Source of the DNA: Alphaproteobacteria bacterium
GTDB taxonomy: Bacteria; Pseudomonadota; Alphaproteobacteria; Rickettsiales; UBA8987
Assembly: GCA_030429725.1 (NCBI GenBank)
Contig: JAUIEX010000003.1
Coordinates: 1-62,501, forward strand
Length of the DNA: 62,501 nt
Direction of reading: 5' to 3'
Part shown: one piece after another, positions 1 through 62,501 of the stretch
Position numbering within the stretch: the stretch's first letter is position 1
Layout: the number at the start of each line of letters is the position of its first letter
The notes under the pieces: model-generated
Database searches by the model: none
The model's input: only the letters and a program-made list of their open reading frames with translations
Told to the model about the DNA's origin: nothing
Position numbers and translations under genes: made by a program

Positions 1-1
1 T

Positions 2-370
2 CTCACCGCGCCCATTTTACAGCTTCGGGAAATCACCCGGAAAGGCACAGTGGGCTATGGCGCAACACATGAAGTGACGACGGGGGATCGTATTGCCATC
101 CTCCCCGTTGGTTATGCAGACGGCTATCTTCGCAGCAATGGCGCTTCTGCCCAAACCTGGTTACATGGAAATTTTGCGCCTGTTATTGGCCGCATCTCCA
201 TGGATCTGATTGCCATTGACGTCACCCATATTCCGCAGGCACAGCTGGGCGATCCTGTTGAATTAATGGGGCAAAATATTACAGTGGACGATGTTGCACA
301 CACCGCAGGCACCATCGGCTATGAGGTTTTGACGCGGCTTGGCAGCCGCTTCACGCGCCGCTATCGCTAA
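2..370 (+). CDS. alr: Alanine racemase, C-terminal part (5' end outside window)
   Basis: Frame open from nt 2: LTAPILQLREITRKGTVGYG...GYADGY...IGRISMDLI...GTIGYEVLT, typical Alr C-terminal motifs. Confidence 0.93.
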   Translation, partial: LTAPILQLREITRKGTVGYGATHEVTTGDRIAILPVGYADGYLRSNGASAQTWLHGNFAPVIGRISMDLIAIDVTHIPQAQLGDPVELMGQNITVDDVAHTAGTIGYEVLTRLGSRFTRRYR

Positions 371-1578
371 TCATGCACCAGCTCTATCTGCACCACATCC
401 GTGCGCCCGGTGGCAAAGCCGGCAATTGAATAGGCCAGAAAGAATCGCCAATGGCGGATAAAATCCTCCCCATGCCCCATGGCCATGATCTCTTCTTTCT
501 TTTCATCAAAGCGCTTAAGCCATTTATGCAATGTGATGGCATAATCTTTCCCGAAAGCATAAATCTCCCGCGTGGCAAGGCCGGCATTGGCCGCCTCTTT
601 CTTAAACCGCGCCAGTGAACATAACATCCCGCCCGGAAAGCTATATTGCCGGATGAAATCATTGCGCCGACGGTAAGCCTCAAACTCCGCATCACCAATC
701 ACAATCGTCTGCACCAGCGCCCTTCCGCCATGTTTTAACTTATGCTTCACCGTCCGAAAAAAAGATGGCCAGGATTGCTCTCCCAGCGCTTCAAACATCT
801 CGATGGAAACCACCGCGTCAAACACCCCTTTTACATCACGGTAATCCTGCAAGCGAATCTCAACCTGATCATCGAGTTTTTGTGCCGCCAGACGCTGCGT
901 TGCAAACACATGCTCCGCAGGAGAGATCGTCACGGCCTTCACCCGGTGATGTGCCTTGGCAGCGGCCTCCGAAAATGCCCCCCACCCGCAGCCAATCTCA
1001 AGAATTTCGGCCTGTTTTTCATCCAGCTTGTTCAAAATACGCTGATATTTTGCCTCCTGACCGCGGCGCAACGGCATGCCGTCATTGCCTTCAAAGATGG
1101 CCGCGGAATAGGTCATCGTTTCATCCAGCCACAGCTGATAAAATGCGTTGCTTGCATCGTAATGCGCCTCAATATTTTTCCGCACCGGTTTCTTGTCGTT
1201 GCGCTTGAAAAATTGCCGCAATGCCACCATCCAGCCATGATACCAATGCCCATGAAAAAACTGCTCCATATATTTCATATTCATTGTCAGCAAGGTTAGC
1301 AGCGCCGGCAAATCATCCGTCTCCCATAGCCCATCAATATAATCCTCACCAAAGCCGATATCGCCGCGCTTTAGCGCATGACGCACCACTTCCCAGTCAT
1401 GAATATGGATATCCGCCTGCGCGCCACCCTCCTTTCCCCGAAAGGTAAACAGAACCCCGCGCGGCGTCGTAAGGCGCAATGTGCCATAGTGAATATTCTT
1501 CAATGCGCGCAAAAGCAGCCGCGCCAGTAATGGCCGCCGCTTACGCTGCGAAAAGCTTCCTTCTTTTTTACGACTCAT
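367..1578 (-). CDS. cfa: Cyclopropane-fatty-acyl-phospholipid synthase family SAM methyltransferase
   Basis: NIEAHYD, LWLDETMTYS, LEIGCGWG, QDYRD, SIEMFEA, FPGG motifs; likely start MSRKK at 1578. Confidence 0.88.
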   Translation of the reverse strand: MSRKKEGSFSQRKRRPLLARLLLRALKNIHYGTLRLTTPRGVLFTFRGKEGGAQADIHIHDWEVVRHALKRGDIGFGEDYIDGLWETDDLPALLTLLTMNMKYMEQFFHGHWYHGWMVALRQFFKRNDKKPVRKNIEAHYDASNAFYQLWLDETMTYSAAIFEGNDGMPLRRGQEAKYQRILNKLDEKQAEILEIGCGWGAFSEAAAKAHHRVKAVTISPAEHVFATQRLAAQKLDDQVEIRLQDYRDVKGVFDAVVSIEMFEALGEQSWPSFFRTVKHKLKHGGRALVQTIVIGDAEFEAYRRRNDFIRQYSFPGGMLCSLARFKKEAANAGLATREIYAFGKDYAITLHKWLKRFDEKKEEIMAMGHGEDFIRHWRFFLAYSIAGFATGRTDVVQIELVHD

Positions 1579-1605
1579 AGCAGAATGCGCTCCCAATGCC
1601 GCATC

Positions 1606-3198
1606 TTAGCGCTCCGCTTTTCGTTGGTAAAGGCGCGATCGAGCAGTATTGTCGCATGCCTGCTGCTCTGATACCCCCTGATAATAATAATAATGCTGAT
1701 GGATCAACTGCTCCAGCTCCGGGCTAAACCCTGTAACATTCGCAATCACCCCCTCCCGCAGCTGGGCATCGCTCTGCTCAAGAATAAGATATTTCGGAAG
1801 CTTTTTTGCCAGATCTTTGCTGATGGCGGCATAGCTTCGACGCCTGAAATCCTCCATCGGATTCCCGGGCGCGGCCGGAAGCTGCGCCATCTGACTCACG
1901 TGCCAATCTGAATGGATGATATCATCCATTTTCAGCCCGTGATAATGCGCATAAGGGAATAATGCCAACAGGCAGCTACCAAAATTATAGAAAGCCTCTC
2001 CATGCAGCTGGCGCGTCATCACCTGCATATTTTCCATGGTCTTTTCCTCACGGTGATAAATCGCGCTTATGGAAGTCAGCGGGATCACAAATATTGCAAA
2101 TAGCACAAGGCCGGTTTGGAAAAAATCTTTGCTTTCACACTCCCAACGCTGTTGCCTGCCGGATGAAGAGAACAACATCGTGGCACAGGCCAGCATCAGC
2201 CACATCGTATAAGGGTGCCAATGATAAATAAAGAGCCGCTGTTGGTACAACACCGCCAATAACGCGGCCGCCCCGGCTAAAAGACAAACTAAGCTTAGCT
2301 TTTTAGGGCGAAGTATTATCATGAAAAGCAACAGCAACCCACTATGATTTAGGAAGAATATGAGAAAATCCATGATGAACCTCTCTCGGGTTGCAAAGCC
2401 CTGATAGAGCCTCAGCACCTGCCAGTAATCCTCCCAGCGGATGACGTTAATCAACACAATACTCAGAGCCGATCCCACCGCCAGCGCCACCCAAAGCTCC
2501 ACACGGCGGAAATAGTCACGCCGTAATTGCCAATATAAAAAAAGTTCAAAAACCATCATAGAGGGGAAATAAACCGGCTTCACAGCCGCAGCGGCCGCCG
2601 CCAGCGCTCCTGCACACCCCAATAGCGCTACGGGATAGGCCGGCCGCACCGCCGAATGCAACAGCTGCAACCTGCATATCCCAAGCAGCAGGTAAGGCAG
2701 CATCAACCACACATGCACCACCTCTTTCTGCAAATAATTATTGCCGCTGGTTAAAGGCAGCCACCAATATAGCATCGTGACCATCAACAACATGCCACGG
2801 CGGTCTTCTCTTTCTTCCCAGCCCTTTTTCACCACCATCACGGCAACCAGATATGCCATCGTCAGCACCAGCACGCCCCACGCTTTTGTGGCCGCAGGCT
2901 GGGCGATATTCAACAGATCCGCCAGCACAACACCCGGCACGTTCAGCCACCAGATCAATGGCAGGTTGGCATCATAAAGCATTGGGTTCAATTCACCCGT
3001 TCTCAGAATACGCTGCGCCTGCATCACATGCACACTGGTATCCGGGTTCAGCAGCATCAGCCCATGCAGAAAAACGCCAAGAATCATCATCCCGCCGATC
3101 ACCGGCCAAAAAGCCAGGCTCAACAAGGCACGATCCACTATCGGGAGGAATGTCTTGCTGATTTTATTTCTCCCTTCCATGCCCCATCTATACCGCAA
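1606..3198 (-). CDS. Polytopic membrane protein, possibly GT-C-fold glycosyltransferase-like
   Basis: 530 aa, many hydrophobic helices, N-terminal D..H...(YD.NLPL) loop and soluble C-terminal tail; family call tentative. Confidence 0.5.
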   Translation of the reverse strand: MRYRWGMEGRNKISKTFLPIVDRALLSLAFWPVIGGMMILGVFLHGLMLLNPDTSVHVMQAQRILRTGELNPMLYDANLPLIWWLNVPGVVLADLLNIAQPAATKAWGVLVLTMAYLVAVMVVKKGWEEREDRRGMLLMVTMLYWWLPLTSGNNYLQKEVVHVWLMLPYLLLGICRLQLLHSAVRPAYPVALLGCAGALAAAAAAVKPVYFPSMMVFELFLYWQLRRDYFRRVELWVALAVGSALSIVLINVIRWEDYWQVLRLYQGFATRERFIMDFLIFFLNHSGLLLLFMIILRPKKLSLVCLLAGAAALLAVLYQQRLFIYHWHPYTMWLMLACATMLFSSSGRQQRWECESKDFFQTGLVLFAIFVIPLTSISAIYHREEKTMENMQVMTRQLHGEAFYNFGSCLLALFPYAHYHGLKMDDIIHSDWHVSQMAQLPAAPGNPMEDFRRRSYAAISKDLAKKLPKYLILEQSDAQLREGVIANVTGFSPELEQLIHQHYYYYQGVSEQQACDNTARSRLYQRKAER

Positions 3199-3278
3199 GT
3201 TGCCGCCCGTTACCTAACCTTTCTGACAATCTATTTTGGAATGGCCGCGGCGGCGGTGCAATGTCACTTTCCGCGCAC

Positions 3279-3298
3279 AAAAAAGCGCCCGAAGGCGC
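3279..3298 (-). terminator. Rho-independent terminator downstream of yccA
   Basis: Stem GCGCC/GGCGC with 4-nt loop followed by U6 on the minus strand. Confidence 0.6.
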
Positions 3299-3326
3299 CC
3301 TTTCGTTTCCGATGTGGAATGTTGAC

Positions 3327-4043
3327 CTAGCGGCGGTCACCCACAAAGCGCAGCAGCATCAGCATCAGATTGATGAAGGTGATGTAGAGCGTGTACGCCC
3401 CGATGATGGAAGCTTTGCCCAGCTGGTCACGCCCCACCAGATAGTACATTTCCTTGATCTGCTGGGTGCTATAGGCAGTGATTCCGGTAAAAATCAGAAC
3501 ACCCACGGCGGAAAGCAGCAGGTCAAATTGCGTGCTGCCCAAAAACATATTGATGATAAACCCGATAAACAGCCCCCAGAAACCCATCATCAGGAAGCTG
3601 CCGAAGCCGGTCAGGTCTTTCTTCGTGGTGTAACCCCACAGGCTCATCCCGCCAAACATGGCGGCGGTAATGAAGAACGTGCGGGCAATGCTTGCCCCGG
3701 TATAAACCAGAAAAATGGTGGAAAGCGAAATGCCCATCACCCCGGCAAAGCTCCAGAATAATGTCTGCGCCGTACTTTCCTTAAGTGTATGCATCCGAAA
3801 CGCCATGAAAAAGGAAAAGGCCAGCGGCGCAAACATAAACAGATAGGCCTGAGGCCCGCCGAAGAAAAGCTGTTGCAACGCCGGTGTTGTTGAAATCAGA
3901 TAGGCCACGCCGCCGGTCAAAGCCAGCCCGCCGGCCATATAGTTATAGACGCGCTGCATATAGCTGCGCAGCCCAACATCCACATTGGACTCCACCGCAC
4001 TGGCGGCGCTTAAAGGTCGTTTGGTATAATCTTGCATTATCAT
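3327..4043 (-). CDS. yccA: Bax inhibitor-1/YccA family membrane protein
   Basis: GLRSYMQRVYNYM, SIARTFF, YGYT/KDL-like WGYTTKKDL, ALTLY-like YTLYITFINL motifs; about 7 TM helices. Confidence 0.92.
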   Translation of the reverse strand: MIMQDYTKRPLSAASAVESNVDVGLRSYMQRVYNYMAGGLALTGGVAYLISTTPALQQLFFGGPQAYLFMFAPLAFSFFMAFRMHTLKESTAQTLFWSFAGVMGISLSTIFLVYTGASIARTFFITAAMFGGMSLWGYTTKKDLTGFGSFLMMGFWGLFIGFIINMFLGSTQFDLLLSAVGVLIFTGITAYSTQQIKEMYYLVGRDQLGKASIIGAYTLYITFINLMLMLLRFVGDRR

Positions 4044-4070
4044 CCTCGCATAAGAATTTAGTTGTCACTT

Positions 4071-4101
4071 ATTATATGGTATAAGCACTTTAATTTTCAA
4101 G
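4071..4101 (-). promoter_or_regulatory. Promoter of yccA (RpoH-like and/or sigma70)
   Basis: Minus strand CTTGAA-N16-CCATAT, overlapping TTGAAA-N18-TATAAT. Confidence 0.5.
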
Positions 4102-4122
4102 ATAAACCCGTATAAGAAAAAC

Positions 4123-5055
4123 ATGAATATGCCTGCAAACATTCCTGCAACACTGCTTCCCTCCGGCTTTCAGGATGTGCTTTCCCCCTTTGCCGCTCAG
4201 GAATCGGAATATAGCGCATCACTGCTTAAATTATTTAAAAAACAGGGGTTTGAGCAGGTCAAGCCTCCTTTGTTAGAGCCAAGAAGCACCTTCCATGGCC
4301 AGCCCTGTTTTGAGGTGACGGATCCGCAAACCGGCGAAAGCCTGGCCATCCGCCCGGATATTACTCCGCAGGTGGCACGGCTGGCGGCGTTGCGACTGAA
4401 GGAGCGCGCGCGCCCGCTGAAGCTGTGTTATGGCGGGCAGGTGGTGCGCCCTTCCGGCATTGGGCTGGCCAGATTACGCCAGCTGGCGCAGGCCGGTTGC
4501 GAGCAGGTGGGCGACGTGACACCGCAAACCATCACCCGGATGATGCAGCTGGCGCTGGAAGGTTTGCAGCAATGCGGCGTGGAGAATATTACTCTTGATT
4601 GTGCCTTACCCGGGCTGGCGGCGTTGATCGTGGCGCAGGATCATGATTTGTCTTCCGCATGGGAAGCCATTCAGCAGGCCATTGCCCAGCGGGACGTGAC
4701 CGCGCTTTGTGCCCATGGTGTCACCGGGGAAAAGCTGGCCGGGATGATTCAATCCGCCGGGGCGGTGGAGCGTGCGGCGCATTCACTGGAAGGGATTACG
4801 CTGCCCGCCGCCATGCAGCACGGCTTGCAGGCCATCATGCTGCTGGCTGAAAATCTGCCCGCCAAGGTGAGCGTGACACTCGACCCGCTGGATAATCAAA
4901 GCTCCGCCTATCATGAAGGGTTTCGCTTTACCTGCTATAGCAAACATCACCGCGACGCGCTGGGGCATGGCGGCACATATGCCCTGCCGCAAACCGGGGA
5001 GCCGGCCTGCGGCTTCTCCCTCTCCATCACCAGCATTCTGCAAAAGCGGGTGTAG
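4123..5055 (+). CDS. hisZ: ATP phosphoribosyltransferase regulatory subunit
   Basis: LLPSGFQD, PPLLE, IRPDITPQVAR, LCYGGQV, QAGCE, YHEGFRF, GGTY, ACGFS motifs. Confidence 0.88.
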   Translation: MNMPANIPATLLPSGFQDVLSPFAAQESEYSASLLKLFKKQGFEQVKPPLLEPRSTFHGQPCFEVTDPQTGESLAIRPDITPQVARLAALRLKERARPLKLCYGGQVVRPSGIGLARLRQLAQAGCEQVGDVTPQTITRMMQLALEGLQQCGVENITLDCALPGLAALIVAQDHDLSSAWEAIQQAIAQRDVTALCAHGVTGEKLAGMIQSAGAVERAAHSLEGITLPAAMQHGLQAIMLLAENLPAKVSVTLDPLDNQSSAYHEGFRFTCYSKHHRDALGHGGTYALPQTGEPACGFSLSITSILQKRV

Positions 5056-5056
5056 C

Positions 5057-6217
5057 TCACGGGGTGTGTGACGGGGAATTATCGGGCATCAAATTCTGTT
5101 GCCTCATCGCTTCATTCACCACTTGCTTCATCACCAGCTTGGGCGGCACATGCACCATGCTATGTTCCTTGCTTTGCGGCTGGTAAATGACGATGGTGGG
5201 GTTGGCGTTTCCCATGCCCGCTTCCCGTTGGGCTTCCGCCAGCTGCGCTTGCTCGGCAATGGCGCGGAACAATGTTTTGGTCAGCTCCGGGTTGCCTTGT
5301 AAGTTCTCAGAAAGACTTCGGGAAGGGTCATAAGGAATGAAATCCTGCGCCTCTTCGGCGGCGTTATAGGCCAGAATGGCCCTGGCCTGTTCCAGCTTCG
5401 TGTTGACCACAATTTCCGGATAGAAAGGGAATTCTTCTAATATTTGAGGGTTTTCTTTCAGCGCCGCAATCAGCTTTTTATAGGCTGCCATGGCACGTTC
5501 CTGCACTTCAGGGTCAAGCGGATCCACCGTGGCGTAAGGCTTGCCTTCCTCAAAATTTACCTGCTCTGAAACCAGATGATGCAGCGGGTGATCCGGCCGT
5601 GCACGTAACATGGCGACCACGCCAGCAAGTTTTTTTGCTTCATCTGGGTGATCCTTAAAATAGCTTTGTCCCATGGCAGCAATCGCTTCTGCTGTCTCTT
5701 CATAACTCTCCAATAATTTTATGCTAGCTTCCCACTGCGCCTTATTGGGCACGCCGTCTTCTTTTTGATAGTAAGTGCTCCATGCATCATAGGGCAGAGA
5801 AAGTATGGGAGTTGCCCCTTCAAATAAAATTCCCGTTTGACTGGCATAAGGATAAACCGGCAAAGCCAGTCCTTCTACAACGGTTGAGCTGGCAATGCCA
5901 ACTAACCCATGTTCCTTATCACCAGTTTGTGCACGCGTTCTAAACGCATCCTTAGCCTGAGAGTTTTCAGGATCATCAAAATAACCCTTATCGGTATAGG
6001 TTGCCTCTTCCTTCCCGGCCATGACACCAAGGAAACTGGCAATCTCCCCTTTTCGGGCCTGGATTGCAGCTGCCTCCGGGCTGTTGCCGGCGCCGGCAAA
6101 ACTCTCCCACATATGCAGAAAGAGCGGCTTTTCTTCCGCGTTGGCATAGCCGGCCTGAATGCTTGCAAAGGTAGCATTAAATGCCGCTAATTGATCCTCA
6201 CCATATAAATCTGTCAT
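5057..6217 (-). CDS. Orphan hypothetical protein, 386 aa
   Basis: Long AT-richer ORF with no recognised family; preceded by the shared CtrA-type promoter. Confidence 0.75.
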   Translation of the reverse strand: MTDLYGEDQLAAFNATFASIQAGYANAEEKPLFLHMWESFAGAGNSPEAAAIQARKGEIASFLGVMAGKEEATYTDKGYFDDPENSQAKDAFRTRAQTGDKEHGLVGIASSTVVEGLALPVYPYASQTGILFEGATPILSLPYDAWSTYYQKEDGVPNKAQWEASIKLLESYEETAEAIAAMGQSYFKDHPDEAKKLAGVVAMLRARPDHPLHHLVSEQVNFEEGKPYATVDPLDPEVQERAMAAYKKLIAALKENPQILEEFPFYPEIVVNTKLEQARAILAYNAAEEAQDFIPYDPSRSLSENLQGNPELTKTLFRAIAEQAQLAEAQREAGMGNANPTIVIYQPQSKEHSMVHVPPKLVMKQVVNEAMRQQNLMPDNSPSHTP

Positions 6218-6247
6218 CTTTCTACCGCCTGCTTTTATTTTCTCACT

Positions 6248-6279
6248 AGCCTATCAGGCATAGGTTAATAAAACTCTAA
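6248..6279 (-). promoter_or_regulatory. CtrA-type box plus -10 element
   Basis: TTAG-agtttta-TTAA-N11-TAGGCT on the minus strand; overlaps the Trm112 gene stop codon. Confidence 0.65.
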
Positions 6280-6479
6280 TCCTCCAGCGCTCTGGCTTCA
6301 CTTTCCAACATAATGGGAATCCCTTCCCGAATTGGAAAGGCCAGCTTGGCTTTCTCGCTGATCAGTTCCTGCGTTTTTTTGTCGTAGCGCAGCGTGCCAC
6401 GGCTGACCGGGCAGACCAGCATATTTAGCAGCGCCCTTGAAAGCTCCGGCGCGGTATCATTTTGCTTTTTTGTCATCAC
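6276..6479 (-). CDS. Trm112/YcaR family protein
   Basis: [14 protein letters not shown]...[18 protein letters not shown]. Confidence 0.92.
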
Positions 6480-6625
6480 TCTGTCCTTTCTAAAGCATTT
6501 TTAAAATTCGCTAGTACTAAGCGAAAACAGGCATCTTTGAGAACCGCACCGGAAAATACATATAAGTACTTGAGGAGCGGAAGCGCAGAAGATGCCTGTT
6601 TGCAGTCAGCGATCGTAGAATTTTA

Positions 6626-6826
6626 TCACCCACCGCCGATGAAATGCACAATTTCCACCTCATCCCCGGCGGCCAGCTGCGTGGTGGCATAGGCGATGCG
6701 CGGCACAATCTCAAAATTCCGCTCAATAGCAATTTTCCGCTCATCCAGCGCCAGCTTCTGTACCAAAGCGGCGACAGAAACCGCCCCTTCCAACGGGTAG
6801 TCCTCACCATTTAACTTAATCTGCAT
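6626..6826 (-). CDS. thiS: Sulfur carrier protein ThiS
   Basis: 66 aa, [13 protein letters not shown]-terminal [10 protein letters not shown]. Confidence 0.95.
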
Positions 6827-6859
6827 GACATCTCCTTGCGATCATCTATACTCTCTCTC

Positions 6860-7282
6860 ATGAAGATTCTAATCCTCAATGGCCCAAATCTCAACCTGCT
6901 TGGCACGCGGGAGCCGGAAATTTATGGTCACACCACGCTGGCGGATATTGAAGCGCGCTGCATGGCGCTGGGCGCGGAGCTGGGCGCGGAAATCACCTGC
7001 AGGCAAAGCAATGCGGAACATGCGCTGGTGGAGGAAATTCAGCAGGCGCGCGGTGCTTTTGATGCGATTATCATTAATGCGGCGGCCTATACCCACACTT
7101 CCGTGGCGATTCATGATGCGCTTAAAGCCAGTGGCTTACGGATTATGGAAGTCCATCTTTCCAACATCCATGCGCGGGAGGCCTTCCGCCACCATTCCCA
7201 CATTTCCCCCATCGCCGAAGGGGTAATTTGCGGGCTGGGCGTGATGGGGTATGAGGCCGCGATTCGCGCCCTGACAGCATAA
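6860..7282 (+). CDS. aroQ: Type II 3-dehydroquinate dehydratase
   Basis: [46 protein letters not shown]; start MKILIL at 6860. Confidence 0.96.
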
Positions 7283-7342
7283 ACACCGCCTTTCTTCCGG
7301 CGCTTTCCGGAAACTTCCCTTCCTCTTTGACGGCAGTGCTGT

Positions 7343-9064
7343 ATGCTGCGCCTCATGCGCATTCAGATTGAACAGATCAGCCCGGAAGTGGGCGCGATTG
7401 ATAAAAACCTTGCGCTGCTGCGTGGCTATCTGACGGCGGATGCGGATATTATTTTATTTCCGGAGCTGTGCATCAGCGGCTATCCGCCGGAGGATCTGGT
7501 GTTGCTGCCGGCTTTTCAGGAAGCCTGCCGTGATGCCGTGTTATCACTTGCCGCGGAAACCAAACAAGGCGGCGCGGCACTGATGGTGGGTGCGCCATGG
7601 GCGGAAGACGGCAAGATTTATAACGCCACCTTCCTGCTGGCCGATGGCGGCATTGCCCACCGGCAATATAAGCATGCTTTGCCGAATTACGGCGTGTTTG
7701 ATGAGGCGCGTCTGTTCAGCGCCGGCGCCCTCCCAAAACCATTCCAATTCCGAAATGAAACCTTTGGGCTGTTGATTTGTGAAGATTTATGGGATCAAAC
7801 CGTGCCGGTTTCACTTGCGGGTTCGTCACTTGTTTTTTCCATCAATGCTTCGCCTTATGAGGTGAATAAAACGGCGCTGCGCCGTCAGCGCGCCCGCCAT
7901 GCGGCGGCACAAACCGGCGCCCCGCTGATTTACGTGAACCAGCTTTGCGGGCAGGATGATCTGGTGTTTGACGGTGGCTCCTTCGTGCTGAATGCGGCGG
8001 GAGAGGAAATTCTGACCCTGCCGCATTTTGAAGTGGGGAGTGCGGTGTTGGCATTTTCTAATAGTTCCCTGAATGTTGTTCCTGAACATCCCATGGAACG
8101 GGGCTCAGGGCTGCGCTCGCCTGCTGGCGCGCAGGATAGGAATGATTCCGCCCCCCCACCTGAAACTGCAATTGCAGTTTCAGACTCCCTCACAAATGGG
8201 GAGTTATCTTACATCTATCAGGCGATGATGCTGGCGCTTTCCGCCTATGTGGAGAAGAATCATTTTCCCGGCGTGTTGATTGGCCTCTCCGGCGGGATTG
8301 ATTCCGCCCTTTCCGCTGCCATTGCCGTGGACGCGCTTGGGGCGGAACGTGTGCAGACGGTGATGCTGCCTTCGGAATTTACGTCACAGGAAAGTCTGGA
8401 AGATGCCGCCAGGTGCGCCGAAATGCTGGGCTGCCTCTATGATATCATACCTATTGATAGCGCACGCGCCGCTGTCACACAGGAACTTTTGCCTTTTTTT
8501 GAGGGCACAAAGCCCGGGCTGGCGGAAGAAAATATCCAGTCCCGCCTGCGCGGCTTGCTGCTGATGGCGCTATCCAACAAATATGGTAAAATGGTGCTTT
8601 CCACGGGCAATAAGTCCGAGATGGCAGTGGGTTACGCCACCTTATACGGCGATATGTGCGGCGGTTATAACGTTCTGAAAGATGTCTATAAATCCACTGT
8701 TTTTGAACTGGCGCGCTGGCGCAACGCGCATATTCCGCCGGCAGCGAAAGGTGGAAACGCCATGGCGATGCCGGAGCGGGTGATCACCAAGCCGCCTTCG
8801 GCGGAATTGCGCCATGACCAGAAAGATGAGGATTCCCTGCCGCCTTATCCGGTGCTGGATGAAATTCTGCGTCACTTCATCGAAGGGCAAATGCGCCCGC
8901 GTGACATCATTGCCAAAGGCTTTGATGAGGCTGCCGTCCGCCATATTGTGCAGCTGGTTCACCGCGCGGAATATAAGCGCCGGCAATCCCCGCCGGGGGT
9001 CAAAATCGGCACGCGCCCCTTCAGCCGCGACCGCCGCTTTCCCATCACGAACGGGTTTTTCTGA
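7343..9064 (+). CDS. nadE: Glutamine-dependent NAD+ synthetase carrying an in-frame palindromic insert
   Basis: Nitrilase domain (FPELCISGYPPEDL, LICEDLW) plus synthetase domain (GLSGGIDS, ENIQSRLRG, TGNKSE, PPSAEL). Confidence 0.95.
   Translation: MLRLMRIQIEQISPEVGAIDKNLALLRGYLTADADIILFPELCISGYPPEDLVLLPAFQEACRDAVLSLAAETKQGGAALMVGAPWAEDGKIYNATFLLADGGIAHRQYKHALPNYGVFDEARLFSAGALPKPFQFRNETFGLLICEDLWDQTVPVSLAGSSLVFSINASPYEVNKTALRRQRARHAAAQTGAPLIYVNQLCGQDDLVFDGGSFVLNAAGEEILTLPHFEVGSAVLAFSNSSLNVVPEHPMERGSGLRSPAGAQDRNDSAPPPETAIAVSDSLTNGELSYIYQAMMLALSAYVEKNHFPGVLIGLSGGIDSALSAAIAVDALGAERVQTVMLPSEFTSQESLEDAARCAEMLGCLYDIIPIDSARAAVTQELLPFFEGTKPGLAEENIQSRLRGLLLMALSNKYGKMVLSTGNKSEMAVGYATLYGDMCGGYNVLKDVYKSTVFELARWRNAHIPPAAKGGNAMAMPERVITKPPSAELRHDQKDEDSLPPYPVLDEILRHFIEGQMRPRDIIAKGFDEAAVRHIVQLVHRAEYKRRQSPPGVKIGTRPFSRDRRFPITNGFF
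8064..8208 (+). repeat. Palindromic element family A, in-frame inside nadE
   Basis: Aligns along its length with the reverse complement of ubiD 57833-57986; hairpins CTGAAACTGCA/TGCAGTTTCAG and ACTCCC/GGGAGT. Confidence 0.85.
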
Positions 9065-9084
9065 GCAACATCATTCTGTTAAAG

Positions 9085-9116
9085 GTAACGTATTGTTAAG
9101 TTCTCTGTGATAGGCT
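9085..9116 (+). promoter_or_regulatory. CtrA-type box plus -10 element
   Basis: GTAA-cgtattg-TTAA-N11-TAGGCT. Confidence 0.65.
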
Positions 9117-9122
9117 TAGGCC

Positions 9123-10664
9123 ATGGCTAGGCTAAAAACCAATGATGCTGCGGCAAAACAAAGCATGAAAACTGCGTTTGAAAATGCCATTTCTTTGCTT
9201 ACAACTGGTTCTGATTCTAACCTAACAGAGATATGGAACGTCATTGATCGGGCTTATAACCAGCCTACCCGCCATTTTCACCATAAAAAACATCGTGACA
9301 TGATGATGATGCCACTGGAACAGGAATATCAGAAGGCCAAAGCCGACGGTGAGACTTTGGTTGTGGGACAGATTAAACAACTACGCTCACAATCGAAGAT
9401 GAATGAAATAACTATGGATAGCCTGCTGGCCATTAATGGCGCGGTGCATGATGTGGTGTATACCCTGCCGGATAAAGGGCTGGGCGTGGCCAAGAACATG
9501 CTGAAAAACATCGTTCCGGCACCTAATGGCCAGTTCGTGTTGGCAAAAAACTTTAGCCCAACCACCGAACAGCGCATTATTCTGGATATTTTTCAACATG
9601 CCGGGCTGTATAATAAGAGTGAATCACTGAGCAATGAACTTATGAGCGCACTGGCCACCCTGCCAGCACTGGTGCAGGAGGGTGGTTTAAGCCACTCAAC
9701 CCTTGCACAATTAGCCGTGATGGTGGCCGGAACCGTGCCGTTTAAAGATCAAAGTCACATGCCAAATTTAAAGGCAGCGCTGAAAAAAGTAGCTGAAAAA
9801 AATAATCTTAATCTGGATGAAGATGCCATTGCCGACACTGTTCGCCTTGCCACCTATGCCGCCAATCGTGATGTGAGTGCACTGATTGCCACCAGGCCCG
9901 CGCAAAGCATTTATGGCAGCATGGAATTGCTGGCGGAACGTGTGCCGGAAGCAATAGATGGTAATATCAGCCCTGTAAAATTCATGCAGGAAATGCACCG
10001 CTCAGTTAGTGGCTTGCGGGAATATGTTGTACCAAATCTTGCCAATGTTGCACATGTTGATGGTGACGGCTTTCCAGAACCTGCGTTGAAGCAGAAGCTG
10101 GATGAACACGCTGACGCCAACATGAAAGTCAATCTTGGTTTTCATCACCTGCATGTGTTAAGCGACGCATTGGTGGCGGCTATCAGCCTGAAGGCAGACA
10201 TAAACGATTCACGCTACACGCTGATGGCAAACATCGCCGCGCCCGAAAAAACCAATAACGATGATCTACTCTTTGACATCATGCGGGATGTGGCAACCCG
10301 TCCGGAACTTGGCCAGTTGGTTCAAAAAGGCACGGAGCAAAATCCTTATGGCAGCTTTGCTTTTGCCGCTCACATGTTGAACGCGCTGCCGGATCAGCCC
10401 GCTTTAGAAGCACTGGTGGAAAATTCTGCCATCCAGAACTTCCTCAATAATCCTAATCAAACCAATCCCTACGCGGTGCTGAATTTTTTAGCCGAAAAAA
10501 TAGGTGCGGAGAAATTCAACGATCTGGTTGAAACCCTAGACGCTGCCAATGCTAAGCATGCATCCGATATCCGTAAGCAAAAAGAACCCACCGGAACCGG
10601 GCAGAAAGCAGCAGTCACTTCTTCACCTTCCACAAAGCCAAACAAAGGCACGGGAAAAACTTAG
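9123..10664 (+). CDS. Hypothetical protein with HD-phosphohydrolase-like motifs
   Basis: RHFHHKKH and AVHDVVY, then NELMSAL, GTVPFK, ANRDV. Confidence 0.6.
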   Translation: MARLKTNDAAAKQSMKTAFENAISLLTTGSDSNLTEIWNVIDRAYNQPTRHFHHKKHRDMMMMPLEQEYQKAKADGETLVVGQIKQLRSQSKMNEITMDSLLAINGAVHDVVYTLPDKGLGVAKNMLKNIVPAPNGQFVLAKNFSPTTEQRIILDIFQHAGLYNKSESLSNELMSALATLPALVQEGGLSHSTLAQLAVMVAGTVPFKDQSHMPNLKAALKKVAEKNNLNLDEDAIADTVRLATYAANRDVSALIATRPAQSIYGSMELLAERVPEAIDGNISPVKFMQEMHRSVSGLREYVVPNLANVAHVDGDGFPEPALKQKLDEHADANMKVNLGFHHLHVLSDALVAAISLKADINDSRYTLMANIAAPEKTNNDDLLFDIMRDVATRPELGQLVQKGTEQNPYGSFAFAAHMLNALPDQPALEALVENSAIQNFLNNPNQTNPYAVLNFLAEKIGAEKFNDLVETLDAANAKHASDIRKQKEPTGTGQKAAVTSSPSTKPNKGTGKT

Positions 10665-11845
10665 GCCGAGGCCGAAGATAGTGAACTGGGCGGTACGGCG
10701 TTCAGCTGATCCATCAAGGCATCGGCATCCGGATGATCTTCTTTGGCCTTCACGGCATTAATGAAATTCCGTGCCTTTTCCGGCTGATGGTTGGCCAGTG
10801 CCGCATCCGCCTGCACCAGCTGTGTTTCCACATGTACCGGCGCCTGCGCCACCAGCCCCTTAACCAGCTTCTGCTGCTGTTTTTCATCCAGCGCCAGTAA
10901 CGTCACCATCTTTCTATAAAGCGAATATTCCGGCGCCAGCCGCCAGAGATTTTTGAGGGTGGCTTTCGCCGCGTGGCTTTGCCCCATGCCGGCTTGCAAT
11001 GTCATCAACATCACTGCCGCCTCCACATTGCGCGGGGCTTCTTTCTGCGCTTTCTGCGCATGGCTCAACGCAATCTGATTAGGGTTTTTCCCGCCGTTTG
11101 ATGCCTTATCGGCCAGCGCCAGATGCGCCTTCACCCGCCATTTTCGTACCATATCCGCGGAAAGCTGGCGTGCCCCGAAAAAGCGGCCGGCATCATGCTT
11201 CAGCACATCCATCACCGCGTCCCAATCCTGCATTTTTTCATAGCTTTCCAGCAGAGCGATGGTGGCTTCGGCCGTGTTATGGGTGCTGTAACGTTCCTCG
11301 GCATATTCCACCATGGCCTGCGTATCGCCAATCTGGCGGGATTGGTGATAAAGCCCGGTCAAGGCCAGCGGCTTGGTAACCTCATACGCACTTAGTTGCT
11401 GATAATGTGCCAATGCCTCACGCTTATCCCCGGAAAGCTCCGCCGCACGCGCGGACACAATATGTGCCAGCGGCCTTAGTTCCTCCAGCTTCTTTGCGCT
11501 GGCCTGCAAGCGGCTGGAGAGACGGTCTGCGGAAGAAATATCCTTCTCCGCCAATGCACATAAAGATTGCGCCACCAAGGTGATGGATTGTCTGGCGTGT
11601 TTCAGTGCGCGTTTATCCCGCATGCGCGAAGGAATACGCAGCACTCCAAAAACCAGCTCCAGCAGCAGAAACAGCACAATAAACCCAAGTGCCAGCACCA
11701 CCAAGGCCGCCGCCAGCTTCAACTCAATATGCCAGTCGGCAAGGTCAAACCCAACCCAGCCACTTTGATGCGAGAGCCATGATCCCACAAATGCCGCCGC
11801 CACCAGCAGCGCTAAAGTGAATAAAAGTGAGAGAAAACGTTTCAT
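10661..11845 (-). CDS. hemY: HemY-like membrane-anchored TPR protein
   Basis: Two N-terminal TM segments (WLSHQSGWV), helical repeats, adjacent to a COG4223/HemX-like gene as usual in alphaproteobacteria. Confidence 0.65.
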   Translation of the reverse strand: MKRFLSLLFTLALLVAAAFVGSWLSHQSGWVGFDLADWHIELKLAAALVVLALGFIVLFLLLELVFGVLRIPSRMRDKRALKHARQSITLVAQSLCALAEKDISSADRLSSRLQASAKKLEELRPLAHIVSARAAELSGDKREALAHYQQLSAYEVTKPLALTGLYHQSRQIGDTQAMVEYAEERYSTHNTAEATIALLESYEKMQDWDAVMDVLKHDAGRFFGARQLSADMVRKWRVKAHLALADKASNGGKNPNQIALSHAQKAQKEAPRNVEAAVMLMTLQAGMGQSHAAKATLKNLWRLAPEYSLYRKMVTLLALDEKQQQKLVKGLVAQAPVHVETQLVQADAALANHQPEKARNFINAVKAKEDHPDADALMDQLNAVPPSSLSSASA

Positions 11846-12951
11846 TCACCCACCCCCCGTTCCGGCTCAAGTGCATTCAGCGCCTGCGGACTGGCTGGTT
11901 TTTTGATGCTTATTTTTGGTGCGTCCTCACTCAGCGTTTTGAGTAAACGGTCAAATGCTTCCTGCCGTGCCAGCGCACCGCGCAAGCCTTCTTCGATGGA
12001 AGCCGCCAGATTCAGCACCGAAGGCGGCAGCACTTCCAGCACCGTCATCGCCGCCTCAAAATCCTGCTGCATGATAAGTTTTTCCGCATGTATCAGCGCC
12101 GCTTCATAACTATCCGCCGCGGGCGGCTCTTTCACATCCAACGTATACGCCCTCACCATTTCCGGCAGCCATGAAAGCGCCTTTGAAAGCCACGCCGGAA
12201 GCCCGGCCAGCCATTGTTGCACCATCACCGTGCCCCGCAATTTTTTGACCTCCAACGCCAGCGAAGCCGCGCTTTGTGTGCTGGTTTGCAGGCTGACCCA
12301 GGCCATCATTTCCACCTGCAATGCATCATTATCACCTATCAATGCCGGCAGGCGCTGAAGCGCCGCTTCTTTTTCCTCACCTTCGGGAAGATTCATCACT
12401 ATCAGAAGTTCACGCATCAACCGGGATGTATTTTTTTCCGGAGCGAGCTTTGCCTGTGGCGGCGCCGGGCGGCTGGCAAGAGTCTCTTTCAGGGTCTTCT
12501 GCTCCGCCTCCATCTGTTGCTGGCGCGTGACCATTGCCTGCAATTGCTGCTCCAGCTCCTGCACGCGACCATCTTCCGGCGGAGGCGGAGGCGGTGGTGG
12601 TGGTGGTGAAATAAACATGTCAGGCGGTGAAACCAACAACTCCGAAGCCATTTCCGGTGGTGGCGGAGGAGGAGGAGGAGGTGGCACAGGACGCCGCTCT
12701 TCATACATCATCCACGCCATGCCGCCCAGAATCACTACCGTCAATAGCAAGAGAAGGGCGATAGCGGAACCACCGGTGCCGGAACGTGGCGGCGCCCCGG
12801 GCGTGGTCGAAGCATTATTGTTTTCTCCGGCGGAATCACCTTGTTCCTTAGAAGCAACATCAGGCGCAGGCACGCCCGTATCTTTCTCCGCCACATTCAC
12901 TGGCCTGGTAACGTGCTTTTTTGCAGAAGATGTTTTTTTTGCGCCGGACAT
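11842..12951 (-). CDS. COG4223/mitofilin-like (HemX-position) membrane protein with poly-Pro linkers
   Basis: Single TM, two poly-Pro runs, coiled coil, ALIHAEKLIMQQDFEAAM C-terminal motif; overlaps the hemY-like start. Confidence 0.6.
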   Translation of the reverse strand: MSGAKKTSSAKKHVTRPVNVAEKDTGVPAPDVASKEQGDSAGENNNASTTPGAPPRSGTGGSAIALLLLLTVVILGGMAWMMYEERRPVPPPPPPPPPPEMASELLVSPPDMFISPPPPPPPPPPEDGRVQELEQQLQAMVTRQQQMEAEQKTLKETLASRPAPPQAKLAPEKNTSRLMRELLIVMNLPEGEEKEAALQRLPALIGDNDALQVEMMAWVSLQTSTQSAASLALEVKKLRGTVMVQQWLAGLPAWLSKALSWLPEMVRAYTLDVKEPPAADSYEAALIHAEKLIMQQDFEAAMTVLEVLPPSVLNLAASIEEGLRGALARQEAFDRLLKTLSEDAPKISIKKPASPQALNALEPERGVGE

Positions 12952-13013
12952 ACCCTCAACTCTTAGCCGAGCTTATTACCCCACGCAACCATCATTGACC
13001 TTCACCCTGCAGG

Positions 13014-14492
13014 CTATAGCCCCACATTCAGCGTCACTTGCTGATCACCCCGCAGAATAACAACCTGCAACGGCGTTTGGTGAGGCGGGAGAGCGGCGGC
13101 CAGTGTTTCCAGCTCCTCACTCTCTTTCACCGCATGGTTGTTGATGGCCAGAATCACATCCCCTTCTTTAAGAAAGCGCATGGCCAGCCCTTTTTCCAGC
13201 GCCAATACCACCACACCCTGCGTGCGCTCATGCCCCAGCTCTTCGGCCAAAGCGGGGGATAAATTTGCCACCACCGCACCATCCAGCACATGCTGCCCCT
13301 TCAAATGCCGTATGTCACGCGGGGGGTATTCCGCCGCCGGTTCCGTAACCAACGTGACGCTGCGCGGCGTGCCATTGCGAAGAAAATCCATCTTCACCGG
13401 GCGGTTGAGCAGGGTGGTTGCCATGCGGAATTTCAGTGATTGTTCATCCCGCACCGGATGGCCATCCACCGCCACCAGCACATCCCCGCGCTGCAGCCCG
13501 GCTTTCTCGGCGGAGCTTTTCGGGTAAATATCCTGCACCAACACCCCGCTGATGCGTTTCAGGCCCATGGATTCTGCCAGTTCCCGCGTCATATTCTGCG
13601 TGGCCGCGCCAAGCCACGGGCGGATGATCCGCAAAGTGCCATCGGCACGTTTCACCGCATTGCCCTTTTGATAACCCGCCACAATCACCCGCGCCATGAT
13701 GGCCGGCGTGGCAAAGCCAATGCCGTTACTGCCGCCGCCGCGTGTGAAAATGGCCGTGTTAACGCCCACCAGCTCGCCACGCATATTAATCAACGCACCG
13801 CCGGAATTGCCGGGATTGATGGCGGCGTCCGTCTGGATAAAAAATTCATAATCCGCAATACCAACGGAGCTTCGCGCCAGCGCCGAAACAATGCCGCTGG
13901 TGACGGTTTGCCCCACGCCAAACGGATTACCAATCGCCAGCACAATATCCCCCACCTGCAGATCATCCTGCTGCGTCATGGGGATATAGGGCAATTCCCC
14001 GTCATATTCTGCCAGATCCATCTGCAATAAGGCCAGATCCGTCTTTTCATCGGCCAGCACCAATGTGGCCGCCTGCTCCTGATCGTCCGAAAGCACGATG
14101 CGCACCGCGTCACTGCCTTTGACCACATGCAGATTGGTCAGCACTAACCCGTCCGGGCTGATAATCACCCCGCTGCCGAGCGAGTTGACCACGCGCTCCC
14201 GCTGGCGGAGCAAGCCCTGACTTTGCCCGAAAAACCCATCCAGCAGGGATGACCCACCGAAAAAGCGGTTAAAGATGGGGTCGGAAAGAAAAGGCGAGGT
14301 TTTAACCTGCACCTTCTTGCTGGTGTAAATATTGACCACGGCCGGCGCCGTGCGCTGCACCAGCGGCGCGTAGGAAAGCATAACCTGCGGCCGGCTTTCC
14401 GGCACAACACGCTGCTGCGCTGCCGCAGAAAATGCCAGCAATGCCACGGCTACTGTTAATAGATAATTAAGTTTCAACCTATAAAATCTCAT
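13014..14492 (-). CDS. htrA: Do/DegQ-family periplasmic serine protease with two PDZ domains
   Basis: Signal peptide, SLGSGVII, TNLHVV, TDLALL, IQTDAAINPGNSGGAL. Confidence 0.95.
   Translation of the reverse strand: MRFYRLKLNYLLTVAVALLAFSAAAQQRVVPESRPQVMLSYAPLVQRTAPAVVNIYTSKKVQVKTSPFLSDPIFNRFFGGSSLLDGFFGQSQGLLRQRERVVNSLGSGVIISPDGLVLTNLHVVKGSDAVRIVLSDDQEQAATLVLADEKTDLALLQMDLAEYDGELPYIPMTQQDDLQVGDIVLAIGNPFGVGQTVTSGIVSALARSSVGIADYEFFIQTDAAINPGNSGGALINMRGELVGVNTAIFTRGGGSNGIGFATPAIMARVIVAGYQKGNAVKRADGTLRIIRPWLGAATQNMTRELAESMGLKRISGVLVQDIYPKSSAEKAGLQRGDVLVAVDGHPVRDEQSLKFRMATTLLNRPVKMDFLRNGTPRSVTLVTEPAAEYPPRDIRHLKGQHVLDGAVVANLSPALAEELGHERTQGVVVLALEKGLAMRFLKEGDVILAINNHAVKESEELETLAAALPPHQTPLQVVILRGDQQVTLNVGL
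14456..14487 (+). promoter_or_regulatory. CtrA-type box plus -10 element
   Basis: Perfect TTAA-tagataa-TTAA-N11-TAAAAT; GAGGAG RBS before ATG 14511. Confidence 0.75.
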
Positions 14493-14510
14493 AAGAAGAG
14501 GAGTAGCTGA

Positions 14511-15425
14511 ATGTTGCGTGTTGGTAAAGACTCTGGAAAAGAAAACCGATCCTATGGCAGATTTGAAATTATTGTTGATAATAATGCTGTGGAAAAACCA
14601 TTTTCTTTTTTCTACGGTAATGGGAGTAGCTCCGCAATATCACCTTCGGTGGCTGTTGCAAACTTAAGAGATGCCTTAGAAAAATTACCGGAAAGCTATC
14701 AAATTATGCTTAATGAAACGGATCTGAAAAGATTTCGTATAACGGCACCCTCTCGTACTTCGGGTTATTCCAATACTCTGGACAGAGAAATTGGATTTTC
14801 CATTGAAACATTAAAAACGGATAATACGGCCAATCAGCAATTTCTGCAGGCCACTATTCTGGAGGAAGTTCGGCATTATCTGGCGCATCATTTTGATGGC
14901 TTTGATAACTGGAAAGAATGGATGAAAGCGGCAAAGAAGGAGCTTGAAGCCATTACCACGAATATGAATGGTGATGCTTATCGGCTTTTACAGGATTCTA
15001 TTTCATTTCGTACCAATGCCGCAGGCAGTCATAAAATTTCGATTGATCAGCAAAGAGAGGTGCTTAAAGAAGAAATTCAGAATATGTTTTCTCCAGAAGA
15101 TTACTCTACGGGAATTTTTAAACAACTGAATAAGCTTATGGGTGTTCTCACCATTGCTAAATTCAAGTTACAAAATCGATTCAATAAGGTTGAGGCGATG
15201 GAGCTACTTGTCGATATTTTGGCAGTGAGAGATTATCTTGAGGAAAATGGGGCAAACGAGCCTGATCAGGTTATGATGCAAGCATTTCCAAATACATGGC
15301 GGATGGCTAAAATTTTTGAAGGCATGATTGAACTGGAAGCAAGCCAGGTTAAAGAACGTGGTTTAAAACATCACAGCCGAATAAATCACGGCGGAGAACC
15401 CGGGACTTCATTACCGGGTTTTTAA
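14511..15425 (+). CDS. Orphan hypothetical protein with EExxH zincin-like motif
   Basis: 304 aa AT-rich ORF, strong RBS, ILEEVRHYLAH. Confidence 0.7.
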   Translation: MLRVGKDSGKENRSYGRFEIIVDNNAVEKPFSFFYGNGSSSAISPSVAVANLRDALEKLPESYQIMLNETDLKRFRITAPSRTSGYSNTLDREIGFSIETLKTDNTANQQFLQATILEEVRHYLAHHFDGFDNWKEWMKAAKKELEAITTNMNGDAYRLLQDSISFRTNAAGSHKISIDQQREVLKEEIQNMFSPEDYSTGIFKQLNKLMGVLTIAKFKLQNRFNKVEAMELLVDILAVRDYLEENGANEPDQVMMQAFPNTWRMAKIFEGMIELEASQVKERGLKHHSRINHGGEPGTSLPGF

Positions 15426-15429
15426 GAAT

Positions 15430-17607
15430 TCAAGAATCATCACTCAGGAAGTTCAGCTCGTCACCCTGATGATCCAGATAGCTCAGCAGCGCGACGACGG
15501 TTTTACGCTGATAGCGCTTGCCGATCTGCTCCATCAGTAATTTCAGCACATCCTCGCGGTTCATGCCCTGACGATGGGCGCGGTCGCTCGTCATGGCGAT
15601 GTAATCATTGGCCAGTGTGACCACGCGCGCCGTGGGCAGGATGTTATCCCCGGAAATACCCAGCGGGCCGCTGCCGTCCCATGCCTCCCGTGCCTGACGG
15701 ATGGTGTTCACCACCGGCCCGTCAAATTCCAGCTCCTCAATCAGATCCGCCCCGGCGGAAAGCGCTTCCTGAATCTGATCACGTTCCTTCTTGGTGAGCT
15801 TGCCTTTTTTGGTCAAAAGTTCCACCGGCAGCAGCATTTTACCCAGATTCATCAACTTGCCGGCGATGGCGGCGGTTTCCACCAGCGCGCTATCCATATC
15901 CAGCTGCTCGGCAATCTGTTCCGCCAGAAAGGACACCTTCGCCGAATGCTGCGCGGAATAAGGATCACGCTTATCAATCAACGCCACCAGTGACGCCACC
16001 AGATCACGCAGCAGACGCTCCCGCCGCTGGCGTTCATCCATGGCATTGGTAATATCCTGCTCCACAATCAGCATGCCGCGCCCATGCGCACCATCTTCCT
16101 CCGGAAGCTCCGCTAACGGTAGATATTTCACCTGACTCACATGGGCGTGGCCGGCCGCATCAACCCGCTGCTGCAGGCGTGTGAGGCTGCGATTATCATG
16201 AATGAGGTCTTCCAGCGCCTCCAGATAAGGCTGGGCGCGTGCTGCGCCGAAAACATCCCGCAGATGCTTGCCGCGCAGGGTTCCCGGTTTCATATTGGCG
16301 TTAAGTGCGGCGGTTTTATTCGCAAATGTCACCTGCCCTTCGGCGCTCACCATCAACATGGCATCCGGGTCATGCTCCGCCACCAGCTCCAGTAATTTCT
16401 GCTGTGCGCCATAGCGTTTGGCCAGTGCGCGGAAACGCTCCGCCTGCTGTTCCGCACGCACCGATGCGCCATAACGCCACGCCGCCAGCAGCAGCGCCAG
16501 CAGCGCCAGAATCACACTCACCGAAAGCGCCATCCATGTCACGCGGCGCGTCTCGGCAGCGCCCAGCGCCTCCTCATAGCCAATTTTATGCACCAGCACC
16601 CAGTCCGTCCCTTCGATCCTGCGACTGGTCATCAGCACTTTTTGCCCGTCATAGTCAAACCGCACCCCAAAACTTCCCGGGTTGGAAAGTGCGTGCTGCG
16701 CCGTATAAGAGGGGCGATCAATGTTCAGTTTCAGTGAAAATGGCGCAATATCATCCTTCAGCGGGGAGATATATTCCACCACCCCCTGCTTTTCGCGCAG
16801 CAATAATGTTTCCAGCGTGTCGGAAAGCTGCGGCGGCTGGCTGAGTAACGGATAAAGTTCCTGCGCCACACGCTTCACCCCCAGCACCACGCCCATCTGC
16901 TGGCTGGCAATGGCCTCCCCCTGAATGGCAAAAACCGGCACTAAAAACGCCATCACGGGCTTGCCGTCCGCATCCGGGAACACATCCAGCATGGCGGGCT
17001 GCGCCTTTGGGCTTTCTAACAGAAACTGCCGTAAGCGAGCACTGATCAACGGCGCACCTTCCGTGGCCACCACCACGCGATTGGTACGATCCAGCAGGAT
17101 AATTCCCGTATTGCCGCCCTGCGCCACATTGGCACGAATGGCGGGCTGAAGGTCACCACTTTTAAAGCCCGAACGCTCAGCGGCAACGCTGATCAATGTT
17201 TGCAAAAATTGTGTTTCCACCGGCTCATCTTCCAGCCGGTCAGGGTCTAGGCGATTAAAATTAAGTTCCGTTACATAAAGCCGCAAAGACATATTCTCCG
17301 CAATGGCCTCAAGCTCATCCTTTTGTGACTTCACCCAACGGCGCACACTATCCGCTCTGGCATCCGCCAGCAGATTCAACCGCACTTCCCATGCGCCCAT
17401 TTCCCGGTCAAAATTATCATTGGCCAGACGCAGCGCCAGCGCCATGCCGATACAAGCCAGCATCAGCAATGTCAGCGCAAGATAGCTACCTTTACGCAAC
17501 ACTCGCGCCACCTGCACGCGGCTTTCGCGCCCTTTTATCGCCTCATCCATACTGTCATCAGTGCTATCCGTCTGCACATCCTTGGCTTTCATTTGGTTTT
17601 CTGCCAT
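15430..17607 (-). CDS. Membrane sensor: periplasmic Cache-like domain, PAS, degenerate HD-GYP
   Basis: Two TM helices around a long periplasmic region; PAS (DAMLMVSAEGQVTFAN); RDPYSAQHS...LMNLGK...REAWDGSG-PLG...TSDRAHR. Confidence 0.82.
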   Translation of the reverse strand: MAENQMKAKDVQTDSTDDSMDEAIKGRESRVQVARVLRKGSYLALTLLMLACIGMALALRLANDNFDREMGAWEVRLNLLADARADSVRRWVKSQKDELEAIAENMSLRLYVTELNFNRLDPDRLEDEPVETQFLQTLISVAAERSGFKSGDLQPAIRANVAQGGNTGIILLDRTNRVVVATEGAPLISARLRQFLLESPKAQPAMLDVFPDADGKPVMAFLVPVFAIQGEAIASQQMGVVLGVKRVAQELYPLLSQPPQLSDTLETLLLREKQGVVEYISPLKDDIAPFSLKLNIDRPSYTAQHALSNPGSFGVRFDYDGQKVLMTSRRIEGTDWVLVHKIGYEEALGAAETRRVTWMALSVSVILALLALLLAAWRYGASVRAEQQAERFRALAKRYGAQQKLLELVAEHDPDAMLMVSAEGQVTFANKTAALNANMKPGTLRGKHLRDVFGAARAQPYLEALEDLIHDNRSLTRLQQRVDAAGHAHVSQVKYLPLAELPEEDGAHGRGMLIVEQDITNAMDERQRRERLLRDLVASLVALIDKRDPYSAQHSAKVSFLAEQIAEQLDMDSALVETAAIAGKLMNLGKMLLPVELLTKKGKLTKKERDQIQEALSAGADLIEELEFDGPVVNTIRQAREAWDGSGPLGISGDNILPTARVVTLANDYIAMTSDRAHRQGMNREDVLKLLMEQIGKRYQRKTVVALLSYLDHQGDELNFLSDDS

Positions 17608-17616
17608 CTTGGAATC

Positions 17617-18303
17617 ATGCCCCCTGCGTTAAACCATACAAGCAAGCCTTTCCTTGGACAAGCCGCTTCTATCATCTTGCTTTGCACGGCGTGGGCGATG
17701 GTTTATTTCACGCCGCTGCCTGTGCCGTATTCGCCGCAGATGCAGGCGCAGGCCAGCGAGCTTTTCGGCTCGCGTGAGCGGCGCTCCCGTCAGCTGCGCT
17801 CCTTCAACAAATGGACGGAAATGCTGGATCGTTATGAAGGTGAGATTGATGCCTTTCCACAATGTCAGGGCACTAAAAGCTGCGCGTTGCGGCGCTGGAA
17901 TCAAAGCCTGAACGCCATGCGTTCCCTGCCGCGCGCCAGCCAGCTTCAGGAGGTCAACAGCCTGTTCAACCGGGTGCGCTATGTGCAGGACGCGGTCAAT
18001 TGGGGGCTGCCGGATTATTGGTCAACCCCCTATGAATTTCACATTAAAAACGGCGATTGTGAGGATTATGCCATCAGTAAATATAAAGCCCTGAAAGCAC
18101 TGGGCTGGAATCAGAATGAGATGCGGATTGTGGTGCTGATGGATCACAATCTTGGCATCCATCATTCCGTGCTGGCGGTCTATGACGGTGATGAAATTTA
18201 CATTCTGGATAACCAGATTAAGCAGGTGACCTCCCACCGCCGCATCGCGCATTATGAGCCGATTTATTCCATCAATGAAAATTTCTGGTGGCGTCATCGT
18301 TAA
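17617..18303 (+). CDS. lapG: Transglutaminase-like cysteine peptidase (LapG/C93 family)
   Basis: DYWSTPYEF, GDCEDYAISKY, HHSVLAV, ILDNQ give the Cys-His-Asp triad; N-terminal hydrophobic segment. Confidence 0.85.
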   Translation: MPPALNHTSKPFLGQAASIILLCTAWAMVYFTPLPVPYSPQMQAQASELFGSRERRSRQLRSFNKWTEMLDRYEGEIDAFPQCQGTKSCALRRWNQSLNAMRSLPRASQLQEVNSLFNRVRYVQDAVNWGLPDYWSTPYEFHIKNGDCEDYAISKYKALKALGWNQNEMRIVVLMDHNLGIHHSVLAVYDGDEIYILDNQIKQVTSHRRIAHYEPIYSINENFWWRHR

Positions 18304-18326
18304 TATCTCAGGCAAGCTGAGTCAGC

Positions 18327-18728
18327 TTACTCCTGGGTCAAACGCTCGGCCACCACGGTGGCGGTGGCATGATTGGCCGTATCGGCAATGGTGCAGTGAA
18401 AGCGCACATTACCGTACTGAAGTTTGAGCCTTGCCGCCAGCGCGTCCGAACAATGGATCAGCGGCCGGCCGGCTTTATCGTGGGTCACAATGAGATCCTG
18501 AAAACTGCATTCCGCGCCGATGCCCGTGCCGATGGCTTTGGCGAAGGCTTCTTTGACGGCGAAGCGCTTGGCCAGCAGCGCCGCTTGTTTTTCTTCACTG
18601 AAGGGCGGCAGCGGCAATTCCTGCGGATGCAGGATGCGCGCCACAAAACGTGCTTTCTGCTTTTTCAGCAAGGCTGCAATGCGCGGCACCTCAACGATAT
18701 CCGTGCCGATACCGATAATGGCGCTCAT
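18327..18728 (-). CDS. acpS: Holo-[acyl-carrier-protein] synthase
   Basis: IGIGTDIVEVPRI, LAKRFAVKEAFAKAIGTGIG. Confidence 0.95.
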   Translation of the reverse strand: MSAIIGIGTDIVEVPRIAALLKKQKARFVARILHPQELPLPPFSEEKQAALLAKRFAVKEAFAKAIGTGIGAECSFQDLIVTHDKAGRPLIHCSDALAARLKLQYGNVRFHCTIADTANHATATVVAERLTQE

Positions 18729-19489
18729 AAACGAATATCCGGCATTTTGCTTTCACGGGCGCGGCGCATCAGCCGCTGCATTTCCGCAATGGCCTTTTCC
18801 AGCCCAACATAGATGGCTTCCCCAATGAGAAAATGGCCGATATTCAGCTCCACAATTTGCGCAATGGCGGCAATGGGCGCCACGGTATCATAGGTCAGCC
18901 CGTGCCCGGCATGCACCTCCAGCCCAAGGCCGGCGGCATGTTCGGTTGCTGCGATAAGGGTGCGCAGCTGATCTTCCCGCGCCACGCCCTCCGCATGCAC
19001 ATAGCTGCCGGTATGCAGCTCAATAATATCAGCATGCAGCCGTGCGGCGGCATCAATTTGTGCCAAATCCGCATCCACAAACAAGGAAACGCGAATGCCC
19101 TTTTCCTTCAGCGGAACAATGAACCGCTTCAGCTGATCTTCCGAGGCAACCACATTCAGCCCCCCTTCCGTGGTCACTTCCTGCCGTTTTTCCGGCACAA
19201 TACAACACGCGTTGGGCTTGGCACGCAGGGCAATAGCCAGCATTTCATCGGTGGCGGCCATTTCCAGATTCAACGGCAGATCCACCTCCGTCTTCAGGCG
19301 AAAAATTTCACTGTCACGGATATGGCGACGGTCTTCCCGCAGGTGCGCGGTGATGCCATCCACCCCGGCTTTTTGCCCCAGCAGGGCGGCACGTACCGGA
19401 TCGGGATGGATGCCACCCCGGGCATTACGGACAGTGGCCACATGGTCAATATTCAGCCCAAGGCGCAGCGGAAAGGATGCAGAATTCAT
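18725..19489 (-). CDS. pdxJ: Pyridoxine 5'-phosphate synthase
   Basis: LGLNIDHVATVRNARG, HLREDRRHI, HAGHGL, ELNIGHF; likely start MNSASF at 19489. Confidence 0.96.
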   Translation of the reverse strand: MNSASFPLRLGLNIDHVATVRNARGGIHPDPVRAALLGQKAGVDGITAHLREDRRHIRDSEIFRLKTEVDLPLNLEMAATDEMLAIALRAKPNACCIVPEKRQEVTTEGGLNVVASEDQLKRFIVPLKEKGIRVSLFVDADLAQIDAAARLHADIIELHTGSYVHAEGVAREDQLRTLIAATEHAAGLGLEVHAGHGLTYDTVAPIAAIAQIVELNIGHFLIGEAIYVGLEKAIAEMQRLMRRARESKMPDIRL

Positions 19490-19538
19490 CTGCCCGATAT
19501 AGCACGAATTAACGGGAGAAAAACCTGTAAAACAGGCA

Positions 19539-20708
19539 CTACTGGCCAATCAGGCGGTATGAGGTATCAAACAGGCGGCGATGTTCCTCAATGGCGAAGC
19601 GATCGGTCATCCCCGCCAGATAATTCGCAATGACCACGGCGCGGGAGGCCATATCTTCCCTGTGGTGATAGGCAACATTCCATTCTTTTGGCAAACATTC
19701 CGGCTCCGAAACAAAAAGCTGGAACAAGTCGGTTACGATACGCCGTGCCTTGCTGGTCATGCGGTTTACTTTATAGTGACGGTACATTTCCCGCCGGAGA
19801 TATTGACGTATATTTTCCAGATGCCCGGTCATTTTTTCACTGAACTGCACCAGCGCCTGCCCATGGTTGCGCACTTCCTCTGCGTGGTGCGGTGCATGGT
19901 CACTCAGCAGCATGCTCGTGGTGGCCACCATGTCAGAAATCATCGCGTGAATGATCCGTCGCCGCGCTTCATAAATCAATCTTCCTTGTGGAATATCAGG
20001 GTAGGACTGCATCACGCTGCGGTAGGTTTCCCCCACAAGAGGCAGCGCCAGCACATCCTCAAACCGCAACAATCCGGCGCGTAAGCCGTCCTCAATGTCG
20101 TGGTTATTATACGCAATATCATCGCACAGGGCGGCCAGTTGCGCTTCCAACCCCGGCCAGCCATTTAAGGCCAGATCGTGCTGCCGGTTATAATCGGTGA
20201 TGGTTTTAGGAAGGGGCTGCGCGGAAGGGAGCAAAGGCCCGTTATGTTTAACAATACCTTCCAAAGCCTCCCAGCTAAGATTCAGGCCGTTAAAGGCGGC
20301 GTATTTTTGTTCCAGATGGGTGAGAATGGCCAGTGACTGGGCATTATGATCAAACCCGCCATGGGCTTTCATGCATGCATCCAGCGCGTCTTCCCCGGCA
20401 TGGCCAAAGGGCGGATGCCCCAGATCATGCGCCAGCGCGGTGGCCTCGGCCAGGTCTTCCTCTAATTTCAGCACCCGCGCGGTGGAGCGTGCCAGCTGTG
20501 CCACCTCCAAACTGTGCGTCAGGCGGTTTCGGTAATGATCGCCCTCATGATAGACGAAGACCTGTGTTTTATATTCCAGCCGGCGGAAGGCCGTGGCATG
20601 GATAATACGATCACGATCCCGCTGAAAGGCGCTGCGCCCGGGCGATTCCGGCTCCTTATGCAGGCGGCCTTTGCTTTCCTCCGGAAAGGTCGCATAAGGC
20701 ATCAGCAT
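19539..20708 (-). CDS. dgt: Deoxyguanosinetriphosphate triphosphohydrolase
   Basis: FQRDRDRIIH, RNRLTHSLEV, HDLGHPPFGHAGE, DDIAY; start approximate. Confidence 0.93.
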   Translation of the reverse strand: MLMPYATFPEESKGRLHKEPESPGRSAFQRDRDRIIHATAFRRLEYKTQVFVYHEGDHYRNRLTHSLEVAQLARSTARVLKLEEDLAEATALAHDLGHPPFGHAGEDALDACMKAHGGFDHNAQSLAILTHLEQKYAAFNGLNLSWEALEGIVKHNGPLLPSAQPLPKTITDYNRQHDLALNGWPGLEAQLAALCDDIAYNNHDIEDGLRAGLLRFEDVLALPLVGETYRSVMQSYPDIPQGRLIYEARRRIIHAMISDMVATTSMLLSDHAPHHAEEVRNHGQALVQFSEKMTGHLENIRQYLRREMYRHYKVNRMTSKARRIVTDLFQLFVSEPECLPKEWNVAYHHREDMASRAVVIANYLAGMTDRFAIEEHRRLFDTSYRLIGQ

Positions 20709-20796
20709 GGCATTGGAGCTTTCCGAATAACGTGGTTTCATAGCAAATGGCTTATCAGCGCCGCGCAGGCCGCGCAAGCGCGGTCTGGCCAAAGCC

Positions 20797-22596
20797 TCAC
20801 ATGCCCGCGAAGAGTGGCAGCAGCTGGTCAATCATGGTTTCGGCCAGCTTTTCCACCGAGGGGATAGTGGTGGAATGCGGGTAATAGCGGGTGACATCAT
20901 GCCCAATGCCAATGGCCATCAGCTCCACCCTTTTGGATTGTTCCAGATACGAAATGACCCTTGTCAGATGCTGATCTAAAAAGGCGGGCGGGTTGGCGGA
21001 GAGGGTGCTGTCATCCACCGGCGCGCCGTCGGAAATAACCATGAGAATTTTGCGCTCTTCGGCTCTTTTCTGCAAACGCTGCTCCGCCCAGAGGATGGCT
21101 TCTCCGTCAATATTTTCCTTCAGCAGCCCTTCTTTCAGCATCAGCCCGAAATGGTTGCGCGCCCGGCGATAAGGCGTATCGGCGGATTTATAGATAATAT
21201 GCATCAGGTCATTCAAGCGCCCCGGCATGGGCGGGCTTCCCGCATTCACCCAGGCTTTGCGGCTTTCCCCTCCCTTCCACGCTGCGGTGGTGAAGCCAAG
21301 CACCTCCACTTTCACCCCGCAGCGTTCCAGCGTGCGGGTGAGGATATCGGTGCAGAGCGCGGTCATCATAATCGGCCGGCCACGCATGGAGCCGGAATTA
21401 TCCAGCAGCAATGTCACCACGGTGTCTTTATACGGAGCCTGCTGTTCAAAACGGTAGGGCGTGGGATAGGCGGGATCGGTAATCAGCCGGGCAAGGGCGG
21501 CAGGGTCAAGCAGGCCGGATTCCTGCTGAAATTTCCAGCTCCGCAATTGCTGGGCCTGAAGCAGGCGCTGAAGCTTTGAGGCCAGCCGCCCGGTAATATC
21601 CCGCAGCTGATTCAGCCTGCCATCAAGCTGCGTGCGAAGCTGGCGGAGTTCTTCAGCATCGGCCAGCTCGGTGGCATGCAAAATTTGATCAAATTTTGTG
21701 GTATAGGCGCGGTAAATGAGGGTGGTGTGGGCGCCTTCTTCGGCATGATCATCCGGCGCAGCGGGGGATTCCGCCTCATCCGGCAGTGCCTCGCCCATCT
21801 CCGCACCGGGCAGGGGGGCGGCATCCTCCTGTGAGCGGTCGGCCTGCTCTTCCCCACTCGCATCTATGCTGCTTTGGTCGCTCTGCTCCACATCCTCCGT
21901 TATCTCCTGCGGGCTATCCTCGGCAGCTTGCGGGGTGGCGTCCATCATGCTTTCATCACCGGCATTTTCCGACTGCTCCGCCCCGGCCAGCTTGCGCAGC
22001 ATGCGCGTAATGGCGGCTTGATACGCGACCGGGTCATCCAGCAGACCCGACAAGGCAACAAGCTCCTTCTTCAGCTGTGCCTCCATCACCCTGCCAACCG
22101 TGTCCAGCGCCATTGCGGCCTCTTCAGGCGCAATGCCCAGCATGTGCTTGATAACCAGCAGCCGCAAAACCTCCTGTGCGGGCATTTCACCCACCGCTTC
22201 GGCGCGGTGATAGCCGCGCAGGCGCAATTCTTCCCCCCAATGTTGCAGCAGATTCTGCGCGGTGCCGCGCATACGCTGTGCGCCAAGAATTTCCCGCCTT
22301 GTCTGCTCCAGCAGGGTGAGGGTAGCACGCTCCGTCCGCTCACGCGCGGTGACGGGCGGCAGGTTGCGCCAGCGGTGATGGAGCGCCATGCGATCCAGCT
22401 CCCCGCGCAACCGCGTGAGTGTGGCGGCGGTCAGTGCCGGCGACAGGGTCACGGAAATTTGATCCGAAGCGGTGATTTCCGCCCGCGCCCGATCCGCCGA
22501 AAGCGCCAGCGGAAAGCGCAGCTCCACCCCGTCATCCTGCGCCATGGCGCGGAACGTGGCGGCCAATTCTTCCTTGAGTGCCTCATAATTCATCAT
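20797..22596 (-). CDS. cobT: Cobaltochelatase CobT subunit (vWA domain)
   Basis: [46 protein letters not shown]; acidic linker. Confidence 0.9.
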
Positions 22597-23084
22597 TTTT
22601 TGTGCCCATGCAGCGCATCGGCGCGTTCCTGAAACGCTTTGGCCATCTTTTCCACCGCGCGACCAAACATCCCCCCAACAAGCTTTTCCATCATGGCGGA
22701 TTTGAAGCGAAAATCGATCGCAAAATGAATCATGGTGCGTTGCTCTTCACCGCCGGCATATTTGCCGGATGATTTCGGCACACAGGGCACAAAGCGCCAG
22801 TGGGTGGTCAGATGGCGGAACGGCCCTTCCTTCATTTCCACCTCAATGGCGCATTCATCTTCTTCACCTTCCGGTGGATGCAACGTGATGGTGGAAACAT
22901 ATTTATAGGAAAAATTTTTAAACCGCACCAGCAGCTCGCCCTCCTGCGTCTGCGCGTCAATCTGCTTCACCCGCGCACCGCCAACCCAAGGCAAAAACTC
23001 CGGATAGGCCGGGATATCGGCCACAATAGCATATATCTGCCGGGTGGTGTATGGTGACGGGCGATGATCGGTAAAGCTTGGCAT
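22593..23084 (-). CDS. ratA: RatA/PasT (Coq10-like START domain) protein
   Basis: [30 protein letters not shown]. Confidence 0.88.
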
Positions 23085-23119
23085 GGCTGGAAATTAACGT
23101 AAAAAGCGCGTAAGTCCAA

Positions 23120-24373
23120 GTGATGTTGCATGTTATCGGCGGAGGATTGGCGGGATTAACCGCCGCGTGGGAAGCCGGCCGCGCCGGGCTGGCCGTCACG
23201 CTCTATGAAGCCAGCCCACAGCCGGGCGGGCGCTGCCGCACGCTGGCACAGGCACAACTCGGCGAAATTGATAATGGCAACCACCTGGTGATGCAGGCAA
23301 ACACAACCATGATGGCGCTGCTGCAACGGCTGGGAACATTGCCGGATTGTTACCGGCTAACGGCTATCCCGCTGCTGGACGCGGCAACCGGGCGCATCGG
23401 GCAGCAAAAAACCGGGCGATGGCATCTGCTGCGCGGCCATCTTCCGGGCGGGAGCCTGTCGGGCTGGCGGCAGATATGGCAGATAGGCTATGATCTTTGC
23501 CGCAGGAAGAATGCACCCATAACCGTGGCGGAGATGGTAAAAGACTGGCCAAACCGCGCCCTGCATCTCATGCTGGCGCGAAGTGTCTTAAATACGCCAC
23601 CGGAGGCCGCCAGTGCCGGCATGTATCAGGCGGTGCTGCGGCAGTTACTGCTGAAATCGGCGGTGGCATATGTGCCCAGGCATGGCTGGGGAGAGGTCTT
23701 GATTGCGCCTTTGATCCACGCATGTGACCAGCAGGGCGTGCGGCGGATTCATGCCCGCGTGACGGCACTGAACTGGCAGAAAAACCAGCTTCGGCAGATT
23801 TGTTTTGGAAACGAAACAATAAATATAGAGCAAGGTGATCAGGTGATTCTTGCCGTGCCGTGGGGGCAGGCACACCGGCTGCTGCCGGAAGCCGTGCCGC
23901 CCGCGCCGATGCATCATTCCATCGTGAATGGGCATTTTGATTTACGTGCGGTGCTGGACGCAGCCGCCATCGCCGCGCTGCCGCCGGTGACGGGGCTGGT
24001 GAATGATGATGGGGTGGAATGGGTGTTCCGCCGGGGATGGATTGCCAGCACAACAAGCTCCGCCGCCGGGGAACTGGCCGCCCGGCACCGCATACAACAG
24101 GCGGAAATCTGCTGGCAGGCCGTGCGGCGGGCTTTCGGCATAGCTAACAGCATAACACCGCCCACGCATCGGATTATCACGGAAAAACGCGCCACTTTCA
24201 GCGCAACGGAAGCGGCCTTGGCACTGCGCCCGGCAGCGGCAACGAGGCTTCATAATGTCCGTCTGGCCGGGGATTATGTGCAGAGCGCATTGCCGGCAAC
24301 ATTGGAAGCGGCGGCACGGAGCGGAAGGCTGGCAGCCTGCTGGGCAAAAAAACATGCGAAACGGCAGGTTTAA
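23120..24373 (+). CDS. hpnE: FAD-dependent oxidoreductase, HpnE-like
   Basis: VIGGGLAGL, GGRCRT, IDNGNHL, TEKRATF, LAGDYV...LPATLEAAARSG. Confidence 0.68.
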   Translation: MMLHVIGGGLAGLTAAWEAGRAGLAVTLYEASPQPGGRCRTLAQAQLGEIDNGNHLVMQANTTMMALLQRLGTLPDCYRLTAIPLLDAATGRIGQQKTGRWHLLRGHLPGGSLSGWRQIWQIGYDLCRRKNAPITVAEMVKDWPNRALHLMLARSVLNTPPEAASAGMYQAVLRQLLLKSAVAYVPRHGWGEVLIAPLIHACDQQGVRRIHARVTALNWQKNQLRQICFGNETINIEQGDQVILAVPWGQAHRLLPEAVPPAPMHHSIVNGHFDLRAVLDAAAIAALPPVTGLVNDDGVEWVFRRGWIASTTSSAAGELAARHRIQQAEICWQAVRRAFGIANSITPPTHRIITEKRATFSATEAALALRPAAATRLHNVRLAGDYVQSALPATLEAAARSGRLAACWAKKHAKRQV

Positions 24374-24442
24374 CATTGTGCGCAAAAGCAAAAAGTTTAT
24401 ACTCACCAACAAGATTAAAAAGATGCATATGAGGCATGAGCG

Positions 24443-25855
24443 ATGAAAAATCTGAATCCAGTAGTGATTGGGGGTGTGGAAACTCTGCCGATTGTTGAAG
24501 GTGGCAAGGGCGTGGCGGTTTCCACCGGGAAAAGTGCCGGCGCCATGGCGGCGGCCGGTTGTGTGGGAACATTTTCCGGGGTGAATGCCGATACTTACGA
24601 CGAAAATGGCCAGCCGATGCCGCAGGTTTATCAGGGCAGCACCCGCCGGGAGCGCCATGAAGAGCTGGTGGCGTTTGGCATTAAAGGCGGCATTGAGCAG
24701 GCGCAGATTGCACATGAAATGTCCAACGGCAAAGGCCGCATTCACATGAATATTTTGTGGGAAATGGGCGGCGCGGAACGCATTCTGGAAGGCATTATGG
24801 AAGGCGCAAAAGGGCTGGTGCACGGTGTTACCTGCGGTGCCGGCATGCCTTACCGTCTGGGTGAAATTGCCGAAAAATATAATATTTATTACTACCCCAT
24901 TGTTTCTTCCATGCGCGCTTTCCGGGCGCTGTGGAAGCGTGCCTATGCCAAAACGGCGGAGCTTCTGGGCGGCGTGGTGTATGAAGATCCGTGGTTGGCC
25001 GGTGGCCATAACGGGCTTTCCAACTCCGAAGATCCAACGCGGCCGGAAGATCCTTATCCACGGGTGGTGGAGCTGCGGCGCTTTATGAATGAGGTGGGGC
25101 TCTATGACACGCCGATTATCATGGCCGGCGGGGTCTGGAATTTGGGTGAATGGGCGCACTGGCTGGACAACCCGGAAATTGGCCCGGTCTCGTTCCAGTT
25201 CGGCACACGCCCGATTGTAACGCAGGAAAGCGAAGTGCCGGAGAAATGGAAGCGCCGCTTGTTAACCCTCAAAGAAGGGGATGTGTACCTAAACCGCTTC
25301 AGCCCGACAGGTTTTTATTCCTCGGCGGTGGATAATGCCTTTATCAAAGAACTTAAAGGCCGGGAAGACCGCCAGATTCCCTATGCCAGAGAGCCGGAAA
25401 ATCTGATGGCGGAACCCTTGCCGCTGCCGCCGCGCGGGCGGCCGGTTTATGTTGAACCGGATGATTTGGCGCGGGTATCGGCATGGCAGGCGGAGGGATA
25501 TACGCTGCCCATGAAAACGCCGGATAATACCTTAATGTTCGTAACGCCGGAAAAGGCGGATGAGATTCTGCTGGATCAGATTAACTGCATGGGGTGTTTG
25601 AGCCATTGCCGTTTTTCAAACTGGAAGGATCATGACGATTACAACACCGGCAAAAAGGCGGATCCGCGCAGCTTCTGCATTCAAAAGGCGCTTCAGGATA
25701 TCGTGCATTATAATACCGGGCGCGGCGACCCGCTGGAGCATCAGCTGATGTTTGCCGGGCATAATGCCTTCCGCTTTGCCAGCGACCCTTTCTATAAAGA
25801 TGGGTTTATTCCAACGGTTCAACAGTTGGTGGATCGCATCATGGAAGGGAAATAG
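24443..25855 (+). CDS. Nitronate monooxygenase family flavoprotein
   Basis: PIVEGGKGV, YEDPWLAGGHNG, IIMAGG, QFGTRP; Cys-rich C-terminal CMGCLSHC. Confidence 0.85.
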   Translation: MKNLNPVVIGGVETLPIVEGGKGVAVSTGKSAGAMAAAGCVGTFSGVNADTYDENGQPMPQVYQGSTRRERHEELVAFGIKGGIEQAQIAHEMSNGKGRIHMNILWEMGGAERILEGIMEGAKGLVHGVTCGAGMPYRLGEIAEKYNIYYYPIVSSMRAFRALWKRAYAKTAELLGGVVYEDPWLAGGHNGLSNSEDPTRPEDPYPRVVELRRFMNEVGLYDTPIIMAGGVWNLGEWAHWLDNPEIGPVSFQFGTRPIVTQESEVPEKWKRRLLTLKEGDVYLNRFSPTGFYSSAVDNAFIKELKGREDRQIPYAREPENLMAEPLPLPPRGRPVYVEPDDLARVSAWQAEGYTLPMKTPDNTLMFVTPEKADEILLDQINCMGCLSHCRFSNWKDHDDYNTGKKADPRSFCIQKALQDIVHYNTGRGDPLEHQLMFAGHNAFRFASDPFYKDGFIPTVQQLVDRIMEGK

Positions 25856-25935
25856 CGCGGATAATGTGCTATGGGGAGCGTTGATCTTTTTGCAGCCAAT
25901 GGTGGGGCACTGCCTGACGTTGCGGGAGGCGCCGC

Positions 25936-27288
25936 ATGAAATTCAACCGCTATAGCCTGTTACCAAAATCGCTCTATGGGCGCTTTCTGCTGATGATCAT
26001 CCTGCCGATGCTGGTGGTGCAGCTGGTGGCGGTCTATGTGTTTTATGAGCGGCATTGGGAAAGCATGCGCCGCAATCTTTCCGCCTCACTTTCCGGAGAA
26101 ATTGCCGCCGTGGTGCAGCTTTATGAGCAGGGCAAGGTGACGGAAGAGGCGCAGGAAATTGCCAACCGCTATCTGAATCTGCAAATGGCTGTTGTTCCGC
26201 TTCCGAAACAAAATAACAATACCACGCCGGATATTTTCACACGCTGCCTGGAAAAACAGGGCATCTGCCCGCATGCGGAAGGGGATGATGAACATCCGAT
26301 GCTGATTGAGGCCTTATCGCAAGGCCTGCCGGTGCCTTTCCGGCTGCTTCATGCGGAGGATAATTATCTGCGCCTGATTCTGGCGACGGAAACTCACCGC
26401 TTTGATTTCCGCATTCCTGAAAAGCGGCTGGCCAACCCCACCACCTATATTTTTATTTTGTGGCTGGTGGGCACGGCCACGGTGCTTTCGCTGGTGTCGC
26501 TGCTGTTTCTGCGCGGGCAGATACGTTCCATCGTGCGGCTGGCGCGGGCGGCGGATGAATTTGGGAAAGGCCGCGATTTGCCAAGCTTTATTCCGCAGGG
26601 TGCGCGGGAGGTACGGCAGGCGGCCATTGCCTTCATCCAGATGCGGGAGCGCATCAAGCGCCTGCTGACCCGCCGGGTGGAGATGCTGGCCGATGTCTCT
26701 TCCGACCTGACCGCGCCATTGGAGAAGATGCGGGTGGCGCTTTCCGGTATGCGGCAGACGGAGCAGGTGCGTAAATTAACGGCGGAAGTGGACTCCATGG
26801 AAAAGATGCTGCAAGGCTATCTGAGCTTTACACGCAACCGCCACGCCGAACCGTCGGTGGAAATTCCGCTAAGCCTGTTCTTTGAACGTATTCTGCGGGA
26901 TTATCAGCATCGCAGCGGCACGATCACCTGCCATATCACCACCACGCAGGCCATCCATGCCCGCCCGGCGGCACTGCGCCATGCGGTGGGAAATGTGCTG
27001 GATAACGCGCTGCTTTATGGCAAGCGTGTGGTGATTACCGTCACAGGGGACATCACGCAGGTGGTGTTAACGATTGAGGATGATGGGCACGGCATTCCGC
27101 CCGACAAGCGCGAGCTGGCCTTTGAGCCGTTTAAGAAATTGCATGACCCGGCCGGCGACGTGCAGCAGGGTATCGGGCTGGGCTTAACTGCCGCGCGCGA
27201 TATCATCCACAGCCATGGCGGGGAAATTACGCTGGAAAGCAGCCAAACGCTGGGCGGCCTGAAGGTGGTGATGACGCTGCCGGTTTAG
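25936..27288 (+). CDS. EnvZ-like membrane sensor kinase lacking the phospho-acceptor His
   Basis: TM-periplasm-TM-HAMP-DHp-HATPase; H box reads MLADVSSDLTAPL; N, G1, F and G2 boxes intact. Confidence 0.85.
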   Translation: MKFNRYSLLPKSLYGRFLLMIILPMLVVQLVAVYVFYERHWESMRRNLSASLSGEIAAVVQLYEQGKVTEEAQEIANRYLNLQMAVVPLPKQNNNTTPDIFTRCLEKQGICPHAEGDDEHPMLIEALSQGLPVPFRLLHAEDNYLRLILATETHRFDFRIPEKRLANPTTYIFILWLVGTATVLSLVSLLFLRGQIRSIVRLARAADEFGKGRDLPSFIPQGAREVRQAAIAFIQMRERIKRLLTRRVEMLADVSSDLTAPLEKMRVALSGMRQTEQVRKLTAEVDSMEKMLQGYLSFTRNRHAEPSVEIPLSLFFERILRDYQHRSGTITCHITTTQAIHARPAALRHAVGNVLDNALLYGKRVVITVTGDITQVVLTIEDDGHGIPPDKRELAFEPFKKLHDPAGDVQQGIGLGLTAARDIIHSHGGEITLESSQTLGGLKVVMTLPV

Positions 27289-27300
27289 CCGGCGGCCGGT

Positions 27301-27564
27301 TTATTCCGCGCAACTGCCAAAGCTGGAGCTGGCCAGCATGGGGCTATAGGCTAAAACGGCCTGATGCATTGCATCCTGAGAAATACGTTCCGGCCGGTGC
27401 GTTAGAAGCTGGCGGCTGCCGGATAAGCCCACAATTAATGTGCTGTCGCTCTCTTCAGCCACGATGGTGTCAGAATCATGATGATAGACGCGGCGCGCTT
27501 CCGTTGCGCGGGCGCGAATGGAATTTTCGTGGCTGGTGAGTGCTTCTTCAATGGGAACGAACAT
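27301..27564 (-). CDS. Small orphan protein, 87 aa
   Basis: GGAGG RBS 5 nt before the ATG and a perfect CtrA-type promoter upstream. Confidence 0.65.
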   Translation of the reverse strand: MFVPIEEALTSHENSIRARATEARRVYHHDSDTIVAEESDSTLIVGLSGSRQLLTHRPERISQDAMHQAVLAYSPMLASSSFGSCAE

Positions 27565-27603
27565 GGTGGCCTCCGGGCATTGTTATGTTTGTGTTATGCG
27601 CGC

Positions 27604-27636
27604 ATGATACGACAGGAAGATTAAAGAAACGTTAAC
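27604..27636 (-). promoter_or_regulatory. CtrA-type box plus -10 element
   Basis: TTAA-cgtttct-TTAA-N11-TATCAT on the minus strand; the plus strand reads the full TTAA-N7-TTAAC. Confidence 0.78.
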
Positions 27637-27683
27637 GGAAAGAGGCCAATGCCGTGCAATTATCACAGTGTCTAAGAAGCACG

Positions 27684-27713
27684 TTGACTAAGCGGGGGCT
27701 TTTGGCGTAGATT
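27684..27713 (+). promoter_or_regulatory. Sigma70-type promoter of carA
   Basis: TTGACT-N18-TAGATT. Confidence 0.45.
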
Positions 27714-27746
27714 CCGCGCAATTTGCCTGAAGGATTGAAAAGAAAA

Positions 27747-28937
27747 ATGAGCGACTTAACCCATAATGCCCCAAACATCACAGCCTTGTTTGCTCCGAAA
27801 AATGCCGTGCTGGTGCTGGCGGATGGTGCCGTTTTTGAAGGCTGGGGCGTGGGCGCTGCCGGGGAAACGCTGGGCGAACTTTGTTTCAACACGGCAATGA
27901 CGGGCTATCAGGAGATTCTAACCGATCCCTCCTATGCCGGGCAGGTGATTTTATTTACCTTTCCGCATATTGGCAATGTGGGCTGTAACGCCGAGGATAT
28001 GGAATCCGGCGCGGTGGCGGCCAAGGGGCTGATCCTGCGGGAGCGCATCACGCAGGCCAGCAACCACCGGGCGCAGGAAAATTTACAAAGCTGGCTGACC
28101 TCCCGCAACGTAACGGGCATTTCCGGTGTGGATACGCGGGCGCTGACGCATCATCTGCGGGATAATGGCGTGCAGAACGGGGTGATCGCCTATCGTGATA
28201 GCGCGTTCTCTGAAGAGGAGATCAAAGCATTGCAGGCCAAAGCGGCGGCCGCTTCGTCACTGGCCGGGGTGGAACTGGCCGAAGAAAACAGTACCAAAGA
28301 AGCTCATCAATGGCATCAGCCTTTATGGCAGGAAAGCCGCGATCAGGCGCTGGATCTGACCATTGTGGCGCTGGATTTTGGGGTGAAGCAGAATATTTTA
28401 CGGCATTTTGCCACGCGGGTGAAAAGGCTGCATGTGCTGCCGGCGCGCAGCACTGTGGAAGAGATTCTGGCGCTGAACCCCGATGGCGTGTTCCTTTCCA
28501 ACGGCCCGGGGGATCCGACCGCCACCGGGGCATATGCGATTCCGGTGATTCAGGCCTTGCTGCAGAAGCGCATCCCGCTGTTCGGCATTTGTCTGGGGCA
28601 TCAGATGCTGGCGCTGGCGGCGGGCTGCACCACGCAAAAGATGAAGCAGGGGCATCATGGCGCCAACCATCCGGTGCAGGATCTGGATACGAAGATCGTC
28701 GAAATCACCAGCCAGAATCACGGCTTTGTGGTTGCTGATGATGGGCTGCCGGAACATGTGCGGGTCACGCATCGCTCGCTTTTTGACGATACCATTCAGG
28801 GCATCGCGCTAAAGGATGCGCCGGCTTTTTCCGTACAGGGTCACCCGGAAGCCAGCCCCGGCCCGCATGACAGCCACTACCTGTTTGACCGCTTTCTGGA
28901 GCAGGTGCAGCGCCATCGCACGGCATGCGCCGCTTAG
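27747..28937 (+). CDS. carA: Carbamoyl-phosphate synthase small subunit
   Basis: FNTAMTGYQEILTDPSY, LSNGPGDP, GICLGHQ, QGHPEASPGPHD. Confidence 0.96.
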   Translation: MSDLTHNAPNITALFAPKNAVLVLADGAVFEGWGVGAAGETLGELCFNTAMTGYQEILTDPSYAGQVILFTFPHIGNVGCNAEDMESGAVAAKGLILRERITQASNHRAQENLQSWLTSRNVTGISGVDTRALTHHLRDNGVQNGVIAYRDSAFSEEEIKALQAKAAAASSLAGVELAEENSTKEAHQWHQPLWQESRDQALDLTIVALDFGVKQNILRHFATRVKRLHVLPARSTVEEILALNPDGVFLSNGPGDPTATGAYAIPVIQALLQKRIPLFGICLGHQMLALAAGCTTQKMKQGHHGANHPVQDLDTKIVEITSQNHGFVVADDGLPEHVRVTHRSLFDDTIQGIALKDAPAFSVQGHPEASPGPHDSHYLFDRFLEQVQRHRTACAA

Positions 28938-28985
28938 TAGAGAATAACCCAAAGAAAGAATCCGCCGCGGGCGGAAATCCCGACG

Positions 28986-29678
28986 CTACGCCGCGCTTAG
29001 CGCGTCCAACAACCCGGCAAACATCGCCGCACCGTCATTATTGCCGGTGTAAAGATCGGCCGCGCGTTCCGGATGTGGCATCATGCCCAGCACATTTTTC
29101 TGCTTATTCACGATTCCGGCAATATTTGCCACCGAACCGTTCGGGTTCGCCGCATCGCCCGCATTGCCGGCTGCATCCACATAGCGGAAGGCAACCTGCC
29201 GGTTATCTTCCAGCGCCGCCAAACCGGCCTCATCAATCACATAATTGCCGTCATGATGGGCAATCGGAATGCGAATCACCTGCCCCGTTTCATAACCCGC
29301 CGTGAAGGCGCTGCCGGTTTCTTCCACGCGCAGATGCACATCCTTACAGATAAATTTCAGCTGACGATTGCGCATCAACACGCCGGGCAGCAGCCCGCTT
29401 TCACACAGCACCTGAAACCCGTTACACACGCCCAGCACCAGCCCGCCTTTTTCCGCGTGGGCTTTAACCTCACGCATGATCGGCGAATGCGCCGCCACCG
29501 CGCCGCAGCGCAGATAATCACCGTAGGAAAACCCGCCGGGTGCCACCACAAGATCGCTCTTCGGCAATTCGGAATCCGCATGCCACACCGCGTGCACTTC
29601 CATGCCGGAAGCTTCCAGCGCCGTGCGCATGTCACGGTCACAATTAGAGCCGGGAAAAGTGATGACGGAGGCTTTCAT
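28986..29678 (-). CDS. purQ: Phosphoribosylformylglycinamidine synthase subunit PurQ
   Basis: FPGSNCDRD, PGGFSYGDYLR, GVCNGFQ, GMMPHPER; start MKASV at 29678. Confidence 0.96.
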   Translation of the reverse strand: MKASVITFPGSNCDRDMRTALEASGMEVHAVWHADSELPKSDLVVAPGGFSYGDYLRCGAVAAHSPIMREVKAHAEKGGLVLGVCNGFQVLCESGLLPGVLMRNRQLKFICKDVHLRVEETGSAFTAGYETGQVIRIPIAHHDGNYVIDEAGLAALEDNRQVAFRYVDAAGNAGDAANPNGSVANIAGIVNKQKNVLGMMPHPERAADLYTGNNDGAAMFAGLLDALSAA

Positions 29679-29817
29679 GCGCCGCTTATAGCCCTTTTTA
29701 TACGCTCCAGCCAGCAAAAATGCGCCATAGCATACAACCGTCATCTGTAAGGATGCCGCGCAAATACCCGTTGCCATTTTCCGATAGCGGCGCTAGGCCA
29801 AAGAGGGAGGATTTCCG

Positions 29818-31338
29818 ATGGTTTCACGCATTGCCACAGTGGCTTTTGAGGGCATTGACGTGCGTCTGGTGGATGTGCAGGTGCAGATCAGCGGCGGCGG
29901 CAGCCATTTCACCATTGTTGGCCTGCCGGATAAGGCAGTGGCGGAAAGCCGGGAGCGTGTACGCTCCGCCCTGTCTTCCATCGGGCTTGGTTTGCCGCCG
30001 GATCGCATCACGGTGAATCTTTCCCCGGCGGATATCCTCAAAGAAGGCAGCCATTTTGACCTTCCGATTGCGCTGGGTTTGCTGATGGCAACCGGCGTTC
30101 TGCCGCAGGATGCCTGCGAAGGGATGGTGGCGCTGGGAGAGCTGGCGCTGGATGGGCGCTTAAGCCATGTTAACGGTGTGCTGCCGGCGGCCATGGGCGC
30201 TTCGGCGCGTGATCTGGGGCTGATCTGCCCGGCGGAAAATGGTGCGGAGGCCGCATGGGCCGGTGAAAATCTGGAGATTCTGGCGCCGGCCAGCCTGCTG
30301 GAAATCATCAATCATTTTAAAGGGGATGTGCCTCTTGCGCGCCCGCAGCCCGTGCTGGAGGAAGAAGCGGCGGATTATCCGGACATGGCGGAAATTCGTG
30401 GCCAGCAAACGGCCAGACGGGCACTGGAAATTGCCGCCGCCGGCGGGCATAATCTGCTGATGAGCGGCCCTCCGGGTGCGGGGAAATCCATGCTGGCCAG
30501 CCGCCTTCCGGGCATTCTGCCGGCACTCAAACCGCAGGAAATGCTGGAATTGAGCATGATCCACTCTATTGCCGGGCAGTTAAAACAGGGGCGGCTGACG
30601 CGCCGGCGCCCGTTCCGCAGCCCGCATCATAACTGCTCTATGCCGGCGATGACAGGCGGCGGCAGGCAGGCTAAACCGGGGGAAATCAGTCTGGCACATC
30701 AGGGGGTATTGTTTCTCGATGAGCTGCCGGAATTCCCGGCACAAGTGCTGGATAGCCTGCGCCAGCCGCTGGAAAGCCGGGAAGTTTCCATTGCACGCGT
30801 GCAGGCGCATATCACCTATCCCGCCGATGTGCAGCTGATTGCCGCCATGAACCCCTGCCGCTGCGGCTATCTGGATGATCCGGGGCGGGCATGCAGCCGT
30901 GCGCCGCGCTGCGCGGTGGATTATCAGGCAAAATTATCCGGCCCGCTGCTGGATCGGATCGACCTGCATATTGAAGTGCCGGCACTCAGGCCGCAGGAAA
31001 TCACCAGCCTGCAACCGGGCGAAGATAGCGCCACGGTACGTGCCCGCGTGATGGCGGCGCGGCAATTGCAACAACAGCGCTACGCAGAAACAAAAACGGC
31101 CTGCAATGCACGGGCGGAAGGGGATCTGCTTTTGGCTTCCTGCCGGATGGACGGGGTGGCAAAGACGCTGCTGGAGCAGGGGGTGGAGAAGTTAGGGCTT
31201 TCCATGCGCGGCTATAACCGCATTCTGCGCGTGGCGCGCACCATTGCCGATCTGGCCACATCACAGGAAATTACGGAAGATCATGTGGCGGAGGCACTCT
31301 CCTATCGCCAGATGGCGCATCTGAAACAGGCCGCCTGA
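29818..31338 (+). CDS. comM: YifB/ComM Mg-chelatase-like AAA+ ATPase
   Basis: VGLPDKAVAESRERV, GPPGAGKS, LFLDELPEF, AMNPCRCG. Confidence 0.92.
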   Translation: MVSRIATVAFEGIDVRLVDVQVQISGGGSHFTIVGLPDKAVAESRERVRSALSSIGLGLPPDRITVNLSPADILKEGSHFDLPIALGLLMATGVLPQDACEGMVALGELALDGRLSHVNGVLPAAMGASARDLGLICPAENGAEAAWAGENLEILAPASLLEIINHFKGDVPLARPQPVLEEEAADYPDMAEIRGQQTARRALEIAAAGGHNLLMSGPPGAGKSMLASRLPGILPALKPQEMLELSMIHSIAGQLKQGRLTRRRPFRSPHHNCSMPAMTGGGRQAKPGEISLAHQGVLFLDELPEFPAQVLDSLRQPLESREVSIARVQAHITYPADVQLIAAMNPCRCGYLDDPGRACSRAPRCAVDYQAKLSGPLLDRIDLHIEVPALRPQEITSLQPGEDSATVRARVMAARQLQQQRYAETKTACNARAEGDLLLASCRMDGVAKTLLEQGVEKLGLSMRGYNRILRVARTIADLATSQEITEDHVAEALSYRQMAHLKQAA

Positions 31339-31392
31339 TCCGCACGCCGGGCTTGAAGCCATCGAAGCGGCGTAACCGCAAAAAGAACCTGC

Positions 31393-31773
31393 CTACTGAT
31401 TTTCTCGCCTGATTTCTTTGCTAAGCGCCGCAAAATAGGCAGCAATCATCACAAGCAAAACGAAGATCGGCGACATAAACATTAGCATGGCGTAACCAAT
31501 ATTAACACCTGTGGATATATCAAAAAAAATATCAATCGGAGCATATCCCCACAATATTATTGTGACCGCCAGCCCCCACAAACAGGCAAAGCGGCAGGCA
31601 GCCTTATTCAGATTAAAAATACCGGCCGCCAGCGTAAAAATGATGAAACTGAATGAGGCAAGTATGATCAAATTAACGATATCAGACTCTAAATTGTAAA
31701 ACTTTCCCGTAAGCAAAATTGAGATAACCGGCACAATAGCGGCATATATACAATAAGGATAAAGTGAACGCAT
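31393..31773 (-). CDS. Small AT-rich membrane protein (about 4 TM)
   Basis: 126 aa, almost wholly hydrophobic; no family recognised. Confidence 0.55.
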   Translation of the reverse strand: MRSLYPYCIYAAIVPVISILLTGKFYNLESDIVNLIILASFSFIIFTLAAGIFNLNKAACRFACLWGLAVTIILWGYAPIDIFFDISTGVNIGYAMLMFMSPIFVLLVMIAAYFAALSKEIRRENQ

Positions 31774-31899
31774 AACCTGTTAATCCTAGATGATCAGACG
31801 AATCACGTAAAATAAAATCTCAGAATTATCGTAGCAGCAACAGCACCTGTTTTGTTATGTCGCATTTTCAACCGCCCATTATCAGCAGCAGCACGGCAT

Positions 31900-31926
31900 A
31901 AAAAAACCCGCATAAAGCGGGTTTTT
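31900..31926. terminator. Rho-independent terminator downstream of rpsU (bidirectional shape)
   Basis: A7-CCCGC-ataaa-GCGGG-T5. Confidence 0.8.
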
Positions 31927-31958
31927 CTACTTCGTGACAGTGCCACGGAAGGGCATGC

Positions 31959-32156
31959 TTATTCGTAGCGCTTGCGAGCCAGCTTACGCGCGCGGCGTAC
32001 GGACTCCTGCTGCTGACGTACACGTTTTTCAGACGGTTTCTCATAGAAACGACGTTGTTTCATCTCACGATAGACACCCTCGCGCTGAAGTTTCTTCTTC
32101 AGCACACGAATGGCCTGTTCGACGTTATTATCACGTACATGTACTTCCACAGACAT
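31959..32156 (-). CDS. rpsU: 30S ribosomal protein S21
   Basis: [21 protein letters not shown]...YEKPSEKR. Confidence 0.97.
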
Positions 32157-32197
32157 TACCCCCTTTACGGAATTTCTAAGGTTTAAAATGGGCGCTG

Positions 32198-32226
32198 AAG
32201 ATGCGCGAAAAGCCCTGCAAAGTCAA
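32198..32226 (-). promoter_or_regulatory. Sigma70-type promoter of rpsU
   Basis: TTGACT-N17-CATCTT on the minus strand. Confidence 0.55.
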
Positions 32227-32255
32227 GCATGAATGCCCGTTACGGCTAAATTAAC

Positions 32256-33053
32256 CTATTGCAGGCGGCTGCGGAAGGAGGTGAACCCTTCCTCCCGGAA
32301 AAGGCTGCGTGCTTTTTCACTATGAAGAAAACGTAGAAAATCCCGCGCCGGCGCCATGTTATCCCCGGCCACCACCGCCGCCTGATAGATTGGCCGCGTA
32401 TGGAGTTCCGGCGGAATCTGAATCAGCGAAACCAGATCATCCTGCCGGTGGAGCTGGCTGCGGTAAAGAAAGCCCGCGCCGCTGCCACGGCGGATCAGAT
32501 AGGCCGCATTGGCCGCCGAAGGCGTGATAATCACAAAAGGCTCAATATCCTCCCAGTGCCCGGTATGTTGCAAACTTTCTTTAGCGTAGCGCCCAAGGCT
32601 GGTCATTTGCGGGTCGGGCAGGATAAACAGGATTTTTTCGTTAATGCCGGTCAACATGCTGGCAAAAGGCTGGTCGCGGTTGAGCACCCGATCCAGAAGG
32701 GAATGTTTCTTAGCGGCAAAGACCAGCCCGTCATCCACCAACACGGAAAGAGTTTGCACATCAATCACGCCCTGCCGCTTCAAATCGCGCATAATGATAT
32801 CATCTTCCATGATCACCAGATCGGAAGGATCGCCCTGATTAATCGCCTCGGCAATTTCTCCGGGAGATTCAAACACCACGGAAATGATAACATCTTTCTC
32901 GGCGGAATAATGACGCGCCAGCTTGGTCAGAACCGTCGTCAACGGGGTGCTGGCCAGCACGGTCACGATGGATTTTTCCTGCCGTGCCGCCTGCGCGGAA
33001 GCGGTGGCAAATAACAGGCAAAGCACATTCAGAATCAGGCAGAAAAGTCTCAT
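32256..33053 (-). CDS. modA: Molybdate ABC transporter substrate-binding protein-like
   Basis: Signal peptide, PDP...LGRYAKESL, H.PIYQAAVV, FLHSEKARSLF; divergent from typical ModA. Confidence 0.7.
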   Translation of the reverse strand: MRLFCLILNVLCLLFATASAQAARQEKSIVTVLASTPLTTVLTKLARHYSAEKDVIISVVFESPGEIAEAINQGDPSDLVIMEDDIIMRDLKRQGVIDVQTLSVLVDDGLVFAAKKHSLLDRVLNRDQPFASMLTGINEKILFILPDPQMTSLGRYAKESLQHTGHWEDIEPFVIITPSAANAAYLIRRGSGAGFLYRSQLHRQDDLVSLIQIPPELHTRPIYQAAVVAGDNMAPARDFLRFLHSEKARSLFREEGFTSFRSRLQ

Positions 33054-33838
33054 GCAAGCAACTCCTTCAAAGCCATGCCGGGGTCATTCTGCCGCATGAA
33101 ATGTTCTCCAATCAGAAAAGCCTGCGCCCCGGCAGCGCGTGCGCGGGCAATATCTTCCCGCGTGGTGATGCCGCTTTCACACACCAGCAATGCATCTTCC
33201 GGCGCCAGCAGCGCCAGCCGCTCCGTGGTGGCAAGGCTGACCTCCATCGTCTTTAAATTGCGGTTATTGATTCCAATCAGGCGGCTTTCCATGGTCAGGG
33301 CACGCCGCATTTCGGCCTCATCATGCACTTCAATCAGCACATCCATCCCCAGATCAAGTGCCGCACGCTCCAATAACCCCGCCGTCTCATCCTCCAGCGC
33401 GGCCAAAATCAGCAAAATGCAATCCGCACCCAGCGCACGCGCCTCCGTCACCTGATAGGAATCAAGCATGAAATCCTTGCGCAGGCAGGGCAGCGAAACT
33501 GCGGCGGCAATCTGCTCCAGATAAGCATCCCTGCCCTGAAAAAACGGCTCATCCGTGAGAACCGAAAGACACGCCGCGCCATGGGTCTGGTAGGAATCTG
33601 CAATCGCCAGCGGGTCAAAATCTTCCCGGATCAGCCCCTTACTGGGCGAGGCCTTTTTCACCTCCGCAATCACCGCCACCTCTCCGTCCGCCGCACGGCG
33701 GCGCAGCGTCCGGGCGAAGCCTTTGGGTGGGGTGGCCTGCTGTGCCTTTTCCTTCAACGCCGCATGGGGCACATCAGCTTTGCAGCGCTCAATATGCGTG
33801 CGCTTCATGCGTAAAATTTGTTCCAGAACGGCAACCAT
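33050..33838 (-). CDS. trpC: Indole-3-glycerol phosphate synthase
   Basis: IAEVKKASPSKG, LSVLTD, LRKDF, GINNRNL, ESGI. Confidence 0.96.
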   Translation of the reverse strand: MVAVLEQILRMKRTHIERCKADVPHAALKEKAQQATPPKGFARTLRRRAADGEVAVIAEVKKASPSKGLIREDFDPLAIADSYQTHGAACLSVLTDEPFFQGRDAYLEQIAAAVSLPCLRKDFMLDSYQVTEARALGADCILLILAALEDETAGLLERAALDLGMDVLIEVHDEAEMRRALTMESRLIGINNRNLKTMEVSLATTERLALLAPEDALLVCESGITTREDIARARAAGAQAFLIGEHFMRQNDPGMALKELLA

Positions 33839-33928
33839 ATCTCTGCTTATGCCATCATCGCGCCGGCTTTTCCATCAGGCTTTTGCTTCCGCATTGCCAT
33901 AACTGGTATTTTTGGCTAAAACTGAGCC

Positions 33929-34222
33929 ATGCAAGCGCGAATTTATCAACCGGAAAAAACCCCGATGCAATCAGGCAAGGCGAAAACGAAACGCTGGGTG
34001 CTGGAATATGACAAGCAAACCAAGCGCTTTAACGACCTGCTGATGGGCTGGGTTGGCACGGAAGAAACCCTTCAGCAAGTGCGGCTAACCTTCGATTCCT
34101 GTGAGGAAGCGATCCGCTATGCCGAGCATGCCGGGCTAAATTATAAAATTTATGAGCCGAAAAAGCGCACGCCGGTTATCAAGACATATGCGGATAATTT
34201 CACCAAACCGGTGGCGGGGTAA
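33929..34222 (+). CDS. ETC complex I subunit (NDUFS4 homologue)
   Basis: ARIYQP.K..MQSGKAKT..W, LMGW, QVRLTF, YADNF. Confidence 0.9.
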   Translation: MQARIYQPEKTPMQSGKAKTKRWVLEYDKQTKRFNDLLMGWVGTEETLQQVRLTFDSCEEAIRYAEHAGLNYKIYEPKKRTPVIKTYADNFTKPVAG

Positions 34223-34224
34223 CC

Positions 34225-34959
34225 ATGGCCGGACATTCCAAATGGGCGAATATCAAACATCGCAAGGGCGCGCAGGATAAAAAACGTGGCAATATGTTCA
34301 CCAAGCTGGCGCGGGAAATTATCGTCGCCGCCAAGATGGGGCAGCCTGACCCGGCCTTTAACCCGCGTCTGCGGCTGGCCATTTCTGCGGCCAAGGCGCA
34401 ATCCATGCCGAAGGATCGGATTGATACCGCCATCAAAAAAGGCTCCGGGGAGCTGAGCGAGGGCGAAAATTTTGAAGAGGTGCGTTATGAGGGTTTTGGC
34501 GCCAATGGCGTGGCGCTGATGATTGAATGTTTGACGGATAACCGCAACCGCACCGCCTCGGAAGTGCGCACGGCGCTGAATAAAAATGGCGGCAATCTGG
34601 GCGAAACCGGCAGTGTTGGCTTCATGTTCCGCCAGGTTGGCTTTCTGCAATATCCGCTGACGACCGAAGACGGCAAGGAAATTTCTGCTGACGCCATGTT
34701 CGAAGCGGCACTGGAAGCCGGGGCGGATAACGCCGAGACGGATGAGGAGATGCACACCATCACCTGTGCACCGGATGATTTTTCCGCCGTGCGGGATGTG
34801 CTGGCCGAAAAATTTGGTGACGCGCAAGTAGGCAGGCTTGCTTTTCTGCCGGAGACAGAGGCGGAGCTGGACGATGACGGGCTGGAAAAACTCTCAAACC
34901 TGATCGACAAGCTGGAAGATCTGGACGACGTACAGCATGTCTATGCTAATGTTTCCTGA
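34225..34959 (+). CDS. yebC: YebC/PmpR family protein
   Basis: MAGHSKWANIKHRKGAQD, YEGFG, TDNRNRT, DDVQHVYAN. Confidence 0.96.
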   Translation: MAGHSKWANIKHRKGAQDKKRGNMFTKLAREIIVAAKMGQPDPAFNPRLRLAISAAKAQSMPKDRIDTAIKKGSGELSEGENFEEVRYEGFGANGVALMIECLTDNRNRTASEVRTALNKNGGNLGETGSVGFMFRQVGFLQYPLTTEDGKEISADAMFEAALEAGADNAETDEEMHTITCAPDDFSAVRDVLAEKFGDAQVGRLAFLPETEAELDDDGLEKLSNLIDKLEDLDDVQHVYANVS

Positions 34960-34976
34960 TTAAGTCAGGCAGCCGC

Positions 34977-36560
34977 TCACCCACCCAGCTGCTGTTTGGC
35001 GGCGCGTTCTTTCATTGCGGCCACGCGCTCTTCCGGGCTTTGCACGGCGGAAACCTTCTCCCCCGTGGTTTGGGAAAGCCCGGTGCTAACGGAGCTGCCC
35101 ATTTGTGCCGCCGCAGCGTGGATGGCATCCATATTCTCCATTTTCTGCGCGGACTGGCTGGCCTGTGCCATGGAGGCTTTGGCCTTGCTGACAGTGCTGG
35201 TTTCCTGCGCTTCTTTCATTTCTTTAAGCTGCTCCGCACGGTCTTTCTGGGCTTTTTTCAGATCGCTTTGCGTATCCAGACGTTCCAGTGTGCTTTTCAG
35301 TTTAGTTGAACGCTGCTGCACTTCCTGTTTTTTAACAACCGTCGTATCCTTCTTCGGGGCTTCCGGCGTTTGCTCCGCCTCCTCCATGCTGACTCCGGCC
35401 ACGCCCTCATTGGCGTCATCGGTCAGCTTGCGGCGCTCCAGCCCCACCCCAACAAATTTCGCCGCGCGTTTCATCAGCCGGTTCAAAAAGCGTGAAACGG
35501 GCGATTCCTGAATTTCCGTGGCGTTATATTTACTGGTTTTGGGCGTGATCTGCTCCTGCCGGATGGTTTGTTTTCCGGCGGCAGCCTGTTTGGATGGTTG
35601 CGGTTTTTGTTGTTCCTGCTGCTTATCCCGCTGGCGCTTCTCCTGATCCTGCCGCGTAACATTCTGCGCAGGTGTCTCTTTCTGGCGCTGTTGGGCGGCC
35701 TGCGCACGCTGCATCGTTTCCCGCGCGCGCAATGTGCGCTCCGCCTGCATTAAACGTGCCATATCACTCATATAATCCAGCCGGATCAAATCTTTCACCA
35801 GCCTTTTGCTCTGCTCCTGAGCCTGCTCCTGCCCCTTAACGGGCACGGCCACATAAAGCTGATTGCCGCGCTGGCTGAATTCGGCATTGGCAGCATTTTC
35901 CTCACCCAGTAATTCTTCCCCGTGGGGCTGCAGCGCGCCGTGCGCATCGCTGCCGGATTGCCGCAGCTTCGCCCCCAGATTCAGCATCGCCGCCTTGGCA
36001 ATCAACCCCGTGAACAGCGATTTCAGCTTATGCTGCCCCAGCGGCTGGCGGGCGGTTTCCACGCCGGATGCATCCAGTGCGACGGTTTGTAATGTCTCTA
36101 TATCCAGCCTTGTGCCTTCATCCAGCTGCATCAGCTCGGCAATGGCAATTTCTTCCTCATCTTTCAGCATCACCCAGGCGCGACGCAGGGCGGAAAGCGC
36201 GTGCAATTCCTGCAGCAAAGCCAGCAGCTCCTGCGGAGTCAGCACTTCATCCAGCGTTTCAAATTCCCCGGCTTCCAGCGCGTCTGCGTCCTCGGCCACG
36301 GTCACATCGCCCAGGTCATTCACCGCCACCTGCGATTCCTGATCCAGCCCTAATAGCTGCGCCAGCAGCTTCTGCAGATCCTCCCGGCTCATGCCCAGCT
36401 CGGAAAGCACCGCCTCAATCCGCTCCGTCACCGTGGATTGTTCCGCCTGCGAATCTAAACTGCGCAGCCGCTCATTCACATCTTCCAGCAGGCCGTTAAA
36501 GGGCAGCGCGGCAATAGCACCGGCAGGGTTACTTGCAGGGTTGGTGGGTGGCATGGTCAT
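34977..36560 (-). CDS. Orphan coiled-coil, Gln/Lys-rich protein, 527 aa
   Basis: Long ORF 3 nt downstream of the 661-aa orphan (probable operon). Confidence 0.72.
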   Translation of the reverse strand: MTMPPTNPASNPAGAIAALPFNGLLEDVNERLRSLDSQAEQSTVTERIEAVLSELGMSREDLQKLLAQLLGLDQESQVAVNDLGDVTVAEDADALEAGEFETLDEVLTPQELLALLQELHALSALRRAWVMLKDEEEIAIAELMQLDEGTRLDIETLQTVALDASGVETARQPLGQHKLKSLFTGLIAKAAMLNLGAKLRQSGSDAHGALQPHGEELLGEENAANAEFSQRGNQLYVAVPVKGQEQAQEQSKRLVKDLIRLDYMSDMARLMQAERTLRARETMQRAQAAQQRQKETPAQNVTRQDQEKRQRDKQQEQQKPQPSKQAAAGKQTIRQEQITPKTSKYNATEIQESPVSRFLNRLMKRAAKFVGVGLERRKLTDDANEGVAGVSMEEAEQTPEAPKKDTTVVKKQEVQQRSTKLKSTLERLDTQSDLKKAQKDRAEQLKEMKEAQETSTVSKAKASMAQASQSAQKMENMDAIHAAAAQMGSSVSTGLSQTTGEKVSAVQSPEERVAAMKERAAKQQLGG

Positions 36561-36563
36561 CCT

Positions 36564-38549
36564 TTATCGTAAATTTATTTCCTGATCCGCACCAGCCTCT
36601 TTTTCCGCTTCCGCCGCCACAGCATAACCCTCTTTCATTATAGGTTCCGGCTTCCGCCGCTTTTCCATCCTGGCGGCAGCATTTTCTGAGGCTGCATCCA
36701 TGTGACTACGTAATCCATCCGATGCTTGCGGGCGCGGTGCTTTCATTTCTCCTTCAACGGCTTTATCGCGGCCCGCTAGGACTTCTCCCAGCGGGTTGCC
36801 GGCACCTTTGGGCTTGGTGTGTGTCGCCGGCACCTGATTGGCACTATCAGCATCAGCGGGGAGCGGCTCCGGCGGCAAATTGGCGGAAGCAGGTTCCGGT
36901 GCTGTTTTAGGCGGCGCAGATGGGGGCGCGTCCGGCTGGCTATCGGAAAATTTCGGGTCATCCCCCGTCACGGGCGGTGGCGTTGGTTTTGTTGATGCAA
37001 CGGGTGGCGGCGCAACCTTATCACCCTCCGGCCGGCGCGCCAGTGGTTTTGTTTTCGCTGCGGCTTCCGGTTCTTTCGGCGCTTTAGGTTCAGGCGGCTT
37101 TTCCTTCGCCACAGGGGATGGCGCGGGTTCCGGGGCTTTATCCCCGCCATTCGTTACCAACTCCCCTTTGTCATTCACGCTAACCTTCGAAAGCTCCTTT
37201 TGCTCCGATTGTGCGGCGGCGGATGACAGCTTTGGTTCCGGTGGGTTTTTCTTATCCTTGCCCGACATCACTTTTCCATCTTGATTCACGCTAACCTTCG
37301 AAAGCTCCGGCTTGTTGGCAGATGTGGTTTCAGTCGTGTCACCCTTTCTTATATCCGCTGCCGGCGCATCCTGCGGTGTTTCGGCGGGCTTTCCATTCGC
37401 AGGCTTCGCTGTATCCGCCGCCTTCTGATCCGGCGCCTCCTTGCTGCCATCACCGCTCTTTGCCGCAGCGGCACCTGCTGCGGCGGTGATGGCCGGGTCA
37501 ATCCCCCGTTTCATTGCATCTTTTTTCGAACCTTCTTGATTTAGCGTCTGCTGATCGACAAATTTCTGCTTTTCACTGGCCAAAGCCTGCTGCGGAGAGC
37601 AATAAGACCCTTCCGGCAATTCTTCCTGCATTTCCGGCCTCAGGGCATATTCCGGAAAAAATTCTGAAAATTTGGTGGAAATGCTCTTGGCATCGTTTAA
37701 GTTCATGACCGGATCACCGCGCCCAAACAGACCGGATTCGTAAACAAGACCATTAGCATCCAGTTCCCACTCACTGTGCCCCAGCATATTTTTCTTCAGC
37801 TTGCTGTCCAGTATTGCACCAAATTCATAGCCAAGCTGCGCCACAAGAAAGGTAATCTGCTTGCCGCTTAAGCCCTGCGCGCTCAGCTGCTTATGCAGAT
37901 GGCCGGACAAGGCACGGCTGAATTCCATATGCGCACCGCGATAATTTTTCAGCGTTTGCGCCGCCCGTGGACTGCCATTTTCCTGCAACTGGCCAACCGC
38001 TTCCTGCGCCAGACCGTTAAGATAGAAATATTCCACACTGGTTTTGTTGACGTCATTAATTTCCGTATAGCGCCCTGAAATCGCGCCCTGATAAAGCCCC
38101 TTGGCGAAAAGAAAGGGCAGCACCAGCAACAGATTATCCGATTCAATCAGCCCATCTTTCGGGTCAAAGAAAATATACTCCAGCGCGCCGGCGGAAAATT
38201 CCCGTATCTGATAAATGGAAGGGGTAATGGCTTTATCGCCAATTTTAAGGCGCAATTCCTGAAGGTCATCAATCAGCTTCTGCGTGTCGTTAACAAACAC
38301 ATCCCAGCTGAAAAACTCGCCCCTTTCGGCATAGCCAAGGCTGCGAATATCCAGCAAACGGTCATAAACATTCCGGCTTTTGCTTGCCGCCCCCACCGTG
38401 CGCACACCGTTCGGATTGCCGGCATAACGATGCAGGCGGCGCTCCGACTGTGCGGCGGCCCTGTATTCATCCCATTCGGCAACGGGATCAAGATCATCGG
38501 CATTAAAGCCGATGGTTGAACCGATCCCTGTGTTGCGATCATCCGCCAT
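36564..38549 (-). CDS. Orphan protein, 661 aa, with Pro/Ala/Lys-rich disordered C-terminal half
   Basis: Long ORF with GGAG RBS, CtrA-type promoter and an internal 25-bp duplication. Confidence 0.75.
   Translation of the reverse strand: MADDRNTGIGSTIGFNADDLDPVAEWDEYRAAAQSERRLHRYAGNPNGVRTVGAASKSRNVYDRLLDIRSLGYAERGEFFSWDVFVNDTQKLIDDLQELRLKIGDKAITPSIYQIREFSAGALEYIFFDPKDGLIESDNLLLVLPFLFAKGLYQGAISGRYTEINDVNKTSVEYFYLNGLAQEAVGQLQENGSPRAAQTLKNYRGAHMEFSRALSGHLHKQLSAQGLSGKQITFLVAQLGYEFGAILDSKLKKNMLGHSEWELDANGLVYESGLFGRGDPVMNLNDAKSISTKFSEFFPEYALRPEMQEELPEGSYCSPQQALASEKQKFVDQQTLNQEGSKKDAMKRGIDPAITAAAGAAAAKSGDGSKEAPDQKAADTAKPANGKPAETPQDAPAADIRKGDTTETTSANKPELSKVSVNQDGKVMSGKDKKNPPEPKLSSAAAQSEQKELSKVSVNDKGELVTNGGDKAPEPAPSPVAKEKPPEPKAPKEPEAAAKTKPLARRPEGDKVAPPPVASTKPTPPPVTGDDPKFSDSQPDAPPSAPPKTAPEPASANLPPEPLPADADSANQVPATHTKPKGAGNPLGEVLAGRDKAVEGEMKAPRPQASDGLRSHMDAASENAAARMEKRRKPEPIMKEGYAVAAEAEKEAGADQEINLR
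37173..37308. repeat. Exact 25-bp direct repeat pair (ELSKVSVN) inside the orphan ORF
   Basis: ATTCACGCTAACCTTCGAAAGCTCC at 37173-37197 and 37284-37308. Confidence 0.9.
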
Positions 38550-38565
38550 AAAAACTCCAACTTTT

Positions 38566-38597
38566 AGTATAGCATCAGGGGCTTAACAAAGGGTTAA
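38566..38597 (-). promoter_or_regulatory. CtrA-type box plus -10 element
   Basis: Perfect TTAA-ccctttg-TTAA-N11-TATACT. Confidence 0.8.
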
Positions 38598-38732
38598 GCA
38601 CACGCGGTTTTTGGGTTGGAAGGCACTTTATTTCCTCCTATCACGGCGCACCCACGGCAAAGGAAATTTCCGGCGCCACAAACCTGCCTCGGCTTTTGGC
38701 CTCACAAGAATGTCTGGAGCAAGAAATAGCGG

Positions 38733-41700
38733 CTATTTTTGCTGAATTTTTGGGGTTAAACCCATAAATTGCGCCATGTTATTCAGGCGCTTAACAATGG
38801 AGCTGTTCATAATATCCAGCGCTGTCGGATACGTTAAAATCAGCTGCTGATCAGCCACTTCAAGATCGGTTTGCTCCAGAATTTCCGGAATCGTGCCGGA
38901 AAGCTGGTGCGCCAGCCGCATGGAAATACCCAATTGTTCGGCTTTTCTCTGCCAGGTTTTCGGCAGTAATTTTTGTGCTCTTTTCATCAATTTCTTATCC
39001 TGCGCCGAGCGGTAGCGATGGTAGAGCGCGGTGGCCACAAACACCCGCTCCGGGTGGGTGATGCCGGGCAATTCGGCGTCCATCACCCAGCGCCAGCCCA
39101 TTTCCGCGCGATATTCCGTGTGGTTATGCCAGGCAATACGGCTGAGGATGCAGGCCGTTTTGCGAAGGCGGCGCAGATTGGGCGCCTCCTCCGGGTAAAG
39201 CGGGTTGAGCCAGCGATGCAGGCTTAAGCCATGACGCACCCAGCGATTCGTCTCCCCACCGCCATGTTGCGGCGCAATATGCGCCATTTCATCGGTGGCG
39301 GCCGTCACCAGCGCATCCTGCAGGCGCTGCTCATCGGGCAGCTGGTCAAACAGCACCCCTTCCCGCACGCCATGGGTGGAAAAAACAATGGATGAGGGCT
39401 GCGAAAAAAGGATGACCTGTTGGAAAATCATGGCGGAGAGCGTTAATGTCTGGGCACGTGGGGCGCTGAGGGTAAATTGCACCTCCATTTCCTCAGCCGA
39501 CATGGCCATGAGGCTTTCTAAGGTTGGCAGCAGTGCCTCCGGCGTAATTTCATAATGGGTAATCACCTGCACCGGATGTTTGTGATGCTGCATGTGGATT
39601 TTGGCGATGGTGCGCAGCGCCCCGCCCACGGCATAGAGCGTCCGGCCATTCATCATCTGTTTCAGCGGAATGGATTGCAGCGCCTGCCGCACGGCACGCG
39701 TGGCGCTTTTCATGGAGGCTTCCGGTGTTTGTTTTTCCGCCACCAGCCGCAGCGGGCCAATGGGAAAACTGATGGGAGCCGGCAGATCGTCACCCTGCTG
39801 TTCCTCCGGCGGGGCGATCTGTGCCACCTCAAGGCTGCCGCCGCCAAGATCAATCATAATGCCGCTGGGCTGATGCACTACCGAGGCCACGCCCATAGCG
39901 GAATAGCGGGCTTCTTCCTCCCCGGAAAGCACGCGCACCTCCAGCCCGCAAACGGCTTTCACCTCCGTCACAAAATCAGCGCCATCTTCCGCATCGCGCA
40001 CGGCCGCCGTGGCAATGGCAAAAATCTTCGGCACATTCAGTGTGTTAAGCAGGATGGCAAAGCGCTTTAGCGCCTGAAGCGCCGTGTGGCGACCTTCCGG
40101 GTGCAGCCGCCCGCTGGTCAGCATGCCACGCGCCATGCCGCAAAGAACTTTCTCGTTATGCTCCGGCAGCGGGGTTCGTTTTAACCCGTCATAAATGACC
40201 AGCCGCACGGAATTTGAGCCAATATCAATCACCGCGATGCGGGGCAGATGGATGCGGGGCAGATATTCAAAATCACCATGAGCGGGGTTTTTTCTCTGGT
40301 CTTCCGCCGCCTGTTCGGCAATGGCCAGCGCCGAGCCGCGCCCGGAAAGGCTTGGGTTGCTCATGAAATAATCATGGGCGCAAAACGAGCTTGGCGTGTA
40401 GGTGAGGCGTTCATAGCTGCCGTCACCATGCAGCATCCAGCTTTGGCGCATATCTTTCAGGTTTGCGCTCATAATCTGGTTGAGAATTTGCTCATGCACC
40501 GTGCCACTACGGATCGGCACCATCAGCTCCACCCGACGATGCATGTTACGCTGCATCCAGTCTGCCGAGCTGATAAACACTTTCGTATAGCGGCTGGGCA
40601 GCGGAAACCCCCCGCCGAAGCAGAAAATGCGCGCATGCTCCAGAAAGCGCCCAACAATGCTCTTCACGCGGATGGTTTCGCTCATGCCTTTAACGCCCGG
40701 CTTCAGGCAGCAAATACCGCGGATCACCAGATCAATCTCCACCCCGGCGCGGGAAGCATCATAGAGCTTGCGGATCAGCACCGGATCCACCAGCGCATTC
40801 ATTTTCAGCCAGATGGCCGCCGGTTTGTCCGATTGCGCAAAGGCAATTTCTTCATCAATAAGCTGCAATAAGGTGCGCTGTAAATTGGCCGGTGCAATCA
40901 CGAAATGATCAAAATTATCCGCCAGATGCTGGGTGGCATCACTGTCGCGCAGCAGGGCGGTACGGCTAAGCTCAATGAAGAGCTGCTCCATATCCCCACA
41001 TAAACCGGCATCATAGGTAAAGTAGGATAAATCACTGAAAATCCTTGCGGAAATTGGGTGGTAATTGCCGGTGCCAAGATGGGCATAACGCTCGGTACGG
41101 CCACCCACTTTACGGGTCACAAGAGAGGCTTTGAGGTGGGCTTTAATGCCCGGCAGGCCATACACAACCCTCACCCCGGCCTGTTCCAGCCGCCTTCCCC
41201 ATTGCAGGTTGGAAGCCTCATCGAAACGCGCCTTCACCTCCACAATCGCCAGCACATCCTTGCCGGCGCGCGCTGCTTCTTCCAGCGCCTGTATGATCGG
41301 CGAGTCGGCCGAGGTGCGGTATAATGTCTGCTTGATGGTGGTCACATACGGATCATGTGCGGCCTGCCGCAGATATTGAACCACCACATCAAAGGTTTCA
41401 TAGGGGTGATGCACCAGAATATCCTTGGCGCGGATGGCGGCAAAACAATCTCCGCCAAAATCATTGATACGCTCCGGGAAGCGCGTGCGGTAGGCCGGAA
41501 ATTTCAGATGGTCATAGGGCAAAGAAGCCAGCTCCATCACATCGCGAATTCCCAGCATGCCCACGCTTTGCGTCACGCGCTCCAGCGGCAGGGTGATTTT
41601 CTGCCGCAAAATCTGCAGCAGTTCCGGGTGAATATCGCCGCTGATTACCTGCCGGACAATGCTGGCTTTCTGGCGTTTGCGCAGCGCATCTTCAAACTGG

Positions 41701-42452
41701 CTGACCAGATCATCCGCCTCTTCAATAATATCCAGCTTGGCATCGCGGATCAGCCGGAAACTGCCCGCCTTCACCACATGATATCCGGGGAAGGAGCGAG
41801 TGGCAAAATGGGTGATGATTTCTTCCAGCGGCAGCAGGCGGCTTCCGATTTGCCCTTCCAGATTAGGCGCAAGCAGAAAGCGCGGAAGCGATTCCGGCAA
41901 AGGAATCAGCACATGGCTGAGCTTTTCCTCCTCCTGATGCCGGATGGTGAGGGTAAGGATCATCCGCAAATTGGGAAGGATGGGCAATGTTTCCTCTTCA
42001 CCCAGCCACACAGGCTTGATCTGGGGATAGATATTTTCGGTAAAATTATCCTCCATCCACTCCGCCAGATGGGGGATTGCGGCGGCATCTTCGGCGCGGA
42101 GCAAGTGGATATCCTCGGCGGCCATCAGCGCCATCAGCGATTGCCAGCATTCATGCTGACGGGCAACCTGCTCCGCCGTCTGGTGGTAAATCTCAACCAG
42201 CAGCTCCGAAGGGCGCAAGCCGGAGTCACGGATTTCGTCCATGTCGCGCTCCACCCGGCTCAGCAGGCCGGCCACCCGCACCATGTAAAATTCATCCAGA
42301 TTGGACGCGGTGATGGACAGAAATTTCACCCGCTCCAGCAGCGGATGGTTGCGGTTCTCCGCCTCTTCCAGCACACGCTGGTTAAAGGCCAGCCATGACA
42401 GATCACGATCCAGCAGATCGGTTTTTGACAACAGCGTTTGATGTGGCTTCAT
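38733..42452 (-). CDS. ppk1-ppx: Fused polyphosphate kinase 1 / exopolyphosphatase (Ppx/GppA)
   Basis: PPK1: RDLSWLAFNQRVL, HHPYETF, YAHLGTGNY, RFLEHAR. Ppx: IDIGSNSVRL, SGEEEARY, DLGGGSLEV. One 1239-aa frame. Confidence 0.92.
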   Translation of the reverse strand: MKPHQTLLSKTDLLDRDLSWLAFNQRVLEEAENRNHPLLERVKFLSITASNLDEFYMVRVAGLLSRVERDMDEIRDSGLRPSELLVEIYHQTAEQVARQHECWQSLMALMAAEDIHLLRAEDAAAIPHLAEWMEDNFTENIYPQIKPVWLGEEETLPILPNLRMILTLTIRHQEEEKLSHVLIPLPESLPRFLLAPNLEGQIGSRLLPLEEIITHFATRSFPGYHVVKAGSFRLIRDAKLDIIEEADDLVSQFEDALRKRQKASIVRQVISGDIHPELLQILRQKITLPLERVTQSVGMLGIRDVMELASLPYDHLKFPAYRTRFPERINDFGGDCFAAIRAKDILVHHPYETFDVVVQYLRQAAHDPYVTTIKQTLYRTSADSPIIQALEEAARAGKDVLAIVEVKARFDEASNLQWGRRLEQAGVRVVYGLPGIKAHLKASLVTRKVGGRTERYAHLGTGNYHPISARIFSDLSYFTYDAGLCGDMEQLFIELSRTALLRDSDATQHLADNFDHFVIAPANLQRTLLQLIDEEIAFAQSDKPAAIWLKMNALVDPVLIRKLYDASRAGVEIDLVIRGICCLKPGVKGMSETIRVKSIVGRFLEHARIFCFGGGFPLPSRYTKVFISSADWMQRNMHRRVELMVPIRSGTVHEQILNQIMSANLKDMRQSWMLHGDGSYERLTYTPSSFCAHDYFMSNPSLSGRGSALAIAEQAAEDQRKNPAHGDFEYLPRIHLPRIAVIDIGSNSVRLVIYDGLKRTPLPEHNEKVLCGMARGMLTSGRLHPEGRHTALQALKRFAILLNTLNVPKIFAIATAAVRDAEDGADFVTEVKAVCGLEVRVLSGEEEARYSAMGVASVVHQPSGIMIDLGGGSLEVAQIAPPEEQQGDDLPAPISFPIGPLRLVAEKQTPEASMKSATRAVRQALQSIPLKQMMNGRTLYAVGGALRTIAKIHMQHHKHPVQVITHYEITPEALLPTLESLMAMSAEEMEVQFTLSAPRAQTLTLSAMIFQQVILFSQPSSIVFSTHGVREGVLFDQLPDEQRLQDALVTAATDEMAHIAPQHGGGETNRWVRHGLSLHRWLNPLYPEEAPNLRRLRKTACILSRIAWHNHTEYRAEMGWRWVMDAELPGITHPERVFVATALYHRYRSAQDKKLMKRAQKLLPKTWQRKAEQLGISMRLAHQLSGTIPEILEQTDLEVADQQLILTYPTALDIMNSSIVKRLNNMAQFMGLTPKIQQK

Positions 42453-42570
42453 GCCACTATTCTGGGTGGGAAATGGTCAGATTGCAAATAGTTAAGTTAG
42501 GTTCTGTTGAGGAAACGCCGCTCTATGAGAAATCCAACAGGATTTCTCGGGAACACGCAACAAAGAACCC

Positions 42571-43134
42571 CTAAAAACGCTGTGCCAGAAAAATGGCCGC
42601 ACGGCTTCCGGCCTTGATGGCAGCTGTCAGAAGGGGATAGGCCACGGCCTGCTCGGCCGCATGTTCCAGCCCGGTATCGCGATGCTCCAGCTCTTCCTGG
42701 CGGAAACGCTCAATGCTGGTTTTCAGCGCGGCCTCTTCATCGGGCAGTTGGGCTAATTGCTCCTGATAATGCTCGTCAATCACCTCTTCCACCGCCACGG
42801 TGCAGGCCATGGCCGCCTTTTCACCCAGCAGAGCCGTGCCTGCGCCCAGCGCAAAACCCGCCACATGCCACAGCGGGTGCAGGATGGTGGGGCGCACGCG
42901 GCGTGCGGTCAGCTGGTTCTCAAAATAATCCAGATGCACTTGCTCCTGCGCCTTCATATGTTCAATCACCGGGGCGCATTCCTTGCCCTTAAGCACGGCC
43001 AACTGGCCTTCATAGATGCGTTTGGCGCCATATTCCCCGGCATGATCCACCCGGATCATCCGCGCAATGGCCTCCTTCGCCGGGCGATCTCCCGGCAGAG
43101 ATGCTTTGACGGCGGCATTATTTTTTTCCGCCAT
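42571..43134 (-). CDS. coq7: Demethoxyubiquinone hydroxylase
   Basis: IRVDHAGEYGAKRIYEGQ, EQVH, VAVEEVIDEHY, EELEHRD di-iron motifs; start MAEKNN at 43134. Confidence 0.93.
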   Translation of the reverse strand: MAEKNNAAVKASLPGDRPAKEAIARMIRVDHAGEYGAKRIYEGQLAVLKGKECAPVIEHMKAQEQVHLDYFENQLTARRVRPTILHPLWHVAGFALGAGTALLGEKAAMACTVAVEEVIDEHYQEQLAQLPDEEAALKTSIERFRQEELEHRDTGLEHAAEQAVAYPLLTAAIKAGSRAAIFLAQRF

Positions 43135-43699
43135 GGCCTTTCTCCGTTCCGTTGATGATGGCGCTGCGTGCCTGTTCCAGCGCCATGAACCCCATGGCGG
43201 AAAGCAGGCAATAAACCACATTCCACCCGGCCATGGTAATGCCAAGGAAGAAGAAGCCCGGCTCATCACAACGCACGGAAGCCGTGCCGAGAATCTGATG
43301 CCGCAAGGCTTCCACCGTGGCGGCCAGCCCGGTGCCGCCGCAATCTTCCGTGCCGGCCCACCAATGCTGCTCCACCCCCACATGGAAAAAGGCGATGGCG
43401 GCATTAACCAGAAAAGCCAGCACGGCCAGCACCATCAGAATGCGTAAACATCCCGGCTTATGGTGCGCCGGATGGGTAAAATAAAAGGCCAGCAATCCAA
43501 GCACCATCACAATAAAGAACGGCACACGCTGATAAAGACATAAAATACAGGGCTGAAGCCCATAACCATATTGCGCAATGTAAGCGGCGGCCAGTGGCAG
43601 CGCCCCGGCCATGAATAATTTTAGCGCCAGCAGCTTTGGCTGCGCAGCAACCAGACGCAGCAAGCCATAAGGACAATGAAGCGGTGCGTTTTTCCCCAT
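43118..43699 (-). CDS. dsbB: Disulfide bond formation protein B
   Basis: PCILCLYQR, HVGVEQHWW, periplasmic Cys pair (EDCG...VRCDE); start uncertain. Confidence 0.88.
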   Translation of the reverse strand: MGKNAPLHCPYGLLRLVAAQPKLLALKLFMAGALPLAAAYIAQYGYGLQPCILCLYQRVPFFIVMVLGLLAFYFTHPAHHKPGCLRILMVLAVLAFLVNAAIAFFHVGVEQHWWAGTEDCGGTGLAATVEALRHQILGTASVRCDEPGFFFLGITMAGWNVVYCLLSAMGFMALEQARSAIINGTEKGHGGKK

Positions 43700-43806
43700 G
43701 GCCTTAAGCTATAGGATTTTTTCGTTGCCGCCAAGCGCTAGGTTGACACAAGGAAAGACGAGCGGGGCGCTAAAGACTAAACACTGCGCCATGGCTATGC
43801 TACAAG

Positions 43807-44607
43807 ATGGTGATGACATCACATGAAGATAGCCGCCCGCGCGCGGAGCGCATTGCCAAAAAGATAGCCGCTGCCGGGCTCTGCTCCCGCCGGGAGGCGG
43901 AGCGCTGGATTGAAGCCGGGCGCGTACGGGTTAATGGCACACTCTTAACCAGCGCGGCCTGCGTGGTGAGCGCGGAGGACGTGATTCTGGTCGATGGCGC
44001 GGCGCTGGCAGCACCGGAAGCGGCGCGGGTTTTTCTGTTGCATAAACCGCGCGGCACAATCACCACCGAACATGATCCGCAAGGGCGGCCAACGGTGTTT
44101 TCGCTGGTGCCGGAAGGACTGCCCCGCCTGCTGAATGTTGGGCGGCTGGATGTGGAAACCGAAGGGCTGCTGTTATTGACCAATGACGGCGCATTGAAGC
44201 GGGCGCTGGAACAGCCGCAAAACGGGCTGAAGCGCACCTACCGCGTGAAGGTACATGGCGCGGTGACACAGCTGCAACTGGATGCATTGCAACAGGGGGT
44301 AACCGTCCGGCTTGCCGATAAGCAGGCGATGCATTATGCCCCGCTGGAAGCCAGATTAGAGCGCAGCGCCGGCCGTCAGCATTGGTTGAAAATGGTACTG
44401 GAAGAGGGTAAAAATCGTGAAATTCGGCATATCTGCGAGCATCTTGGGCTGAAGGTCAGCCGCCTGATCCGGGTATCTTATGGTGATTTTAAACTGGGGA
44501 ATCTTTCGCCCGGAGAGTTGGTTGAGGCGGAGAAAACCACTGTAAAAAGGCTGCAAAGACAGCTAGACACTGTTATTACATTAGGAGATATTCTGCCATG
44601 CGATTGA
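43807..44607 (+). CDS. rluB: 23S rRNA pseudouridine synthase (RluB/RsuA family)
   Basis: S4 domain (ERIAKKIAAAGLCSRREAE), VGRLDVETEGLLLLTNDG, EGKNREIR. Confidence 0.88.
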   Translation: MVMTSHEDSRPRAERIAKKIAAAGLCSRREAERWIEAGRVRVNGTLLTSAACVVSAEDVILVDGAALAAPEAARVFLLHKPRGTITTEHDPQGRPTVFSLVPEGLPRLLNVGRLDVETEGLLLLTNDGALKRALEQPQNGLKRTYRVKVHGAVTQLQLDALQQGVTVRLADKQAMHYAPLEARLERSAGRQHWLKMVLEEGKNREIRHICEHLGLKVSRLIRVSYGDFKLGNLSPGELVEAEKTTVKRLQRQLDTVITLGDILPCD

Positions 44608-44768
44608 TTTTGCTAAAGAACAAAGAAAATTTTGCAGAGAATAGCGGGTCTGTTTTCAAGAAATTTTCTGCCGTTATTGAGCAAAATCAGCCATGGCTCG
44701 TCGCACCAAAGGTGCGCCTACCAATGAAAGCCTGCCTCCGGCAGGATTTGAATAACAAACAGTGTCTA
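44564..44768. mobile_element. MITE-like palindromic element family B (205 bp, 11-bp TIRs, TA termini)
   Basis: TAGACACTGTT (44564-44574) and AACAGTGTCTA (44758-44768) are perfect inverted repeats; long internal stems. Confidence 0.65.
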
Positions 44769-44779
44769 AAAGGATAGAT

Positions 44780-45370
44780 ATGCGGATTACAGGCGGCAAA
44801 TTGAAGAGTAAGCGGGTAACGGCAAGGGACGATCGCTCCGTGCGCCCAACCTCCTCCATGATCCGTGAAATGATCTTCAATATTTTAAAGCATGGGCGCT
44901 ATCTTGGCCATGACGATTATCGGCCGGATGAAAATCCCAGCCGCGTGGATGGGCGCGTGGTGTTGGATATTTTCTGCGGCACGGGCATTCTGGCGATGGA
45001 GGCAATCTCCCGGGGGGCTTCCCGCGCCGTGCTGATTGATAAAAACCCGGAAGTGTTGAAGCAGGCGCGGATGAATGCACAGGCGCTGGGGCTTCTTTCC
45101 GAATGCCAGTTTATCCGCAGCGACTCCACCAATCTTCCCCCGGCGGCAACGCAGGCGGATTTGGTGTTTTTAGACCCGCCTTATCATCAGCATCTGGCAA
45201 CAAAAGCGCTGCAATCCTTGCGCTCGGAAGGGTGGCTGAAGGATGGCGCGCTGGTGGTGGTGGAACTGGCCAAGCAGGATGATATTCCCGTGGTGCCGGA
45301 CTTAATGCTGCTGGATGACCGGGTGCAGAATAAAACAAGGATTCTGGTTTACCAATTTCTGCTAAAATAG
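44780..45370 (+). CDS. rsmD: 16S rRNA m2G966 methyltransferase
   Basis: MRITGG, VRPTSSMIREMIFNIL, LDIFCGTG, FLDPPY. Confidence 0.93.
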   Translation: MRITGGKLKSKRVTARDDRSVRPTSSMIREMIFNILKHGRYLGHDDYRPDENPSRVDGRVVLDIFCGTGILAMEAISRGASRAVLIDKNPEVLKQARMNAQALGLLSECQFIRSDSTNLPPAATQADLVFLDPPYHQHLATKALQSLRSEGWLKDGALVVVELAKQDDIPVVPDLMLLDDRVQNKTRILVYQFLLK

Positions 45371-45437
45371 CGCTTGCGCCACAGCAACATTCGGGTATGT
45401 CTTAGGTAAATTTTTTGATGCCTTAAGGAGATTACGC

Positions 45438-46361
45438 ATGGATTTAAGTACATTTGGTCTGAAGCAGGATGACATCAATAGCTGGATTGATCTGGGGATG
45501 GCGTTTGCGGTGGATCTTGCCGTGGCGCTGGCCATTTTCATTGTGGGTAAAGTTATTGCCAAGCTGATCACCGGGCTAACGCGCAAGGCGCTGCGCCGCA
45601 CCAAAGCGGATGAAATGCTGGTGGGTTTTGTCGGCAATATTGTGTATGGCGTATTGATTGCGCTGGTGATGATTGCCGCAATCAGTCATCTGGGCGTGGA
45701 AACAACCTCACTGGCAGCGGTGATTGCCGCCGCCGGCCTGGCCATTGGGCTGGCGTTGCAGGGCTCTCTCTCAAATTTCGCGTCCGGCGTGATGATCATT
45801 GCCTTCCGCCCGTTTAAGACAGGTGACTTTGTGGAAGCCGCCGGCGTTTCCGGTTCGGTGAAAGAAATCAGCCTGTTTAACACCATCATTCTGACCGGGG
45901 ATAATAAAACCGTGATCGTGCCAAATGGCAATGTGATCGGCAATTCCATCATTAATTACTCCTCACAGAAAACACGGCGCGTGGATATGGTGTTTGGCAT
46001 TGGGTATGACGACGATATCAAAAAAGCGAAGGCGGTGCTTACGGAGATTGTGACGAAAGATAAGCGCGTATTGAAAGACCCCGCGCCCACCGTTGCCGTT
46101 TCCGAGCTGGGCGATTCCAGCGTGAATTTTGTGGTGCGGCCATGGGTGGCAACGGCCGATTACTGGGCCGTGTATTTTGATACGCATGAAGCGGTTAAAG
46201 AGCGTTTTGATGCGGAGGGCATCTCCATCCCGTTCCCACAGCGCGATGTGCATGTTCATGCCGTGGCACATTCACAGGCCGCCAAAGTCGGTGTGCCTCG
46301 GAAACCTGCGACTAAAAAACCCGCTGCAAAGAAACCTGCCGCGAAGAAGAAGGCCGCTTAG
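45438..46361 (+). CDS. mscS: Small-conductance mechanosensitive channel
   Basis: GLAIGLALQGSLSNFASG, RPFKTGD, ISIPFPQRDVH; KKPA-rich tail. Confidence 0.94.
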   Translation: MDLSTFGLKQDDINSWIDLGMAFAVDLAVALAIFIVGKVIAKLITGLTRKALRRTKADEMLVGFVGNIVYGVLIALVMIAAISHLGVETTSLAAVIAAAGLAIGLALQGSLSNFASGVMIIAFRPFKTGDFVEAAGVSGSVKEISLFNTIILTGDNKTVIVPNGNVIGNSIINYSSQKTRRVDMVFGIGYDDDIKKAKAVLTEIVTKDKRVLKDPAPTVAVSELGDSSVNFVVRPWVATADYWAVYFDTHEAVKERFDAEGISIPFPQRDVHVHAVAHSQAAKVGVPRKPATKKPAAKKPAAKKKAA

Positions 46362-46410
46362 TCACGCCTGTCACATGCCTTCGCATTCAGCAGCAATGCC
46401 TTAGGCCGCC

Positions 46411-46995
46411 ATGGATATCGCGCAGCAAAAAAAGCAGCTTCGCACCGGCATGCATGCCACCCGCGCGGCGCTGGGCGCACAAGAGCGGCGCGAGAAAGAA
46501 CATGCCATCAACGGCCATCTTTACGCACATTTACCGCAAGAGGATGGCAGGCTTACTATTGGCAGTTACAGCGCCATTAATGGTGAAGTTGGCCTGGAAT
46601 TTCTGCATGAAATACTGGTCGATGAAGGGCATAATATTGCGCTGCCTGCCATCACCGCCCCGAACGAGCCTTTGCAGTTCCGCCGTTGGCAGAAAGGGGA
46701 CGTGCTGGCAATACATCCCCGCCTTGGCATGGCGGAGCCATTGCCAACCGCCCCCACCTGCGCCCCGTCCATCCTGCTTGTGCCGCTGCTGGCCTGTGAC
46801 CGGCAAGGCAATCGTCTGGGCTATGGCGGTGGTTATTATGATCGCACCATCCGGAAATTACATGCTTCCCCTAAAGGGCTGCTGACCATCGGTGTCGGTT
46901 TTGCCTGCCAACAGGTGCTGCAGCTGCCCAGAGAGCCTCATGACGAAACGCTGGACGCACTGGTGACGGAAGAAGGCGTCCGACTCTTTGATTGA
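46411..46995 (+). CDS. ygfA: 5-formyltetrahydrofolate cyclo-ligase
   Basis: KKQLR, LLVPLLACDRQGNRLGYGGGYYDRT, PREPHD. Confidence 0.93.
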   Translation: MDIAQQKKQLRTGMHATRAALGAQERREKEHAINGHLYAHLPQEDGRLTIGSYSAINGEVGLEFLHEILVDEGHNIALPAITAPNEPLQFRRWQKGDVLAIHPRLGMAEPLPTAPTCAPSILLVPLLACDRQGNRLGYGGGYYDRTIRKLHASPKGLLTIGVGFACQQVLQLPREPHDETLDALVTEEGVRLFD

Positions 46996-47078
46996 TCCGC
47001 ACCATCATTCGTCACAAGGTATTTTTTGGCTTTATCTTTGCGTAAAGCCCTGCTAAACCACGCGCTCTTAAGAGTTGA

Positions 47079-48638
<1,560 letters not shown>

Positions 48639-48656
48639 CTTTAAGGCTGATTGCCC

Positions 48657-49058
48657 ATGGCAGAAAATTTCACGCTTGATATTGTCACCCCGGAAGCGCA
48701 GCTGGCCAGCCTTTCGGTTGCCAGCGTCACCGTGCCCGGCACGGAAGGGGATTTCGGGGTGCTGAATCTGCATGCACCGCTCATCAGCTCGCTGCGCTAC
48801 GGTGTGGTGGACGTGGTGGAGACCAACGGCAAAGCCCCCACACGTCTGTTCGTTAATGGCGGCGTGGTGGAAGTGACCGGGGATCGCTGCACGATTCTGG
48901 CGACGGAAGCCAAAGACCTGAAGGATGTCTCTAAAGCTGACGCGCAAACGGCCAAAACACATGCCGAAAAACTCCTTTCCAAAGCAACGGAGCCGGCCGC
49001 CATCCGCGCCGCACGCCGAAGCCTGGATGAGGCCACCGCATTGCTGGAAGCGCTGTAA
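48657..49058 (+). CDS. atpC: F0F1 ATP synthase epsilon subunit
   Basis: LDIVTPE, PGTEGDFGVL..HAP, GGVVEV; follows atpD. Confidence 0.93.
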   Translation: MAENFTLDIVTPEAQLASLSVASVTVPGTEGDFGVLNLHAPLISSLRYGVVDVVETNGKAPTRLFVNGGVVEVTGDRCTILATEAKDLKDVSKADAQTAKTHAEKLLSKATEPAAIRAARRSLDEATALLEAL

Positions 49059-49088
49059 CTCCCTCTTTTTCTGTGTTAGTCTGGCATA

Positions 49089-49742
49089 ATGCCCCGCAGA
49101 TTTTTTACATTCCCACCCCTCCCGTTGCTGCTTGCCGCACTGGCATGCTTCCTGCTGTCATCCTGCCTGCAGGTGATGCAGTTTGGTGATTATTGGGAAA
49201 AAGGCACGGTAGACACCTCGCTGGAAGGTTACTGGCAGTTTGATGAGGCCGGCGCTAACCGCATTAACATCGTGGCCATGAATGCGCCACATCACATGCT
49301 GTTCATTCAGATTGGTGAGCTGCTGATGCAGGGGCGAACGATCGAGGATCAAGGACAAAAAATCCTGATGCTAAAACCCTTCCATGAAGCTAAAGAGGCC
49401 GGCTGGGGCTGGCTGCTGCCTTACCGGAAACATGAAGGCAGCATCCGTTTTCAGCGCCCGGCAAAGAAGAATCCATCCGCCATCAATGCCTATTTCGCCA
49501 AATATTTTCCGAAGGAAAAAGGCAAGCCCGCGCCGCTGATTGCGCAGGTGGGCGGCAATTATGATGCGCTGCAGGCCACACAAATCACCCCGGAATTATT
49601 GCAGGCATGGCACCAGATGCGTGGCGCGGCCAATGTCTATGAAACGGTACTGTTTGACGTTACCCGCTTGAGCGACCCCGTCAATCCGCAGGCATTGTTG
49701 GAGCAATTCATCCCGCAGGATTTGCCCGGCGAGGAATGGTAG
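49089..49742 (+). CDS. Putative lipoprotein
   Basis: Lipobox-like LLSSC after a hydrophobic signal segment. Confidence 0.6.
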   Translation: MPRRFFTFPPLPLLLAALACFLLSSCLQVMQFGDYWEKGTVDTSLEGYWQFDEAGANRINIVAMNAPHHMLFIQIGELLMQGRTIEDQGQKILMLKPFHEAKEAGWGWLLPYRKHEGSIRFQRPAKKNPSAINAYFAKYFPKEKGKPAPLIAQVGGNYDALQATQITPELLQAWHQMRGAANVYETVLFDVTRLSDPVNPQALLEQFIPQDLPGEEW

Positions 49743-49828
49743 CCATCGCGCAGATCGTCTTTGATCCTCTGAAGGATGATGATAGAACGCCGAAAGTGAT
49801 GCAGGAAACGGCGTGTCCGGTCACCTGA

Positions 49829-50899
49829 TTAAAGCGATTGGGCGATGCCGTTCTTCACGCCCTTGGCGCTTACCTCTTCCACCTGCACCGCCAGATGCTT
49901 GCCCGCCGCGCCCAGATGCCCCTTCATCATGTGAATGCCCTTACAGGTGATAGAGAGCGGGTCATTGGGCTGGTCGTTCATCATCAATGTGCTGCCCACT
50001 TCAAACGAGGCCAGATCTTTCAGCGTAATCCTTTTTCTCGAAAGCACGGCGCTGACGGAAACCTTGCTGCTGCTGACTTCCTTACTCAGATGCTCCTCCC
50101 AGGACATATCCGTGCCGCCGAAAGATTCCCCGGCAAACATCTGCACCAGCAATTCTTTGACCGGCTCCAGCGTGGCATAAGGGAACATAATTTCCGCCTT
50201 GCCGCCGCGCTCTTCCATCTCAATACGCAGGGAAATCAGAATCACCGGGTTGGCCGGGCGGGTGATGGTGGCAAAGCGCGGGTTGGTTTCCAGCCGCTCC
50301 AGCCGGAAGGTGGCCGGGGTTAACGGGTTAAAGGCACCGCTCATTTCCTCCAGCATCTGCTTGCCCAGCGAGCGGATCATATCCTGCTCAATGGTGGTGA
50401 AAGGCCGCCCTTCCACGCGGGTGGCGCGCTTTAATTTGCCCCCGCCCAGCAGAATATCCACCATGGAATAGGTCAGGGCGCTGTCAATCGTAATCAGCCC
50501 GTAATTTTCCCATTCCACACATTGGAAAATGGCCATCAGTGCCGGCAGCGGCACGGAATTGAGATAATCCTCAAACCGCATCGAGGTGATGGATTCAATA
50601 TTCACTTCCACATTTTCGTTGGTAAAATTCCGCAACGTGGTGGAAAGTGTGCGCACATAGCGGTCAAACACCACCTCCAGCATGGGCAGGCGTTCATAAT
50701 TTTCCTGGCTGCGCTCCAGCAGCGCCTGAATACCCGTGGTGGCCATGGAAGCGGAGGAATCAAAGCCAAGCAGGCTGTCAATCTCATCCTGACTCAGCGT
50801 TTCAGCATCATCGCCGGCCTCCATCATGGCGGCCATCTGCTCTTCTTCGCTTAAGCCTTCCTCGGTCTTTTCAGCCTCTTTAAGTTCTTCCTCCGCCAC
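49829..50899 (-). CDS. fliM: Flagellar motor switch protein FliM
   Basis: LSQDEIDSLL, ERLPMLEVVFDR, ETNPRFATI, C-terminal SpoA domain. Confidence 0.95.
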   Translation of the reverse strand: MAEEELKEAEKTEEGLSEEEQMAAMMEAGDDAETLSQDEIDSLLGFDSSASMATTGIQALLERSQENYERLPMLEVVFDRYVRTLSTTLRNFTNENVEVNIESITSMRFEDYLNSVPLPALMAIFQCVEWENYGLITIDSALTYSMVDILLGGGKLKRATRVEGRPFTTIEQDMIRSLGKQMLEEMSGAFNPLTPATFRLERLETNPRFATITRPANPVILISLRIEMEERGGKAEIMFPYATLEPVKELLVQMFAGESFGGTDMSWEEHLSKEVSSSKVSVSAVLSRKRITLKDLASFEVGSTLMMNDQPNDPLSITCKGIHMMKGHLGAAGKHLAVQVEEVSAKGVKNGIAQSL

Positions 50900-50932
50900 A
50901 ATCCGTGCCCTTTGTCCGAAATTGAACCCGCG

Positions 50933-51475
50933 CTATTGAACCACAATCTCACGGAACAGAATATCATTCACTTCCACATCGCTGCTTTCAAGAATCTTGT
51001 TAATCCGCAACAATAATTCCTCCCGCAAGCGGTGCAGCCCGGAAGAACCCTGAATATCCGTGGAGCGCAGCTCCCGCAGGTAAATCTGGAACGCATCACG
51101 AATACGCGGCAAGTTGCTTTCCACCGCCGATTGCGTTTTCAGGTTCGGCAGCTCCAGCGTCACCTTCATTTTCAGGAAGCTGATTTTCTTGCCCGGCTCG
51201 TTCAGATTGGTGAGAAATTCATCCAGTTCATAAAATACGGTTTTGGGCGCCAGCAGCGGGTCAATATCGCCGTCCGCATGGTCGCTGGGTGCCAGCACGC
51301 CGGAAATCACCAGCCCGGCCGCAGCACCGCCCAGCACCACCACCAGCAAAACCACAATCAGCAGCAGCTTTTTCTTCGATTTTCCGCCGCCTTCACCCTC
51401 GGCACCCTCTTCGCCTTCCTCGCGCTCATCCACCTCTTTTTCGTCACGCCCGGTATTTTCTTCTTCATCCGCCAT
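50933..51475 (-). CDS. fliL: Flagellar basal body protein FliL
   Basis: Acidic N-terminus, single TM, LPRIRDAFQIYLRELR, ILFREIVVQ; start MADEEE at 51475. Confidence 0.93.
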   Translation of the reverse strand: MADEEENTGRDEKEVDEREEGEEGAEGEGGGKSKKKLLLIVVLLVVVLGGAAAGLVISGVLAPSDHADGDIDPLLAPKTVFYELDEFLTNLNEPGKKISFLKMKVTLELPNLKTQSAVESNLPRIRDAFQIYLRELRSTDIQGSSGLHRLREELLLRINKILESSDVEVNDILFREIVVQ

Positions 51476-51685
51476 GTAATCTGCTCCTGTTCGCGTCAGC
51501 GCCGTTATAAAAACCAGCCTACTCTTCCCCCCATGCAATTGCAATTCCAACCGCACCTTCGCACCGAACATCAGCGAGTTTTGCCGGTGATGCGGCAAAA
51601 ATAGCCGCTAACCCGGAAAGATCCTCCGGGATAGCACCACGGAGATTTTGCTTCATACCTCTGATATCTATGCCTAAATAAACTT

Positions 51686-51700
51686 TGGCACGCAAACTGC
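51686..51700 (+). promoter_or_regulatory. Sigma54 (-24/-12) promoter of flgF
   Basis: TGGCACGCAAACTGC with GG-N10-GC spacing, 40 nt before the flgF ATG. Confidence 0.75.
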
Positions 51701-51740
51701 TTCTTAAGCCCATAGAGAGAATAAGGAGCATGCTGCCATT

Positions 51741-52499
51741 ATGGAAGTATCAGGTTACATTGCATTATCCGGCCAGTTGGCGCTGATGCGCAATCTGGAC
51801 ACGGTTGCCACCAATGTCGCTAACGGTGATACCGCCGGCTACAAGGCCGGAAGGATGCTGTTTACCGATTATCTGGCCGATGCCGGGCGCAACCGTGACG
51901 TGGCCTATGCCAATGATGTGGCCACCTATGAAGATTATGCGCAAGGGCCGCTGAAAGTGACAGGAAGGCCGCTGGATGTTGCCATTCAGGGCGACGGTTT
52001 TTTTGAAGTGCTTTCTCCTAATGGCGTGCGCTTCACCCGCCTGGGCAGTTTTCAGGTCAGCCCGGACGGCACATTGATCACCGCTGAAGGCTATACGATT
52101 CAGGGCGAAGGCACCGGCACGGGCGAGCGTCCCATCACGCTGGGCGAGGGTGACACAGCCATTATCGTCACGAAAGACGGCACCATCCGCGCCCGCAGTG
52201 CCGCCGGTGGGCTGGAAGATCGTGGCCGGTTAAGTGTGGTTAATTTTGACGATCCTCAGCAGCTGGAAAAACTGGGCAACGGCTTCTTCACGGCCCCCAT
52301 AGCACCTAATCAGCTTTTGCCGGAAGAGGTCAGCATTGCGCAGGGCATGTTAGAGAAATCCAATGTCAATCCCACGCTGGAAATGACGCGCATGATTAAA
52401 ATTTCACGCTCGGTCACCACCCTTGCCAGTTTTCAGAATGACATGCATGAGCTGCAACGTCGCTCTATGTCCACTCTTTCACGGCAAGGAGGCCAGTAA
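51741..52499 (+). CDS. flgF: Flagellar basal-body rod protein FlgF
   Basis: ATNVANGDTAGYK, TGRPLDVAIQGDGFF, QGMLEKSNVN. Confidence 0.92.
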   Translation: MEVSGYIALSGQLALMRNLDTVATNVANGDTAGYKAGRMLFTDYLADAGRNRDVAYANDVATYEDYAQGPLKVTGRPLDVAIQGDGFFEVLSPNGVRFTRLGSFQVSPDGTLITAEGYTIQGEGTGTGERPITLGEGDTAIIVTKDGTIRARSAAGGLEDRGRLSVVNFDDPQQLEKLGNGFFTAPIAPNQLLPEEVSIAQGMLEKSNVNPTLEMTRMIKISRSVTTLASFQNDMHELQRRSMSTLSRQGGQ

Positions 52500-52539
52500 T
52501 GGCTTTTCGCCACCTTAATTCATCAACAAGGAGTCACCC

Positions 52540-53322
52540 ATGCGCTCATTAGATATCGCCGCCACCGGCATGCTGGCACAGCAGCTGAATGTGGATGTTA
52601 TTGCCAACAACATCGCTAATCTTAGCACCACGGCCTATAAGCGTCAGGTTGCTGAATTCCATGACCTGCTTTATCAAAGCCAGTTGCGCGTCGGCTCTTC
52701 CTCCAGCTCGGACGGCACGATTGTGCCCACCGGTACGCAGGTGGGGCTTGGGGTAAAAACCGCCGGCATTTACCGCGTTAATCTTCAGGGCGCGATCCGG
52801 GAAACCGGCAACACTTTCGATCTGGCGATTAACGGCCCCGGCTATTTTCAGGTGAATCTGGCCGATGGCGAGGCCTATACCCGCGCCGGCGCGTTTCAGG
52901 TGAATCAGGACGGGGAGCTGGTAACCAGCGAAGGCTTTCAGGTTTCCCCCGGCATCACCGTTCCGCAGGGTGCGGTGGATGTGACCATCAACCAGAATGG
53001 TGAAGTGCTGGTGAAACTGGACGGCCAGACGGAGCTTTCCAATGTCGGGCAGATCGATCTGGTGACCTTCATCAATGAATCCGGGCTGGAAGCGGACGGC
53101 GAAAACCTCTTTTTAGAAACCGAGGCCTCCGGCGCTCCCATTGCCGGCTTTGCCGGGGATGATGGCTTTGGCAGCCTGCTGCAGCGTTTTCTGGAAGTAT
53201 CCAACGTTGATCAGGTAAAGGAATTGACGGAGCTGATCACCGCGCAGCGTGCCTATGAGCTGAATTCACGGGTCATCAGCACTGCCGATGAGATGCTCAG
53301 CGCACTCAGCAATCTAAGATAA
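52540..53322 (+). CDS. flgG: Flagellar basal-body rod protein FlgG
   Basis: MRSLDIAATGM, NIANLSTTAYK, FHDLLYQ, LEVSNV, AQRAYELNS. Confidence 0.96.
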   Translation: MRSLDIAATGMLAQQLNVDVIANNIANLSTTAYKRQVAEFHDLLYQSQLRVGSSSSSDGTIVPTGTQVGLGVKTAGIYRVNLQGAIRETGNTFDLAINGPGYFQVNLADGEAYTRAGAFQVNQDGELVTSEGFQVSPGITVPQGAVDVTINQNGEVLVKLDGQTELSNVGQIDLVTFINESGLEADGENLFLETEASGAPIAGFAGDDGFGSLLQRFLEVSNVDQVKELTELITAQRAYELNSRVISTADEMLSALSNLR

Positions 53323-53337
53323 CACTAAGGTAAGATA

Positions 53338-54291
53338 ATGACGAGAAAAGAGGAGAGGATCATGAGCAAAGAGACAACGTTTGCAGCCACGCTGCGCGGG
53401 CTGACAATCGCGCTGGCGGCGCTGGTGGTGTTGCTGCCCCTTTCCTCCTTCGCGTCCGATGGTTTTCCCGCACAGGAGCTGGAAACGCGCCTGAAAGAAG
53501 CGCTGGAAATCAAGCGGGAGGAAGCCGGCCAATTTGATCGCATCAATTTGGAAAATCTGGCCGTAAACACCAATGCCAACCGCCAGCCCATCACCCATAA
53601 CGGCACTTTGCGCCTGATGCGCGTCAACATCACCGGCGACGGACGATTTGAGGCCAATATCTGGTCGGAACCGCAGGAAACCATCTTCACCGCATCCGGC
53701 CGTTTTCAGGAAGTTATCGACGTGCCCATCCCTGTGCGCGATATCGCCCCCGGGGAAATCATTGCCGAGCATGATCTAAGCTGGCAATCCTACCCCAAAT
53801 CCCGCATCCGCCGCAGCCAAATCACGGATATGCGCGAATTGATCGGCAAGGAAGCCGCCCGCCGGATTCAGGAAGACAGGCTGATTTCCGCCCGCGATGT
53901 TCAGGCACCACGGCTGGTGATTAAAGGCCAGCAGGCCACCGTCACCTTCCGCCATCCTTACATGGAGCTTTCCACCACCGGGCAGGTGCTGGAAGATGGT
54001 GCCGCCGGTGATACGGTGCGCGTGCGCAACATTAACAGCAGCAGCGTGGTCACCGCCACGGTGATGGCGGACGGTAATCTGGTGATTCAATCTGCGGAAA
54101 GTGCCGGATCCAGCGCACCGGCCGCTATTCTGGCCGCACCCGCGTCGATCTCTCAGCCTAAAATTTCCACTGCCGAAGAGGCCGCACCCGCACCCATCAA
54201 GCCGGCAATTAACAAAGAGGCCTTCATTCATTCCATACCCGAAACATTACCTGCACGCTCATCTTCCAAACGCATAGGAGAAGACGCATGA
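53338..54291 (+). CDS. flgA: Flagellar P-ring formation chaperone FlgA
   Basis: SAF-like domain, GQVLEDGAAGDTVRVRNINS; position between flgG and flgH. Confidence 0.88.
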   Translation: MTRKEERIMSKETTFAATLRGLTIALAALVVLLPLSSFASDGFPAQELETRLKEALEIKREEAGQFDRINLENLAVNTNANRQPITHNGTLRLMRVNITGDGRFEANIWSEPQETIFTASGRFQEVIDVPIPVRDIAPGEIIAEHDLSWQSYPKSRIRRSQITDMRELIGKEAARRIQEDRLISARDVQAPRLVIKGQQATVTFRHPYMELSTTGQVLEDGAAGDTVRVRNINSSSVVTATVMADGNLVIQSAESAGSSAPAAILAAPASISQPKISTAEEAAPAPIKPAINKEAFIHSIPETLPARSSSKRIGEDA

Positions 54292-55055
54292 CCCTTCATT
54301 TCACTCACATACGATCCATCAGCCTCACACTCACCGCACTCTTGCTGGCCAGTGCCTGCACGCAGAATCAGGTTGATCGCCTGCGCAATTTAGGCGAAGT
54401 GCCGCCGATGAAAGAGGTGGAAAACCCCGAAGAGCTGCGTAAGCCCATGAGCTGGCCCACGCCGGCGCGGCGCATCAAGGCTTCCTATCCGGAAACCGCC
54501 GGCTCACTTTTTAACGCCAATACACGGGATTTCTTTGGCGACCGCCGGGCGCGGGAAGTGGGGGACATTCTTTTGGTCAGTATCAAAATTCAGGATAAGG
54601 CCGAGCTGGACAACAAAACCGAAAGCAAACGCAACGGGCAGGATAGCCTGGGCGCACCGGCCATATTCGGGCTGGAAGGAAAATTGGCCAGCCTTGTTTC
54701 CGGGGAAACCCAGCCCTCCAGCCTGCTGGACATCACCGGCCAGACCAGCCACACCGGCGAGGGCGTGATTGAGCGTGAAGAGGTGATTGAAACCGAAGTG
54801 GCCGCCGTTGTTCGGCAGGTGCTGCCGAACGGCAATCTGGTGATTTACGGCAGTCAGGAAGTGCGTGTGAATCATGAAGTGCGCCAGGTCACCATTGAAG
54901 GGGTCGTCCGCACGCCGGATATCACCCCGGATAATAAAGTAGATTCAAGCCGCATTGCCGAGGCACGCATTTCTTACGGCGGCAAAGGTTTAATTTCTGA
55001 TGTCCAGCAGCCCCGCCTTGGCAGTCAGATCGTCGATATTCTGTCACCATTTTAG
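54288..55055 (+). CDS. flgH: Flagellar L-ring protein FlgH
   Basis: Lipobox LASAC, DRRAREVGDIL, VLPNGNLVI, RIAEARISYGGKG. Confidence 0.95.
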   Translation: MTLHFTHIRSISLTLTALLLASACTQNQVDRLRNLGEVPPMKEVENPEELRKPMSWPTPARRIKASYPETAGSLFNANTRDFFGDRRAREVGDILLVSIKIQDKAELDNKTESKRNGQDSLGAPAIFGLEGKLASLVSGETQPSSLLDITGQTSHTGEGVIEREEVIETEVAAVVRQVLPNGNLVIYGSQEVRVNHEVRQVTIEGVVRTPDITPDNKVDSSRIAEARISYGGKGLISDVQQPRLGSQIVDILSPF

Positions 55056-55205
55056 AGGAAATGGCTGATAGCAACAGTTTGGAAGTAAGTCCGGCAATCC
55101 TCTCTCCTTCTCTCTCTCAAGCCTGGCTTACTTCCTTCCCCATTTTGAATTGTTCCCGGGAAATCCTTCCGGAGTTGCCATAAACAACCACGGGTAAAGG
55201 CGTGG

Positions 55206-55258
55206 CGCTCTGCCCTACGCACCGTATAGAGCGGGCTCAGGGCTGCATCGGCCTCCTG
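55206..55258 (+). repeat. Partial intergenic copy of palindromic element family A
   Basis: GGGCTCAGGGCTG at 55233-55245 followed by catcggcctcctg, preceded by a GCTCT/AGAGC-closed hairpin. Confidence 0.55.
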
Positions 55259-55283
55259 AAAAATGAAGGAAATCACAGTCTTG

Positions 55284-55315
55284 TTAGGGATTTCTTAACC
55301 TCTTTGGCGCATACT
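55284..55315 (+). promoter_or_regulatory. CtrA-type box plus -10 element
   Basis: TTAG-ggatttc-TTAA-N11-CATACT. Confidence 0.65.
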
Positions 55316-55322
55316 GAACCCT

Positions 55323-56789
55323 ATGACAACCCAGGAAAACTCATCACAGATCACCATCACCGTGGAGCAGGCGGCTTCTTTCTTCAAGCAGCAACTGCTT
55401 GATATTATTGATGATAAAGCGACATTTGATGCGCTGAAAGGAAACCTGAAGGATGCGCTTAGAGAGAGTGACTTGTGGGGCGCCGGCACATTGACTTTTG
55501 TCGGCCAGGCCGAAACAAAGAGACTGCTGGAGAAACAATTTGATGACCCGCAGACAGCGGCGTACATCAAACAGATTCTGTTTAAGGATCAAGATGAAAT
55601 CTCCTTAAACGAACTGCAAACTAATTTTGATGCGTGCTGCCGGGGCGAAGGGCTGGACAATATTAGCGAGGACGCCAAATATGTGATGGCGGCGGCCAAA
55701 GCCGGGCAGAAAACCGTGCCGCATCGCTTTAATTTTCCCCATCCCAGCAATCTGGCAGCATTGGAAGATGCCGGGGTGGCGGTGGTGAAGACGAGGAGCG
55801 TGCTCCCCAAACCACAAGGCTTTCCGGTGACGCGGCAGCCTGATCGTGATGAAACCGGCAAGGAAAGCGATGAAACACATGGGCTGAACTGGCCGGAACC
55901 GCTGGGAGGCAACGAGAAACAGTCGGATGCTCAGGATGCGGATACGCCGCCGACCCCCCAGCCCCAACCCAAGCAAACAACATCACGCGATGAAACAGAT
56001 GCGGAAGTTGAGGAAGATGAGATAGCCGTGACCGACCGCCGTCATTTACGCCGCCAGCTGCGGGAAAGTGCGGAGGAATTTCGCCAAAGCCTACGCCGGA
56101 ATGAGCCGGCCTTTGAAGAAGATTTCGCCGAGTTGGAAGCCGAAATGGACGCTTTTTATGAAGCACTGCGGAACACCCATGCCGAGGGGCATGACGTTTC
56201 CCGCCGCCATCCAACGGCAGAGGATAAAGAACGCCGGCAGGAAATTCGCCAGGAGCGCAGGGATTTTGAGCGGGGCACGGATGAGCATTGGGAGCTAAAC
56301 CGGGAATTTAACCGCACCGGCCACGCGCTGGAAGGGCTGAAAAATTTACGCGATGATCTGATGCTGCAATTGCGGGAAAGCAAGCGGGACTCTGCCGATT
56401 TACGCGGCCCTATCGCGCTGGAGGGATACCTGGATCCGGATCGCCGGGAGCTGCGTCAGGAACGCCGCGAGCTGCGGGAAAATCTGCGGGAAACACGCCA
56501 CGCGCTGCGAGAGGCGCGCCACGCGCTGCGCCATCAGGATATTTATCTGAACGATTCCAATAATCTGGAACCGCTGGAAACCGCCAAAGAAAAATTACAG
56601 GAATTGCAGGAGCTTTACGCCGAAAATGGCCTGCAGCGGCAGGAAAAGCGCCTGCTGAAAGATCTGGGCAAAGACCTTAAACGCATGGGCAAAATGGATG
56701 ATGTGGGCGAAGCGATGCGTGATTTTAACCTGCGCGTTTCCAACCTGGTGGATGCCCGCACGCCGGATAATGGGCGCGACAAGGGCTAG
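55323..56789 (+). CDS. Orphan protein, 488 aa, with Arg/Glu-rich coiled-coil C-terminal half
   Basis: Long ORF; ELRQERRELRENLRETRHALREARHALR; CtrA-type promoter. Confidence 0.75.
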   Translation: MTTQENSSQITITVEQAASFFKQQLLDIIDDKATFDALKGNLKDALRESDLWGAGTLTFVGQAETKRLLEKQFDDPQTAAYIKQILFKDQDEISLNELQTNFDACCRGEGLDNISEDAKYVMAAAKAGQKTVPHRFNFPHPSNLAALEDAGVAVVKTRSVLPKPQGFPVTRQPDRDETGKESDETHGLNWPEPLGGNEKQSDAQDADTPPTPQPQPKQTTSRDETDAEVEEDEIAVTDRRHLRRQLRESAEEFRQSLRRNEPAFEEDFAELEAEMDAFYEALRNTHAEGHDVSRRHPTAEDKERRQEIRQERRDFERGTDEHWELNREFNRTGHALEGLKNLRDDLMLQLRESKRDSADLRGPIALEGYLDPDRRELRQERRELRENLRETRHALREARHALRHQDIYLNDSNNLEPLETAKEKLQELQELYAENGLQRQEKRLLKDLGKDLKRMGKMDDVGEAMRDFNLRVSNLVDARTPDNGRDKG

Positions 56790-56864
56790 AACTCATAGCC
56801 GCGCAACAGGGCGCAACCATCACCAGGGCTGGATTCCTGCATCAAACCCATCTATAAGCGCCGC

Positions 56865-58838
56865 ATGGGCGCACCGTTTGAATCACTTCGCGATTTTTTG
56901 AAGCATCTGGAAAAGCAGGGCGAGCTGAAACGCATCAGCGAACCGGTTTCGACCTATCTGGAGATGACGGAAATTCATAAGCGCGTGCTGGAAGCCGGCG
57001 GGCCGGCACTGCTGTTTGAAAAGCCTGTAAAACTCCCCCCTGGAGGGGGAGTCGCAGAATCTCACCAACGCGAAGTGTTGAGAGAGGATGCGGTGGGGGG
57101 GCAATCGCGGGATGGAACGCCCCCCCACGACTCAGCCTCTGGCGAGGCTTCGTCTGCTCCCCCTCCGGGGGGGAGCTATGGTCTCTCAAAACCCATCCCC
57201 GTCCTATGCAACCTTTTCGGCACGGTGGAGCGGGTGGCGGCCGCCATTGGCCGCAAGCCGGAAGAGCTGCGTGATGTGGGAAAAATGCTGGCCTTTCTGC
57301 GCCAGCCGGAGCCACCAACGCGCTTTCGGGAAGCTTTAGACCTGCTGCCGCTGGCCAAAACCATGCTGACCATGAAGCCGAAAACGGTGAAAAAAGTACC
57401 GTGTCAGGAGGTGGTGATCACCGGGGATGATGTGGATTTATCCATCCTGCCGATTCAGACCAACTGGCCGGGGGACGCGGCACCGCTGATCACCTGGCCG
57501 TTGGTGGTGACACAGGGGCCAACCAAAAGCAAGGAGGGAAGAGTAAAGAGGGAAGAGGGAAGAGGGAAGAGTGCGGACGCCCCCCCACCTGCATCACAGA
57601 TGCAGACTCCCCCACGGGTGGGGAGTGATCATTCCGAACCCCTTCATTATCCCTTGATGAGGGAGTCAGAGCCGCAACGCGGATCGGGCGGGGGTGTCAG
57701 AGAAGATGATCAAAAATATAATCTAGGCATTTACCGCATGCAGGTGACGGGTAAAAACACCACGCTGATGCGCTGGCTGAAGCATCGTGGCGGGGCGCAG
57801 CATCACAAACGCTGGCAGGAACAAAGTTCAGGGATAACTCCCCCTTCACGGGGGAGTCTGAATTTTGATAAAAATTCAGGTGGGGGTCAGATTGCAGAGA
57901 ATGATAAAACGGGTGGAGGCCAGCAGGCCGACCCAGCCCTGAGCCCCGTCTCATTGAAAAATCAGGAAGATTTTTCAGGAGACAGCTTAAAGATGCCCGT
58001 GGCCGCTGTCATCGGGGCGGATCCGGGCACAACATTAGCGGCGGTGACGCCCGTGCCCGACACGCTTTCGGAATATGAATTTGCGGGCTTGCTGCGCGGG
58101 AAACGCGTGGAGCTGGTGGATTGCAAAACCGTGCCGCTGAAAGTGCCCGCCCATGCGGAAATTGTGCTGGAAGGCTATGTGAGTCTGGAGGATTATGGCG
58201 CGGAGGGGCCTTACGGCGACCATACCGGATTTTACAATGAGGTGGAGCAGTTCCCTGTTTTCACCTGCACGGCGATCACCATGCGCAAAGACCCGATCTA
58301 CTTAAGCACCTATACCGGCAAGCCGCCGGATGAGCCTTCCATTCTGGGTGAGGCGCTCAATGAAGTGTTCATTCCGCTGCTACAACAGCAATTTCCGGAG
58401 ATTGTGGATTTTTGGCTGCCGCCGGAAGGGTGCAGCTATCGCGTGGCGGTGGTGAGCATTAAAAAAGCCTATCCCGGCCATGCCAAGCGCGTGATGATGG
58501 GCGTGTGGAGCTATCTGCGACAGTTCATGTATACCAAATTTGTAATTGTGGTGGATCATCACATAAACTGCCGTGACTGGAAGGAGGTGATCTGGGCAAT
58601 TTCCACCCAGATGGACCCGCAGCGCGACACCACCTTCATTGAGCGCACGCCGATTGATTATCTGGATTTTGCCTCCCCGGAATCGGGGCTTGGCAGCAAA
58701 ATGGGGCTGGATGCCACGGCCAAGACCGGCAATGAAACTCACCGCGAATGGGGGCAGCCGATTGAGATGAGTGAGGATGTCATCGCCCGTGTGGACGCGC
58801 TGTGGGAAAAATTAGGGCTGGGTGAGCCGGAGAAATAG
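56865..58838 (+). CDS. ubiD: UbiD family decarboxylase with three in-frame inserts
   Basis: [70 protein letters not shown]; 657 aa versus about 500 aa usual. Confidence 0.95.
57033..57176. repeat. Palindromic element family A, ubiD insert 1
   Basis: CTCCCCC/GGGGGAG terminal hairpins at both ends, GTGGGGGGGC...GCCCCCCCAC inner stem, AGCCTC/GAGGCT hairpin. Confidence 0.88.
57531..57696. repeat. ubiD insert 2: AAGAGGG heptamer array plus two family-A half elements
   Basis: (AAGAGGG) x3.7 at 57546-57571; GCCCCCCCAC-CTGCATC/GATGCAG-ACTCCCC/GGGGAGT at 57579-57626; TCCCT/AGGGA-GTC...GCGGGGGTG at 57650-57696. Confidence 0.82.
57833..57986 (-). repeat. Palindromic element family A, ubiD insert 3 (inverted relative to the nadE copy)
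   Basis: ACTCCCCC/GGGGGAGT, CTGAATTTT/AAAATTCAG and TGAAAAATC/GATTTTTCA hairpins; 16-bp exact match to the nadE copy. Confidence 0.88.
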
Positions 58839-58870
58839 CGGCGCCCTGCCGACCGACGCCAGTGGCGATA

Positions 58871-59344
58871 TTATTTCCCTTCAAATGCTTCTTTCACCGC
58901 CTGCTGAAAAGCACGATCAATCGCAATCAGGCTGCCCGGCGTCAGCTCCATCCGGAAGGCAATGGGAAACATATAATCCAGCGCCGTATCTTTCCCGAAT
59001 AATGTTTCCGGTGGGGCAGGCACCGGGCTGGCGGCGGCCAACATCTTCATGACCGATTCCCGCAGGAGCGGATGGCCGGGGTCAAGCACGAAGGAAAAAG
59101 CGCTGATCTCACCATCTTTCTCGATTCGCAGGCGGATGATCACATCCCCCTCAATGGCGTAAAGTGCCGCGTCCGCCGGATAGCTTTGATGCAATGTTAA
59201 ATGCTTGGTTAAGGTGACGGCGTAAGGCTCACTTGCGCGGGCATTGGACGGGCACAGAAACACCAGCCCCGCCAGCAGAAAAAGCGCCGCCGCCCGGGCC
59301 ATATGATTGCCGAAAATAATGCGCCGATTGGTCATATCAATCAC
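58871..59344 (-). CDS. TonB C-terminal domain protein
   Basis: Signal/anchor helix; YP..A....IEGDVIIRLRIEKDG, L.ESVMKML..ASPVPAPP. Confidence 0.75.
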   Translation of the reverse strand: MIDMTNRRIIFGNHMARAAALFLLAGLVFLCPSNARASEPYAVTLTKHLTLHQSYPADAALYAIEGDVIIRLRIEKDGEISAFSFVLDPGHPLLRESVMKMLAAASPVPAPPETLFGKDTALDYMFPIAFRMELTPGSLIAIDRAFQQAVKEAFEGK

Positions 59345-59394
59345 TCATAAAGCATGCGCCGCTTTCTGGCTATGGGGTTTAACAATGGCCGGCG

Positions 59395-60699
59395 CTATCC
59401 CTTCTCTTCCAACCGCACGGCCACGGAAAGCCCATGCGCCCCCAGCCCTTCCGCATGTGCCAGATGGTAGGTTGCCTCCGCCAGATGGGCAAAGCCTTGT
59501 TCTTCACACTGAATCATGCTGGAACGTTTCAGAAAATCAAACACGGAAAGCCCGCTGGCAAAGCGCGGCGTGCCCGCCGTGGGCAACACATGGCTGGGCC
59601 CGGCAGTATAATCCCCGATAGCTTCCGGCGTCCATTTTCCCATAAAAATTGCTCCGGCATGGGTGATGTGCTCTACTAATTTTTCCGGCGCTTGCACAAA
59701 CAGCTCCAAATGCTCCGGCGCCACCAGATTGCTGATTCTTGCCGCATCCTCAACATCCCGGCACTGCACCACCAGCCCGTTTTTTTCCCAGCTTTCGCGG
59801 GCAATATCCGCCCGGTTAAGCGTTTCCACCAGCTCGTCAACCTGCCGCATCACCTCTTTGGCCAGCCCGGCATCCGGCGTGACCAGCACACTGCGTGACG
59901 CGGGATCATGCTCCGCCTGCGAAAGCAGATCCGCCGCCACCCAGCGCGGGTTAGCCGTGTGATCCGCAATCACCAAAATTTCCGAGGGCCCGGCAATGCT
60001 GTCAATGCCCACCAGCCCATAAACCTGCCGCTTGGCCGCCGCCACATAGGCATTGCCCGGCCCCACGATCACATCCACTTTTGGAATTGTTTCGGTTCCG
60101 AAAGCCATTGCTGCAACTGCCTGCGCACCACCAATCTGATAGATTTCTTTGACCCCGGCCACATGCGCAGCGGCCAGCACCATCGGGTTCATTTCCCCAC
60201 CCGGCGTTGGGCTGCACATCACCAGCCTTTTGACCCCGGCCGCCAATGCAGGAATGGCGTTCATCAACACCGAACTTGGATAAACCGCCGTGCCCCCCGG
60301 CACATAAAGCCCGGCGGTTTCAATCGCCGTCCACCGCCAGCCCAGCGTGATTCCTTCTTCGGTGTAACGCTCATCTTTGGGCACCTGCCGACGGTGATAA
60401 TCCCAAATCCGCTTCGCCGCTAATTCCAGTGCTGTTTTTAATTTTTCCGGCAGATTATTCCATGCGTGCTGCATGGCTTCGGGCGGCACACGCAGCGTTT
60501 GCGCCGTATGCTCCGCCTTATCAAACCGGGCGGTATAATCCAGCACGGCGGCATCCCCGCGCTGCGCCACATCGGCAAGAATCTTTGCCACCGCATCGTT
60601 CACTTCCGCGCCGGTTTCCAGCTTGGCCGCCAGCTTGGCCGCCAGCTTGGCTTCAAATTGATCGTCAGAACCGGAAAGCTGCATCACCATAAGAGGCAC
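59395..60699 (-). CDS. hisD: Histidinol dehydrogenase
   Basis: GLYVPGGTAVYPSSVLM, GPGNAYV, IAGPSE, DLLSQAEHD, APEHLEL, GPSHVLPT. Confidence 0.97.
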   Translation of the reverse strand: MPLMVMQLSGSDDQFEAKLAAKLAAKLETGAEVNDAVAKILADVAQRGDAAVLDYTARFDKAEHTAQTLRVPPEAMQHAWNNLPEKLKTALELAAKRIWDYHRRQVPKDERYTEEGITLGWRWTAIETAGLYVPGGTAVYPSSVLMNAIPALAAGVKRLVMCSPTPGGEMNPMVLAAAHVAGVKEIYQIGGAQAVAAMAFGTETIPKVDVIVGPGNAYVAAAKRQVYGLVGIDSIAGPSEILVIADHTANPRWVAADLLSQAEHDPASRSVLVTPDAGLAKEVMRQVDELVETLNRADIARESWEKNGLVVQCRDVEDAARISNLVAPEHLELFVQAPEKLVEHITHAGAIFMGKWTPEAIGDYTAGPSHVLPTAGTPRFASGLSVFDFLKRSSMIQCEEQGFAHLAEATYHLAHAEGLGAHGLSVAVRLEEKG

Positions 60700-60801
60700 A
60701 GTCTACTGCAAAGCGCCGCCGCCGCCAAGCGGAAGCTTTACGAATGGTTTAGCCGGCAGCAATGGCCAGCCTTACTCACCCTGATTATCGGGAATTTACG
60801 G

Positions 60802-61086
60802 CTAGGTTGGCTTACCCGGCGGCGTGGCGGCCGGTTCGTTTTCCTTATTGGCCGCCTCCAATGCATACACACATAAATCTTCGAAAGAGACGTTATTTTT
60901 TTCCGCCAGCGCCAGTAATTTAGAAAAACTCTCCATCACTTCACCGGGAATTGTCCCCCCCCGCTCGGAGGAAAGCCAGTGCGCCTGATTCTGCAAAGGA
61001 TGATTCCCCGCTTTCGGATTGCCGATATACACATCAAACGGTGCTTTTGTGCCACCAAAGTCACATGGAATGGTGAATTTTTTCAT
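60802..61086 (-). CDS. DUF2610 family small protein
   Basis: MKKFTIPCDFGG.KAPF.VYIG.P....HPLQNQAHWLSSERGGTIP. Confidence 0.75.
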   Translation of the reverse strand: MKKFTIPCDFGGTKAPFDVYIGNPKAGNHPLQNQAHWLSSERGGTIPGEVMESFSKLLALAEKNNVSFEDLCVYALEAANKENEPAATPPGKPT

Positions 61087-61326
61087 AATGCTTCCCTTTT
61101 ATCGTCGCTTCCATGCATCTTTGGTGACCATAACATCCTTAGCCGCGATCGTGAAGCGGTAAGCGCACTCAAACATGTCATCTTTCACACCAAACTGGCC
61201 AAAATGCCTCACCCGGTGGCGTTCGTGTAACAGCTGGGGCAGGATATCTCACCATGTGAAAGCTTCAACCCGTCTCTCCTTGATTTTTAACGGGCAGAGA
61301 ACAAAGCTGCGGGGATTGGGGGTTGC

Positions 61327-62052
61327 ATGGACGATCTTTTGCGTGAATTTCTGGACGAAACCAACGAGGCGCTTGAGTCTCTGGATGCGGATTTTGTCAC
61401 GCTTGAACAGGACCCAAGCAATGCCGATATCGTTGGAAACATCTTTCGCGTGATGCACACCATTAAAGGCACTTGCGGGTTTTTAGGGCTGGAACGGCTG
61501 GAAAAAGTGGCGCACGCCGCCGAGGATGTGATGGATAATATTCGCGACGGTAAGCTCAGCGCTTCACCGGAGGTTATCTCGGTTATTTTTCATGCCACGG
61601 ATTGCATTAAGGACATCGTTGAAAAACTGGGAGAAACCGGCGCAGAACCCACGGGCGACGACAGCGCCTTGATTGCGGAGTTAAACCAGTGCGCCGCCGG
61701 TGGCGCCTCCTCATCCGGCGCGGCAGCAACGGCAAATGCCGCAACTTCCACCGGCTCCGGCATCCCGGATATTGAAGAAGATATCATGACCCGTGGCGGC
61801 ACCACGCCGGATCTGGACATGGACATTGATTTTGAGCCGGTGATGGCAGATTTTGCTGCCGACGAGGCCGCCCTTCCCGCCGCCATTGATCTGGAAAACA
61901 ATCCCGCCATCGATGCGGAGATTAAAGCCGCGGAAGCGGCACTGGCCAAGGCGGAGGCAGAAAGTGAATCTCCACGGGCCAAGGCCCGTGGTATCACGCT
62001 TCGCTACGCTCAGATTTCAAGCTGCGCTTGTCCAGAATCTTCTTTTCCCTGA
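61327..62052 (+). pseudogene. cheA: Chemotaxis kinase CheA N-terminal fragment (HPt domain plus linker), interrupted by IS200
   Basis: MDDLLREFLDETNE, IFRVMHTIKGTCGFLGL; after ...AEAESE the frame runs into the IS end hairpin and stops at 62052. Confidence 0.85.
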
Positions 62053-62501
62053 TGTTCGATATAACGTCTGATAATTGCTTCATCGACACCCACTGTGCTA
62101 ACGAAATAGCCATCGGACCATATGCCATCTGCTCCCCAATATACTTTACGCATGTAGTCAAATCGGCGCTTCATCAATCGACCAGTATGCGATTTAAACG
62201 TACGCACCACATCACTAACACGCATCTTGGGAGGAATTGATAACAACATATGGATATGGTCAATATCATGATTTACCTCAAGTATTTCTACTTCTGGCAG
62301 CATCTCGTGAAAGCTTGTTATCAATTCCCGCAGATAGGCAAATGATCCTTCGTTGAAAATCTTTCGACGGTATTTACTCGTTAAAACAATATGATATTCA
62401 CATCGATAAGCACAGTGGGCTTGTTTCCTTAGGCGCATAAAGAAGATTCTGGACGCACTTCATCCATGGGGCAAGCCCCATGGTTTTTGTGTGCCTATAA
62501 A
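61965..62501 (-). mobile_element. IS200/IS605-family element (tnpA only)
   Basis: Subterminal hairpins CCACGGGCC-aa-GGCCCGTGG (61972-61991) and CCATGGGGC-aa-GCCCCATGG (62464-62483) flank a Y1 transposase; left end may extend past the window. Confidence 0.88.
62010..62438 (-). CDS. tnpA: IS200-family HUH/Y1 transposase
   Basis: YHIVLTSKYRR, DHIHML (HUH), WSDGYFVSTVG, catalytic YIEHQ. Confidence 0.95.
   Translation of the reverse strand: MRLRKQAHCAYRCEYHIVLTSKYRRKIFNEGSFAYLRELITSFHEMLPEVEILEVNHDIDHIHMLLSIPPKMRVSDVVRTFKSHTGRLMKRRFDYMRKVYWGADGIWSDGYFVSTVGVDEAIIRRYIEHQGKEDSGQAQLEI

Follow-up and report, generated by a model that had tools for sequence, protein, structure and literature searches.

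That CtrA recognises a defined box and governs a regulon belongs to textbook knowledge. Promoter-defined effector regulons are also established, in the form of the PIP/hrp boxes of plant pathogens and the Dot/Icm effector genes that depend on PmrA in Legionella and Coxiella, where one activator site stands before many unrelated, fast-evolving secreted proteins as well as before genes of the machine, and predicts effectors. In Caulobacter, 52 start sites with a full CtrA motif have been described, in which the 5' base of the motif falls near -35, and at -39 in ctrA P2 (PMC4287350). The pair TTAA-N7-TTAA, located at -35 and having a C directly behind its first half-site, is the experimentally defined full CtrA site (PMC4287350; PMC6180460). 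Within the Rickettsiales, where the CtrA regulons are predicted or in part verified, 34-55 ORFs of Wolbachia have consensus CtrA sites, and CtrA of Ehrlichia chaffeensis has been linked to developmental stage and stress resistance (PMC4426382, PMC9791040). A duplicated virB4 is a signature of the Rickettsiales, in whose deep, free-living-like members domain searches identified no effectors (10.1101/2021.08.31.458344). cREM-3, the DUF2671 homologue of R. typhi, interacts with RvhD4 and was judged 'likely not' an effector by its authors (10.1101/2023.02.26.530123).

Here we analysed a 62.5-kb stretch of DNA, the window, from a Rickettsiales-like genome of 1.74 Mb (a MAG, with genes called by an ORF heuristic), in which a preliminary description had noted six orphan loci behind one promoter architecture. 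These sites are members of a single genome-wide class of approximately 60 predicted activator-dependent promoters. We propose that the class probably defines a CtrA-activated regulon, which would co-express a secretion machine and lineage-specific candidate substrates.

Promoter sites in the window and across the genome

All six box-N11-hexamer sequences are found in the window exactly as first given (Table 1), and the distance from box end to start codon is 23-56 nt, as claimed. The first half-site is unaltered at three of the six boxes and carries a single base change at the other three. Perfect TTAA-N7-TTAA pairs occur three times in the window against 0.33 expected, in line with the earlier estimate, and three or more were seen in none of 100 shuffles. 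The 11-position composite pattern, with one mismatch at most, has six window matches against 0.21 expected; five are sites noted earlier, and the sixth (14682-14713, minus strand) lies within an AT-rich gene and scores below 8 bits. A 38-nt scoring matrix, whose training sites all came from outside the window, gave exactly six window matches at 8 bits or more, the six noted sites.

Table 1 Promoters, genes and regulators, with matrix scores of the window promoters.
Feature	Position	Strand	Score (bits)	Description
Promoter 1	6279-6248	-	12.4	TTAG-N7-TTAA-N11-TAGGCT; box 6279-6265, hexamer 6253-6248
Orphan 1	5057..6217	-		386 aa; acidic and free of Cys; no Pfam family
Trm112-like gene	6276-6479			Trm112p Pfam match
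Promoter 2	9085-9116	+	17.5	GTAA-N7-TTAA-N11-TAGGCT; box 9085-9099, hexamer 9111-9116
Orphan 2	9123..10664	+		513 aa, predicted all-helical, basic Gly-rich tail
Promoter 3	14456-14487	+	8.2	TTAA-N7-TTAA-N11-TAAAAT; perfect box 14456-14470, hexamer 14482-14487
Protease gene	13014-14492	-		HtrA/DegP-like
Gene 3	14511..15425	+		304 aa, AT-rich (39.7% GC), rare uncharacterised family
Promoter 4	27635-27604	-	26.4	TTAA-N7-TTAA-N11-TATCAT; perfect box 27635-27621, hexamer 27609-27604
Orphan 4	27301..27564	-		87 aa, no Pfam family
Promoter 5	38597-38566	-	26.8	TTAA-N7-TTAA-N11-TATACT; perfect box TTAACCCTTTGTTAA 38597-38583, hexamer 38571-38566
Two-gene orphan operon	34977..38549	-		661 aa (36564-38549; C-terminal half disordered, rich in Pro/Ala/Lys) and 527 aa (34977-36560), gap 3 nt
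Promoter 6	55284-55315	+	20.8	TTAG-N7-TTAA-N11-CATACT; box 55284-55298, hexamer 55310-55315, then G
Orphan 6	55323..56789	+		488 aa, highly charged (E/R/D-rich)
ctrA	C38:84701-85393	-		NCBIfam equivalog NF045991
ChpT-type gene	C3:29240-29611			phosphotransferase, PF10090
OmpR-family gene	C65:12593-13276			second full-length regulator

Genome-wide false positives were estimated with the reversed matrix, which matched once against 54 matches of the true matrix at 16 bits or more, 6 times against 65 at 12 bits or more and 29 times against 98 at 8 bits or more; about 59 sites stand above background. On these scores and false-positive rates, the sites at 38597, 27635, 55284 and 9085 are therefore very secure, and that at 6279, which has one core mismatch, is good. 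Promoter 6 ranks second among 87 two-mismatch matches. Promoter 3 is the weakest of the six: all 11 core positions match, the spacer is atypical, and the site falls within the first codons, those for the signal peptide, of the protease gene that runs divergently. That it is a chance match is a fair possibility, at most an even one. The TAG stop codon of the Trm112-like gene and the first half-site of promoter 1 overlap. The sequence TGATAGGCT, correctly noted as common to promoters 1 and 2, is in both the extended -10 element (TGn + TAnnCT); it was rejected as a separate motif, since it matches the extended -10 of the class consensus. At promoter 5 this element reads TGc + TATACT.

The pairing first seen in the window is enriched across the whole genome, where intergenic TTAA-Nx-TTAA occurs 54 times at N7 and 6-20 times at each other spacing, and where TANNNT lies exactly N11 after the box in 27 of 65 oriented boxes, compared with 0-4 at other offsets. 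Upstream of genes, this (7,11) geometry has 27 perfect copies against approximately 0.5 at control geometries, and 30 one-mismatch sites against approximately 7.5. The class consensus consists of TTAAC-N6-TTAA, a T-rich spacer and the extended -10 TGnTAnACT, with information also at positions which had not been fixed (C5, T9-10, T-rich 18-22, TG 24-25, AC 30-31, G33). Above-control counts were obtained in most of 30 relatives (e.g. 52 against 1 and 110 against 7 with the reversed control), showing that the class is present clade-wide.

The 5' end of the box lies 26 nt before the -10 hexamer, and start-codon distances within the class are bimodal. The hexamer is followed by the ATG after 5-9 nt in 13 of 50 genes, a distance which would put the 5' base of the box at -38/-39 relative to the predicted start sites. 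Window examples are orphan 2 (6 nt), which fits a predicted leaderless transcript, and orphan 6 (7 nt), predicted to be of the same type. The start codon of orphan 1 lies 30 nt 3' of the hexamer, and orphan 4 has a leader of 39 nt with a GGAGG Shine-Dalgarno sequence 7 nt 5' of its ATG.

Genes and products behind the promoter

A preference for ORFans over conserved genes is borne out genome-wide: 26 of 27 promoter genes (96%) have no homologue in a same-family genome, G009, compared with 40% of other genes (Fisher p = 1.4e-9). The bias was replicated in G009 itself, where 64 of 75 promoter genes (85%) are without homologue, against 35% (p = 5.6e-18). No Pfam family was found in 30 of the 36 regulon products examined (83%), compared with a family in 16 of 20 other window genes, mostly chosen for missing a G009 homologue. 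In the window, the 386-, 513-, 87-, 661- and 488-aa products have no homologue in G009; those of 513, 488 and 386 aa matched only themselves among 5.8 billion proteins, the 661-aa product had no match in 30 relatives, and neither it nor its 527-aa operon partner has a Pfam family or any homologue found. The claim of six orphan loci stands for five of them but not for the 304-aa gene, whose product is not a strict orphan because its family has 13 distant relatives; no box was found upstream of these relatives in other organisms.

The regulon is also linked to type IV secretion. A 24.3-bit site, outside the matrix training set, lies 17 nt 5' of virB3 and heads a virB3-virB4-virB6x3 (rvh-like) operon. 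A site at the same position reaches at least 16 bits in G018, G023, G024 and G029, and weaker boxes are present in 4-5 more of 22 relatives. Overall, no more than about 6-10 of the 22 have a detected virB3 promoter. This genome encodes two VirB4 paralogues, as do 29 of 30 relatives, with one in G022 and three in G017. A perfect promoter of the class precedes the DUF2671 gene; a promoter before this gene was detected in only 4-5 of 28 relatives.

The operon link and the properties of the products lend indirect support to the idea of secreted effectors, first raised in the preliminary description. Judging from co-regulation and composition, it is possible, although we lean against it, that the regulon products are substrates secreted via the T4SS. 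Regulon products are more acidic than the remaining proteins (pI 5.2 against 6.0, p = 1e-7), poorer in Cys (0.1% against 0.9%, p = 3e-10) and more rarely contain hydrophobic segments. By a hydropathy heuristic (not SignalP), a hydrophobic N-terminus is found in 14% of regulon products and 29% of other orphans, and a TM-like segment in 22% and 46%, respectively; on direct reading, the N-terminus is not hydrophobic in any of the six products from the window. The C-terminal 25 residues carry more positive charge than the remaining protein (p = 1e-5) and the tails are richer in Gly (11.7% against 6.3%, p = 2e-6), although these tail patterns were defined post hoc. Terminal Arg, likewise a post hoc pattern, is found at 16% against 7% in this genome and 23% against 4% in G009. 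Acidity was replicated in G009, tail composition only weakly, and the RG-tail motif and Cys depletion were not.

An alternative, which we consider a serious contender short of an even prospect, is that the genes are CtrA-regulated but encode non-secreted proteins, either intracellular or structural ones tied to a developmental stage (for storage, the nucleoid, the envelope or dormancy, for example), or the products of young genes with little function which have gained a strong and easily evolved promoter. The scarcity of recognisable domains, the missing same-family homologues of five of six window products, the three products without a detectable relative anywhere searched and a turnover that is almost total between the two family members compared would all fit this view, as would the tail features that did not replicate and the lack of a confident AF2 fold (the model of orphan 2 has a pLDDT of 37.5 and is uninformative). 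For some members a role as T4SS cargo is clearly out of the question (two TPS-domain exoproteins, a sugar transferase, ClpS and lipoprotein-like ORFs), and ClpS and the sugar transferase, together with an HD-domain protein and a J-domain protein, point to cytoplasmic or envelope functions. Against this alternative, the ORFs reach lengths of up to 1,303 aa, their coding scores are normal and their starts are leaderless or have Shine-Dalgarno sequences; acidity and the scarcity of Cys and hydrophobic segments set the products apart from other orphans of the same genome, and the T4SS operon is under the same promoter.

CtrA and the regulator question

The genome encodes CtrA, the presence of which had been made a check of the initial proposal: the protein scores 381.1 bits against the NF045991 equivalog model (cut-off 350) and is 61% identical to Caulobacter CtrA. 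Its recognition-helix segment, EPELKIIDVFICKLRKKL, is one we take to be the same as the Caulobacter sequence. A ChpT-type phosphotransferase (76.9 bits) is also encoded, and is found in 29 of 31 relatives. The region upstream of ctrA contains clustered TTAA repeats, as would be expected if the gene were autoregulated. CtrA is likely to be the factor that binds the boxes.

That the promoter class is real but read by another factor, such as the second OmpR-type regulator (30% identical to CtrA) or another activator recognising a TTAA direct or inverted repeat, seems improbable to us. In favour of such a factor, canonical CtrA targets in the window lack boxes: a matrix scan found none at fliLM, flgFGAH or cheA, as already remarked for fliL and cheA. 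The promoter of flgF is of the sigma-54 type, and the flagellar genes of the window gave no sign of a tie to a motility programme. The regulon is unlike a textbook CtrA regulon because these targets lack the box. Nevertheless, the box and its predicted position correspond to the experimentally defined full CtrA site (PMC4287350; PMC6180460), the CtrA of this genome exceeds its equivalog cut-off, and the TTAA repeats lie upstream of ctrA itself.

Chance matches in AT-rich intergenic DNA beside orphans are a most improbable source of the six sites, and are effectively refuted for five of them, since, although orphan genes and their flanks are lower in GC (0.486 against 0.516 for regulon genes, with intergenic GC at 46%) and the pattern equals the reversed control in very AT-rich relatives (46 against 45 in G007, 38 against 38 in G028), control spacings in the same upstream regions and the reversed matrix yield almost nothing, positions that were not fixed are informative, and the bimodal start-codon distances are sensible.

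Proposed mechanism and comparison with known systems

In the CtrA-activated regulon that we favour, a CtrA~P dimer would bind TTAAC-N6-TTAA with the 5' base of the box at about -38/-39 relative to the transcription start, a position from which the box would substitute for the -35 hexamer, and RNA polymerase would be held by the extended -10 placed exactly 11 nt past the box. Transcripts would either be leaderless, as at 9123 and 55323, where 6-7 nt separate hexamer and ATG, or have a Shine-Dalgarno sequence within a short leader (16-53 nt). The regulon comprises almost exclusively lineage-specific genes, together with the virB3-virB4-virB6x3 operon and the DUF2671 gene, and its lineage-specific products are acidic and cysteine-poor, predicted to be soluble and mostly devoid of a signal peptide. 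CtrA, active at one cell-cycle or developmental stage, would then induce both the secretion machine and a private set of fast-turnover proteins, many of which are probably substrates or surface/host-interaction factors. Both this stage specificity and the start-site position of the promoter class are inferred.

A further, rather unlikely extension is that the full-site CtrA promoter is a sequence-readable tag for rvh T4SS cargo in Rickettsiales-like bacteria, which new genes would join by gaining a 32-nt promoter and a flexible, Gly/Arg-rich and often Arg-terminal tail. If true, a matrix scan would list, genome by genome, the unknown effectors of environmental flagellated Rickettsiales, and possibly those of pathogens, and effector identity in deep Rickettsiales would become open to direct test. 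Beyond textbook knowledge, the promoter is in this clade so rigid that sequence alone reveals it, with false positives of a few per cent, is nearly reserved for genus-private genes (with whole-genome control and replication in a second genome) and also heads the rvh secretion operon. It offers a way of selecting putative effectors of an uncultured, Rickettsiales-like organism, and as a regulatory tag it would also give a view on the recruitment of new genes to the control of an essential regulator.

Like the full-motif promoters of Caulobacter crescentus (ctrA P2 and class II flagellar), these promoters have a TTAA-N7-TTAA box, which is predicted here to lie near -38/-39 in place of a -35 hexamer (PMC4287350). 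Both systems include some leaderless targets (predicted here), apparent self-regulation of ctrA and a CckA-ChpT-CtrA-type relay, of which CtrA and ChpT-type genes were found here. They differ in that spacing from box to -10 is rigid here, being nearly always N11, and in that the -10 is of the extended form rather than the GCTANAWC type. The cargo differs as well, since approximately 85-95% consists of lineage-specific ORFans, compared with flagellar, pilus, division and methylation genes in Caulobacter, and the flagellar genes of the window lack the box.

Closer in lineage, the Ehrlichia and Wolbachia regulons share reduced genomes that retain CckA/CtrA and dozens of consensus-site genes; unlike here, their targets are mixed and mostly of annotated function, and no fixed promoter geometry, orphan bias or CtrA site at an rvh operon has been reported for them (PMC4426382, PMC9791040). 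The secretion genes resemble the Rickettsiales rvh T4SS in the virB4 duplication, the virB3-virB4-virB6xN operon and a DUF2671 (cREM-3) homologue. A regulatory tag for rvh effectors has not been described in the literature. The candidates resemble these effectors in not being conserved between families and in mostly lacking Sec signals, but carry no ankyrin, LRR or other eukaryote-like domains (no ANK, LRR, patatin, Sec7 or similar eukaryote-like or toxin Pfam family among the 36 products examined). Compared with the PIP/hrp and PmrA regulons, a different member of the regulator family and a different motif would be involved, and the regulator here would be the essential master regulator of the cell cycle itself.

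A promoter class of fixed geometry

The preliminary description had assigned six orphan loci of the window a common CtrA-type promoter, a TTAA-N7-TTAA box followed after 11 nt by a TAnnnT hexamer (the -10). Reading the sequence at each place gave the six sites as described, on the same strands, and the distances from box to start codon, put at 23–56 nt, held on measurement. In the window, whose GC content is about 55%, three perfect boxes (no core mismatch) occur where dinucleotide shuffles predict 0.33, in line with the 0.3 first estimated. Six matches to the full 11-position pattern, at most one mismatch being allowed, stand against an expectation of 0.21; five of them are among the six sites and the other, inside the AT-rich gene 14511-15425, is probably a chance occurrence.

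CtrA-type promoters of the window, and the secretion operon discussed with them
Feature	Position	Strand	Elements	Box end to start codon (nt)	Score (bits)
Promoter, 386-aa gene	6279-6248	(-)	TTAG-N7-TTAA-N11-TAGGCT	47	12.4
Promoter, 513-aa gene	9085-9116	(+)	GTAA-N7-TTAA-N11-TAGGCT	23	17.5
Promoter, 304-aa gene	14456-14487	(+)	TTAA-N7-TTAA-N11-TAAAAT	40	8.2
Promoter, 87-aa gene	27635-27604	(-)	TTAA-N7-TTAA-N11-TATCAT	56	26.4
Promoter, 661/527-aa operon	38597-38566	(-)	TTAA-N7-TTAA-N11-TATACT	33	26.8
Promoter, 488-aa gene	55284-55315	(+)	TTAG-N7-TTAA-N11-CATACT	24	20.8
rvh-like operon, promoter included (locus L193, outside the window)	C8:18539-25837		virB3-virB4-virB6x3

The genome to which the window belongs as contig C63 (G000; 1.74 Mb in 74 contigs, 98% complete, 50.9% GC) was searched using 1,495 genes called by a codon-usage ORF heuristic (88% coding), with controls internal to the genome that keep local composition, namely other spacings, offsets and geometries. 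Intergenic TTAA-Nx-TTAA occurs 54 times at x = 7 and 6–20 times at each other spacing from 0 to 15. A TANNNT hexamer lies exactly 11 nt past 27 of the 65 oriented perfect boxes found within 150 nt before a gene, with no other offset exceeding four. The combined geometry gave 27, 30 and 87 matches in upstream regions at zero, one and two mismatches, compared with averages of about 0.5, 7.5 and 80 for 24 control geometries in the same regions. Judged by this excess, perfect sites are essentially all real and one-mismatch sites about three-quarters real, while two-mismatch sites need more evidence, which is supplied by the information at unfixed positions. The class consensus, TTAAC(c/g)nnTTnTTAA-nn-tTTtt-n-TGn-TAnACT-G, adds a spacer rich in T and the extended form of the -10. 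A 38-nt scoring matrix, trained on sites that all lie outside the window, found 54 matches of at least 16 bits genome-wide (1 for its reversed control), 65 of at least 12 bits (6) and 98 of at least 8 bits (29). Spacing, offset and matrix thus all show the enrichment over AT-rich background proposed earlier as a check.

Exactly six window matches reach 8 bits, and they are the same six sites. The two-mismatch site 55284 is well supported by its score, and 14456 is the least secure, since its spacer is atypical, even though all core positions match, and it lies in another gene. It falls within the signal-peptide codons of a divergent HtrA/DegP-like protease gene, 13014-14492(-), whose start codon is just 18 nt from that of the 304-aa gene. 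At 6279(-), the first half-site (TTAG) includes the TAG stop of a 67-aa Trm112-like gene, 6276-6479(-), and read-through from this gene into the 386-aa orphan is possible. The first two sites do share TGATAGGCT, as had been noticed, but this is simply the extended -10 of the promoter class.

Strong sites also stand upstream of long ORFs missed by the gene caller (516, 391, 386 and 232 aa), which brings the units behind such promoters, here called the regulon, to about 60. An origin of the sites in repeats or mobile elements was rejected, as information falls to about zero outside positions -2 to +34 and regulon products are singletons, the TPS-domain exoproteins excepted. Separately, several perfect boxes that have no -10 at N11 (on contigs C65, C67, C73, C38 and C49) adjoin (GGGAAGA)n and (GAGA)n repeats, for example 'CAAGTTTTT-TTAA...' followed by GAGAGAGAG and GGTAAGAT, and may well be copies of a short box-carrying element that recurs in the genome.

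The 32-nt pattern is present in all 30 sampled relatives from the same family and order. Most counts are far above the reversed control (52 vs 1, 121 vs 13, 110 vs 7, 61 vs 3 and 54 vs 1, for instance), and among the 30 only very AT-rich relatives lack an excess. We regard the promoter class as very probably real. That a single rigid, activator-dependent promoter class of the CtrA type would co-regulate the six genes is, on sequence evidence, well supported. Only two sequencing runs contain the window sequence, both of them DNA metagenomes, one labelled biofloc; no RNA run does.

Orphan genes behind the promoter

The central prediction, that such promoters would be enriched before orphans relative to conserved genes, was examined by comparing the G000 proteome with that of G009, a complete genome of the same family (1.60 Mb, 37% GC). 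No G009 homologue was found for 26 of the 27 genes behind perfect promoters, compared with 582 of 1,440 (40%) other genes (Fisher p = 1.4e-9), and adding one-mismatch promoters gave 48 of 55 (p = 4e-12). The prediction was borne out in the reciprocal direction too, as G009 has 75 perfect promoters of its own and the proportions there were 85% vs 35% (p = 5.6e-18). Gene order is scrambled between the two genomes, and positional orthologues were unusable. Pfam families were lacking in 30 of 36 regulon products tested (the exceptions being a J domain, a sugar transferase, a TPS exoprotein, DUF2671, ClpS and an HD domain), whereas a family was assigned to 16 of 20 other genes in the window, though most of these were chosen for lacking a G009 homologue.

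For the window products of 513, 488 and 386 aa, a search of 5.8 billion proteins gave no match but the protein itself, and the 661-aa product, encoded with a 527-aa orphan in the operon headed by site 38597, has no match in 30 relatives. The exception among the six loci called orphan is the 304-aa product, a member of a rare family of which 13 distant representatives were found. Its AT-rich gene (39.7% GC) looks horizontally acquired, and no CtrA box was present upstream of the four relatives examined, all on short metagenome contigs. Pfam hints of a SprT-like domain (304 aa) and of SesA (488 aa) fell below the cut-off and were rejected. No homologous loci for footprinting the window orphans were found in the 30 relatives or the 5.8 billion proteins. 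AF2 single-sequence models reached a pLDDT of just 37.5 for the 513-aa protein and 40.5 for the first 335 aa of the 661-aa one, too low for a fold comparison to be informative.

As a class, 50 regulon proteins differ from conserved genes and from other G000 orphans. Their isoelectric points are lower (median pI 5.2 vs 6.0, p = 1e-7); they are nearly devoid of cysteine (0.1% vs 0.9%, p = 3e-10) and richer in disorder-type residues, and hydrophobic segments occur in 22% of them, compared with 46% of other orphans. Positive charge is higher in the final 25 residues than in the remainder of the protein (Wilcoxon p = 1e-5), and the last 12 are enriched in Gly (11.7% vs 6.3%, p = 2e-6), Pro and Ser. 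Acidity was replicated in G009 (p = 2.5e-7) and tail composition weakly so; an RG/GR tail motif and cysteine depletion were dropped as class markers because neither was replicated there. The C-terminal residue is Arg in 23% of 69 perfect-promoter products of G009, with many tails ending ...SR, ...GR or ...GKGR, compared with 4% of the remaining proteins (p = 4e-8); in G000 the trend is weak and borderline (16% vs 7%, p = 0.05). Terminal Arg could be a C-terminal signal, the tail patterns, found post hoc, being leads only. A 1,296-aa regulon member, C29:14258-18148(-), contains TSHPTNP, VPLFED and GGGDALQRGGG, which by eye recall PEP carboxylase.

CtrA as the candidate activator

A search by tblastn found one CtrA-like gene in G000, C38:84701-85393(-), so that the ctrA gene on which the proposal depended is indeed present. 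Its product is 61% identical over the full length to Caulobacter CtrA, passes the NCBI CtrA equivalog model (381 bits, cut-off 350) and has its closest named relatives in Sphingomonadales (62–64%). Overlapping TTAA repeats, clustered and spaced at N6, N7 and N8, precede the gene (C38:85430-85560), suggesting that ctrA controls its own expression in a complex manner, as happens at Caulobacter ctrA P1/P2. The ChpT-type phosphotransferase (PF10090) is found in G000 and in 29 of 31 relatives.

In Caulobacter, 52 start sites with the full motif have the 5' base of the box near -35 and are CtrA-activated, with ctrA P2 at -39 (PMC4287350). An ATG lies 5–9 nt, mostly 6–7 nt, past the hexamer in 13 of 50 regulon genes, including those starting at 9123 (6 nt) and 55323 (7 nt); if these 13 transcripts are leaderless, the box would begin at -38/-39. 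The remaining genes have predicted leaders of 16–53 nt with ribosome sites of the GGAG/AGGA type. No TTGACA-like sequence stands at the -35 position, as expected of an activator-dependent promoter. CtrA is, by this sequence evidence, the likely factor acting on the class.

The window gives no sign of a link between the regulon and motility. As had been remarked for fliL, the cluster fliM-fliL / flgF-flgG-flgA-flgH (49829-55055) has no CtrA-type box; a sigma-54-type promoter, TGGCACGCAAACTGCT (GG-N10-GC), lies at 51686-51701(+), about 40 nt before flgF. This would be compatible with a Caulobacter-like hierarchy only with CtrA acting on further genes of the flagellum.

Type IV secretion and relation to known systems

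A site of 24.3 bits (TTAACCACTTTTTAG...TGGTAAACT; C8:18539-18570), outside the training set, stands 17 nt before virB3 in an operon resembling the Rickettsiales-type type IV secretion system (rvh). In 22 genomes we took the best matrix match within 1.6 kb upstream of virB4. It reached at least 16 bits and lay 20–100 nt before virB3 in G018, G023, G024 and G029, and in G022, G003, G004 and G011 that position was occupied by boxes of lower score or by perfect ones whose spacer is poor. The virB3-position site thus recurs in several relatives from other families, without being universal, and far beyond chance given a G000 background of one match of at least 16 bits per ~64 kb.

Of the regulon, G000 and G009 have just one member in common, a 93-aa DUF2671 protein (gene at C65:30254-30599), with a perfect promoter in G000 and a one-mismatch promoter in G009. 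Its Rickettsia typhi homologue, cREM-3/RT0206, interacts with RvhD4, although an effector role is doubted by the authors (10.1101/2023.02.26.530123). The promoter was rejected as a conserved footprint, being seen in 4–5 of 28 genomes. Taken together, co-regulation, missing Sec signals, protein composition and the DUF2671 link lead us to propose, tentatively, that many regulon products may be substrates of the co-regulated rvh system.

Some members clearly use other routes, lipoprotein-like ORFs and TPS exoproteins being examples. CtrA-type promoters precede two exoproteins with a TPS domain (filamentous-haemagglutinin-type) and a protein of 918 aa in which an RTX-like GGAGKDD repeat was spotted by eye close to the C-terminus (C10:3-2270, C66:45937-50628 and C5:216-2972), so the regulon includes cargo of such routes.

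Earlier work has already described CtrA sites and their position at -35, leaderless targets, and predicted targets by the dozen in Rickettsiales. The literature searched yielded neither the fixed N11/extended -10 geometry, nor its near-exclusive use for lineage-private genes, demonstrated statistically here in two genomes, nor a CtrA-type promoter on the rvh operon.

Exactly two VirB4 paralogues occur in all but two of 31 genomes (one in G022, three in G017), and G000 has three virB6/TrbL genes after virB3-virB4; the rvh system of Rickettsiales is characterised by a common virB4 duplication and an operon of this form (10.1101/2021.08.31.458344). DUF2671 (PF10877), a family described as Rickettsiales-centred, is encoded by 28 of 31 relatives, and all 14 control genomes lack it. 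On these three features we call the clade Rickettsiales-like. The ATP/ADP (TLC) translocase is absent from G000 and present in just two of 31 relatives, and an energy-parasite lifestyle was rejected for G000 on that account. Environmental flagellated Rickettsiales are described as having an rvh system and no identifiable effectors (10.1101/2021.08.31.458344). G000, with flagellar and chemotaxis genes in the window, matches them in these genes and in its rvh system, with the TLC translocase missing.

Follow-up and report, generated by a model that had tools for sequence, protein, structure and literature searches.

The nadE gene of a small alphaproteobacterial genome (metagenome-assembled, 1.74 Mb, 51% G+C, 74 contigs, 98% complete) very probably carries a non-autonomous miniature of palindromic selfish DNA, which lies in frame in the linker between the two enzyme domains, at about positions 8058-8208 of the window (the whole 62,501-nucleotide stretch of DNA that was analysed). 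This high probability applies to what the segment is, a selfish palindromic repeat that lies in frame; the nuclease step discussed below lies outside it. The copy combines two repeat modules, here called A and B, for which covariance models recovered about 32 and 98 copies in the genome, respectively (23 and 59 with nhmmer).

Similarity between the nadE and ubiD segments

A first-pass annotation of the window had placed the same structured element in nadE and, in the opposite orientation, in ubiD. The shared blocks that it quoted are present, including an exact 16-mer (ACGGGGCTCAGGGCTG; 8098-8113 and, on the other strand, 57934-57949). When nadE 8064-8208 was aligned with the reverse complement of ubiD 57833-57986, the local score was 50 (z = 14.5), whereas 2000 dinucleotide shuffles gave a mean of 16.3 (sd 2.3) and a maximum of 30, and the same-strand control reached a score of 15. 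A MAFFT alignment of 8040-8230 (plus strand) with 57810-58010 (minus strand) showed 78% identity per column. The two-sequence nhmmer profile found its own copies with E-values of 1.7e-51 and 3.9e-56, together with 64 further matches in the genome (66 in total). The peptides encoded by the nadE and ubiD copies had been described as unrelated, and the translations bear this out.

Two repeat families and their hybrids

The 66 matches of the two-copy profile split into two blocks, which were delimited as modules A and B by iterated profile searches. In module A (60-72 nt), CCC is followed by a variable 9-bp hairpin, ATGGAGCG, a second hairpin that is optional, and TCAGGGCTGCGCTCGCCTGCTGGC; module B (46-62 nt) has ACCCCCACC, then a variable 7-11-bp hairpin and GACTCCCCC-loop-GGGGGAGTTA, and always ends with GGGGGAGT followed by TA, the conserved short end being GTTA. 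The order A-spacer-B is common to the copies in nadE, ubiD, recG and leuS. Among 40 relatives, B is numerous in G001, G011, G017, G024, G025, G030 and G033, whereas A is numerous in G027, G031 and G040, the last two being without any B. Because these distributions differ, we regard A and B as separate families. The mobile structured element of the first-pass annotation stands as regards its many copies, its covariation and its two orientations, but what had been taken for one element combines units of two families that are independent of each other. A blastn search with module B against E. coli genomes gave no match. The 152-nt composites in recG and spoU, which lie in opposite orientations, are 97% identical, and ligA contains two identical 72-nt copies; to judge from the recG/spoU pair, copying appears to have been recent in this lineage.

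The unusual stretch of nadE (8064-8208, 145 bases) has module A in its left half and module B in its right half (Table 1). The left terminal motif AATAGTTCC and the right end GGGAGTTAT would together form an imperfect inverted repeat, with matches at 7 of 9 positions (ATAGTTCCC / ATAACTCCC). The closest relative of the nadE copy is the copy in recG (78% over 159 nt), and the spacer of nadE is homologous to the longer spacer of recG, relative to which about 40 nt are deleted in nadE. Module B of nadE reads PPPETAIAVSDSLTNGEL. The stems of this copy are partly decayed: hairpin 1 of module A has kept 6 of 9 pairs, compared with 9 of 9 in the recG copy, and hairpin 2 of module B has six Watson-Crick pairs and one G-U pair out of eight. 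This shortage of pairs with respect to the recG relative argues against stems that are maintained in place in nadE.

Table 1. Position of the nadE and ubiD copies, their host genes and a related intergenic copy in the window
Feature	Position	Strand	Basis
nadE ORF, 573 aa, glutamine-dependent NAD synthetase, host gene	7343..9064	+	ORF list, Pfam
nadE copy, left terminal motif AATAGTTCC	8058..8066	+	common to recG, spoU and leuS copies (TGATAGTTCCC, TGATTGTCTCC)
nadE copy, module A, short form without hairpin 2: CCC, hairpin 1, ATGGAACG, GGGCTCAGGGCTGCGCTCGCCTGCTGGC	8067..8128	+	nhmmer E 8.8e-15; CM R2 48.3 bits, E 8e-11
nadE copy, spacer of element, small hairpin GGAATGATTCC at 8139-8149	8129..8151	+	alignment with recG copy; fold
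nadE copy, module B: CCCCCCACC, hairpin 1 (CTGAAACTGCAA/TTGCAGTTTCAG), hairpin 2 (ACTCCCTC/TGGGGAGT), TA	8152..8206	+	CM R1 63.4 bits, E 6e-14
Intergenic A-like copy, upstream of orphan ORF at 55323	55156..55260	+	inverted repeat; CM R2 32.5 bits, E 1.7e-6
ubiD ORF, 657 aa, three in-frame inserts	56865..58838	+	ORF list; Pfam UbiD match split into 3 stretches
ubiD insert 1: divergent B(-)/B(+) dimer	57030..57178	.	CM 37.5 + 25.7 bits
ubiD insert 2: B(+) 57581-57628, then B(-)-like unit 57644-57695	57581..57695	.	CM 55.8 + 28.2 bits
ubiD copy, module B, antisense to gene	57835..57887	-	CM 72.5 bits; 18-residue reading
ubiD copy, module A, antisense to gene	57919..57979	-	CM 62 bits; 21-residue reading

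The linker of NadE

Pfam places the CN_hydrolase domain of NadE at residues 21-230 and the NAD_synthase domain at residues 292-548, and the copy lies between them, in the linker position named by the first-pass annotation. The protein shares 50-53% identity with alphaproteobacterial NadE proteins of about 548 aa; its relatives are Rhodospirillales-like (about 53% identity). From the last strand of the glutaminase domain to the IYQAM helix, the linker comprises 52 aa, compared with 15-23 aa in relatives of the same family and about 18 residues at this position in a solved NadE structure (5kha). Since the spacer is itself part of the element, the 52-aa linker implies a loss of native sequence: most of the interdomain linker is replaced by the element, and about 18 native residues are gone. 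In the AlphaFold model, residues 246-284 have a pLDDT of 26-31 and no secondary structure, with confident domains on both sides, and the element is thus predicted to form a disordered loop. Its translation as part of NadE is likewise inferred, in this case from the open frames. Two other genera (G006 and G024) have different, strongly folding inserts or palindromes in the same NadE linker, and the site is therefore either permissive or preferred. Two sequencing runs that contain the nadE site, probably DNA metagenomes kept as contigs, showed the filled allele only, and no empty-site variant was found among the contigs of these two runs with window sequence.

Covariation and folding of the modules

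Covariation across additional copies is strong in both modules. In 52 distinct copies of module B, 95.3% of the cells are paired (63.5% in the best slid control), and in 21 distinct copies of module A the value is 95.2% (47.5% in the best slid control), figures for which the bias of covariance-model alignments towards the modelled structure has to be considered, but with which hand-checked seeds, independent of the fitting, agree. Cells in which both partners had changed numbered 109 in B (shuffle mean 31.7) and 63 in A (shuffle mean 16.8), and compensatory pairs were found at 8 of 9 pairs of helix 1 in B and at 11 of 13 pairs in A. RNAalifold detected no hairpin in the raw MAFFT alignment of module A, because loops of 4 nt and 5 nt shift the register; the seed was rebuilt from copies with 4-nt loops only. 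The copies of module B were aligned by the covariance model, regular-expression anchoring having misplaced several of them. The nadE and ubiD segments themselves fold with -62 and -66 kcal/mol, respectively (z = -4.5 and -5.7 against shuffles).

Wobble cells are almost absent (5 of 741 in B and 1 of 251 in A, together 6 of about 990), which suggests selection on palindrome pairing that holds on either DNA strand and not on the pairing of one transcript. This points to the DNA palindrome, during spread, as the selected feature and not to an RNA structure kept in place. The earlier statement that the stems remain paired despite sequence changes needs one qualification, the partial decay of the nadE copy.

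Genomic sites and reading frames

Composite sites number 68 in the genome: 37 lie in ORFs of at least 300 aa, 18 lie between genes, and the others occupy short ORFs or the edges of genes. The 37 intragenic sites are concentrated in just 19 genes, whereas random placement would give about 36. The hosts include uvrB, mnmG, thiC, cysS, ligA, leuS, uvrD, dnaE, recG, carB, mfd, nadE and ubiD, two other class I tRNA synthetases, an acyl-CoA dehydrogenase, the E2 subunit of a 2-oxoacid dehydrogenase and a SpoU methylase. Both orientations are open within genes, as the first-pass annotation had anticipated, B occurring 13 times sense and 16 times antisense and A 3 times sense and 14 times antisense. 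Every intragenic copy keeps the frame of its host, and only stop-free frames are used. Of 13 sense copies of B, 12 are read in phase 2 (PPPE..SDSP.KGEL), the frame that the nadE copy uses, and of 16 antisense copies 15 are likewise in phase 2 (NSP..GES..SGGG), the frame used by the ubiD copy. Each module thus gives two different peptide motifs, one per orientation. The proposal that secondary structure is conserved and not the peptide is supported by the covariation, but it requires a qualification, because recurrent peptide motifs do exist, with one frame per orientation.

DUF559 nuclease cassettes in relatives

The first-pass annotation had suggested a search for a transposase or endonuclease gene flanked by the same hairpins. 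Such a gene is present in relatives, where a DUF559 gene is flanked by inverted B modules, but not in this genome, in whose 98%-complete, 74-contig assembly no DUF559 was found. A DUF559 match occurs in 16 of 16 relatives with B, whereas of the 24 that lack B 4 have one (Fisher p = 1.5e-7, with no correction for phylogeny). These matches are located within open frames of about 1000-1480 aa, and at least 10 of 12 loci have inverted B-like units on both sides of the nuclease. Class I tRNA synthetases, CarB and DnaE are the hosts, and the cassette is read in frame. In carB of G001, a 447-nt insert (149 codons) has the structure B(-)-DUF559-B(+), whereas carB of G000 is uninterrupted there, and the ends of the insert use the same two peptide frames as the miniatures in this genome. 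The dnaE cassette of G025 lies at a site where dnaE of G000 has nuclease-less B units, and cassettes recur at the same dnaE site in two families. Neither a target-site duplication nor a cleavage site could be defined, and the comparison of the filled and empty carB sites revealed none. An internal DUF559 also occurs in further long housekeeping proteins of public protein collections, tRNA synthetases and RecG among them. In the literature searched, we found no paper that links DUF559 with palindromic repeats. One study (PMC3424549) places DUF559 together with Vsr and a group I intron homing endonuclease (PDB 3r3p).

Module A was also considered as a part of these cassettes, but the data spoke against it: its model (R2) gave no match near the 12 DUF559 loci, and A is abundant in G031, G040 and G029, genomes with neither DUF559 nor a Y1 transposase. 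An autonomous form of module A was sought in the A-rich relatives, but the inverted A pairs there are only 40-180 nt apart, which leaves no room for a gene.

A possible mechanism of spread

We propose that the DNA of the element, as a single-strand hairpin or a cruciform, would be recognised by a mobility machinery, and the hairpins would be conserved for this reason. Different source copies would carry different stem sequences, and after insertion the stems would decay slowly, as they may be doing in nadE. Within genes, copies would survive only where a surface loop or linker tolerates them and only in one of the two stop-free frames, which would be those that read through the full cassette (B, DUF559 nuclease, inverted B) in relatives. 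The B-type miniatures might then be derivatives of DUF559 cassettes, either by internal deletion or as solo ends, and the nadE copy, with a single B unit and no nuclease, might be such a miniature.

It is conceivable, and we suggest it tentatively, that the B miniatures are mobilised in trans by the Vsr-like DUF559 nuclease. The roughly 98 copies of B in this genome, some of them near identical, coexist with the lack of DUF559, which means that the nuclease may be a passenger or may have been lost or left unassembled here. More doubtful is the wider reading that B units and DUF559 cassettes together constitute an undescribed class of mobile element, translated through essential genes, in which the nuclease acts on its own hairpin ends and mobilises miniatures and hybrids in trans. 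If this were true, it would provide a mechanism for in-frame palindromes like those of Rickettsia, the mobility of which has been unexplained since 2000.

Alternative explanations

A rival reading takes the elements for repeats of the REP/REPIN or PATE type, whose mobility depends on a Y1 (HUH) tyrosine transposase (RAYT or IS200/IS605 TnpA), an enzyme that acts on single-strand DNA hairpins and leaves no target duplication. The elements described here are hairpins, their short end (GTTA) is conserved, no target duplication is evident, and their mosaic combinations of units recall BIMEs. The genome contains a pair of Y1_Tnp genes, of which one is in the window (62010-62438). However, both are flanked by their own, different hairpins, with no A or B unit beside either, and the Y1 gene at 62010-62438 is part of a multi-copy IS with its ends at contig ends. 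Among the relatives, Y1_Tnp is found in 6 of 16 genomes with B and in 3 of 24 without (p = 0.12), and it is absent from the A-rich G027, G031 and G040, all of which makes mobilisation by a Y1 enzyme improbable. A role of the hairpins at the RNA level of the host, such as pausing at domain boundaries or the stabilisation or processing of mRNA, with spread being secondary, is highly improbable. The very stable folds of both segments, the location of the nadE copy exactly between two domains and the other palindromes in the NadE linker of two further genera would fit such a role, but the elements occur in both orientations relative to transcription, G-U cells are rare, unlike in selected RNAs, the stems of nadE are decaying, about a quarter of the sites is intergenic, the window has no Rfam match, and the elements are distributed patchily among relatives.

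Introns or inteins are the usual location of homing-endonuclease cassettes, and in phage T4 gene 60 hairpins accompany a bypassed gap, from which it might be argued that the insert is removed as an intron, as an intein or by ribosomal bypassing and is not part of mature NadE. We consider this scarcely credible, because Pfam detected only CN_hydrolase and NAD_synthase in NadE and no intein domain, Rfam detected no intron in the window, and the preserved host frames, free of stops, and the 149 codons of the carB cassette would not be required if the insert were removed. Finally, the similarity might be due to chance, to low-complexity sequence or to faulty assembly, since the genome is metagenome-assembled and repeats break it into 74 contigs. 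The chance of this is negligible in view of the scores (z = 14.5, E-values of the order of 1e-51 or below) and of about 130 copies with covariation; moreover, a 12,997-base contig in two runs crosses the nadE site without differences, and the host ORFs are intact. We retain the reading of the nadE segment as in-frame selfish DNA similar to the Rickettsia palindromic elements, for which the candidate nuclease offers a plausible but putative mechanism.

Relation to known elements

The elements resemble MITEs in that they are small, non-autonomous and multi-copy, with what may be imperfect terminal inverted repeats, and the miniatures look like internal deletions of a larger coding element, but no DDE transposase parent was found, nor a target-site duplication at carB. 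DUF559 was the only coding partner that we found, and it has a nuclease fold and is not a known transposase. With REP, BIME and REPIN sequences the elements share short hairpin units, found alone, in inverted dimers or in mosaics, in tens to hundreds of copies. REPs are extragenic, whereas here more than half of the composite sites (37/68) are in ORFs of at least 300 aa, and, unlike in the REPIN-RAYT system, the Y1 genes are neither flanked by A or B nor do they co-occur with them. The cassettes of the relatives are similar to homing endonuclease genes of the Vsr-like clan in carrying a small PD-(D/E)XK nuclease fold and in residing in essential genes (dnaE, carB, tRNA synthetases). They differ from these in being read through in frame, without an intron or intein that removes them, in their structured inverted-repeat ends and in the numerous nuclease-less miniatures.

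To our knowledge, palindromic repeats of this in-frame kind have been regarded as peculiar to Rickettsia, and no way in which they might move has been known. The Rickettsia palindromic elements RPE-1 to RPE-10 (Ogata et al. 2000, 2002; reviewed in PMC10969869) appear to be the closest published analogue of the element. Like the RPEs (PMC10969869), the elements are multi-copy palindromes of about 100-150 bp in the small genome of an alphaproteobacterium, and they lie in frame in unrelated housekeeping genes, at fold-tolerant spots where they are read through, without an internal transposase. A comparison by description only indicates that RPEs have one conserved peptide each (PMC10969869), whereas here both orientations are used and each module has two motifs. 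Further differences from the RPEs are the two modular families that form hybrids, the hypervariable stems with compensatory changes and the DUF559 nuclease that module B flanks in relatives, no such partner being described for RPEs (PMC10969869).

In the small alphaproteobacterial genome studied here, 19 housekeeping genes carry in-frame palindromic inserts. Three points are added to what was known of such inserts, namely that selection appears to act on the DNA palindrome and not on the peptide, that modules of two families recombine into hybrids, and that in relatives B serves as the end module of a nuclease cassette. If the link with the nuclease were causal, it would provide a testable mechanism and could explain odd low-complexity loops in enzymes from metagenome-assembled genomes. 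On the practical side, the inserts stretch and fragment the domain matches of essential genes and break assemblies.

Near-identical repeat copies and shared insertion sites

A 152-nt composite, consisting of a spacer, a B unit and an inverted A unit, is inserted in opposite orientations into two unrelated genes of G000, the genome holding the window (recG, C68:40060-40211; spoU, C7:20480-20650), and its 97% identity there implies that it was copied recently in a genome lacking the Vsr-like nuclease DUF559. In the ligA gene of the same genome, identical 72-nt stretches (n = 2), each with a 61-nt B unit, were found (see table).

A single dnaE site has two different contents: a DUF559 cassette in the relative G025 and nuclease-less B units in G000. 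The G025 cassette is ordered B(+)-DUF559-B(-), opposite to the carB cassette of G001. The NadE interdomain linker is also filled by palindromic inserts in two further genera (G006, locus L126; G024, locus L127); these inserts are unrelated and fold strongly (-72 and -105 kcal/mol).

Features of the repeat sites and of the transposase element
Feature	Location	Strand	Remarks
ligA (DNA ligase) repeat pair	G000 C53:4696-4786 and 6313-6403		1.6 kb apart, within one gene
Common dnaE insertion site	G025 (L157), G000 (L091)		flanked by KAV.LVN and IPL.DPATY
Y1 transposase gene, IS200/IS605-type	window 62010-62438	minus	between two hairpins, 61972-62483
Hairpin CCACGGGCCAAGGCCCGTGG	window 61972-61991		one side of gene
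Hairpin CCATGGGGCAAGCCCCATGG	window 62464-62483		other side of gene

Transposase element and other features of the window

The hairpins of the Y1 element recur 5-7 times, mostly ≤120 nt from contig ends, so the element is an IS present in multiple copies, at which the assembly breaks. The closed 1.9-Mb genome of G035, from the same order, contains 81 Y1_Tnp (IS200-like) copies and neither A units, B units nor DUF559.

A borderline A-like match in AT-richer sequence (42484-42550(-); 22.5 bits, E 9e-4) may be due to chance. Three long window ORFs had no Pfam match (5057-6217(-), 9123-10664(+) and 55323-56789(+)); the last, with an A-like repeat a short distance upstream, is strongly charged and rich in repeats (RRELRE motifs).

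Follow-up and report, generated by a model that had tools for sequence, protein, structure and literature searches.

A DvhD/DvhG-type receptor and protease pair in an alphaproteobacterium with CdrA-like TpsA adhesins as its likeliest substrates

DvhD of Desulfovibrio (Nitratidesulfovibrio) vulgaris combines a periplasmic dCache domain, transmembrane segments, a PAS domain and a degenerate HD-GYP domain, binds c-di-GMP without hydrolysing it and regulates the protease DvhG (PMC10990149, PMC13090378). The system has been described by Karbelkar et al. 2024 (PMC10990149) and Font et al. 2026 (PMC13090378), and PDB entries 9rc0, 9rbz and 9rc2 cover its PAS/HD-GYP construct, its HD-GYP domain with c-di-GMP, and its periplasmic domain. 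DvhD and DvhG are part of a T1SS/adhesin operon. In Pseudomonas the equivalent receptor is LapD, which has a LapD/MoxY periplasmic domain followed by HAMP, GGDEF and EAL domains, and the substrate differs between species. In P. fluorescens LapG acts on LapA, which is served by the LapBCE T1SS. In P. aeruginosa, according to Rybtke et al. 2015 (PMC4694147), papers citing Cooley et al. 2016 and related sources (PMC5422565, PMC11898600, bioRxiv 10.64898/2026.07.13.738186), LapG cuts the C-terminal TAAG of the TpsA protein CdrA between residues 2105 and 2106 of 2154 and thereby removes the cysteine hook that anchors CdrA in CdrB.

Here we describe a pair of divergent genes that resembles DvhD/DvhG in a 62,501-nt stretch of alphaproteobacterial DNA (the window). 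The features of the locus are as follows.

15430..17607, minus strand: DvhD-type receptor gene, 725 aa (TM helix 1, periplasmic dCache, TM helix 2, PAS, degenerate HD-GYP), from the ORF, Pfam, PDB sequence matches 9rc0/9rbz and Foldseek matches 9rc0, 9rbz and 9rc2
17419..17493, minus strand: predicted TM helix 1, residues ~39-63, from a hydropathy scan; continuous helix 3-103 in the AF2 model
16549..17418, minus strand: predicted periplasmic dCache-like domain, residues ~64-353, from Pfam dCache_1 and Foldseek 9rc2
16459..16548, minus strand: predicted TM helix 2, residues ~354-383, from a hydropathy scan; helix 344-411 in the AF2 model
16048..16404, minus strand: predicted cytoplasmic PAS domain, residues ~402-520, from Pfam PAS_4 and alignment with the PAS domain of the DvhD construct 9rc0
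15478..15990, minus strand: degenerate HD-GYP domain, residues ~540-710, from Pfam HD_5, the DvhD alignment, the alignment columns of 78 homologues and Foldseek 9rbz
17608..17616, no strand: spacer between the two divergent ATGs, 9 nt, CTTGGAATC, read directly from the sequence
17617..18303, plus strand: gene for a LapG/DvhG-type BTLCP (C93) calcium-dependent cysteine protease, 228 aa, from Pfam PF06035, NCBIfam LapG and alignment with 4fgo/4u65

The receptor ATG ends at 17607 and that of the protease starts at 17617. Other starts would alter this geometry, an upstream TTG at 17593 making the genes overlap and a later receptor Met widening the gap to ~66 nt. An earlier reading of the DNA made from its letters alone (the sequence-only reading) had described a C93/LapG protease lying head-to-head, ~9 nt away, with a two-TM receptor, and the starts at 17607 and 17617, the 9-nt gap and hydrophobic segments at residues 39-63 and 354-383 bear this out. 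The pair stands alone among housekeeping genes. The largest ORF of the window encodes a PPK1-Ppx fusion.

By sequence and predicted fold, all three receptor modules are closest to D. vulgaris DvhD. Pfam HD_5 matches residues 540-700 (3.8e-28) and PAS_4 residues 411-520 (2.8e-10), while dCache_1 matches residues 77-340 at 1.3e-7 with 31.9 bits, below its 45-bit cut-off. [quoted passage not shown] An AF2 model of the receptor (pLDDT 84.6) returns DvhD PAS/HD-GYP 9rc0 as the first-ranked Foldseek match in the PDB. The modelled HD-GYP domain superposes on 9rbz with a TM score of 0.83-0.85 and an rmsd of 2.9-3.8 A, and the best match for the periplasmic domain is 9rc2 (E 1.9e-8, TM 0.72), ahead of the dCache structures of Mlp37 and Mlp24. 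The sequence-only proposal of a DvhD/DvhG-like switch in place of LapD is thus supported by sequence, fold and gene pairing. Its further suggestion that the PAS domain is an added input falls away, as DvhD itself has a PAS domain (PMC10990149, PMC13090378) and the receptor aligns across both domains. Nor is the pair new to Alphaproteobacteria. Kiloniella, Sneathiella, Oceanibacterium and Pelagibius appear among the DvhG orthologues tabulated by Font et al. 2026 (PMC13090378, Supplementary Table 7), and the pair is consequently a further member of the known DvhD/DvhG family.

The HD-GYP domain carries LMNLGK, REAWDGSG-P and ANDYIA, the motifs from which its degeneracy had been read. The HD pair is replaced by M586-N587, the HH pair by A639-R640 and the first Asp of ADxFD by N667, and the Tyr of GYP is deleted. 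Column counts across homologues show the same losses in 77-78 of 78. HD has become (M/L)N in 77/78 and the ADxFD Asp has become Asn in all 78. Just one homologue retains the second His of HH, and the common residues at the GYP position do not include Tyr. Since the metal ligands are lost, the receptor is predicted to be unable to hydrolyse c-di-GMP. The residues that hold the nucleotide in DvhD have fared differently. Mapped onto the receptor through the DvhD alignment and PMC13090378, the contacts that are kept or conservatively replaced are K520 (R547), Y523 (Y550), P567 (P594), L577 (L604), K582 (R609), M646 (M672), R650 (R676) and Y652 (H678). Among the 78 homologues, R547 and R676 are retained in all, Y/F550 in 74, L604 in 76 and M672 in 73, and 75 have an aromatic residue at position 678. 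The domain is therefore predicted to be catalytically dead with most of the c-di-GMP-holding residues of DvhD preserved. Three DvhD contacts are not kept: Y621, the GYP Tyr that contacts phosphate, is deleted, the bridging-site R569 is E596 and E668 is Q694. As a result the affinity and stoichiometry of c-di-GMP binding, and even the nucleotide preference of the receptor, could differ from those of DvhD. The HD motif also differs in detail, reading M-N here and S-Q in DvhD.

The genome has the means to make c-di-GMP, encoding five GGDEF-domain proteins, three of them with GGDEF/GGEEF motifs. Its sole GGDEF-EAL protein has no TM segment and no periplasmic domain, and in contrast to P. fluorescens the genome is without LapD.

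The protease matches Pfam Peptidase_C93 (PF06035) at 3.8e-19, with 69.5 bits against a 27-bit cut-off. It scores 83.4 bits with the NCBIfam LapG model NF045674, below the 320-bit equivalog cut-off, so its sequence places it within the family but outside the equivalogs of Pseudomonas LapG, the gammaproteobacterial protein that this model describes. The HMM scan that had been proposed for the locus thus recovered HD_5, PAS_4 and Peptidase_C93, with dCache_1 below threshold. The best PDB matches of the protease are Legionella pneumophila LapG 4fgo (1.8e-19) and the protease chain of 4u65. Numbered from the ATG at 17617, the triad comprises C148 within GDCEDYA, H183 and D198 and aligns with 4fgo and 4u65 chain E, in agreement with the sequence-only assignment. 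The catalytic Cys lies within a D-C-E calcium-binding motif, and a hydropathy scan marks residues 11-36 as a candidate N-terminal export signal or an anchor like that of DvhG. No other C93 gene occurs in the genome. The locus accordingly shares with D. vulgaris a two-TM dCache-PAS-HD-GYP receptor that lacks metal ligands, encoded beside a BTLCP protease in which the C-H-D triad and the D-C-E motif are both present. Most though not all c-di-GMP contacts of DvhD have a counterpart here, and the pair is divergent and separate from any T1SS/adhesin operon.

The pairing is widely conserved. A LapG homologue is also encoded at 59 of 80 alphaproteobacterial loci that have a receptor homologue, and the same divergent arrangement is found at 58 of these 59. 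Such consistency, seen in a gene-neighbourhood survey of the kind that had been proposed, means that the adjacency of receptor and protease is not due to chance. The pairing recurs in a metagenomic relative (42% identical), and within the host's own order, uncultured Alphaproteobacteria with genomes of 1.1-2.5 Mb, the receptor adjoins LapG at no fewer than 14 of 18 LapG loci.

The window contains no T1SS or adhesin gene, as previously noted, and a search of the whole genome (1.74 Mb, 74 contigs, estimated completeness 98%) recovered no LapA-type candidate. The retention module model NF033682 has no match at E<=1, a custom HMM built from 15 alphaproteobacterial retention modules and run with --max over all six-frame ORFs finds none, and the N-terminal part of a relative's adhesin has no tblastn match. 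Long ORFs with (T/A/P)AAG in their first 400 residues are housekeeping or repeat proteins only; in a 711-aa protein on contig C38, YYLAQNPDVAAAG recurs and was judged a repeat motif rather than a LapG site. A search with TIGR01843 for T1SS components identified a single HlyD/ABC pair (C38:85611-89005), which is PrtD-like, carries no C39-like domain and was rejected as a LapBCE equivalent, leaving the genome with no LapB-type ABC transporter bearing a C39-like domain. The host differs in these respects from both P. fluorescens and D. vulgaris. Elsewhere in the class the picture is different, with retention_LapA-like modules in 14 of 16 receptor-bearing alphaproteobacterial genomes, most of them within ORFs 1000-8000 aa long that carry DFETAAG-type sites. 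The 10-kb flanks of the 80 wider loci contain one LapA-like neighbour, an adhesin directly downstream of the receptor in a Rhodospirillales MAG (locus L081).

The genome holds two cdrAB-like tpsA-tpsB operons.

Contig C4, 34071-37454: TpsA, 1127 aa, from Pfam TPS, with TpsB downstream
Contig C52, 7635-12176: TpsA, 1513 aa, from Pfam TPS, with TpsB downstream

Both TpsA proteins, of 1127 and 1513 aa, begin with a TPS domain (Pfam TPS, 6e-22 and 1.8e-28), and the ORFs downstream of both match ShlB and POTRA_2, which identifies them as TpsB. Both end in L-x-x-(I/L)-x-PAAG followed by Cys-X11-12-Cys, the tail being ...LEDISPAAGEDLEGKFCRDVNTGAITKEICSDNKALSAL in the C4 protein and ...FGLINPAAGGNIDSVFCMFVNTADQPQLCQGADQAVF in the C52 protein. 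Of the 809 ORFs with 300 aa or more, these two alone combine PAAG with at least two subsequent Cys within the last 70 residues. By sequence the tails resemble that of P. aeruginosa CdrA with its LapG site and cysteine hook, in that a predicted (T/P)AAG cut lies near the TpsA C-terminus, upstream of a cysteine pair that would hook the TpsB pore; the gene order is also the same, and control by c-di-GMP is predicted here too. They differ from CdrA in reading PAAG instead of TAAG, in belonging to proteins shorter than the 2154 residues of CdrA, and in the C-terminal piece that the predicted cut would leave, which is 30-32 aa against ~48 in CdrA. The receptor, moreover, is of the DvhD rather than the LapD type. 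For the sequence-only reading, the lack of a LapA-like substrate or T1SS in the genome would have spoken against the switch. Taken to the letter that lack is what was found, yet this does not refute the switch, since LapG is documented to have a second class of substrate, CdrA-like TpsA proteins, and the genome encodes such proteins with a LapG-type site.

Within the order, 10 of the 19 complete TpsA encoded by LapG-positive genomes carry the tail, against 0 of the 15 encoded by LapG-negative genomes (Fisher p = 0.0007), a correlation confounded by common ancestry given that all the genomes come from one order. The other nine complete TpsA of LapG-positive genomes have no tail, and a TPS domain was not detected in four LapG-positive genomes. 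A TPS operon directly adjoins LapG in three genomes; in two of these (G023 and G043) the receptor lies at the same locus and the TpsA carries the tail, and in the third (G046) the TpsA has no AAG site. As the wider set of 80 alphaproteobacterial loci has no TPS gene within 10 kb on either side, linkage of the pair to TPS is specific to the order of the window.

Taken together, we consider it probable that receptor and protease form a DvhD/DvhG-type inside-out c-di-GMP switch whose likeliest substrates are the two CdrA-like TpsA. These, and not T1SS adhesins of the LapA/DvhA type, are the likely substrates because none of the latter is detectable. We infer the following course of events. The receptor would sit in the inner membrane, presumably as a dimer, and at high cytoplasmic c-di-GMP nucleotide binding would shift the conformation of its PAS domain, stalk and TM helices such that the periplasmic dCache domain restrains the protease. 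A drop in c-di-GMP would free the protease, which may then cut PA|AG in the periplasmic C-terminal tails of the C4 and C52 TpsA. Loss of the 30-32-residue hook plugging the TpsB pore would release the adhesin from the cell. This predicted scheme parallels P. fluorescens, where an inner-membrane c-di-GMP receptor gates a periplasmic BTLCP protease and clipping of a di-alanine site sheds a surface adhesin. More broadly, we lean towards the view that in this small-genome order DvhD-type receptors and LapG-type proteases are coupled to type Vb rather than T1SS adhesins, the link being a release tag conserved at the adhesin C-terminus, L-x-x-(I/L)-x-PAAG plus Cys-X6-21-Cys.

The same switch might instead act on a substrate absent from the assembly, either a T1SS adhesin of the LapA/DvhA type or some other periplasmically anchored protein, in which case the PAAG tails would not be protease sites. 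The retention modules of most receptor-bearing alphaproteobacterial genomes and the adhesin beside the receptor at L081 lend this some weight, and MAGs often lose giant repetitive genes, the host assembly being in 74 contigs. We nevertheless regard it as unlikely, given the estimated completeness, the silence of both retention-module models and the single T1SS ABC transporter without a C39-like domain; the tail pattern and TPS linkage in relatives would also require a separate explanation.

Two further alternatives concern the HD-GYP domain itself. Should the receptor be blind to c-di-GMP, this domain could be a dimerisation or scaffold module or bind another nucleotide such as 3'3'-cGAMP, with the protease controlled outside-in by a dCache or PAS ligand. 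Deletion of the phosphate-contacting Tyr and the lack of conservation at R569 and E668 fit such a role, but at the canonical site most residues vary little or not at all among the 78 homologues despite the loss of catalysis, which argues for selection on ligand binding; together with the superposition on c-di-GMP-bound DvhD and the diguanylate cyclases of the genome, this makes a c-di-GMP-blind receptor quite improbable. An active phosphodiesterase whose adjacency to the protease has no functional meaning is barely credible. Pfam HD_5 and NCBIfam NosR-family phosphodiesterase models do match the receptor, and H554, the first metal-binding His, does not vary among the homologues. However, residues that are not metal ligands replace those of HD, HH and ADxFD both in this protein and in 77-78 of 78 homologues, no hydrolysis is seen with DvhD, which has equivalent losses (PMC13090378), and the divergent pairing is conserved at 58 of 59 loci.

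The DvhD/DvhG-type pair described here brings a family reported in 2024-2026 to a lineage of Alphaproteobacteria that has been little sampled. The combination of degeneracy with conservation of most DvhD contacts in at least 78 alphaproteobacterial homologues supports HD-GYP-based c-di-GMP receptors as a widespread alternative to LapD. The substrate prediction is the more useful result. If the PAAG and Cys-hook tails are cleaved, the adhesins under DvhD-type receptors would include type Vb in addition to type I, and the LapG protease would be the fixed part of a system in which receptor and substrate class can each be exchanged. It would be the first case of TpsA shedding placed under c-di-GMP without LapD, and the tail motif would provide a sequence rule for finding LapG substrates among TpsA proteins, including in genomes without LapA-like proteins. 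The host organism, a deeply branching alphaproteobacterium, was recovered from biofloc metagenomes, and biofloc is a setting where regulated aggregation plausibly matters.

The receptor and protease genes stand head to head.

15430-17607, minus strand: receptor, ORF of 725 aa
17617-18303, plus strand: protease, ORF of 228 aa

The elements described in the sequence-only reading, a C93 protease head-to-head with a degenerate HD-GYP receptor about 9 nt away, are all present as judged by ORFs, Pfam matches and ATG spacing. The HMM domain scan it had proposed, run with Pfam, places HD_5 (HD-GYP family) at receptor residues 540-700 (3.8e-28), PAS_4 at 411-520 (2.8e-10) and a sub-threshold dCache_1 at 77-340 (1.3e-7, 31.9 bits), the Cache region lying between hydrophobic segments at about 39-63 and 354-383. 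The protease belongs to the Peptidase_C93 family (3.8e-19), and the genome has no other C93 gene. When aligned with two crystal structures, L. pneumophila LapG (4fgo) and the protease chain in 4u65, it shows a catalytic triad of C148 (within GDCEDYA), H183 and D198 as well as the D-C-E calcium motif. The spacer between the two ATGs is 9 nt, so the promoter and ribosome-binding site of each gene must fall within the 5' coding region of the other. The divergent ATGs lie within 17593-17630, and the genes overlap if an alternative protease start, an upstream TTG at 17593, is used. In relatives, 87-528 nt separate the aligned gene ends.

The HD-GYP domain does lack its catalytic signature, as had been claimed: M586-N587 replaces the HD dyad, A639-R640 the HH pair and N667 the first Asp of ADxFD, while the Tyr of GYP is deleted. 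These losses are family-wide in an alignment of 78 alphaproteobacterial receptor homologues, over which column counts were taken. The position of the HD Asp holds Asn in 77/78 and that of the ADxFD Asp in all 78; only one homologue retains the second HH His, and at the GYP position the common residues do not include Tyr. The c-di-GMP contacts of DvhD, the Desulfovibrio vulgaris receptor (PMC13090378), were transferred to receptor numbering through a phmmer alignment. Those kept, identically or by conservative replacement, are K520 as R547 (78/78 homologues), Y523 as Y/F550 (74/78), P567 as P594 (67/78), L577 as L604 (76/78), K582 as R609, M646 as M672 (73/78), R650 as R676 (78/78) and Y652 as an aromatic residue at 678 (75/78). 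Three are lost: Y621 is deleted, R569 becomes Glu and E668 becomes Gln. Catalytic residues gone and a predicted ligand pocket largely kept is the sequence pattern expected of a receptor.

An AlphaFold2 model of the receptor, built on the same alignment (mean pLDDT 84.6), was compared with the PDB using Foldseek. The DvhD PAS/HD-GYP structure (9rc0) ranks first, followed by the c-di-GMP-bound DvhD HD-GYP domain (9rbz; TM 0.83-0.85, rmsd 2.9-3.8 Å). For the periplasmic part the best structure is 9rc2, the corresponding domain of DvhD (E 1.9e-8, TM 0.72); the dCache domains of Mlp37/Mlp24 come after it. A sequence profile of the receptor family matches DvhD at 2.2e-75 (257 bits), the next HD-GYP protein scoring 136 bits. 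All three receptor modules are thus closest to DvhD, and the earlier DvhD/DvhG-like assignment was right in kind; the receptor-protease pair joins the DvhDG family as a new member. DvhD consists of a periplasmic dCache domain, TM, PAS and an inactive HD-GYP domain, binds c-di-GMP with high affinity without hydrolysing it, and controls the LapG-like protease DvhG, which cleaves two T1SS adhesins at a (T/A/P)AAG site (Karbelkar et al. 2024, PMC10990149; Font et al. 2026, PMC13090378). Since DvhD and the receptor share the PAS domain, it is native to the family and not the added input formerly supposed. Kiloniella, Sneathiella, Oceanibacterium and Pelagibius are alphaproteobacterial genera. All four already appear in the DvhG orthologue table of Font et al. 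2026 (PMC13090378), so the class is already catalogued and the implied novelty in Alphaproteobacteria falls away.

The receptor and protease form a conserved two-gene module, patchily distributed. Scanning the GTDB species genomes gave 448 stretches encoding receptor relatives; the best 80, which we analysed, are almost all alphaproteobacterial (e.g. Dongia, Aestuariispira, Pacificispira, Virgifigura, Magnetovibrio and many MAGs). In this set of 80, 59 loci also encode a LapG homologue, which in 58 has the divergent upstream position seen in the window; 21 lack a LapG match, 7 of them with too little upstream sequence to decide. A metagenomic relative, 42% identical, has the same layout as the window. 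Within the window's own order, whose genomes are 1.1-2.5 Mb, 19/41 genomes carry the protease, and the receptor adjoins it at at least 14 of the relatives' 18 protease loci. Three of the 80 receptor homologues (L055, L065, L075) have one in-frame stop codon each inside the matched region, reflecting either pseudogenes or assembly errors.

A genome search for a retention-module T1SS adhesin, also suggested earlier, came back empty: in the 1.74-Mb assembly (74 contigs, 98% complete) neither retention_LapA (E<=1) nor an HMM built from alphaproteobacterial retention modules found a match. The genome's only HlyD/ABC pair, of PrtD type (contig C38, 85611-89005, plus strand), is without the C39-like domain of LapB. 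Contig C34 encodes a 989-aa RTX-repeat protein; this and the ABC/HlyD pair are probably an unrelated exoprotein system. Among larger alphaproteobacterial genomes carrying the receptor, retention modules are present in 14/16; the ORFs that contain them run to 1000-8000 aa, and several bear sites of the type DFETAAG. In a Rhodospirillales MAG, the gene directly downstream of the receptor homologue encodes a 1975-aa adhesin (L081, 7279-13203, minus strand) that has a LapA-like retention module and the site DDFATAAGG; the consensus site in other alphaproteobacterial retention modules is DFETAAG.

Candidate substrates are found among two-partner-secretion (type Vb) adhesins. Two tpsA-tpsB operons in the genome, on contigs C4 and C52, encode a TpsA with a C-terminal tail of a PAAG site and a cysteine pair.

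C4, 34071-37454: tpsA
C4, 37516-39231: tpsB
C52, 7635-12176, minus strand: tpsA
C52, 5852-7582, minus strand: tpsB

In both proteins a proline-rich linker precedes the tail, which reads ...LEDISPAAGEDLEGKFCRDVNTGAITKEICSDNKALSAL in C4 and ...FGLINPAAGGNIDSVFCMFVNTADQPQLCQGADQAVF in C52, and of the 809 genomic ORFs that reach 300 aa only these two have PAAG followed by at least two Cys in the last 70 residues. Their anatomy, a C-terminal AAG site and then a Cys hook, matches that of P. aeruginosa CdrA. CdrA is a TpsA in which LapG cleaves a C-terminal TAAG between residues 2105/2106 of 2154, taking off the cysteine hook that anchors it in CdrB (PMC5422565, PMC4694147, PMC11898600, bioRxiv 10.64898/2026.07.13.738186). 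Two further TpsA-like proteins (C66, 45910-50625, plus strand; C73, 41884-46044, minus strand) have no Cys hook. The C66 tail, ...AKISPQAGETEILGG..., resembles ISPAAGE, its first Ala being replaced by Gln; this may be a variant that is not cleavable. C10 and C73 appear to hold two pieces of one contig-split TpsA.

TpsA 3' ends from 40 relatives in the order were compared with the pattern L-x-x-(I/L)-x-PAAG-(G/E/D/A) ... C-X6-21-C-X2-9-end. The tail occurs in 10/19 complete TpsA of protease-positive genomes (G000 twice, G019, G020, G022, G023, G027, G033, G043, G050) as against 0/15 complete TpsA of protease-negative genomes (Fisher p = 0.0007 for proteins, 0.007 for genomes, the genomes being related and the counts not independent). 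It is absent from nine complete TpsA of protease-positive genomes, LapG adjoins a TPS operon without an AAG site in G046, and no TPS domain was detected in four protease-positive genomes. Two relatives place all four genes together: G023 in the order receptor (minus strand), LapG, tpsB, tpsA, its TpsA tail having PAAG twice plus a Cys pair, and G043 in the order tpsB, tpsA, LapG (minus strand), receptor, AAG occurring three times in its TpsA along with a Cys pair. The protease-free G024 encodes four giant TpsA of 2410-4973 aa (L161, L162, L164, L165), each with a terminal Cys-X7-15-Cys pair and lacking an AAG site, which suggests hook-anchored adhesins that LapG could not release.

The pair is probably coupled to type Vb adhesins instead of T1SS adhesins, a modest but real novelty; no description of such coupling for a DvhD-type pair was found in the literature searched. 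At high c-di-GMP, the dead HD-GYP dimer would bind the nucleotide and the stalk, PAS and TM helices would rearrange, as shown for DvhD, such that the protease is held or occluded by the dCache domain and the TpsA remain anchored in the TpsB pores by their hooks. At low c-di-GMP, the protease would cut at PA|AG, removing the 30-32-residue Cys hook and shedding the adhesin. The likely protease-binding surface, by analogy with an alpha1' interface that has been proposed in DvhD, would be the helices of the periplasmic part at residues 106-146, which are strongly conserved; near-invariant positions in the periplasmic helices of the 78 homologues are N105, S107, Y111, L135, N137-L139, A143, G147 and F148. 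Five GGDEF-domain proteins are encoded in the genome, none of them LapD-like: the GGDEF/GGEEF motif is intact in three (PAS-GGDEF, REC-GGDEF and a PleD-like REC-REC-GGDEF), and one of the five is a cytoplasmic PAS-GGDEF-EAL protein.

Elsewhere in the window, a 369-aa ORF (11842-12951, minus strand) adjoins a HemY_N/TPR gene; it matches no Pfam family, has a hydrophobic N-terminal segment and contains two stretches of 10-11 prolines in a row. The largest ORF (38733-42452, minus strand, 1239 aa) is a single-chain PPK1-exopolyphosphatase fusion, with all four PPK domains of polyphosphate kinase 1 together with Ppx-GppA and Ppx_C.

Follow-up and report, generated by a model that had tools for sequence, protein, structure and literature searches.

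The ubiD open reading frame (56865-58838, + strand) lies in the window, the whole stretch of 62,501 nucleotides that was analysed, and encodes the ubiquinone-synthesis enzyme UbiD, with 657 aa, or about 500 aa once three extra blocks are subtracted. A Pfam scan of the product returned UbiD_N, UbiD and UbiD_C, solely UbiD domains, and no Hint, intein or endonuclease domain was found. E. coli UbiD (2idb, 5m1c) was aligned with the product at E ~1e-192 in four collinear stretches, and the alignment breaks exactly past LLFEKP, VVTQGP(TKS) and HHKRWQ. The blocks at these breaks are 48, ~58 and 51 codons long (144-174 nt), and the catalytic residues R291, E447 and D452, identified by the motif described in PMC5818171, are intact despite them. 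An earlier note on this DNA had described UbiD as carrying three extra in-frame palindromic blocks, and the Pfam and E. coli UbiD comparisons confirmed this description.

The UbiDs of same-family and same-order relatives were aligned with the product, and all three sites are empty in them. These empty sites and the patchy distribution of the modules described below indicate, at the level of sequence, that the blocks are insertions and not ancestral sequence. The expectation of the earlier note that orthologue alignment would reveal empty sites was thus borne out at all three, whereas the target duplications it had also looked for were not seen. No target motif was seen either, and the sole conserved outer positions are the (A)TAA lead of the element itself. 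In an AF2 model of UbiD, pLDDT falls below 50 exclusively at residues 61-104, 222-280 and 325-372, and the core matches E. coli UbiD with a TM score of 0.88-0.90; the three sites are predicted to be disordered loops. Independent insertions occur at the same loops in other uncultured UbiDs, and one of them is a variant dimer with an architecture as in the present family. Both observations agree with the proposal that the sites are variable, tolerant loops. Insert 2 ends ~6 residues ahead of the invariant active-site segment N-L-G-I-Y-R, so it is not certain to be neutral there. In Logan, contigs from two metagenome runs cover the insert junctions and the whole of insert 2, so misassembly, which had been raised as an objection, is not indicated; the two runs are probably one data set and were not counted as independent support. 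Among public RNA runs, none contained the locus.

Insert 1 (57033-57176, + strand; 144 nt, 48 codons, L57-S104) has the protein junctions LFEKPVK/LPPGGG...PPPGGS/YGLSKP. It is a type A dimer, M1(+), an 18-nt spacer and M1(-), and its predicted fold is a four-way nested hairpin (-51.5 kcal/mol, z = -7.3 vs shuffles). M1(+) (57033-57101, + strand) reads CTCCCCCC-TGG-AGGGGGAG, followed by hairpin 2 (TCGCAGAATCTC...GAGAGGATGCG) and GTGGGGGGG. The central spacer (57102-57119) is CAATCGCGGGATGGAACG, and M1(-) (57120-57175, - strand) follows it. The terminal arms, 57033-57051 and 57157-57175, are 95% complementary, as in the inverted repeats of small, non-coding MITEs. A copy in LeuRS (C65:49500-49647) is 90% identical to insert 1 and has an identical spacer; because this 18-nt spacer is common to the UbiD and LeuRS copies, the dimer was copied as such, in its nuclease-less form.

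Insert 2 (~57528-57701, + strand; ~58 codons) is of type B (M1- M1+). An array of GGAAGAG heptamers (57525-57572, + strand) occupies its 5' side and encodes a 14-residue peptide, and similar arrays adjoin modules at other loci of the same genome. M1(-) (57580-57625, - strand) reads CCCCCCCAC-CTGCATCACAGATGCAG-ACTCCCCCACGGGTGGGGAG, and a degenerate M1(+) half (57607-57694, + strand) completes the type B architecture, which recurs in ACAD, ValRS and DnaE. Insert 3 (57831-57983, + strand; 153 nt, 51 codons, G323-D373) is of type C, M1(+) joined to M3. Its M1(+) (57838-57886, + strand) reads CTCCCCC-TTCAC-GGGGGAG TCTGAATTTTGATAAAAATTCAG GTGGGGG with a conserved ATAA in front, and the module folds with z = -5.7 vs shuffles. 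M3 (57915-57985, + strand) adds two more hairpins, GGAGGCCAGCAGGCCGACC... and GTCTCATTGAAAAATCAGGAAGATTTTTCAGGAGAC, and further copies of M3 were found in NadE, RecG, a TrmJ-like gene and other loci. The window contains a second type C copy (8064-8208, - strand), which probably lies in nadE. At 64% identity this copy aligns end to end with insert 3, and three stems show compensatory changes. An Rfam search over the ubiD locus with permissive filters returned nothing near threshold and no intron or ribozyme match; the best scores, to plant miRNA hairpins and whalefall-1, were 16 bits vs a gathering score of 37.

The unit common to the three inserts, M1, consists of a hairpin, CTCCCCC-N5-GGGGGAG, a second hairpin with a covarying stem, and then GTGGGGG, which mirrors the purine arm GGGGGAG of the first hairpin. 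A regular expression for this grammar detected 82 modules in 58 islands of the 1.74-Mb genome, including five modules in UbiD. The first hairpin was present in 82/82 modules, the perfect stem of hairpin 2 averaged 5.2 nt vs 1.95 in shuffles, with many stems covarying, and folding z-scores across the tested elements ranged from -2.7 to -7.3. A strict version of the pattern matched 72 times in the genome, and a reversed-pattern control matched 0 times. Besides solo modules there are dimers that face outward (type A, as in insert 1) or inward (type B, as in insert 2) and combinations with other kinds of hairpin module (type C, as in insert 3); an alignment of about ten type A copies has sharp ends.

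The same design is known from the BoxC/PIT/TMECO class II intrastrand-triplex repeats (Hoyne et al. 2000; Holder et al. 2015, PMC4666352), in which a 3' reverse-Hoogsteen domain mirrors the purine arm, with G on G and T or A on A (PMC4666352). M1 has the same pyrimidine arm, loop, purine arm and 3' mirrored G-run, and BoxC/PIT/TMECO repeats also occur as single units or as inverted pairs 16-60 nt apart, as the present modules do. In lineages with different arms, the third G-run agreed with the purine arm in mirror orientation only in 25 cases and in direct orientation only in 0. The TMECO consensus is CCCTCNCCC-N3-6-GGGNGAGGG-N3-GGGNGAGGG (PMC4666352); unlike its N3 second loop, loop 2 of M1 forms a 15-40 nt hairpin, and the arm sequences (CTCCCCC/GGGGGAG/GTGGGGG) differ too. 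M1 therefore appears, by its sequence pattern, to be the class II purine-motif triplex design of BoxC/PIT/TMECO with loop 2 enlarged into a hairpin. The earlier comparison with CIR and RIME repeats is accordingly refined to BoxC/PIT/TMECO-type repeats. TMECO has been described as always intergenic and without a link to mobile elements (PMC4666352), whereas 60% of the present modules are intragenic and the family is tied to a nuclease cassette.

The 50 of 82 modules located inside ORFs of >=300 aa use all six orientation/frame combinations. Counted as islands, 34 of 58 lie inside such ORFs, equal to the expectation for random placement. Islands cluster within contigs and, in a highly non-random manner, within genes; four genes carry at least three islands vs 0.02 expected. 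In-frame copies reside in at least 17 conserved housekeeping genes (about twenty), with five islands in ValRS, four in DnaE and three in CarB; LeuRS, IleRS, LigA, ThiC, Mfd, ClpB, RecG and others are further hosts. The identities of ValRS, DnaE, CarB, LeuRS, IleRS, LigA, Mfd and ClpB were confirmed by Pfam. Where homology on both flanks identifies the host gene, every insertion is stop-free and frame-preserving. The TAA/TAG ahead of hairpin 1 is absent from 6/6 copies in which the frame makes it a stop and kept in 50/76 other copies. The earlier note had recognised a grammar of hairpins closed by a G-run, confirmed here as CTCCCC-loop-GGGGAG, a hairpin and G(T/C)GGGGG, and had proposed a selfish element that, like the Rickettsia palindromic elements (RPEs), inserts in frame and either reaches high copy number or favours hotspots; the census supports this RPE-like reading. 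The inserts are neither single-copy nor ordinary protein domains, as relatives lack them at these sites and the DNA is read, depending on the host, in any of six orientation/frame combinations.

The strict pattern was present in 4 of 18 genomes of the family and 35 of 201 genomes of the order, with a reversed control of 0, and it recurs in several phyla. In other genomes, pairs of modules bracket a DUF559 (Vsr-like) domain that has neither start nor stop and is in frame with the host gene, as in ThiC; this domain lies exactly between the module pairs in IleRS, ValRS, DnaE, RecJ, RecO, Ham1 and others. The partner element with the same ends thus encodes a nuclease domain, not a known transposase. 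DUF559 is present in 29 of 35 module-bearing genomes vs 42 of 166 module-free ones (p = 2.6e-10), and variant modules flanking it in the order match the TMECO consensus almost exactly. Alignment showed that two ValRS sites occupied by DUF559 elsewhere hold a nuclease-less element here, and comparison of translated sequences indicated that DUF559 and nuclease-less elements share a site in ThiC and in DnaE.

At UbiD itself the connection with the nuclease is more remote. The right arm of insert 1 is of the same module type as the right-hand end module of DUF559 units found in IleRS of genomes G060 and G011. In a global alignment of insert 1 with a DUF559 unit this right arm alone is clearly the same; the left half, where the modules belong to different subtypes, is uninformative. 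The arms of insert 1 are just 18 nt apart, and no DUF559 domain is there. In the present genome, neither the Pfam model nor a six-frame hmmsearch (best E = 0.7) detected DUF559 or a remnant of it. A chimera-query search among close homologues, considered for the best 120 of 8000 scored, contained no UbiD with a DUF559 cassette, and four more DUF559-bearing ORFs of suitable size were identified as PriA, ThiC (twice) and MurD. Since DUF559 was not found here, nor a cassette-bearing UbiD, the inserts are best read as MITE-like, nuclease-less derivatives, and derivation from a nuclease cassette is indirect for UbiD. Because so many modules are solitary, the nuclease may be carried along rather than drive the movement.

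We consider, with a probability of about 0.8, that a widespread family of selfish repeats inserted into ubiD three times independently, each time as a nuclease-less, MITE-like member. The empty sites, the repeat family with its in-frame residence in many essential genes, and the structural covariation carry this reading; DUF559 is physically linked to the modules in other genomes, and nuclease-less dimers have been copied. The basic module is built on a pyrimidine arm-loop-purine arm hairpin in which a second hairpin replaces loop 2 and a mirrored G-run follows. Because modules are rich in G/C runs and stop-free in ~4/6 frames, a copy whose length is divisible by three would, on landing in a tolerant surface loop, leave the host gene unbroken. 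Retained copies would then be read through as disordered Pro/Gly/Ser-rich loops, and frame preservation in essential genes suggests that the inserts are indeed translated. In other genomes the start-less and stop-less DUF559 (Vsr-like PD-(D/E)XK) domain would be translated as part of the host protein, and the short dimers here may be derivatives that lost DUF559 and were then copied in that form. Which enzyme moved the elements is inferred.

Two known groups of repeats are close to this behaviour. As summarised in PMC10969869, RPE-1 to RPE-10 (Ogata et al. 2000, 2002) are likewise hairpin repeats of ~100-150 bp with many in-frame copies in a reduced alphaproteobacterial genome, where the host genes are conserved and unrelated to one another; they are read through as extra surface peptides, as is probable here, and no transposase is known for them either. 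The present family differs in its lineage and, as far as the grammar was compared, in its triplex-type module, modular architectures and use of all six frames; it also spans several phyla and brackets DUF559 elsewhere. REP/REPIN repeats with RAYT, and MITEs (PMC3733652, PMC10969869), are similarly short, non-autonomous palindromic repeats, often inverted dimers, that are amplified within a genome, and the way in which nuclease-less copies relate to a protein-coding relative is comparable. Unlike REP/REPIN, the present elements are mostly intragenic and have no repeat-flanked RAYT; unlike MITEs, they show no target-site duplication, and their partner protein is a DUF559 domain, not a transposase.

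The resemblance to REPINs raises the alternative that an IS200/IS605-type Y1 (HUH) transposase moves the elements through single-stranded hairpin ends, as RAYTs do with REP/REPIN, and that DUF559 is cargo or a hitchhiker between the dimer arms. The genome contains two intact Y1_Tnp genes, one of them at 62049-62411 in the window, 4 kb from ubiD. The elements are based on hairpins, leave no target duplication and form inverted dimers as REPINs do; solo modules are far commoner than nuclease cassettes, and nuclease-less dimers spread in the present genome without any DUF559. Against these points, M1 modules flank neither Y1 gene, each of which has its own unrelated hairpins, the GTAG/CGTC tag of REP families is absent, and the association of DUF559 with modules across genomes is strong and physical. 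We regard Y1-driven movement as unlikely.

It is still less probable that the blocks were never transposed and arose in replication or repair, when structure-driven template switching, or ectopic gene conversion among triplex/hairpin repeats, copied existing repeats to new sites. In E. coli, local genomic instability has been associated with TMECO-type motifs (PMC4666352), and the clustering of elements within genes and contigs, the shuffling of modules among architectures and the heptamer slippage arrays next to modules would all suit such a process. However, the sharp ends and the same internal spacer in unlinked genes fit the copy-and-paste of a defined unit, and the exact pattern in several phyla needs horizontal spread of that unit.

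Very unlikely, in our view, is that the inserts are kept for a benefit, whether UbiD gains new surface loops from them or their structure in mRNA or DNA adjusts expression or folding during translation. Three intact, in-frame inserts beside conserved catalytic residues, and compensatory change in stems, could be taken in this sense; yet across hosts all six frames of this DNA are used, with unrelated peptides as the outcome, the loops are predicted to be disordered and are missing in every relative, and covariation is equally expected from a structure that serves the propagation of the element itself. Removal of the inserts ahead of or in the course of translation, by intron-like excision or ribosomal bypass, an assembly artefact or a pseudogene is scarcely credible even though the predicted structures are very stable, as removal would not require the frame-keeping and absence of stops found in every homology-identified host, when ~1/3 of module frames carry stops, and as Rfam intron/ribozyme and Pfam Hint/intein matches are absent and contigs from public runs cover the junctions.

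Returning to the selfish repeat family, we tentatively extend its interpretation by comparison with homing endonucleases in inteins and introns, including the Vsr-like EDxHD family (I-Bth0305I, PMC3239194; Dassa et al. 2009, PMC2677866). The full cassette elsewhere likewise encodes a nuclease of Vsr/PD-(D/E)XK fold, lies in frame, recurs at sites in aminoacyl-tRNA synthetases and DnaE, and is patchy. Unlike inteins and introns, it has neither a splicing domain nor a ribozyme and would therefore remain part of the protein; its ends are hairpin/triplex repeats, cassettes occur in many different genes and sites, and the UbiD inserts have no nuclease. A description of an in-frame DUF559 cassette with triplex/hairpin ends was not found in the literature searched on DUF559. 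The UbiD inserts could descend, without the nuclease, from a bacterial mobile element of a class not yet described, although we hold this more doubtful than not. Such an element would be a cassette of ~450 bp with DUF559 between two intrastrand-triplex/hairpin ends. Having no promoter, start or stop, it would be expressed solely when in frame inside an expressed housekeeping gene. It would return, in a homing-like manner, to the same aminoacyl-tRNA synthetase, DnaE and ThiC sites across families, and its decay would leave short dimers still capable of being copied. Were this true, the BoxC/PIT/TMECO repeats, known from E. coli and many other bacteria, would be ends or relics of a DUF559 element.

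For annotation, inserts of this kind inflate protein length, spawn spurious low-complexity "domains" and break assemblies at repeats. Selfish repeats that colonise essential genes in frame and on a large scale, long regarded as a Rickettsia curiosity, are found here in another reduced alphaproteobacterial lineage, and the repeat family responsible occurs across phyla. The finding connects RPE-like coding palindromes, the BoxC/PIT/TMECO repeats of unexplained origin and the DUF559 domains within housekeeping proteins, and it suggests, in a way that can be tested, how conserved enzymes may acquire variable surface loops. DUF559 with triplex ends is a concrete candidate for a nuclease gene that lives in essential genes without splicing, which would be a new way of doing so.

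The ubiD gene of the window (56865-58838, + strand) encodes a 657-aa protein with the Pfam domains UbiD_N, UbiD, and UbiD_C, and its best matches are alphaproteobacterial proteins. The sequences of the E. coli UbiD crystal structures also match this ORF (E ~1e-192), in a match split into four collinear pieces. UbiDs of the same family and order are about 500 aa long, and the alignment showed three blocks that are extra in the window's protein: insert 1 at 57033-57176 (exactly 48 codons; LFEKPVK/LPPGGG...PPPGGS/YGLSKP, with slashes at its borders), insert 2 at about 57528-57701 (about 58 codons), and insert 3 at 57831-57983 (51 codons). Relatives of the same family and order have none of these blocks, their UbiDs being empty at each of the three sites, and the description of three extra blocks in the earlier note was accurate. 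Directly upstream of ubiD (55323-56789, + strand) is a 488-aa ORF whose C-terminal half is repetitive, highly charged, and Arg/Glu-rich (RRELRQERRELRENLRETRHALREARHALRH).

Misassembly was considered using contigs from public sequencing runs. The ubiD stretch was present in two DNA metagenome runs, one labelled biofloc, which are probably one data set because their depths and contigs are near-identical; no RNA runs were found among the public runs with this stretch. Logan contigs cover most of the locus (56700-57060, 57110-57377, 57398-57864 with the whole of insert 2, and 57955-58508) and break only within the repeated cores. A further contig of this metagenome, with a depth of about 8, has matches of at least 90% to ubiD in the conserved pieces only; it skips 57511-57768 and 57802-58041 and is probably the ubiD of a related organism without inserts 2 and 3.

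One module type, M1, underlies all three blocks. Its three parts are hairpin 1, CTCCCC(C)-N5-GGGGGAG, usually with (A)TAA directly before it; hairpin 2, of variable sequence with stem pairing kept (TCTGAATTT/AAATTCAG, TCGAGGAG/CGACTCG, CTGCATC/GATGCAG, CGGAATC/GATTCCG, and others); and GTGGGGG(GG). The outer stems of hairpin 2 pair perfectly over a mean of 5.2 nt vs 1.95 in shuffles. In single-strand folding, insert 1 reached -51.5 kcal/mol (z = -7.3) as a nested four-way structure; z was -5.7 for the M1 of insert 3, -3.7 for the other module type of that insert (M3), and -2.7 for the degenerate core of insert 2. A regular-expression search of the source genome (G000; 1.74 Mb, 74 contigs including the window as C63, 51% G+C, 98% complete) found 82 modules in 58 islands. 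Runs of G6 and C6 are otherwise depleted in this genome (142 and 170 observed vs ~470 expected).

The inserts represent three arrangements of modules. In type A (insert 1), an 18-nt spacer separates M1(+) from M1(-), and roughly twelve complete, sharply bounded copies occur in LeuRS, CarB, a FadB-like gene, ClpB, pilin-like genes, and other hosts. The LeuRS copy is 90% identical to UbiD insert 1 and has the same internal spacer; therefore, it was the nuclease-less dimer itself that was copied. Type B (insert 2), a GGAAGAG heptamer array with M1(-)/M1(+), hairpin 1 inside, was also found in acyl-CoA dehydrogenase, ValRS, and DnaE. Type C (insert 3) is M1(+) plus M3; it aligns end to end, with compensatory stem changes, with a reverse-strand copy at window 8064-8208 (nadE, by reading), and parts of it are found again in RecG and in a TrmJ-like gene. 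Tandem heptamer arrays (GGAAGAG; GAGTTCA or GAGTCCA) repeatedly lie next to the hairpin-1 side of modules (G000 C73:19275-19371, C31:14579-14632, C8:98-200, and C67:452-505; window 57525-57572; site 1 of locus L156), and they are read in frame because three units make 21 nt.

The unpaired GTGGGGG of M1 mirrors its purine arm, GGGGGAG, a T facing the A. The mirror relation was examined in 32 units flanking DUF559 (a Vsr-like nuclease domain) from lineages whose arms differ. In 25 cases the 3' G-run mirrored the purine arm without being its direct repeat, the converse occurred in none, both held in 15, and 18 were undecided, mostly owing to the arm definition used. Examples of arm and mirror are GGGGGGAGGG to GGGAGGGGG, AGGAGGGG to GGGGGAGG, GGGGGAGAGGG to GGGTGAGGGGG, and GAGGAGAGGGGG to GGGGTGAGGAG. 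By definition, a mirror G-run of this kind marks a class II purine-motif intrastrand triplex, which M1 is predicted to form. The published BoxC/PIT/TMECO repeats have the design CCCTCNCCC-N3-6-GGGNGAGGG-N3-GGGNGAGGG (PMC4666352), and the design here is the same, many variant modules being near-exact to this consensus; M1 differs in that loop 2 is enlarged into a hairpin. Holder et al. (PMC4666352) reported TMECO as always intergenic and without a link to mobile elements, whereas neither property holds for the present family.

Open frames of 300 aa or more contain 50 of the 82 modules, and each of the six orientation/frame combinations is in use. The host genes, named by Pfam or by reading, include ValRS (5 islands), DnaE (4), CarB and UbiD (3 each), LeuRS, IleRS, LigA, ThiC, and Mfd (2 each), and ClpB, RecG, MnmG, UDG, FadB-like, ACAD, and pilin-like genes (1 or more each). 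Coding DNA has no fewer islands than random placement would produce (34 observed vs 38.6 expected), and they cluster strongly, with 4 genes holding at least three islands vs 0.022 expected (maximum 2 in 2000 trials) and 9 holding at least two vs 1.1 expected. The ORFs that contain islands are long (median 847 aa vs 440 aa), and about four of six frames per module are stop-free. In 6/6 copies whose reading frame would make a stop of the conserved TAA/TAG directly before hairpin 1, it is replaced by CAA, AAA, TCA, or TTA, UbiD insert 1 among them; it is kept in 50/76 other copies (p = 0.003 vs 0/6). This contrast is in part built in, since a stop in frame would destroy an essential gene, but it does show the way in which copies are filtered. 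The reading frame is kept by every insertion in genes with homology recognized on both sides, which argues that the inserts are read through rather than removed from the RNA.

The core of an AF2 model of the window's UbiD, built on an alignment of 82 sequences, is confident (pLDDT about 85-95) and superposes on E. coli UbiD structures with a target-normalised TM of 0.88-0.90; pLDDT is under 50 at residues 61-104, 222-280, and 325-372 only. The UbiD catalytic network is R-Xn-E-X4-(E/D) (PMC5818171), corresponding to R291, E447, and D452 here, all in invariant alignment columns. Insert 2 stops just six or so residues short of the invariant N-L-G-I-Y-R segment; of the three inserts, it is the one whose neutrality is least certain. 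Among the 120 best public UbiD homologues, 14 exceed 525 aa, and in the long ones that were aligned these three loops hold additional, unrelated residues. At site 1, protein P0069 carries a dimer of type A whose hairpin 1 is a variant (CCCCTCCC-AAT-GGGAGGGG), and P0098 carries there a GAGTCCA heptamer array. The loops in question are recurrent landing or tolerance sites; the earlier note describes them as short variable loops. In P0007, a 630-aa member of the 14, the surplus is due not to loop inserts but to a partial C-terminal domain duplication (~115 aa after ...SGLGGK).

The strict M1 pattern was found in 4/18 genomes of the family and 35/201 of the order, at 1 to 87 copies, with zero matches to a reversed-pattern control everywhere; the genome with 87 (G011) has empty UbiD sites. 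A stricter 25-base pattern matched at least 120 loci, and the labels among the matches listed were Alphaproteobacteria, Gammaproteobacteria, Planctomycetota, Nitrospirota, Nitrospinota, Chloroflexota, and Actinomycetota. This patchiness within the family and presence across phyla point to horizontal movement. Four lake MAG contigs titled 'Rickettsia typhi isolate ...' (L051, L087, L102, and L103) have several modules and AT-rich spacers; they look like mis-assigned uncultured freshwater alphaproteobacteria.

DUF559 was not found in G000 but occurs in 71/201 genomes of the order, where it tracks the module (29/35 genomes with M1 vs 42/166 without; odds ratio 14, p = 2.6e-10). In G011, G066, G030, G197, G186, G164, and other genomes, it lies exactly between M1(+) and M1(-), and nearly all of 20 matches sampled regardless of M1 lie between inverted hairpin-plus-G-run modules with lineage-specific arms. 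Of 93 strong matches, 58 are in open frames that reach 300 aa or more and 39 in frames that reach 700 aa or more; DUF559 is embedded in IleRS, ValRS, DnaE, aminotransferase, shikimate dehydrogenase, Ham1, RecJ, and RecO (Pfam) and in PriA, ThiC, and MurD (by reading). The unit lacks start and stop codons of its own, and the left module precedes DUF559 in the same frame (SP-x-EGE...GGG) in 6/6 units examined. In the IleRS of G060 (L163:2-3736, - strand), an in-frame DUF559 unit (aa 303-407) is accompanied by an in-frame GNAT acetyltransferase (PF13302; aa 588-731), a second foreign domain within one synthetase.

Nuclease-less elements of G000 coincide with nuclease-bearing units of orthologues at two ValRS sites in the alignment, and at the C-terminal ThiC site and one DnaE site by comparison of translated sequences. 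In the IleRS cassettes of G060 and G011, the module at the right end is the one that forms the right arm of UbiD insert 1. At ValRS site V1 of G000 (L177 aa about 225-290; C74:7000-7200), a ~30-aa spacer between two modules aligned loosely by MAFFT to parts of the orthologues' DUF559 (GEEASFSEPLPRDEGYP vs GGQHN...QGY); it may be the remnant of an internal deletion, too short to score. A search built to rank UbiD chimeras with a DUF559 cassette first found none among the best 120 of 8000 scored, so the derivation of the UbiD inserts would be by family resemblance, not by decay in situ. The E. coli K-12 DUF559 gene ycjD (L189, NC_000913.3:1351205-1351760) ends (…RRSPSP-stop) inside a TM-type hairpin, CCCTCGCTCTTTCAGGGAGAGGG, and the published TMECO #9 is ~170 bp downstream; the paper describing TMECO has no mention of a nuclease (PMC4666352).

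Movement of the elements by their own nuclease would be less likely than not, and the shared sites and fixed frame make it modestly more probable. No target-site duplication was found at the insertions. The IS200-type Y1 transposases are a formal alternative engine. G000 has two intact genes (window 62049-62411, at the contig end, and C39:8569-8925, both - strand), but neither is flanked by modules; each has its own perfect hairpins (e.g., CCACGGGCCAAGGCCCGTGG, CCATGGGGCAAGCCCCATGG) with no relation to M1. Solo modules are common. Literature searches found no description in print of the in-frame DUF559 cassette itself. The selfish-element reading in the earlier note is supported by the multi-copy repeat, the empty sites, and the in-frame copies across many hosts. 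RPE-like (Rickettsia palindromic element) in behaviour and, except for the hairpin in the second loop, BoxC/PIT/TMECO-like in structural type, the UbiD inserts are most likely MITE-like, nuclease-less relatives of this cassette.
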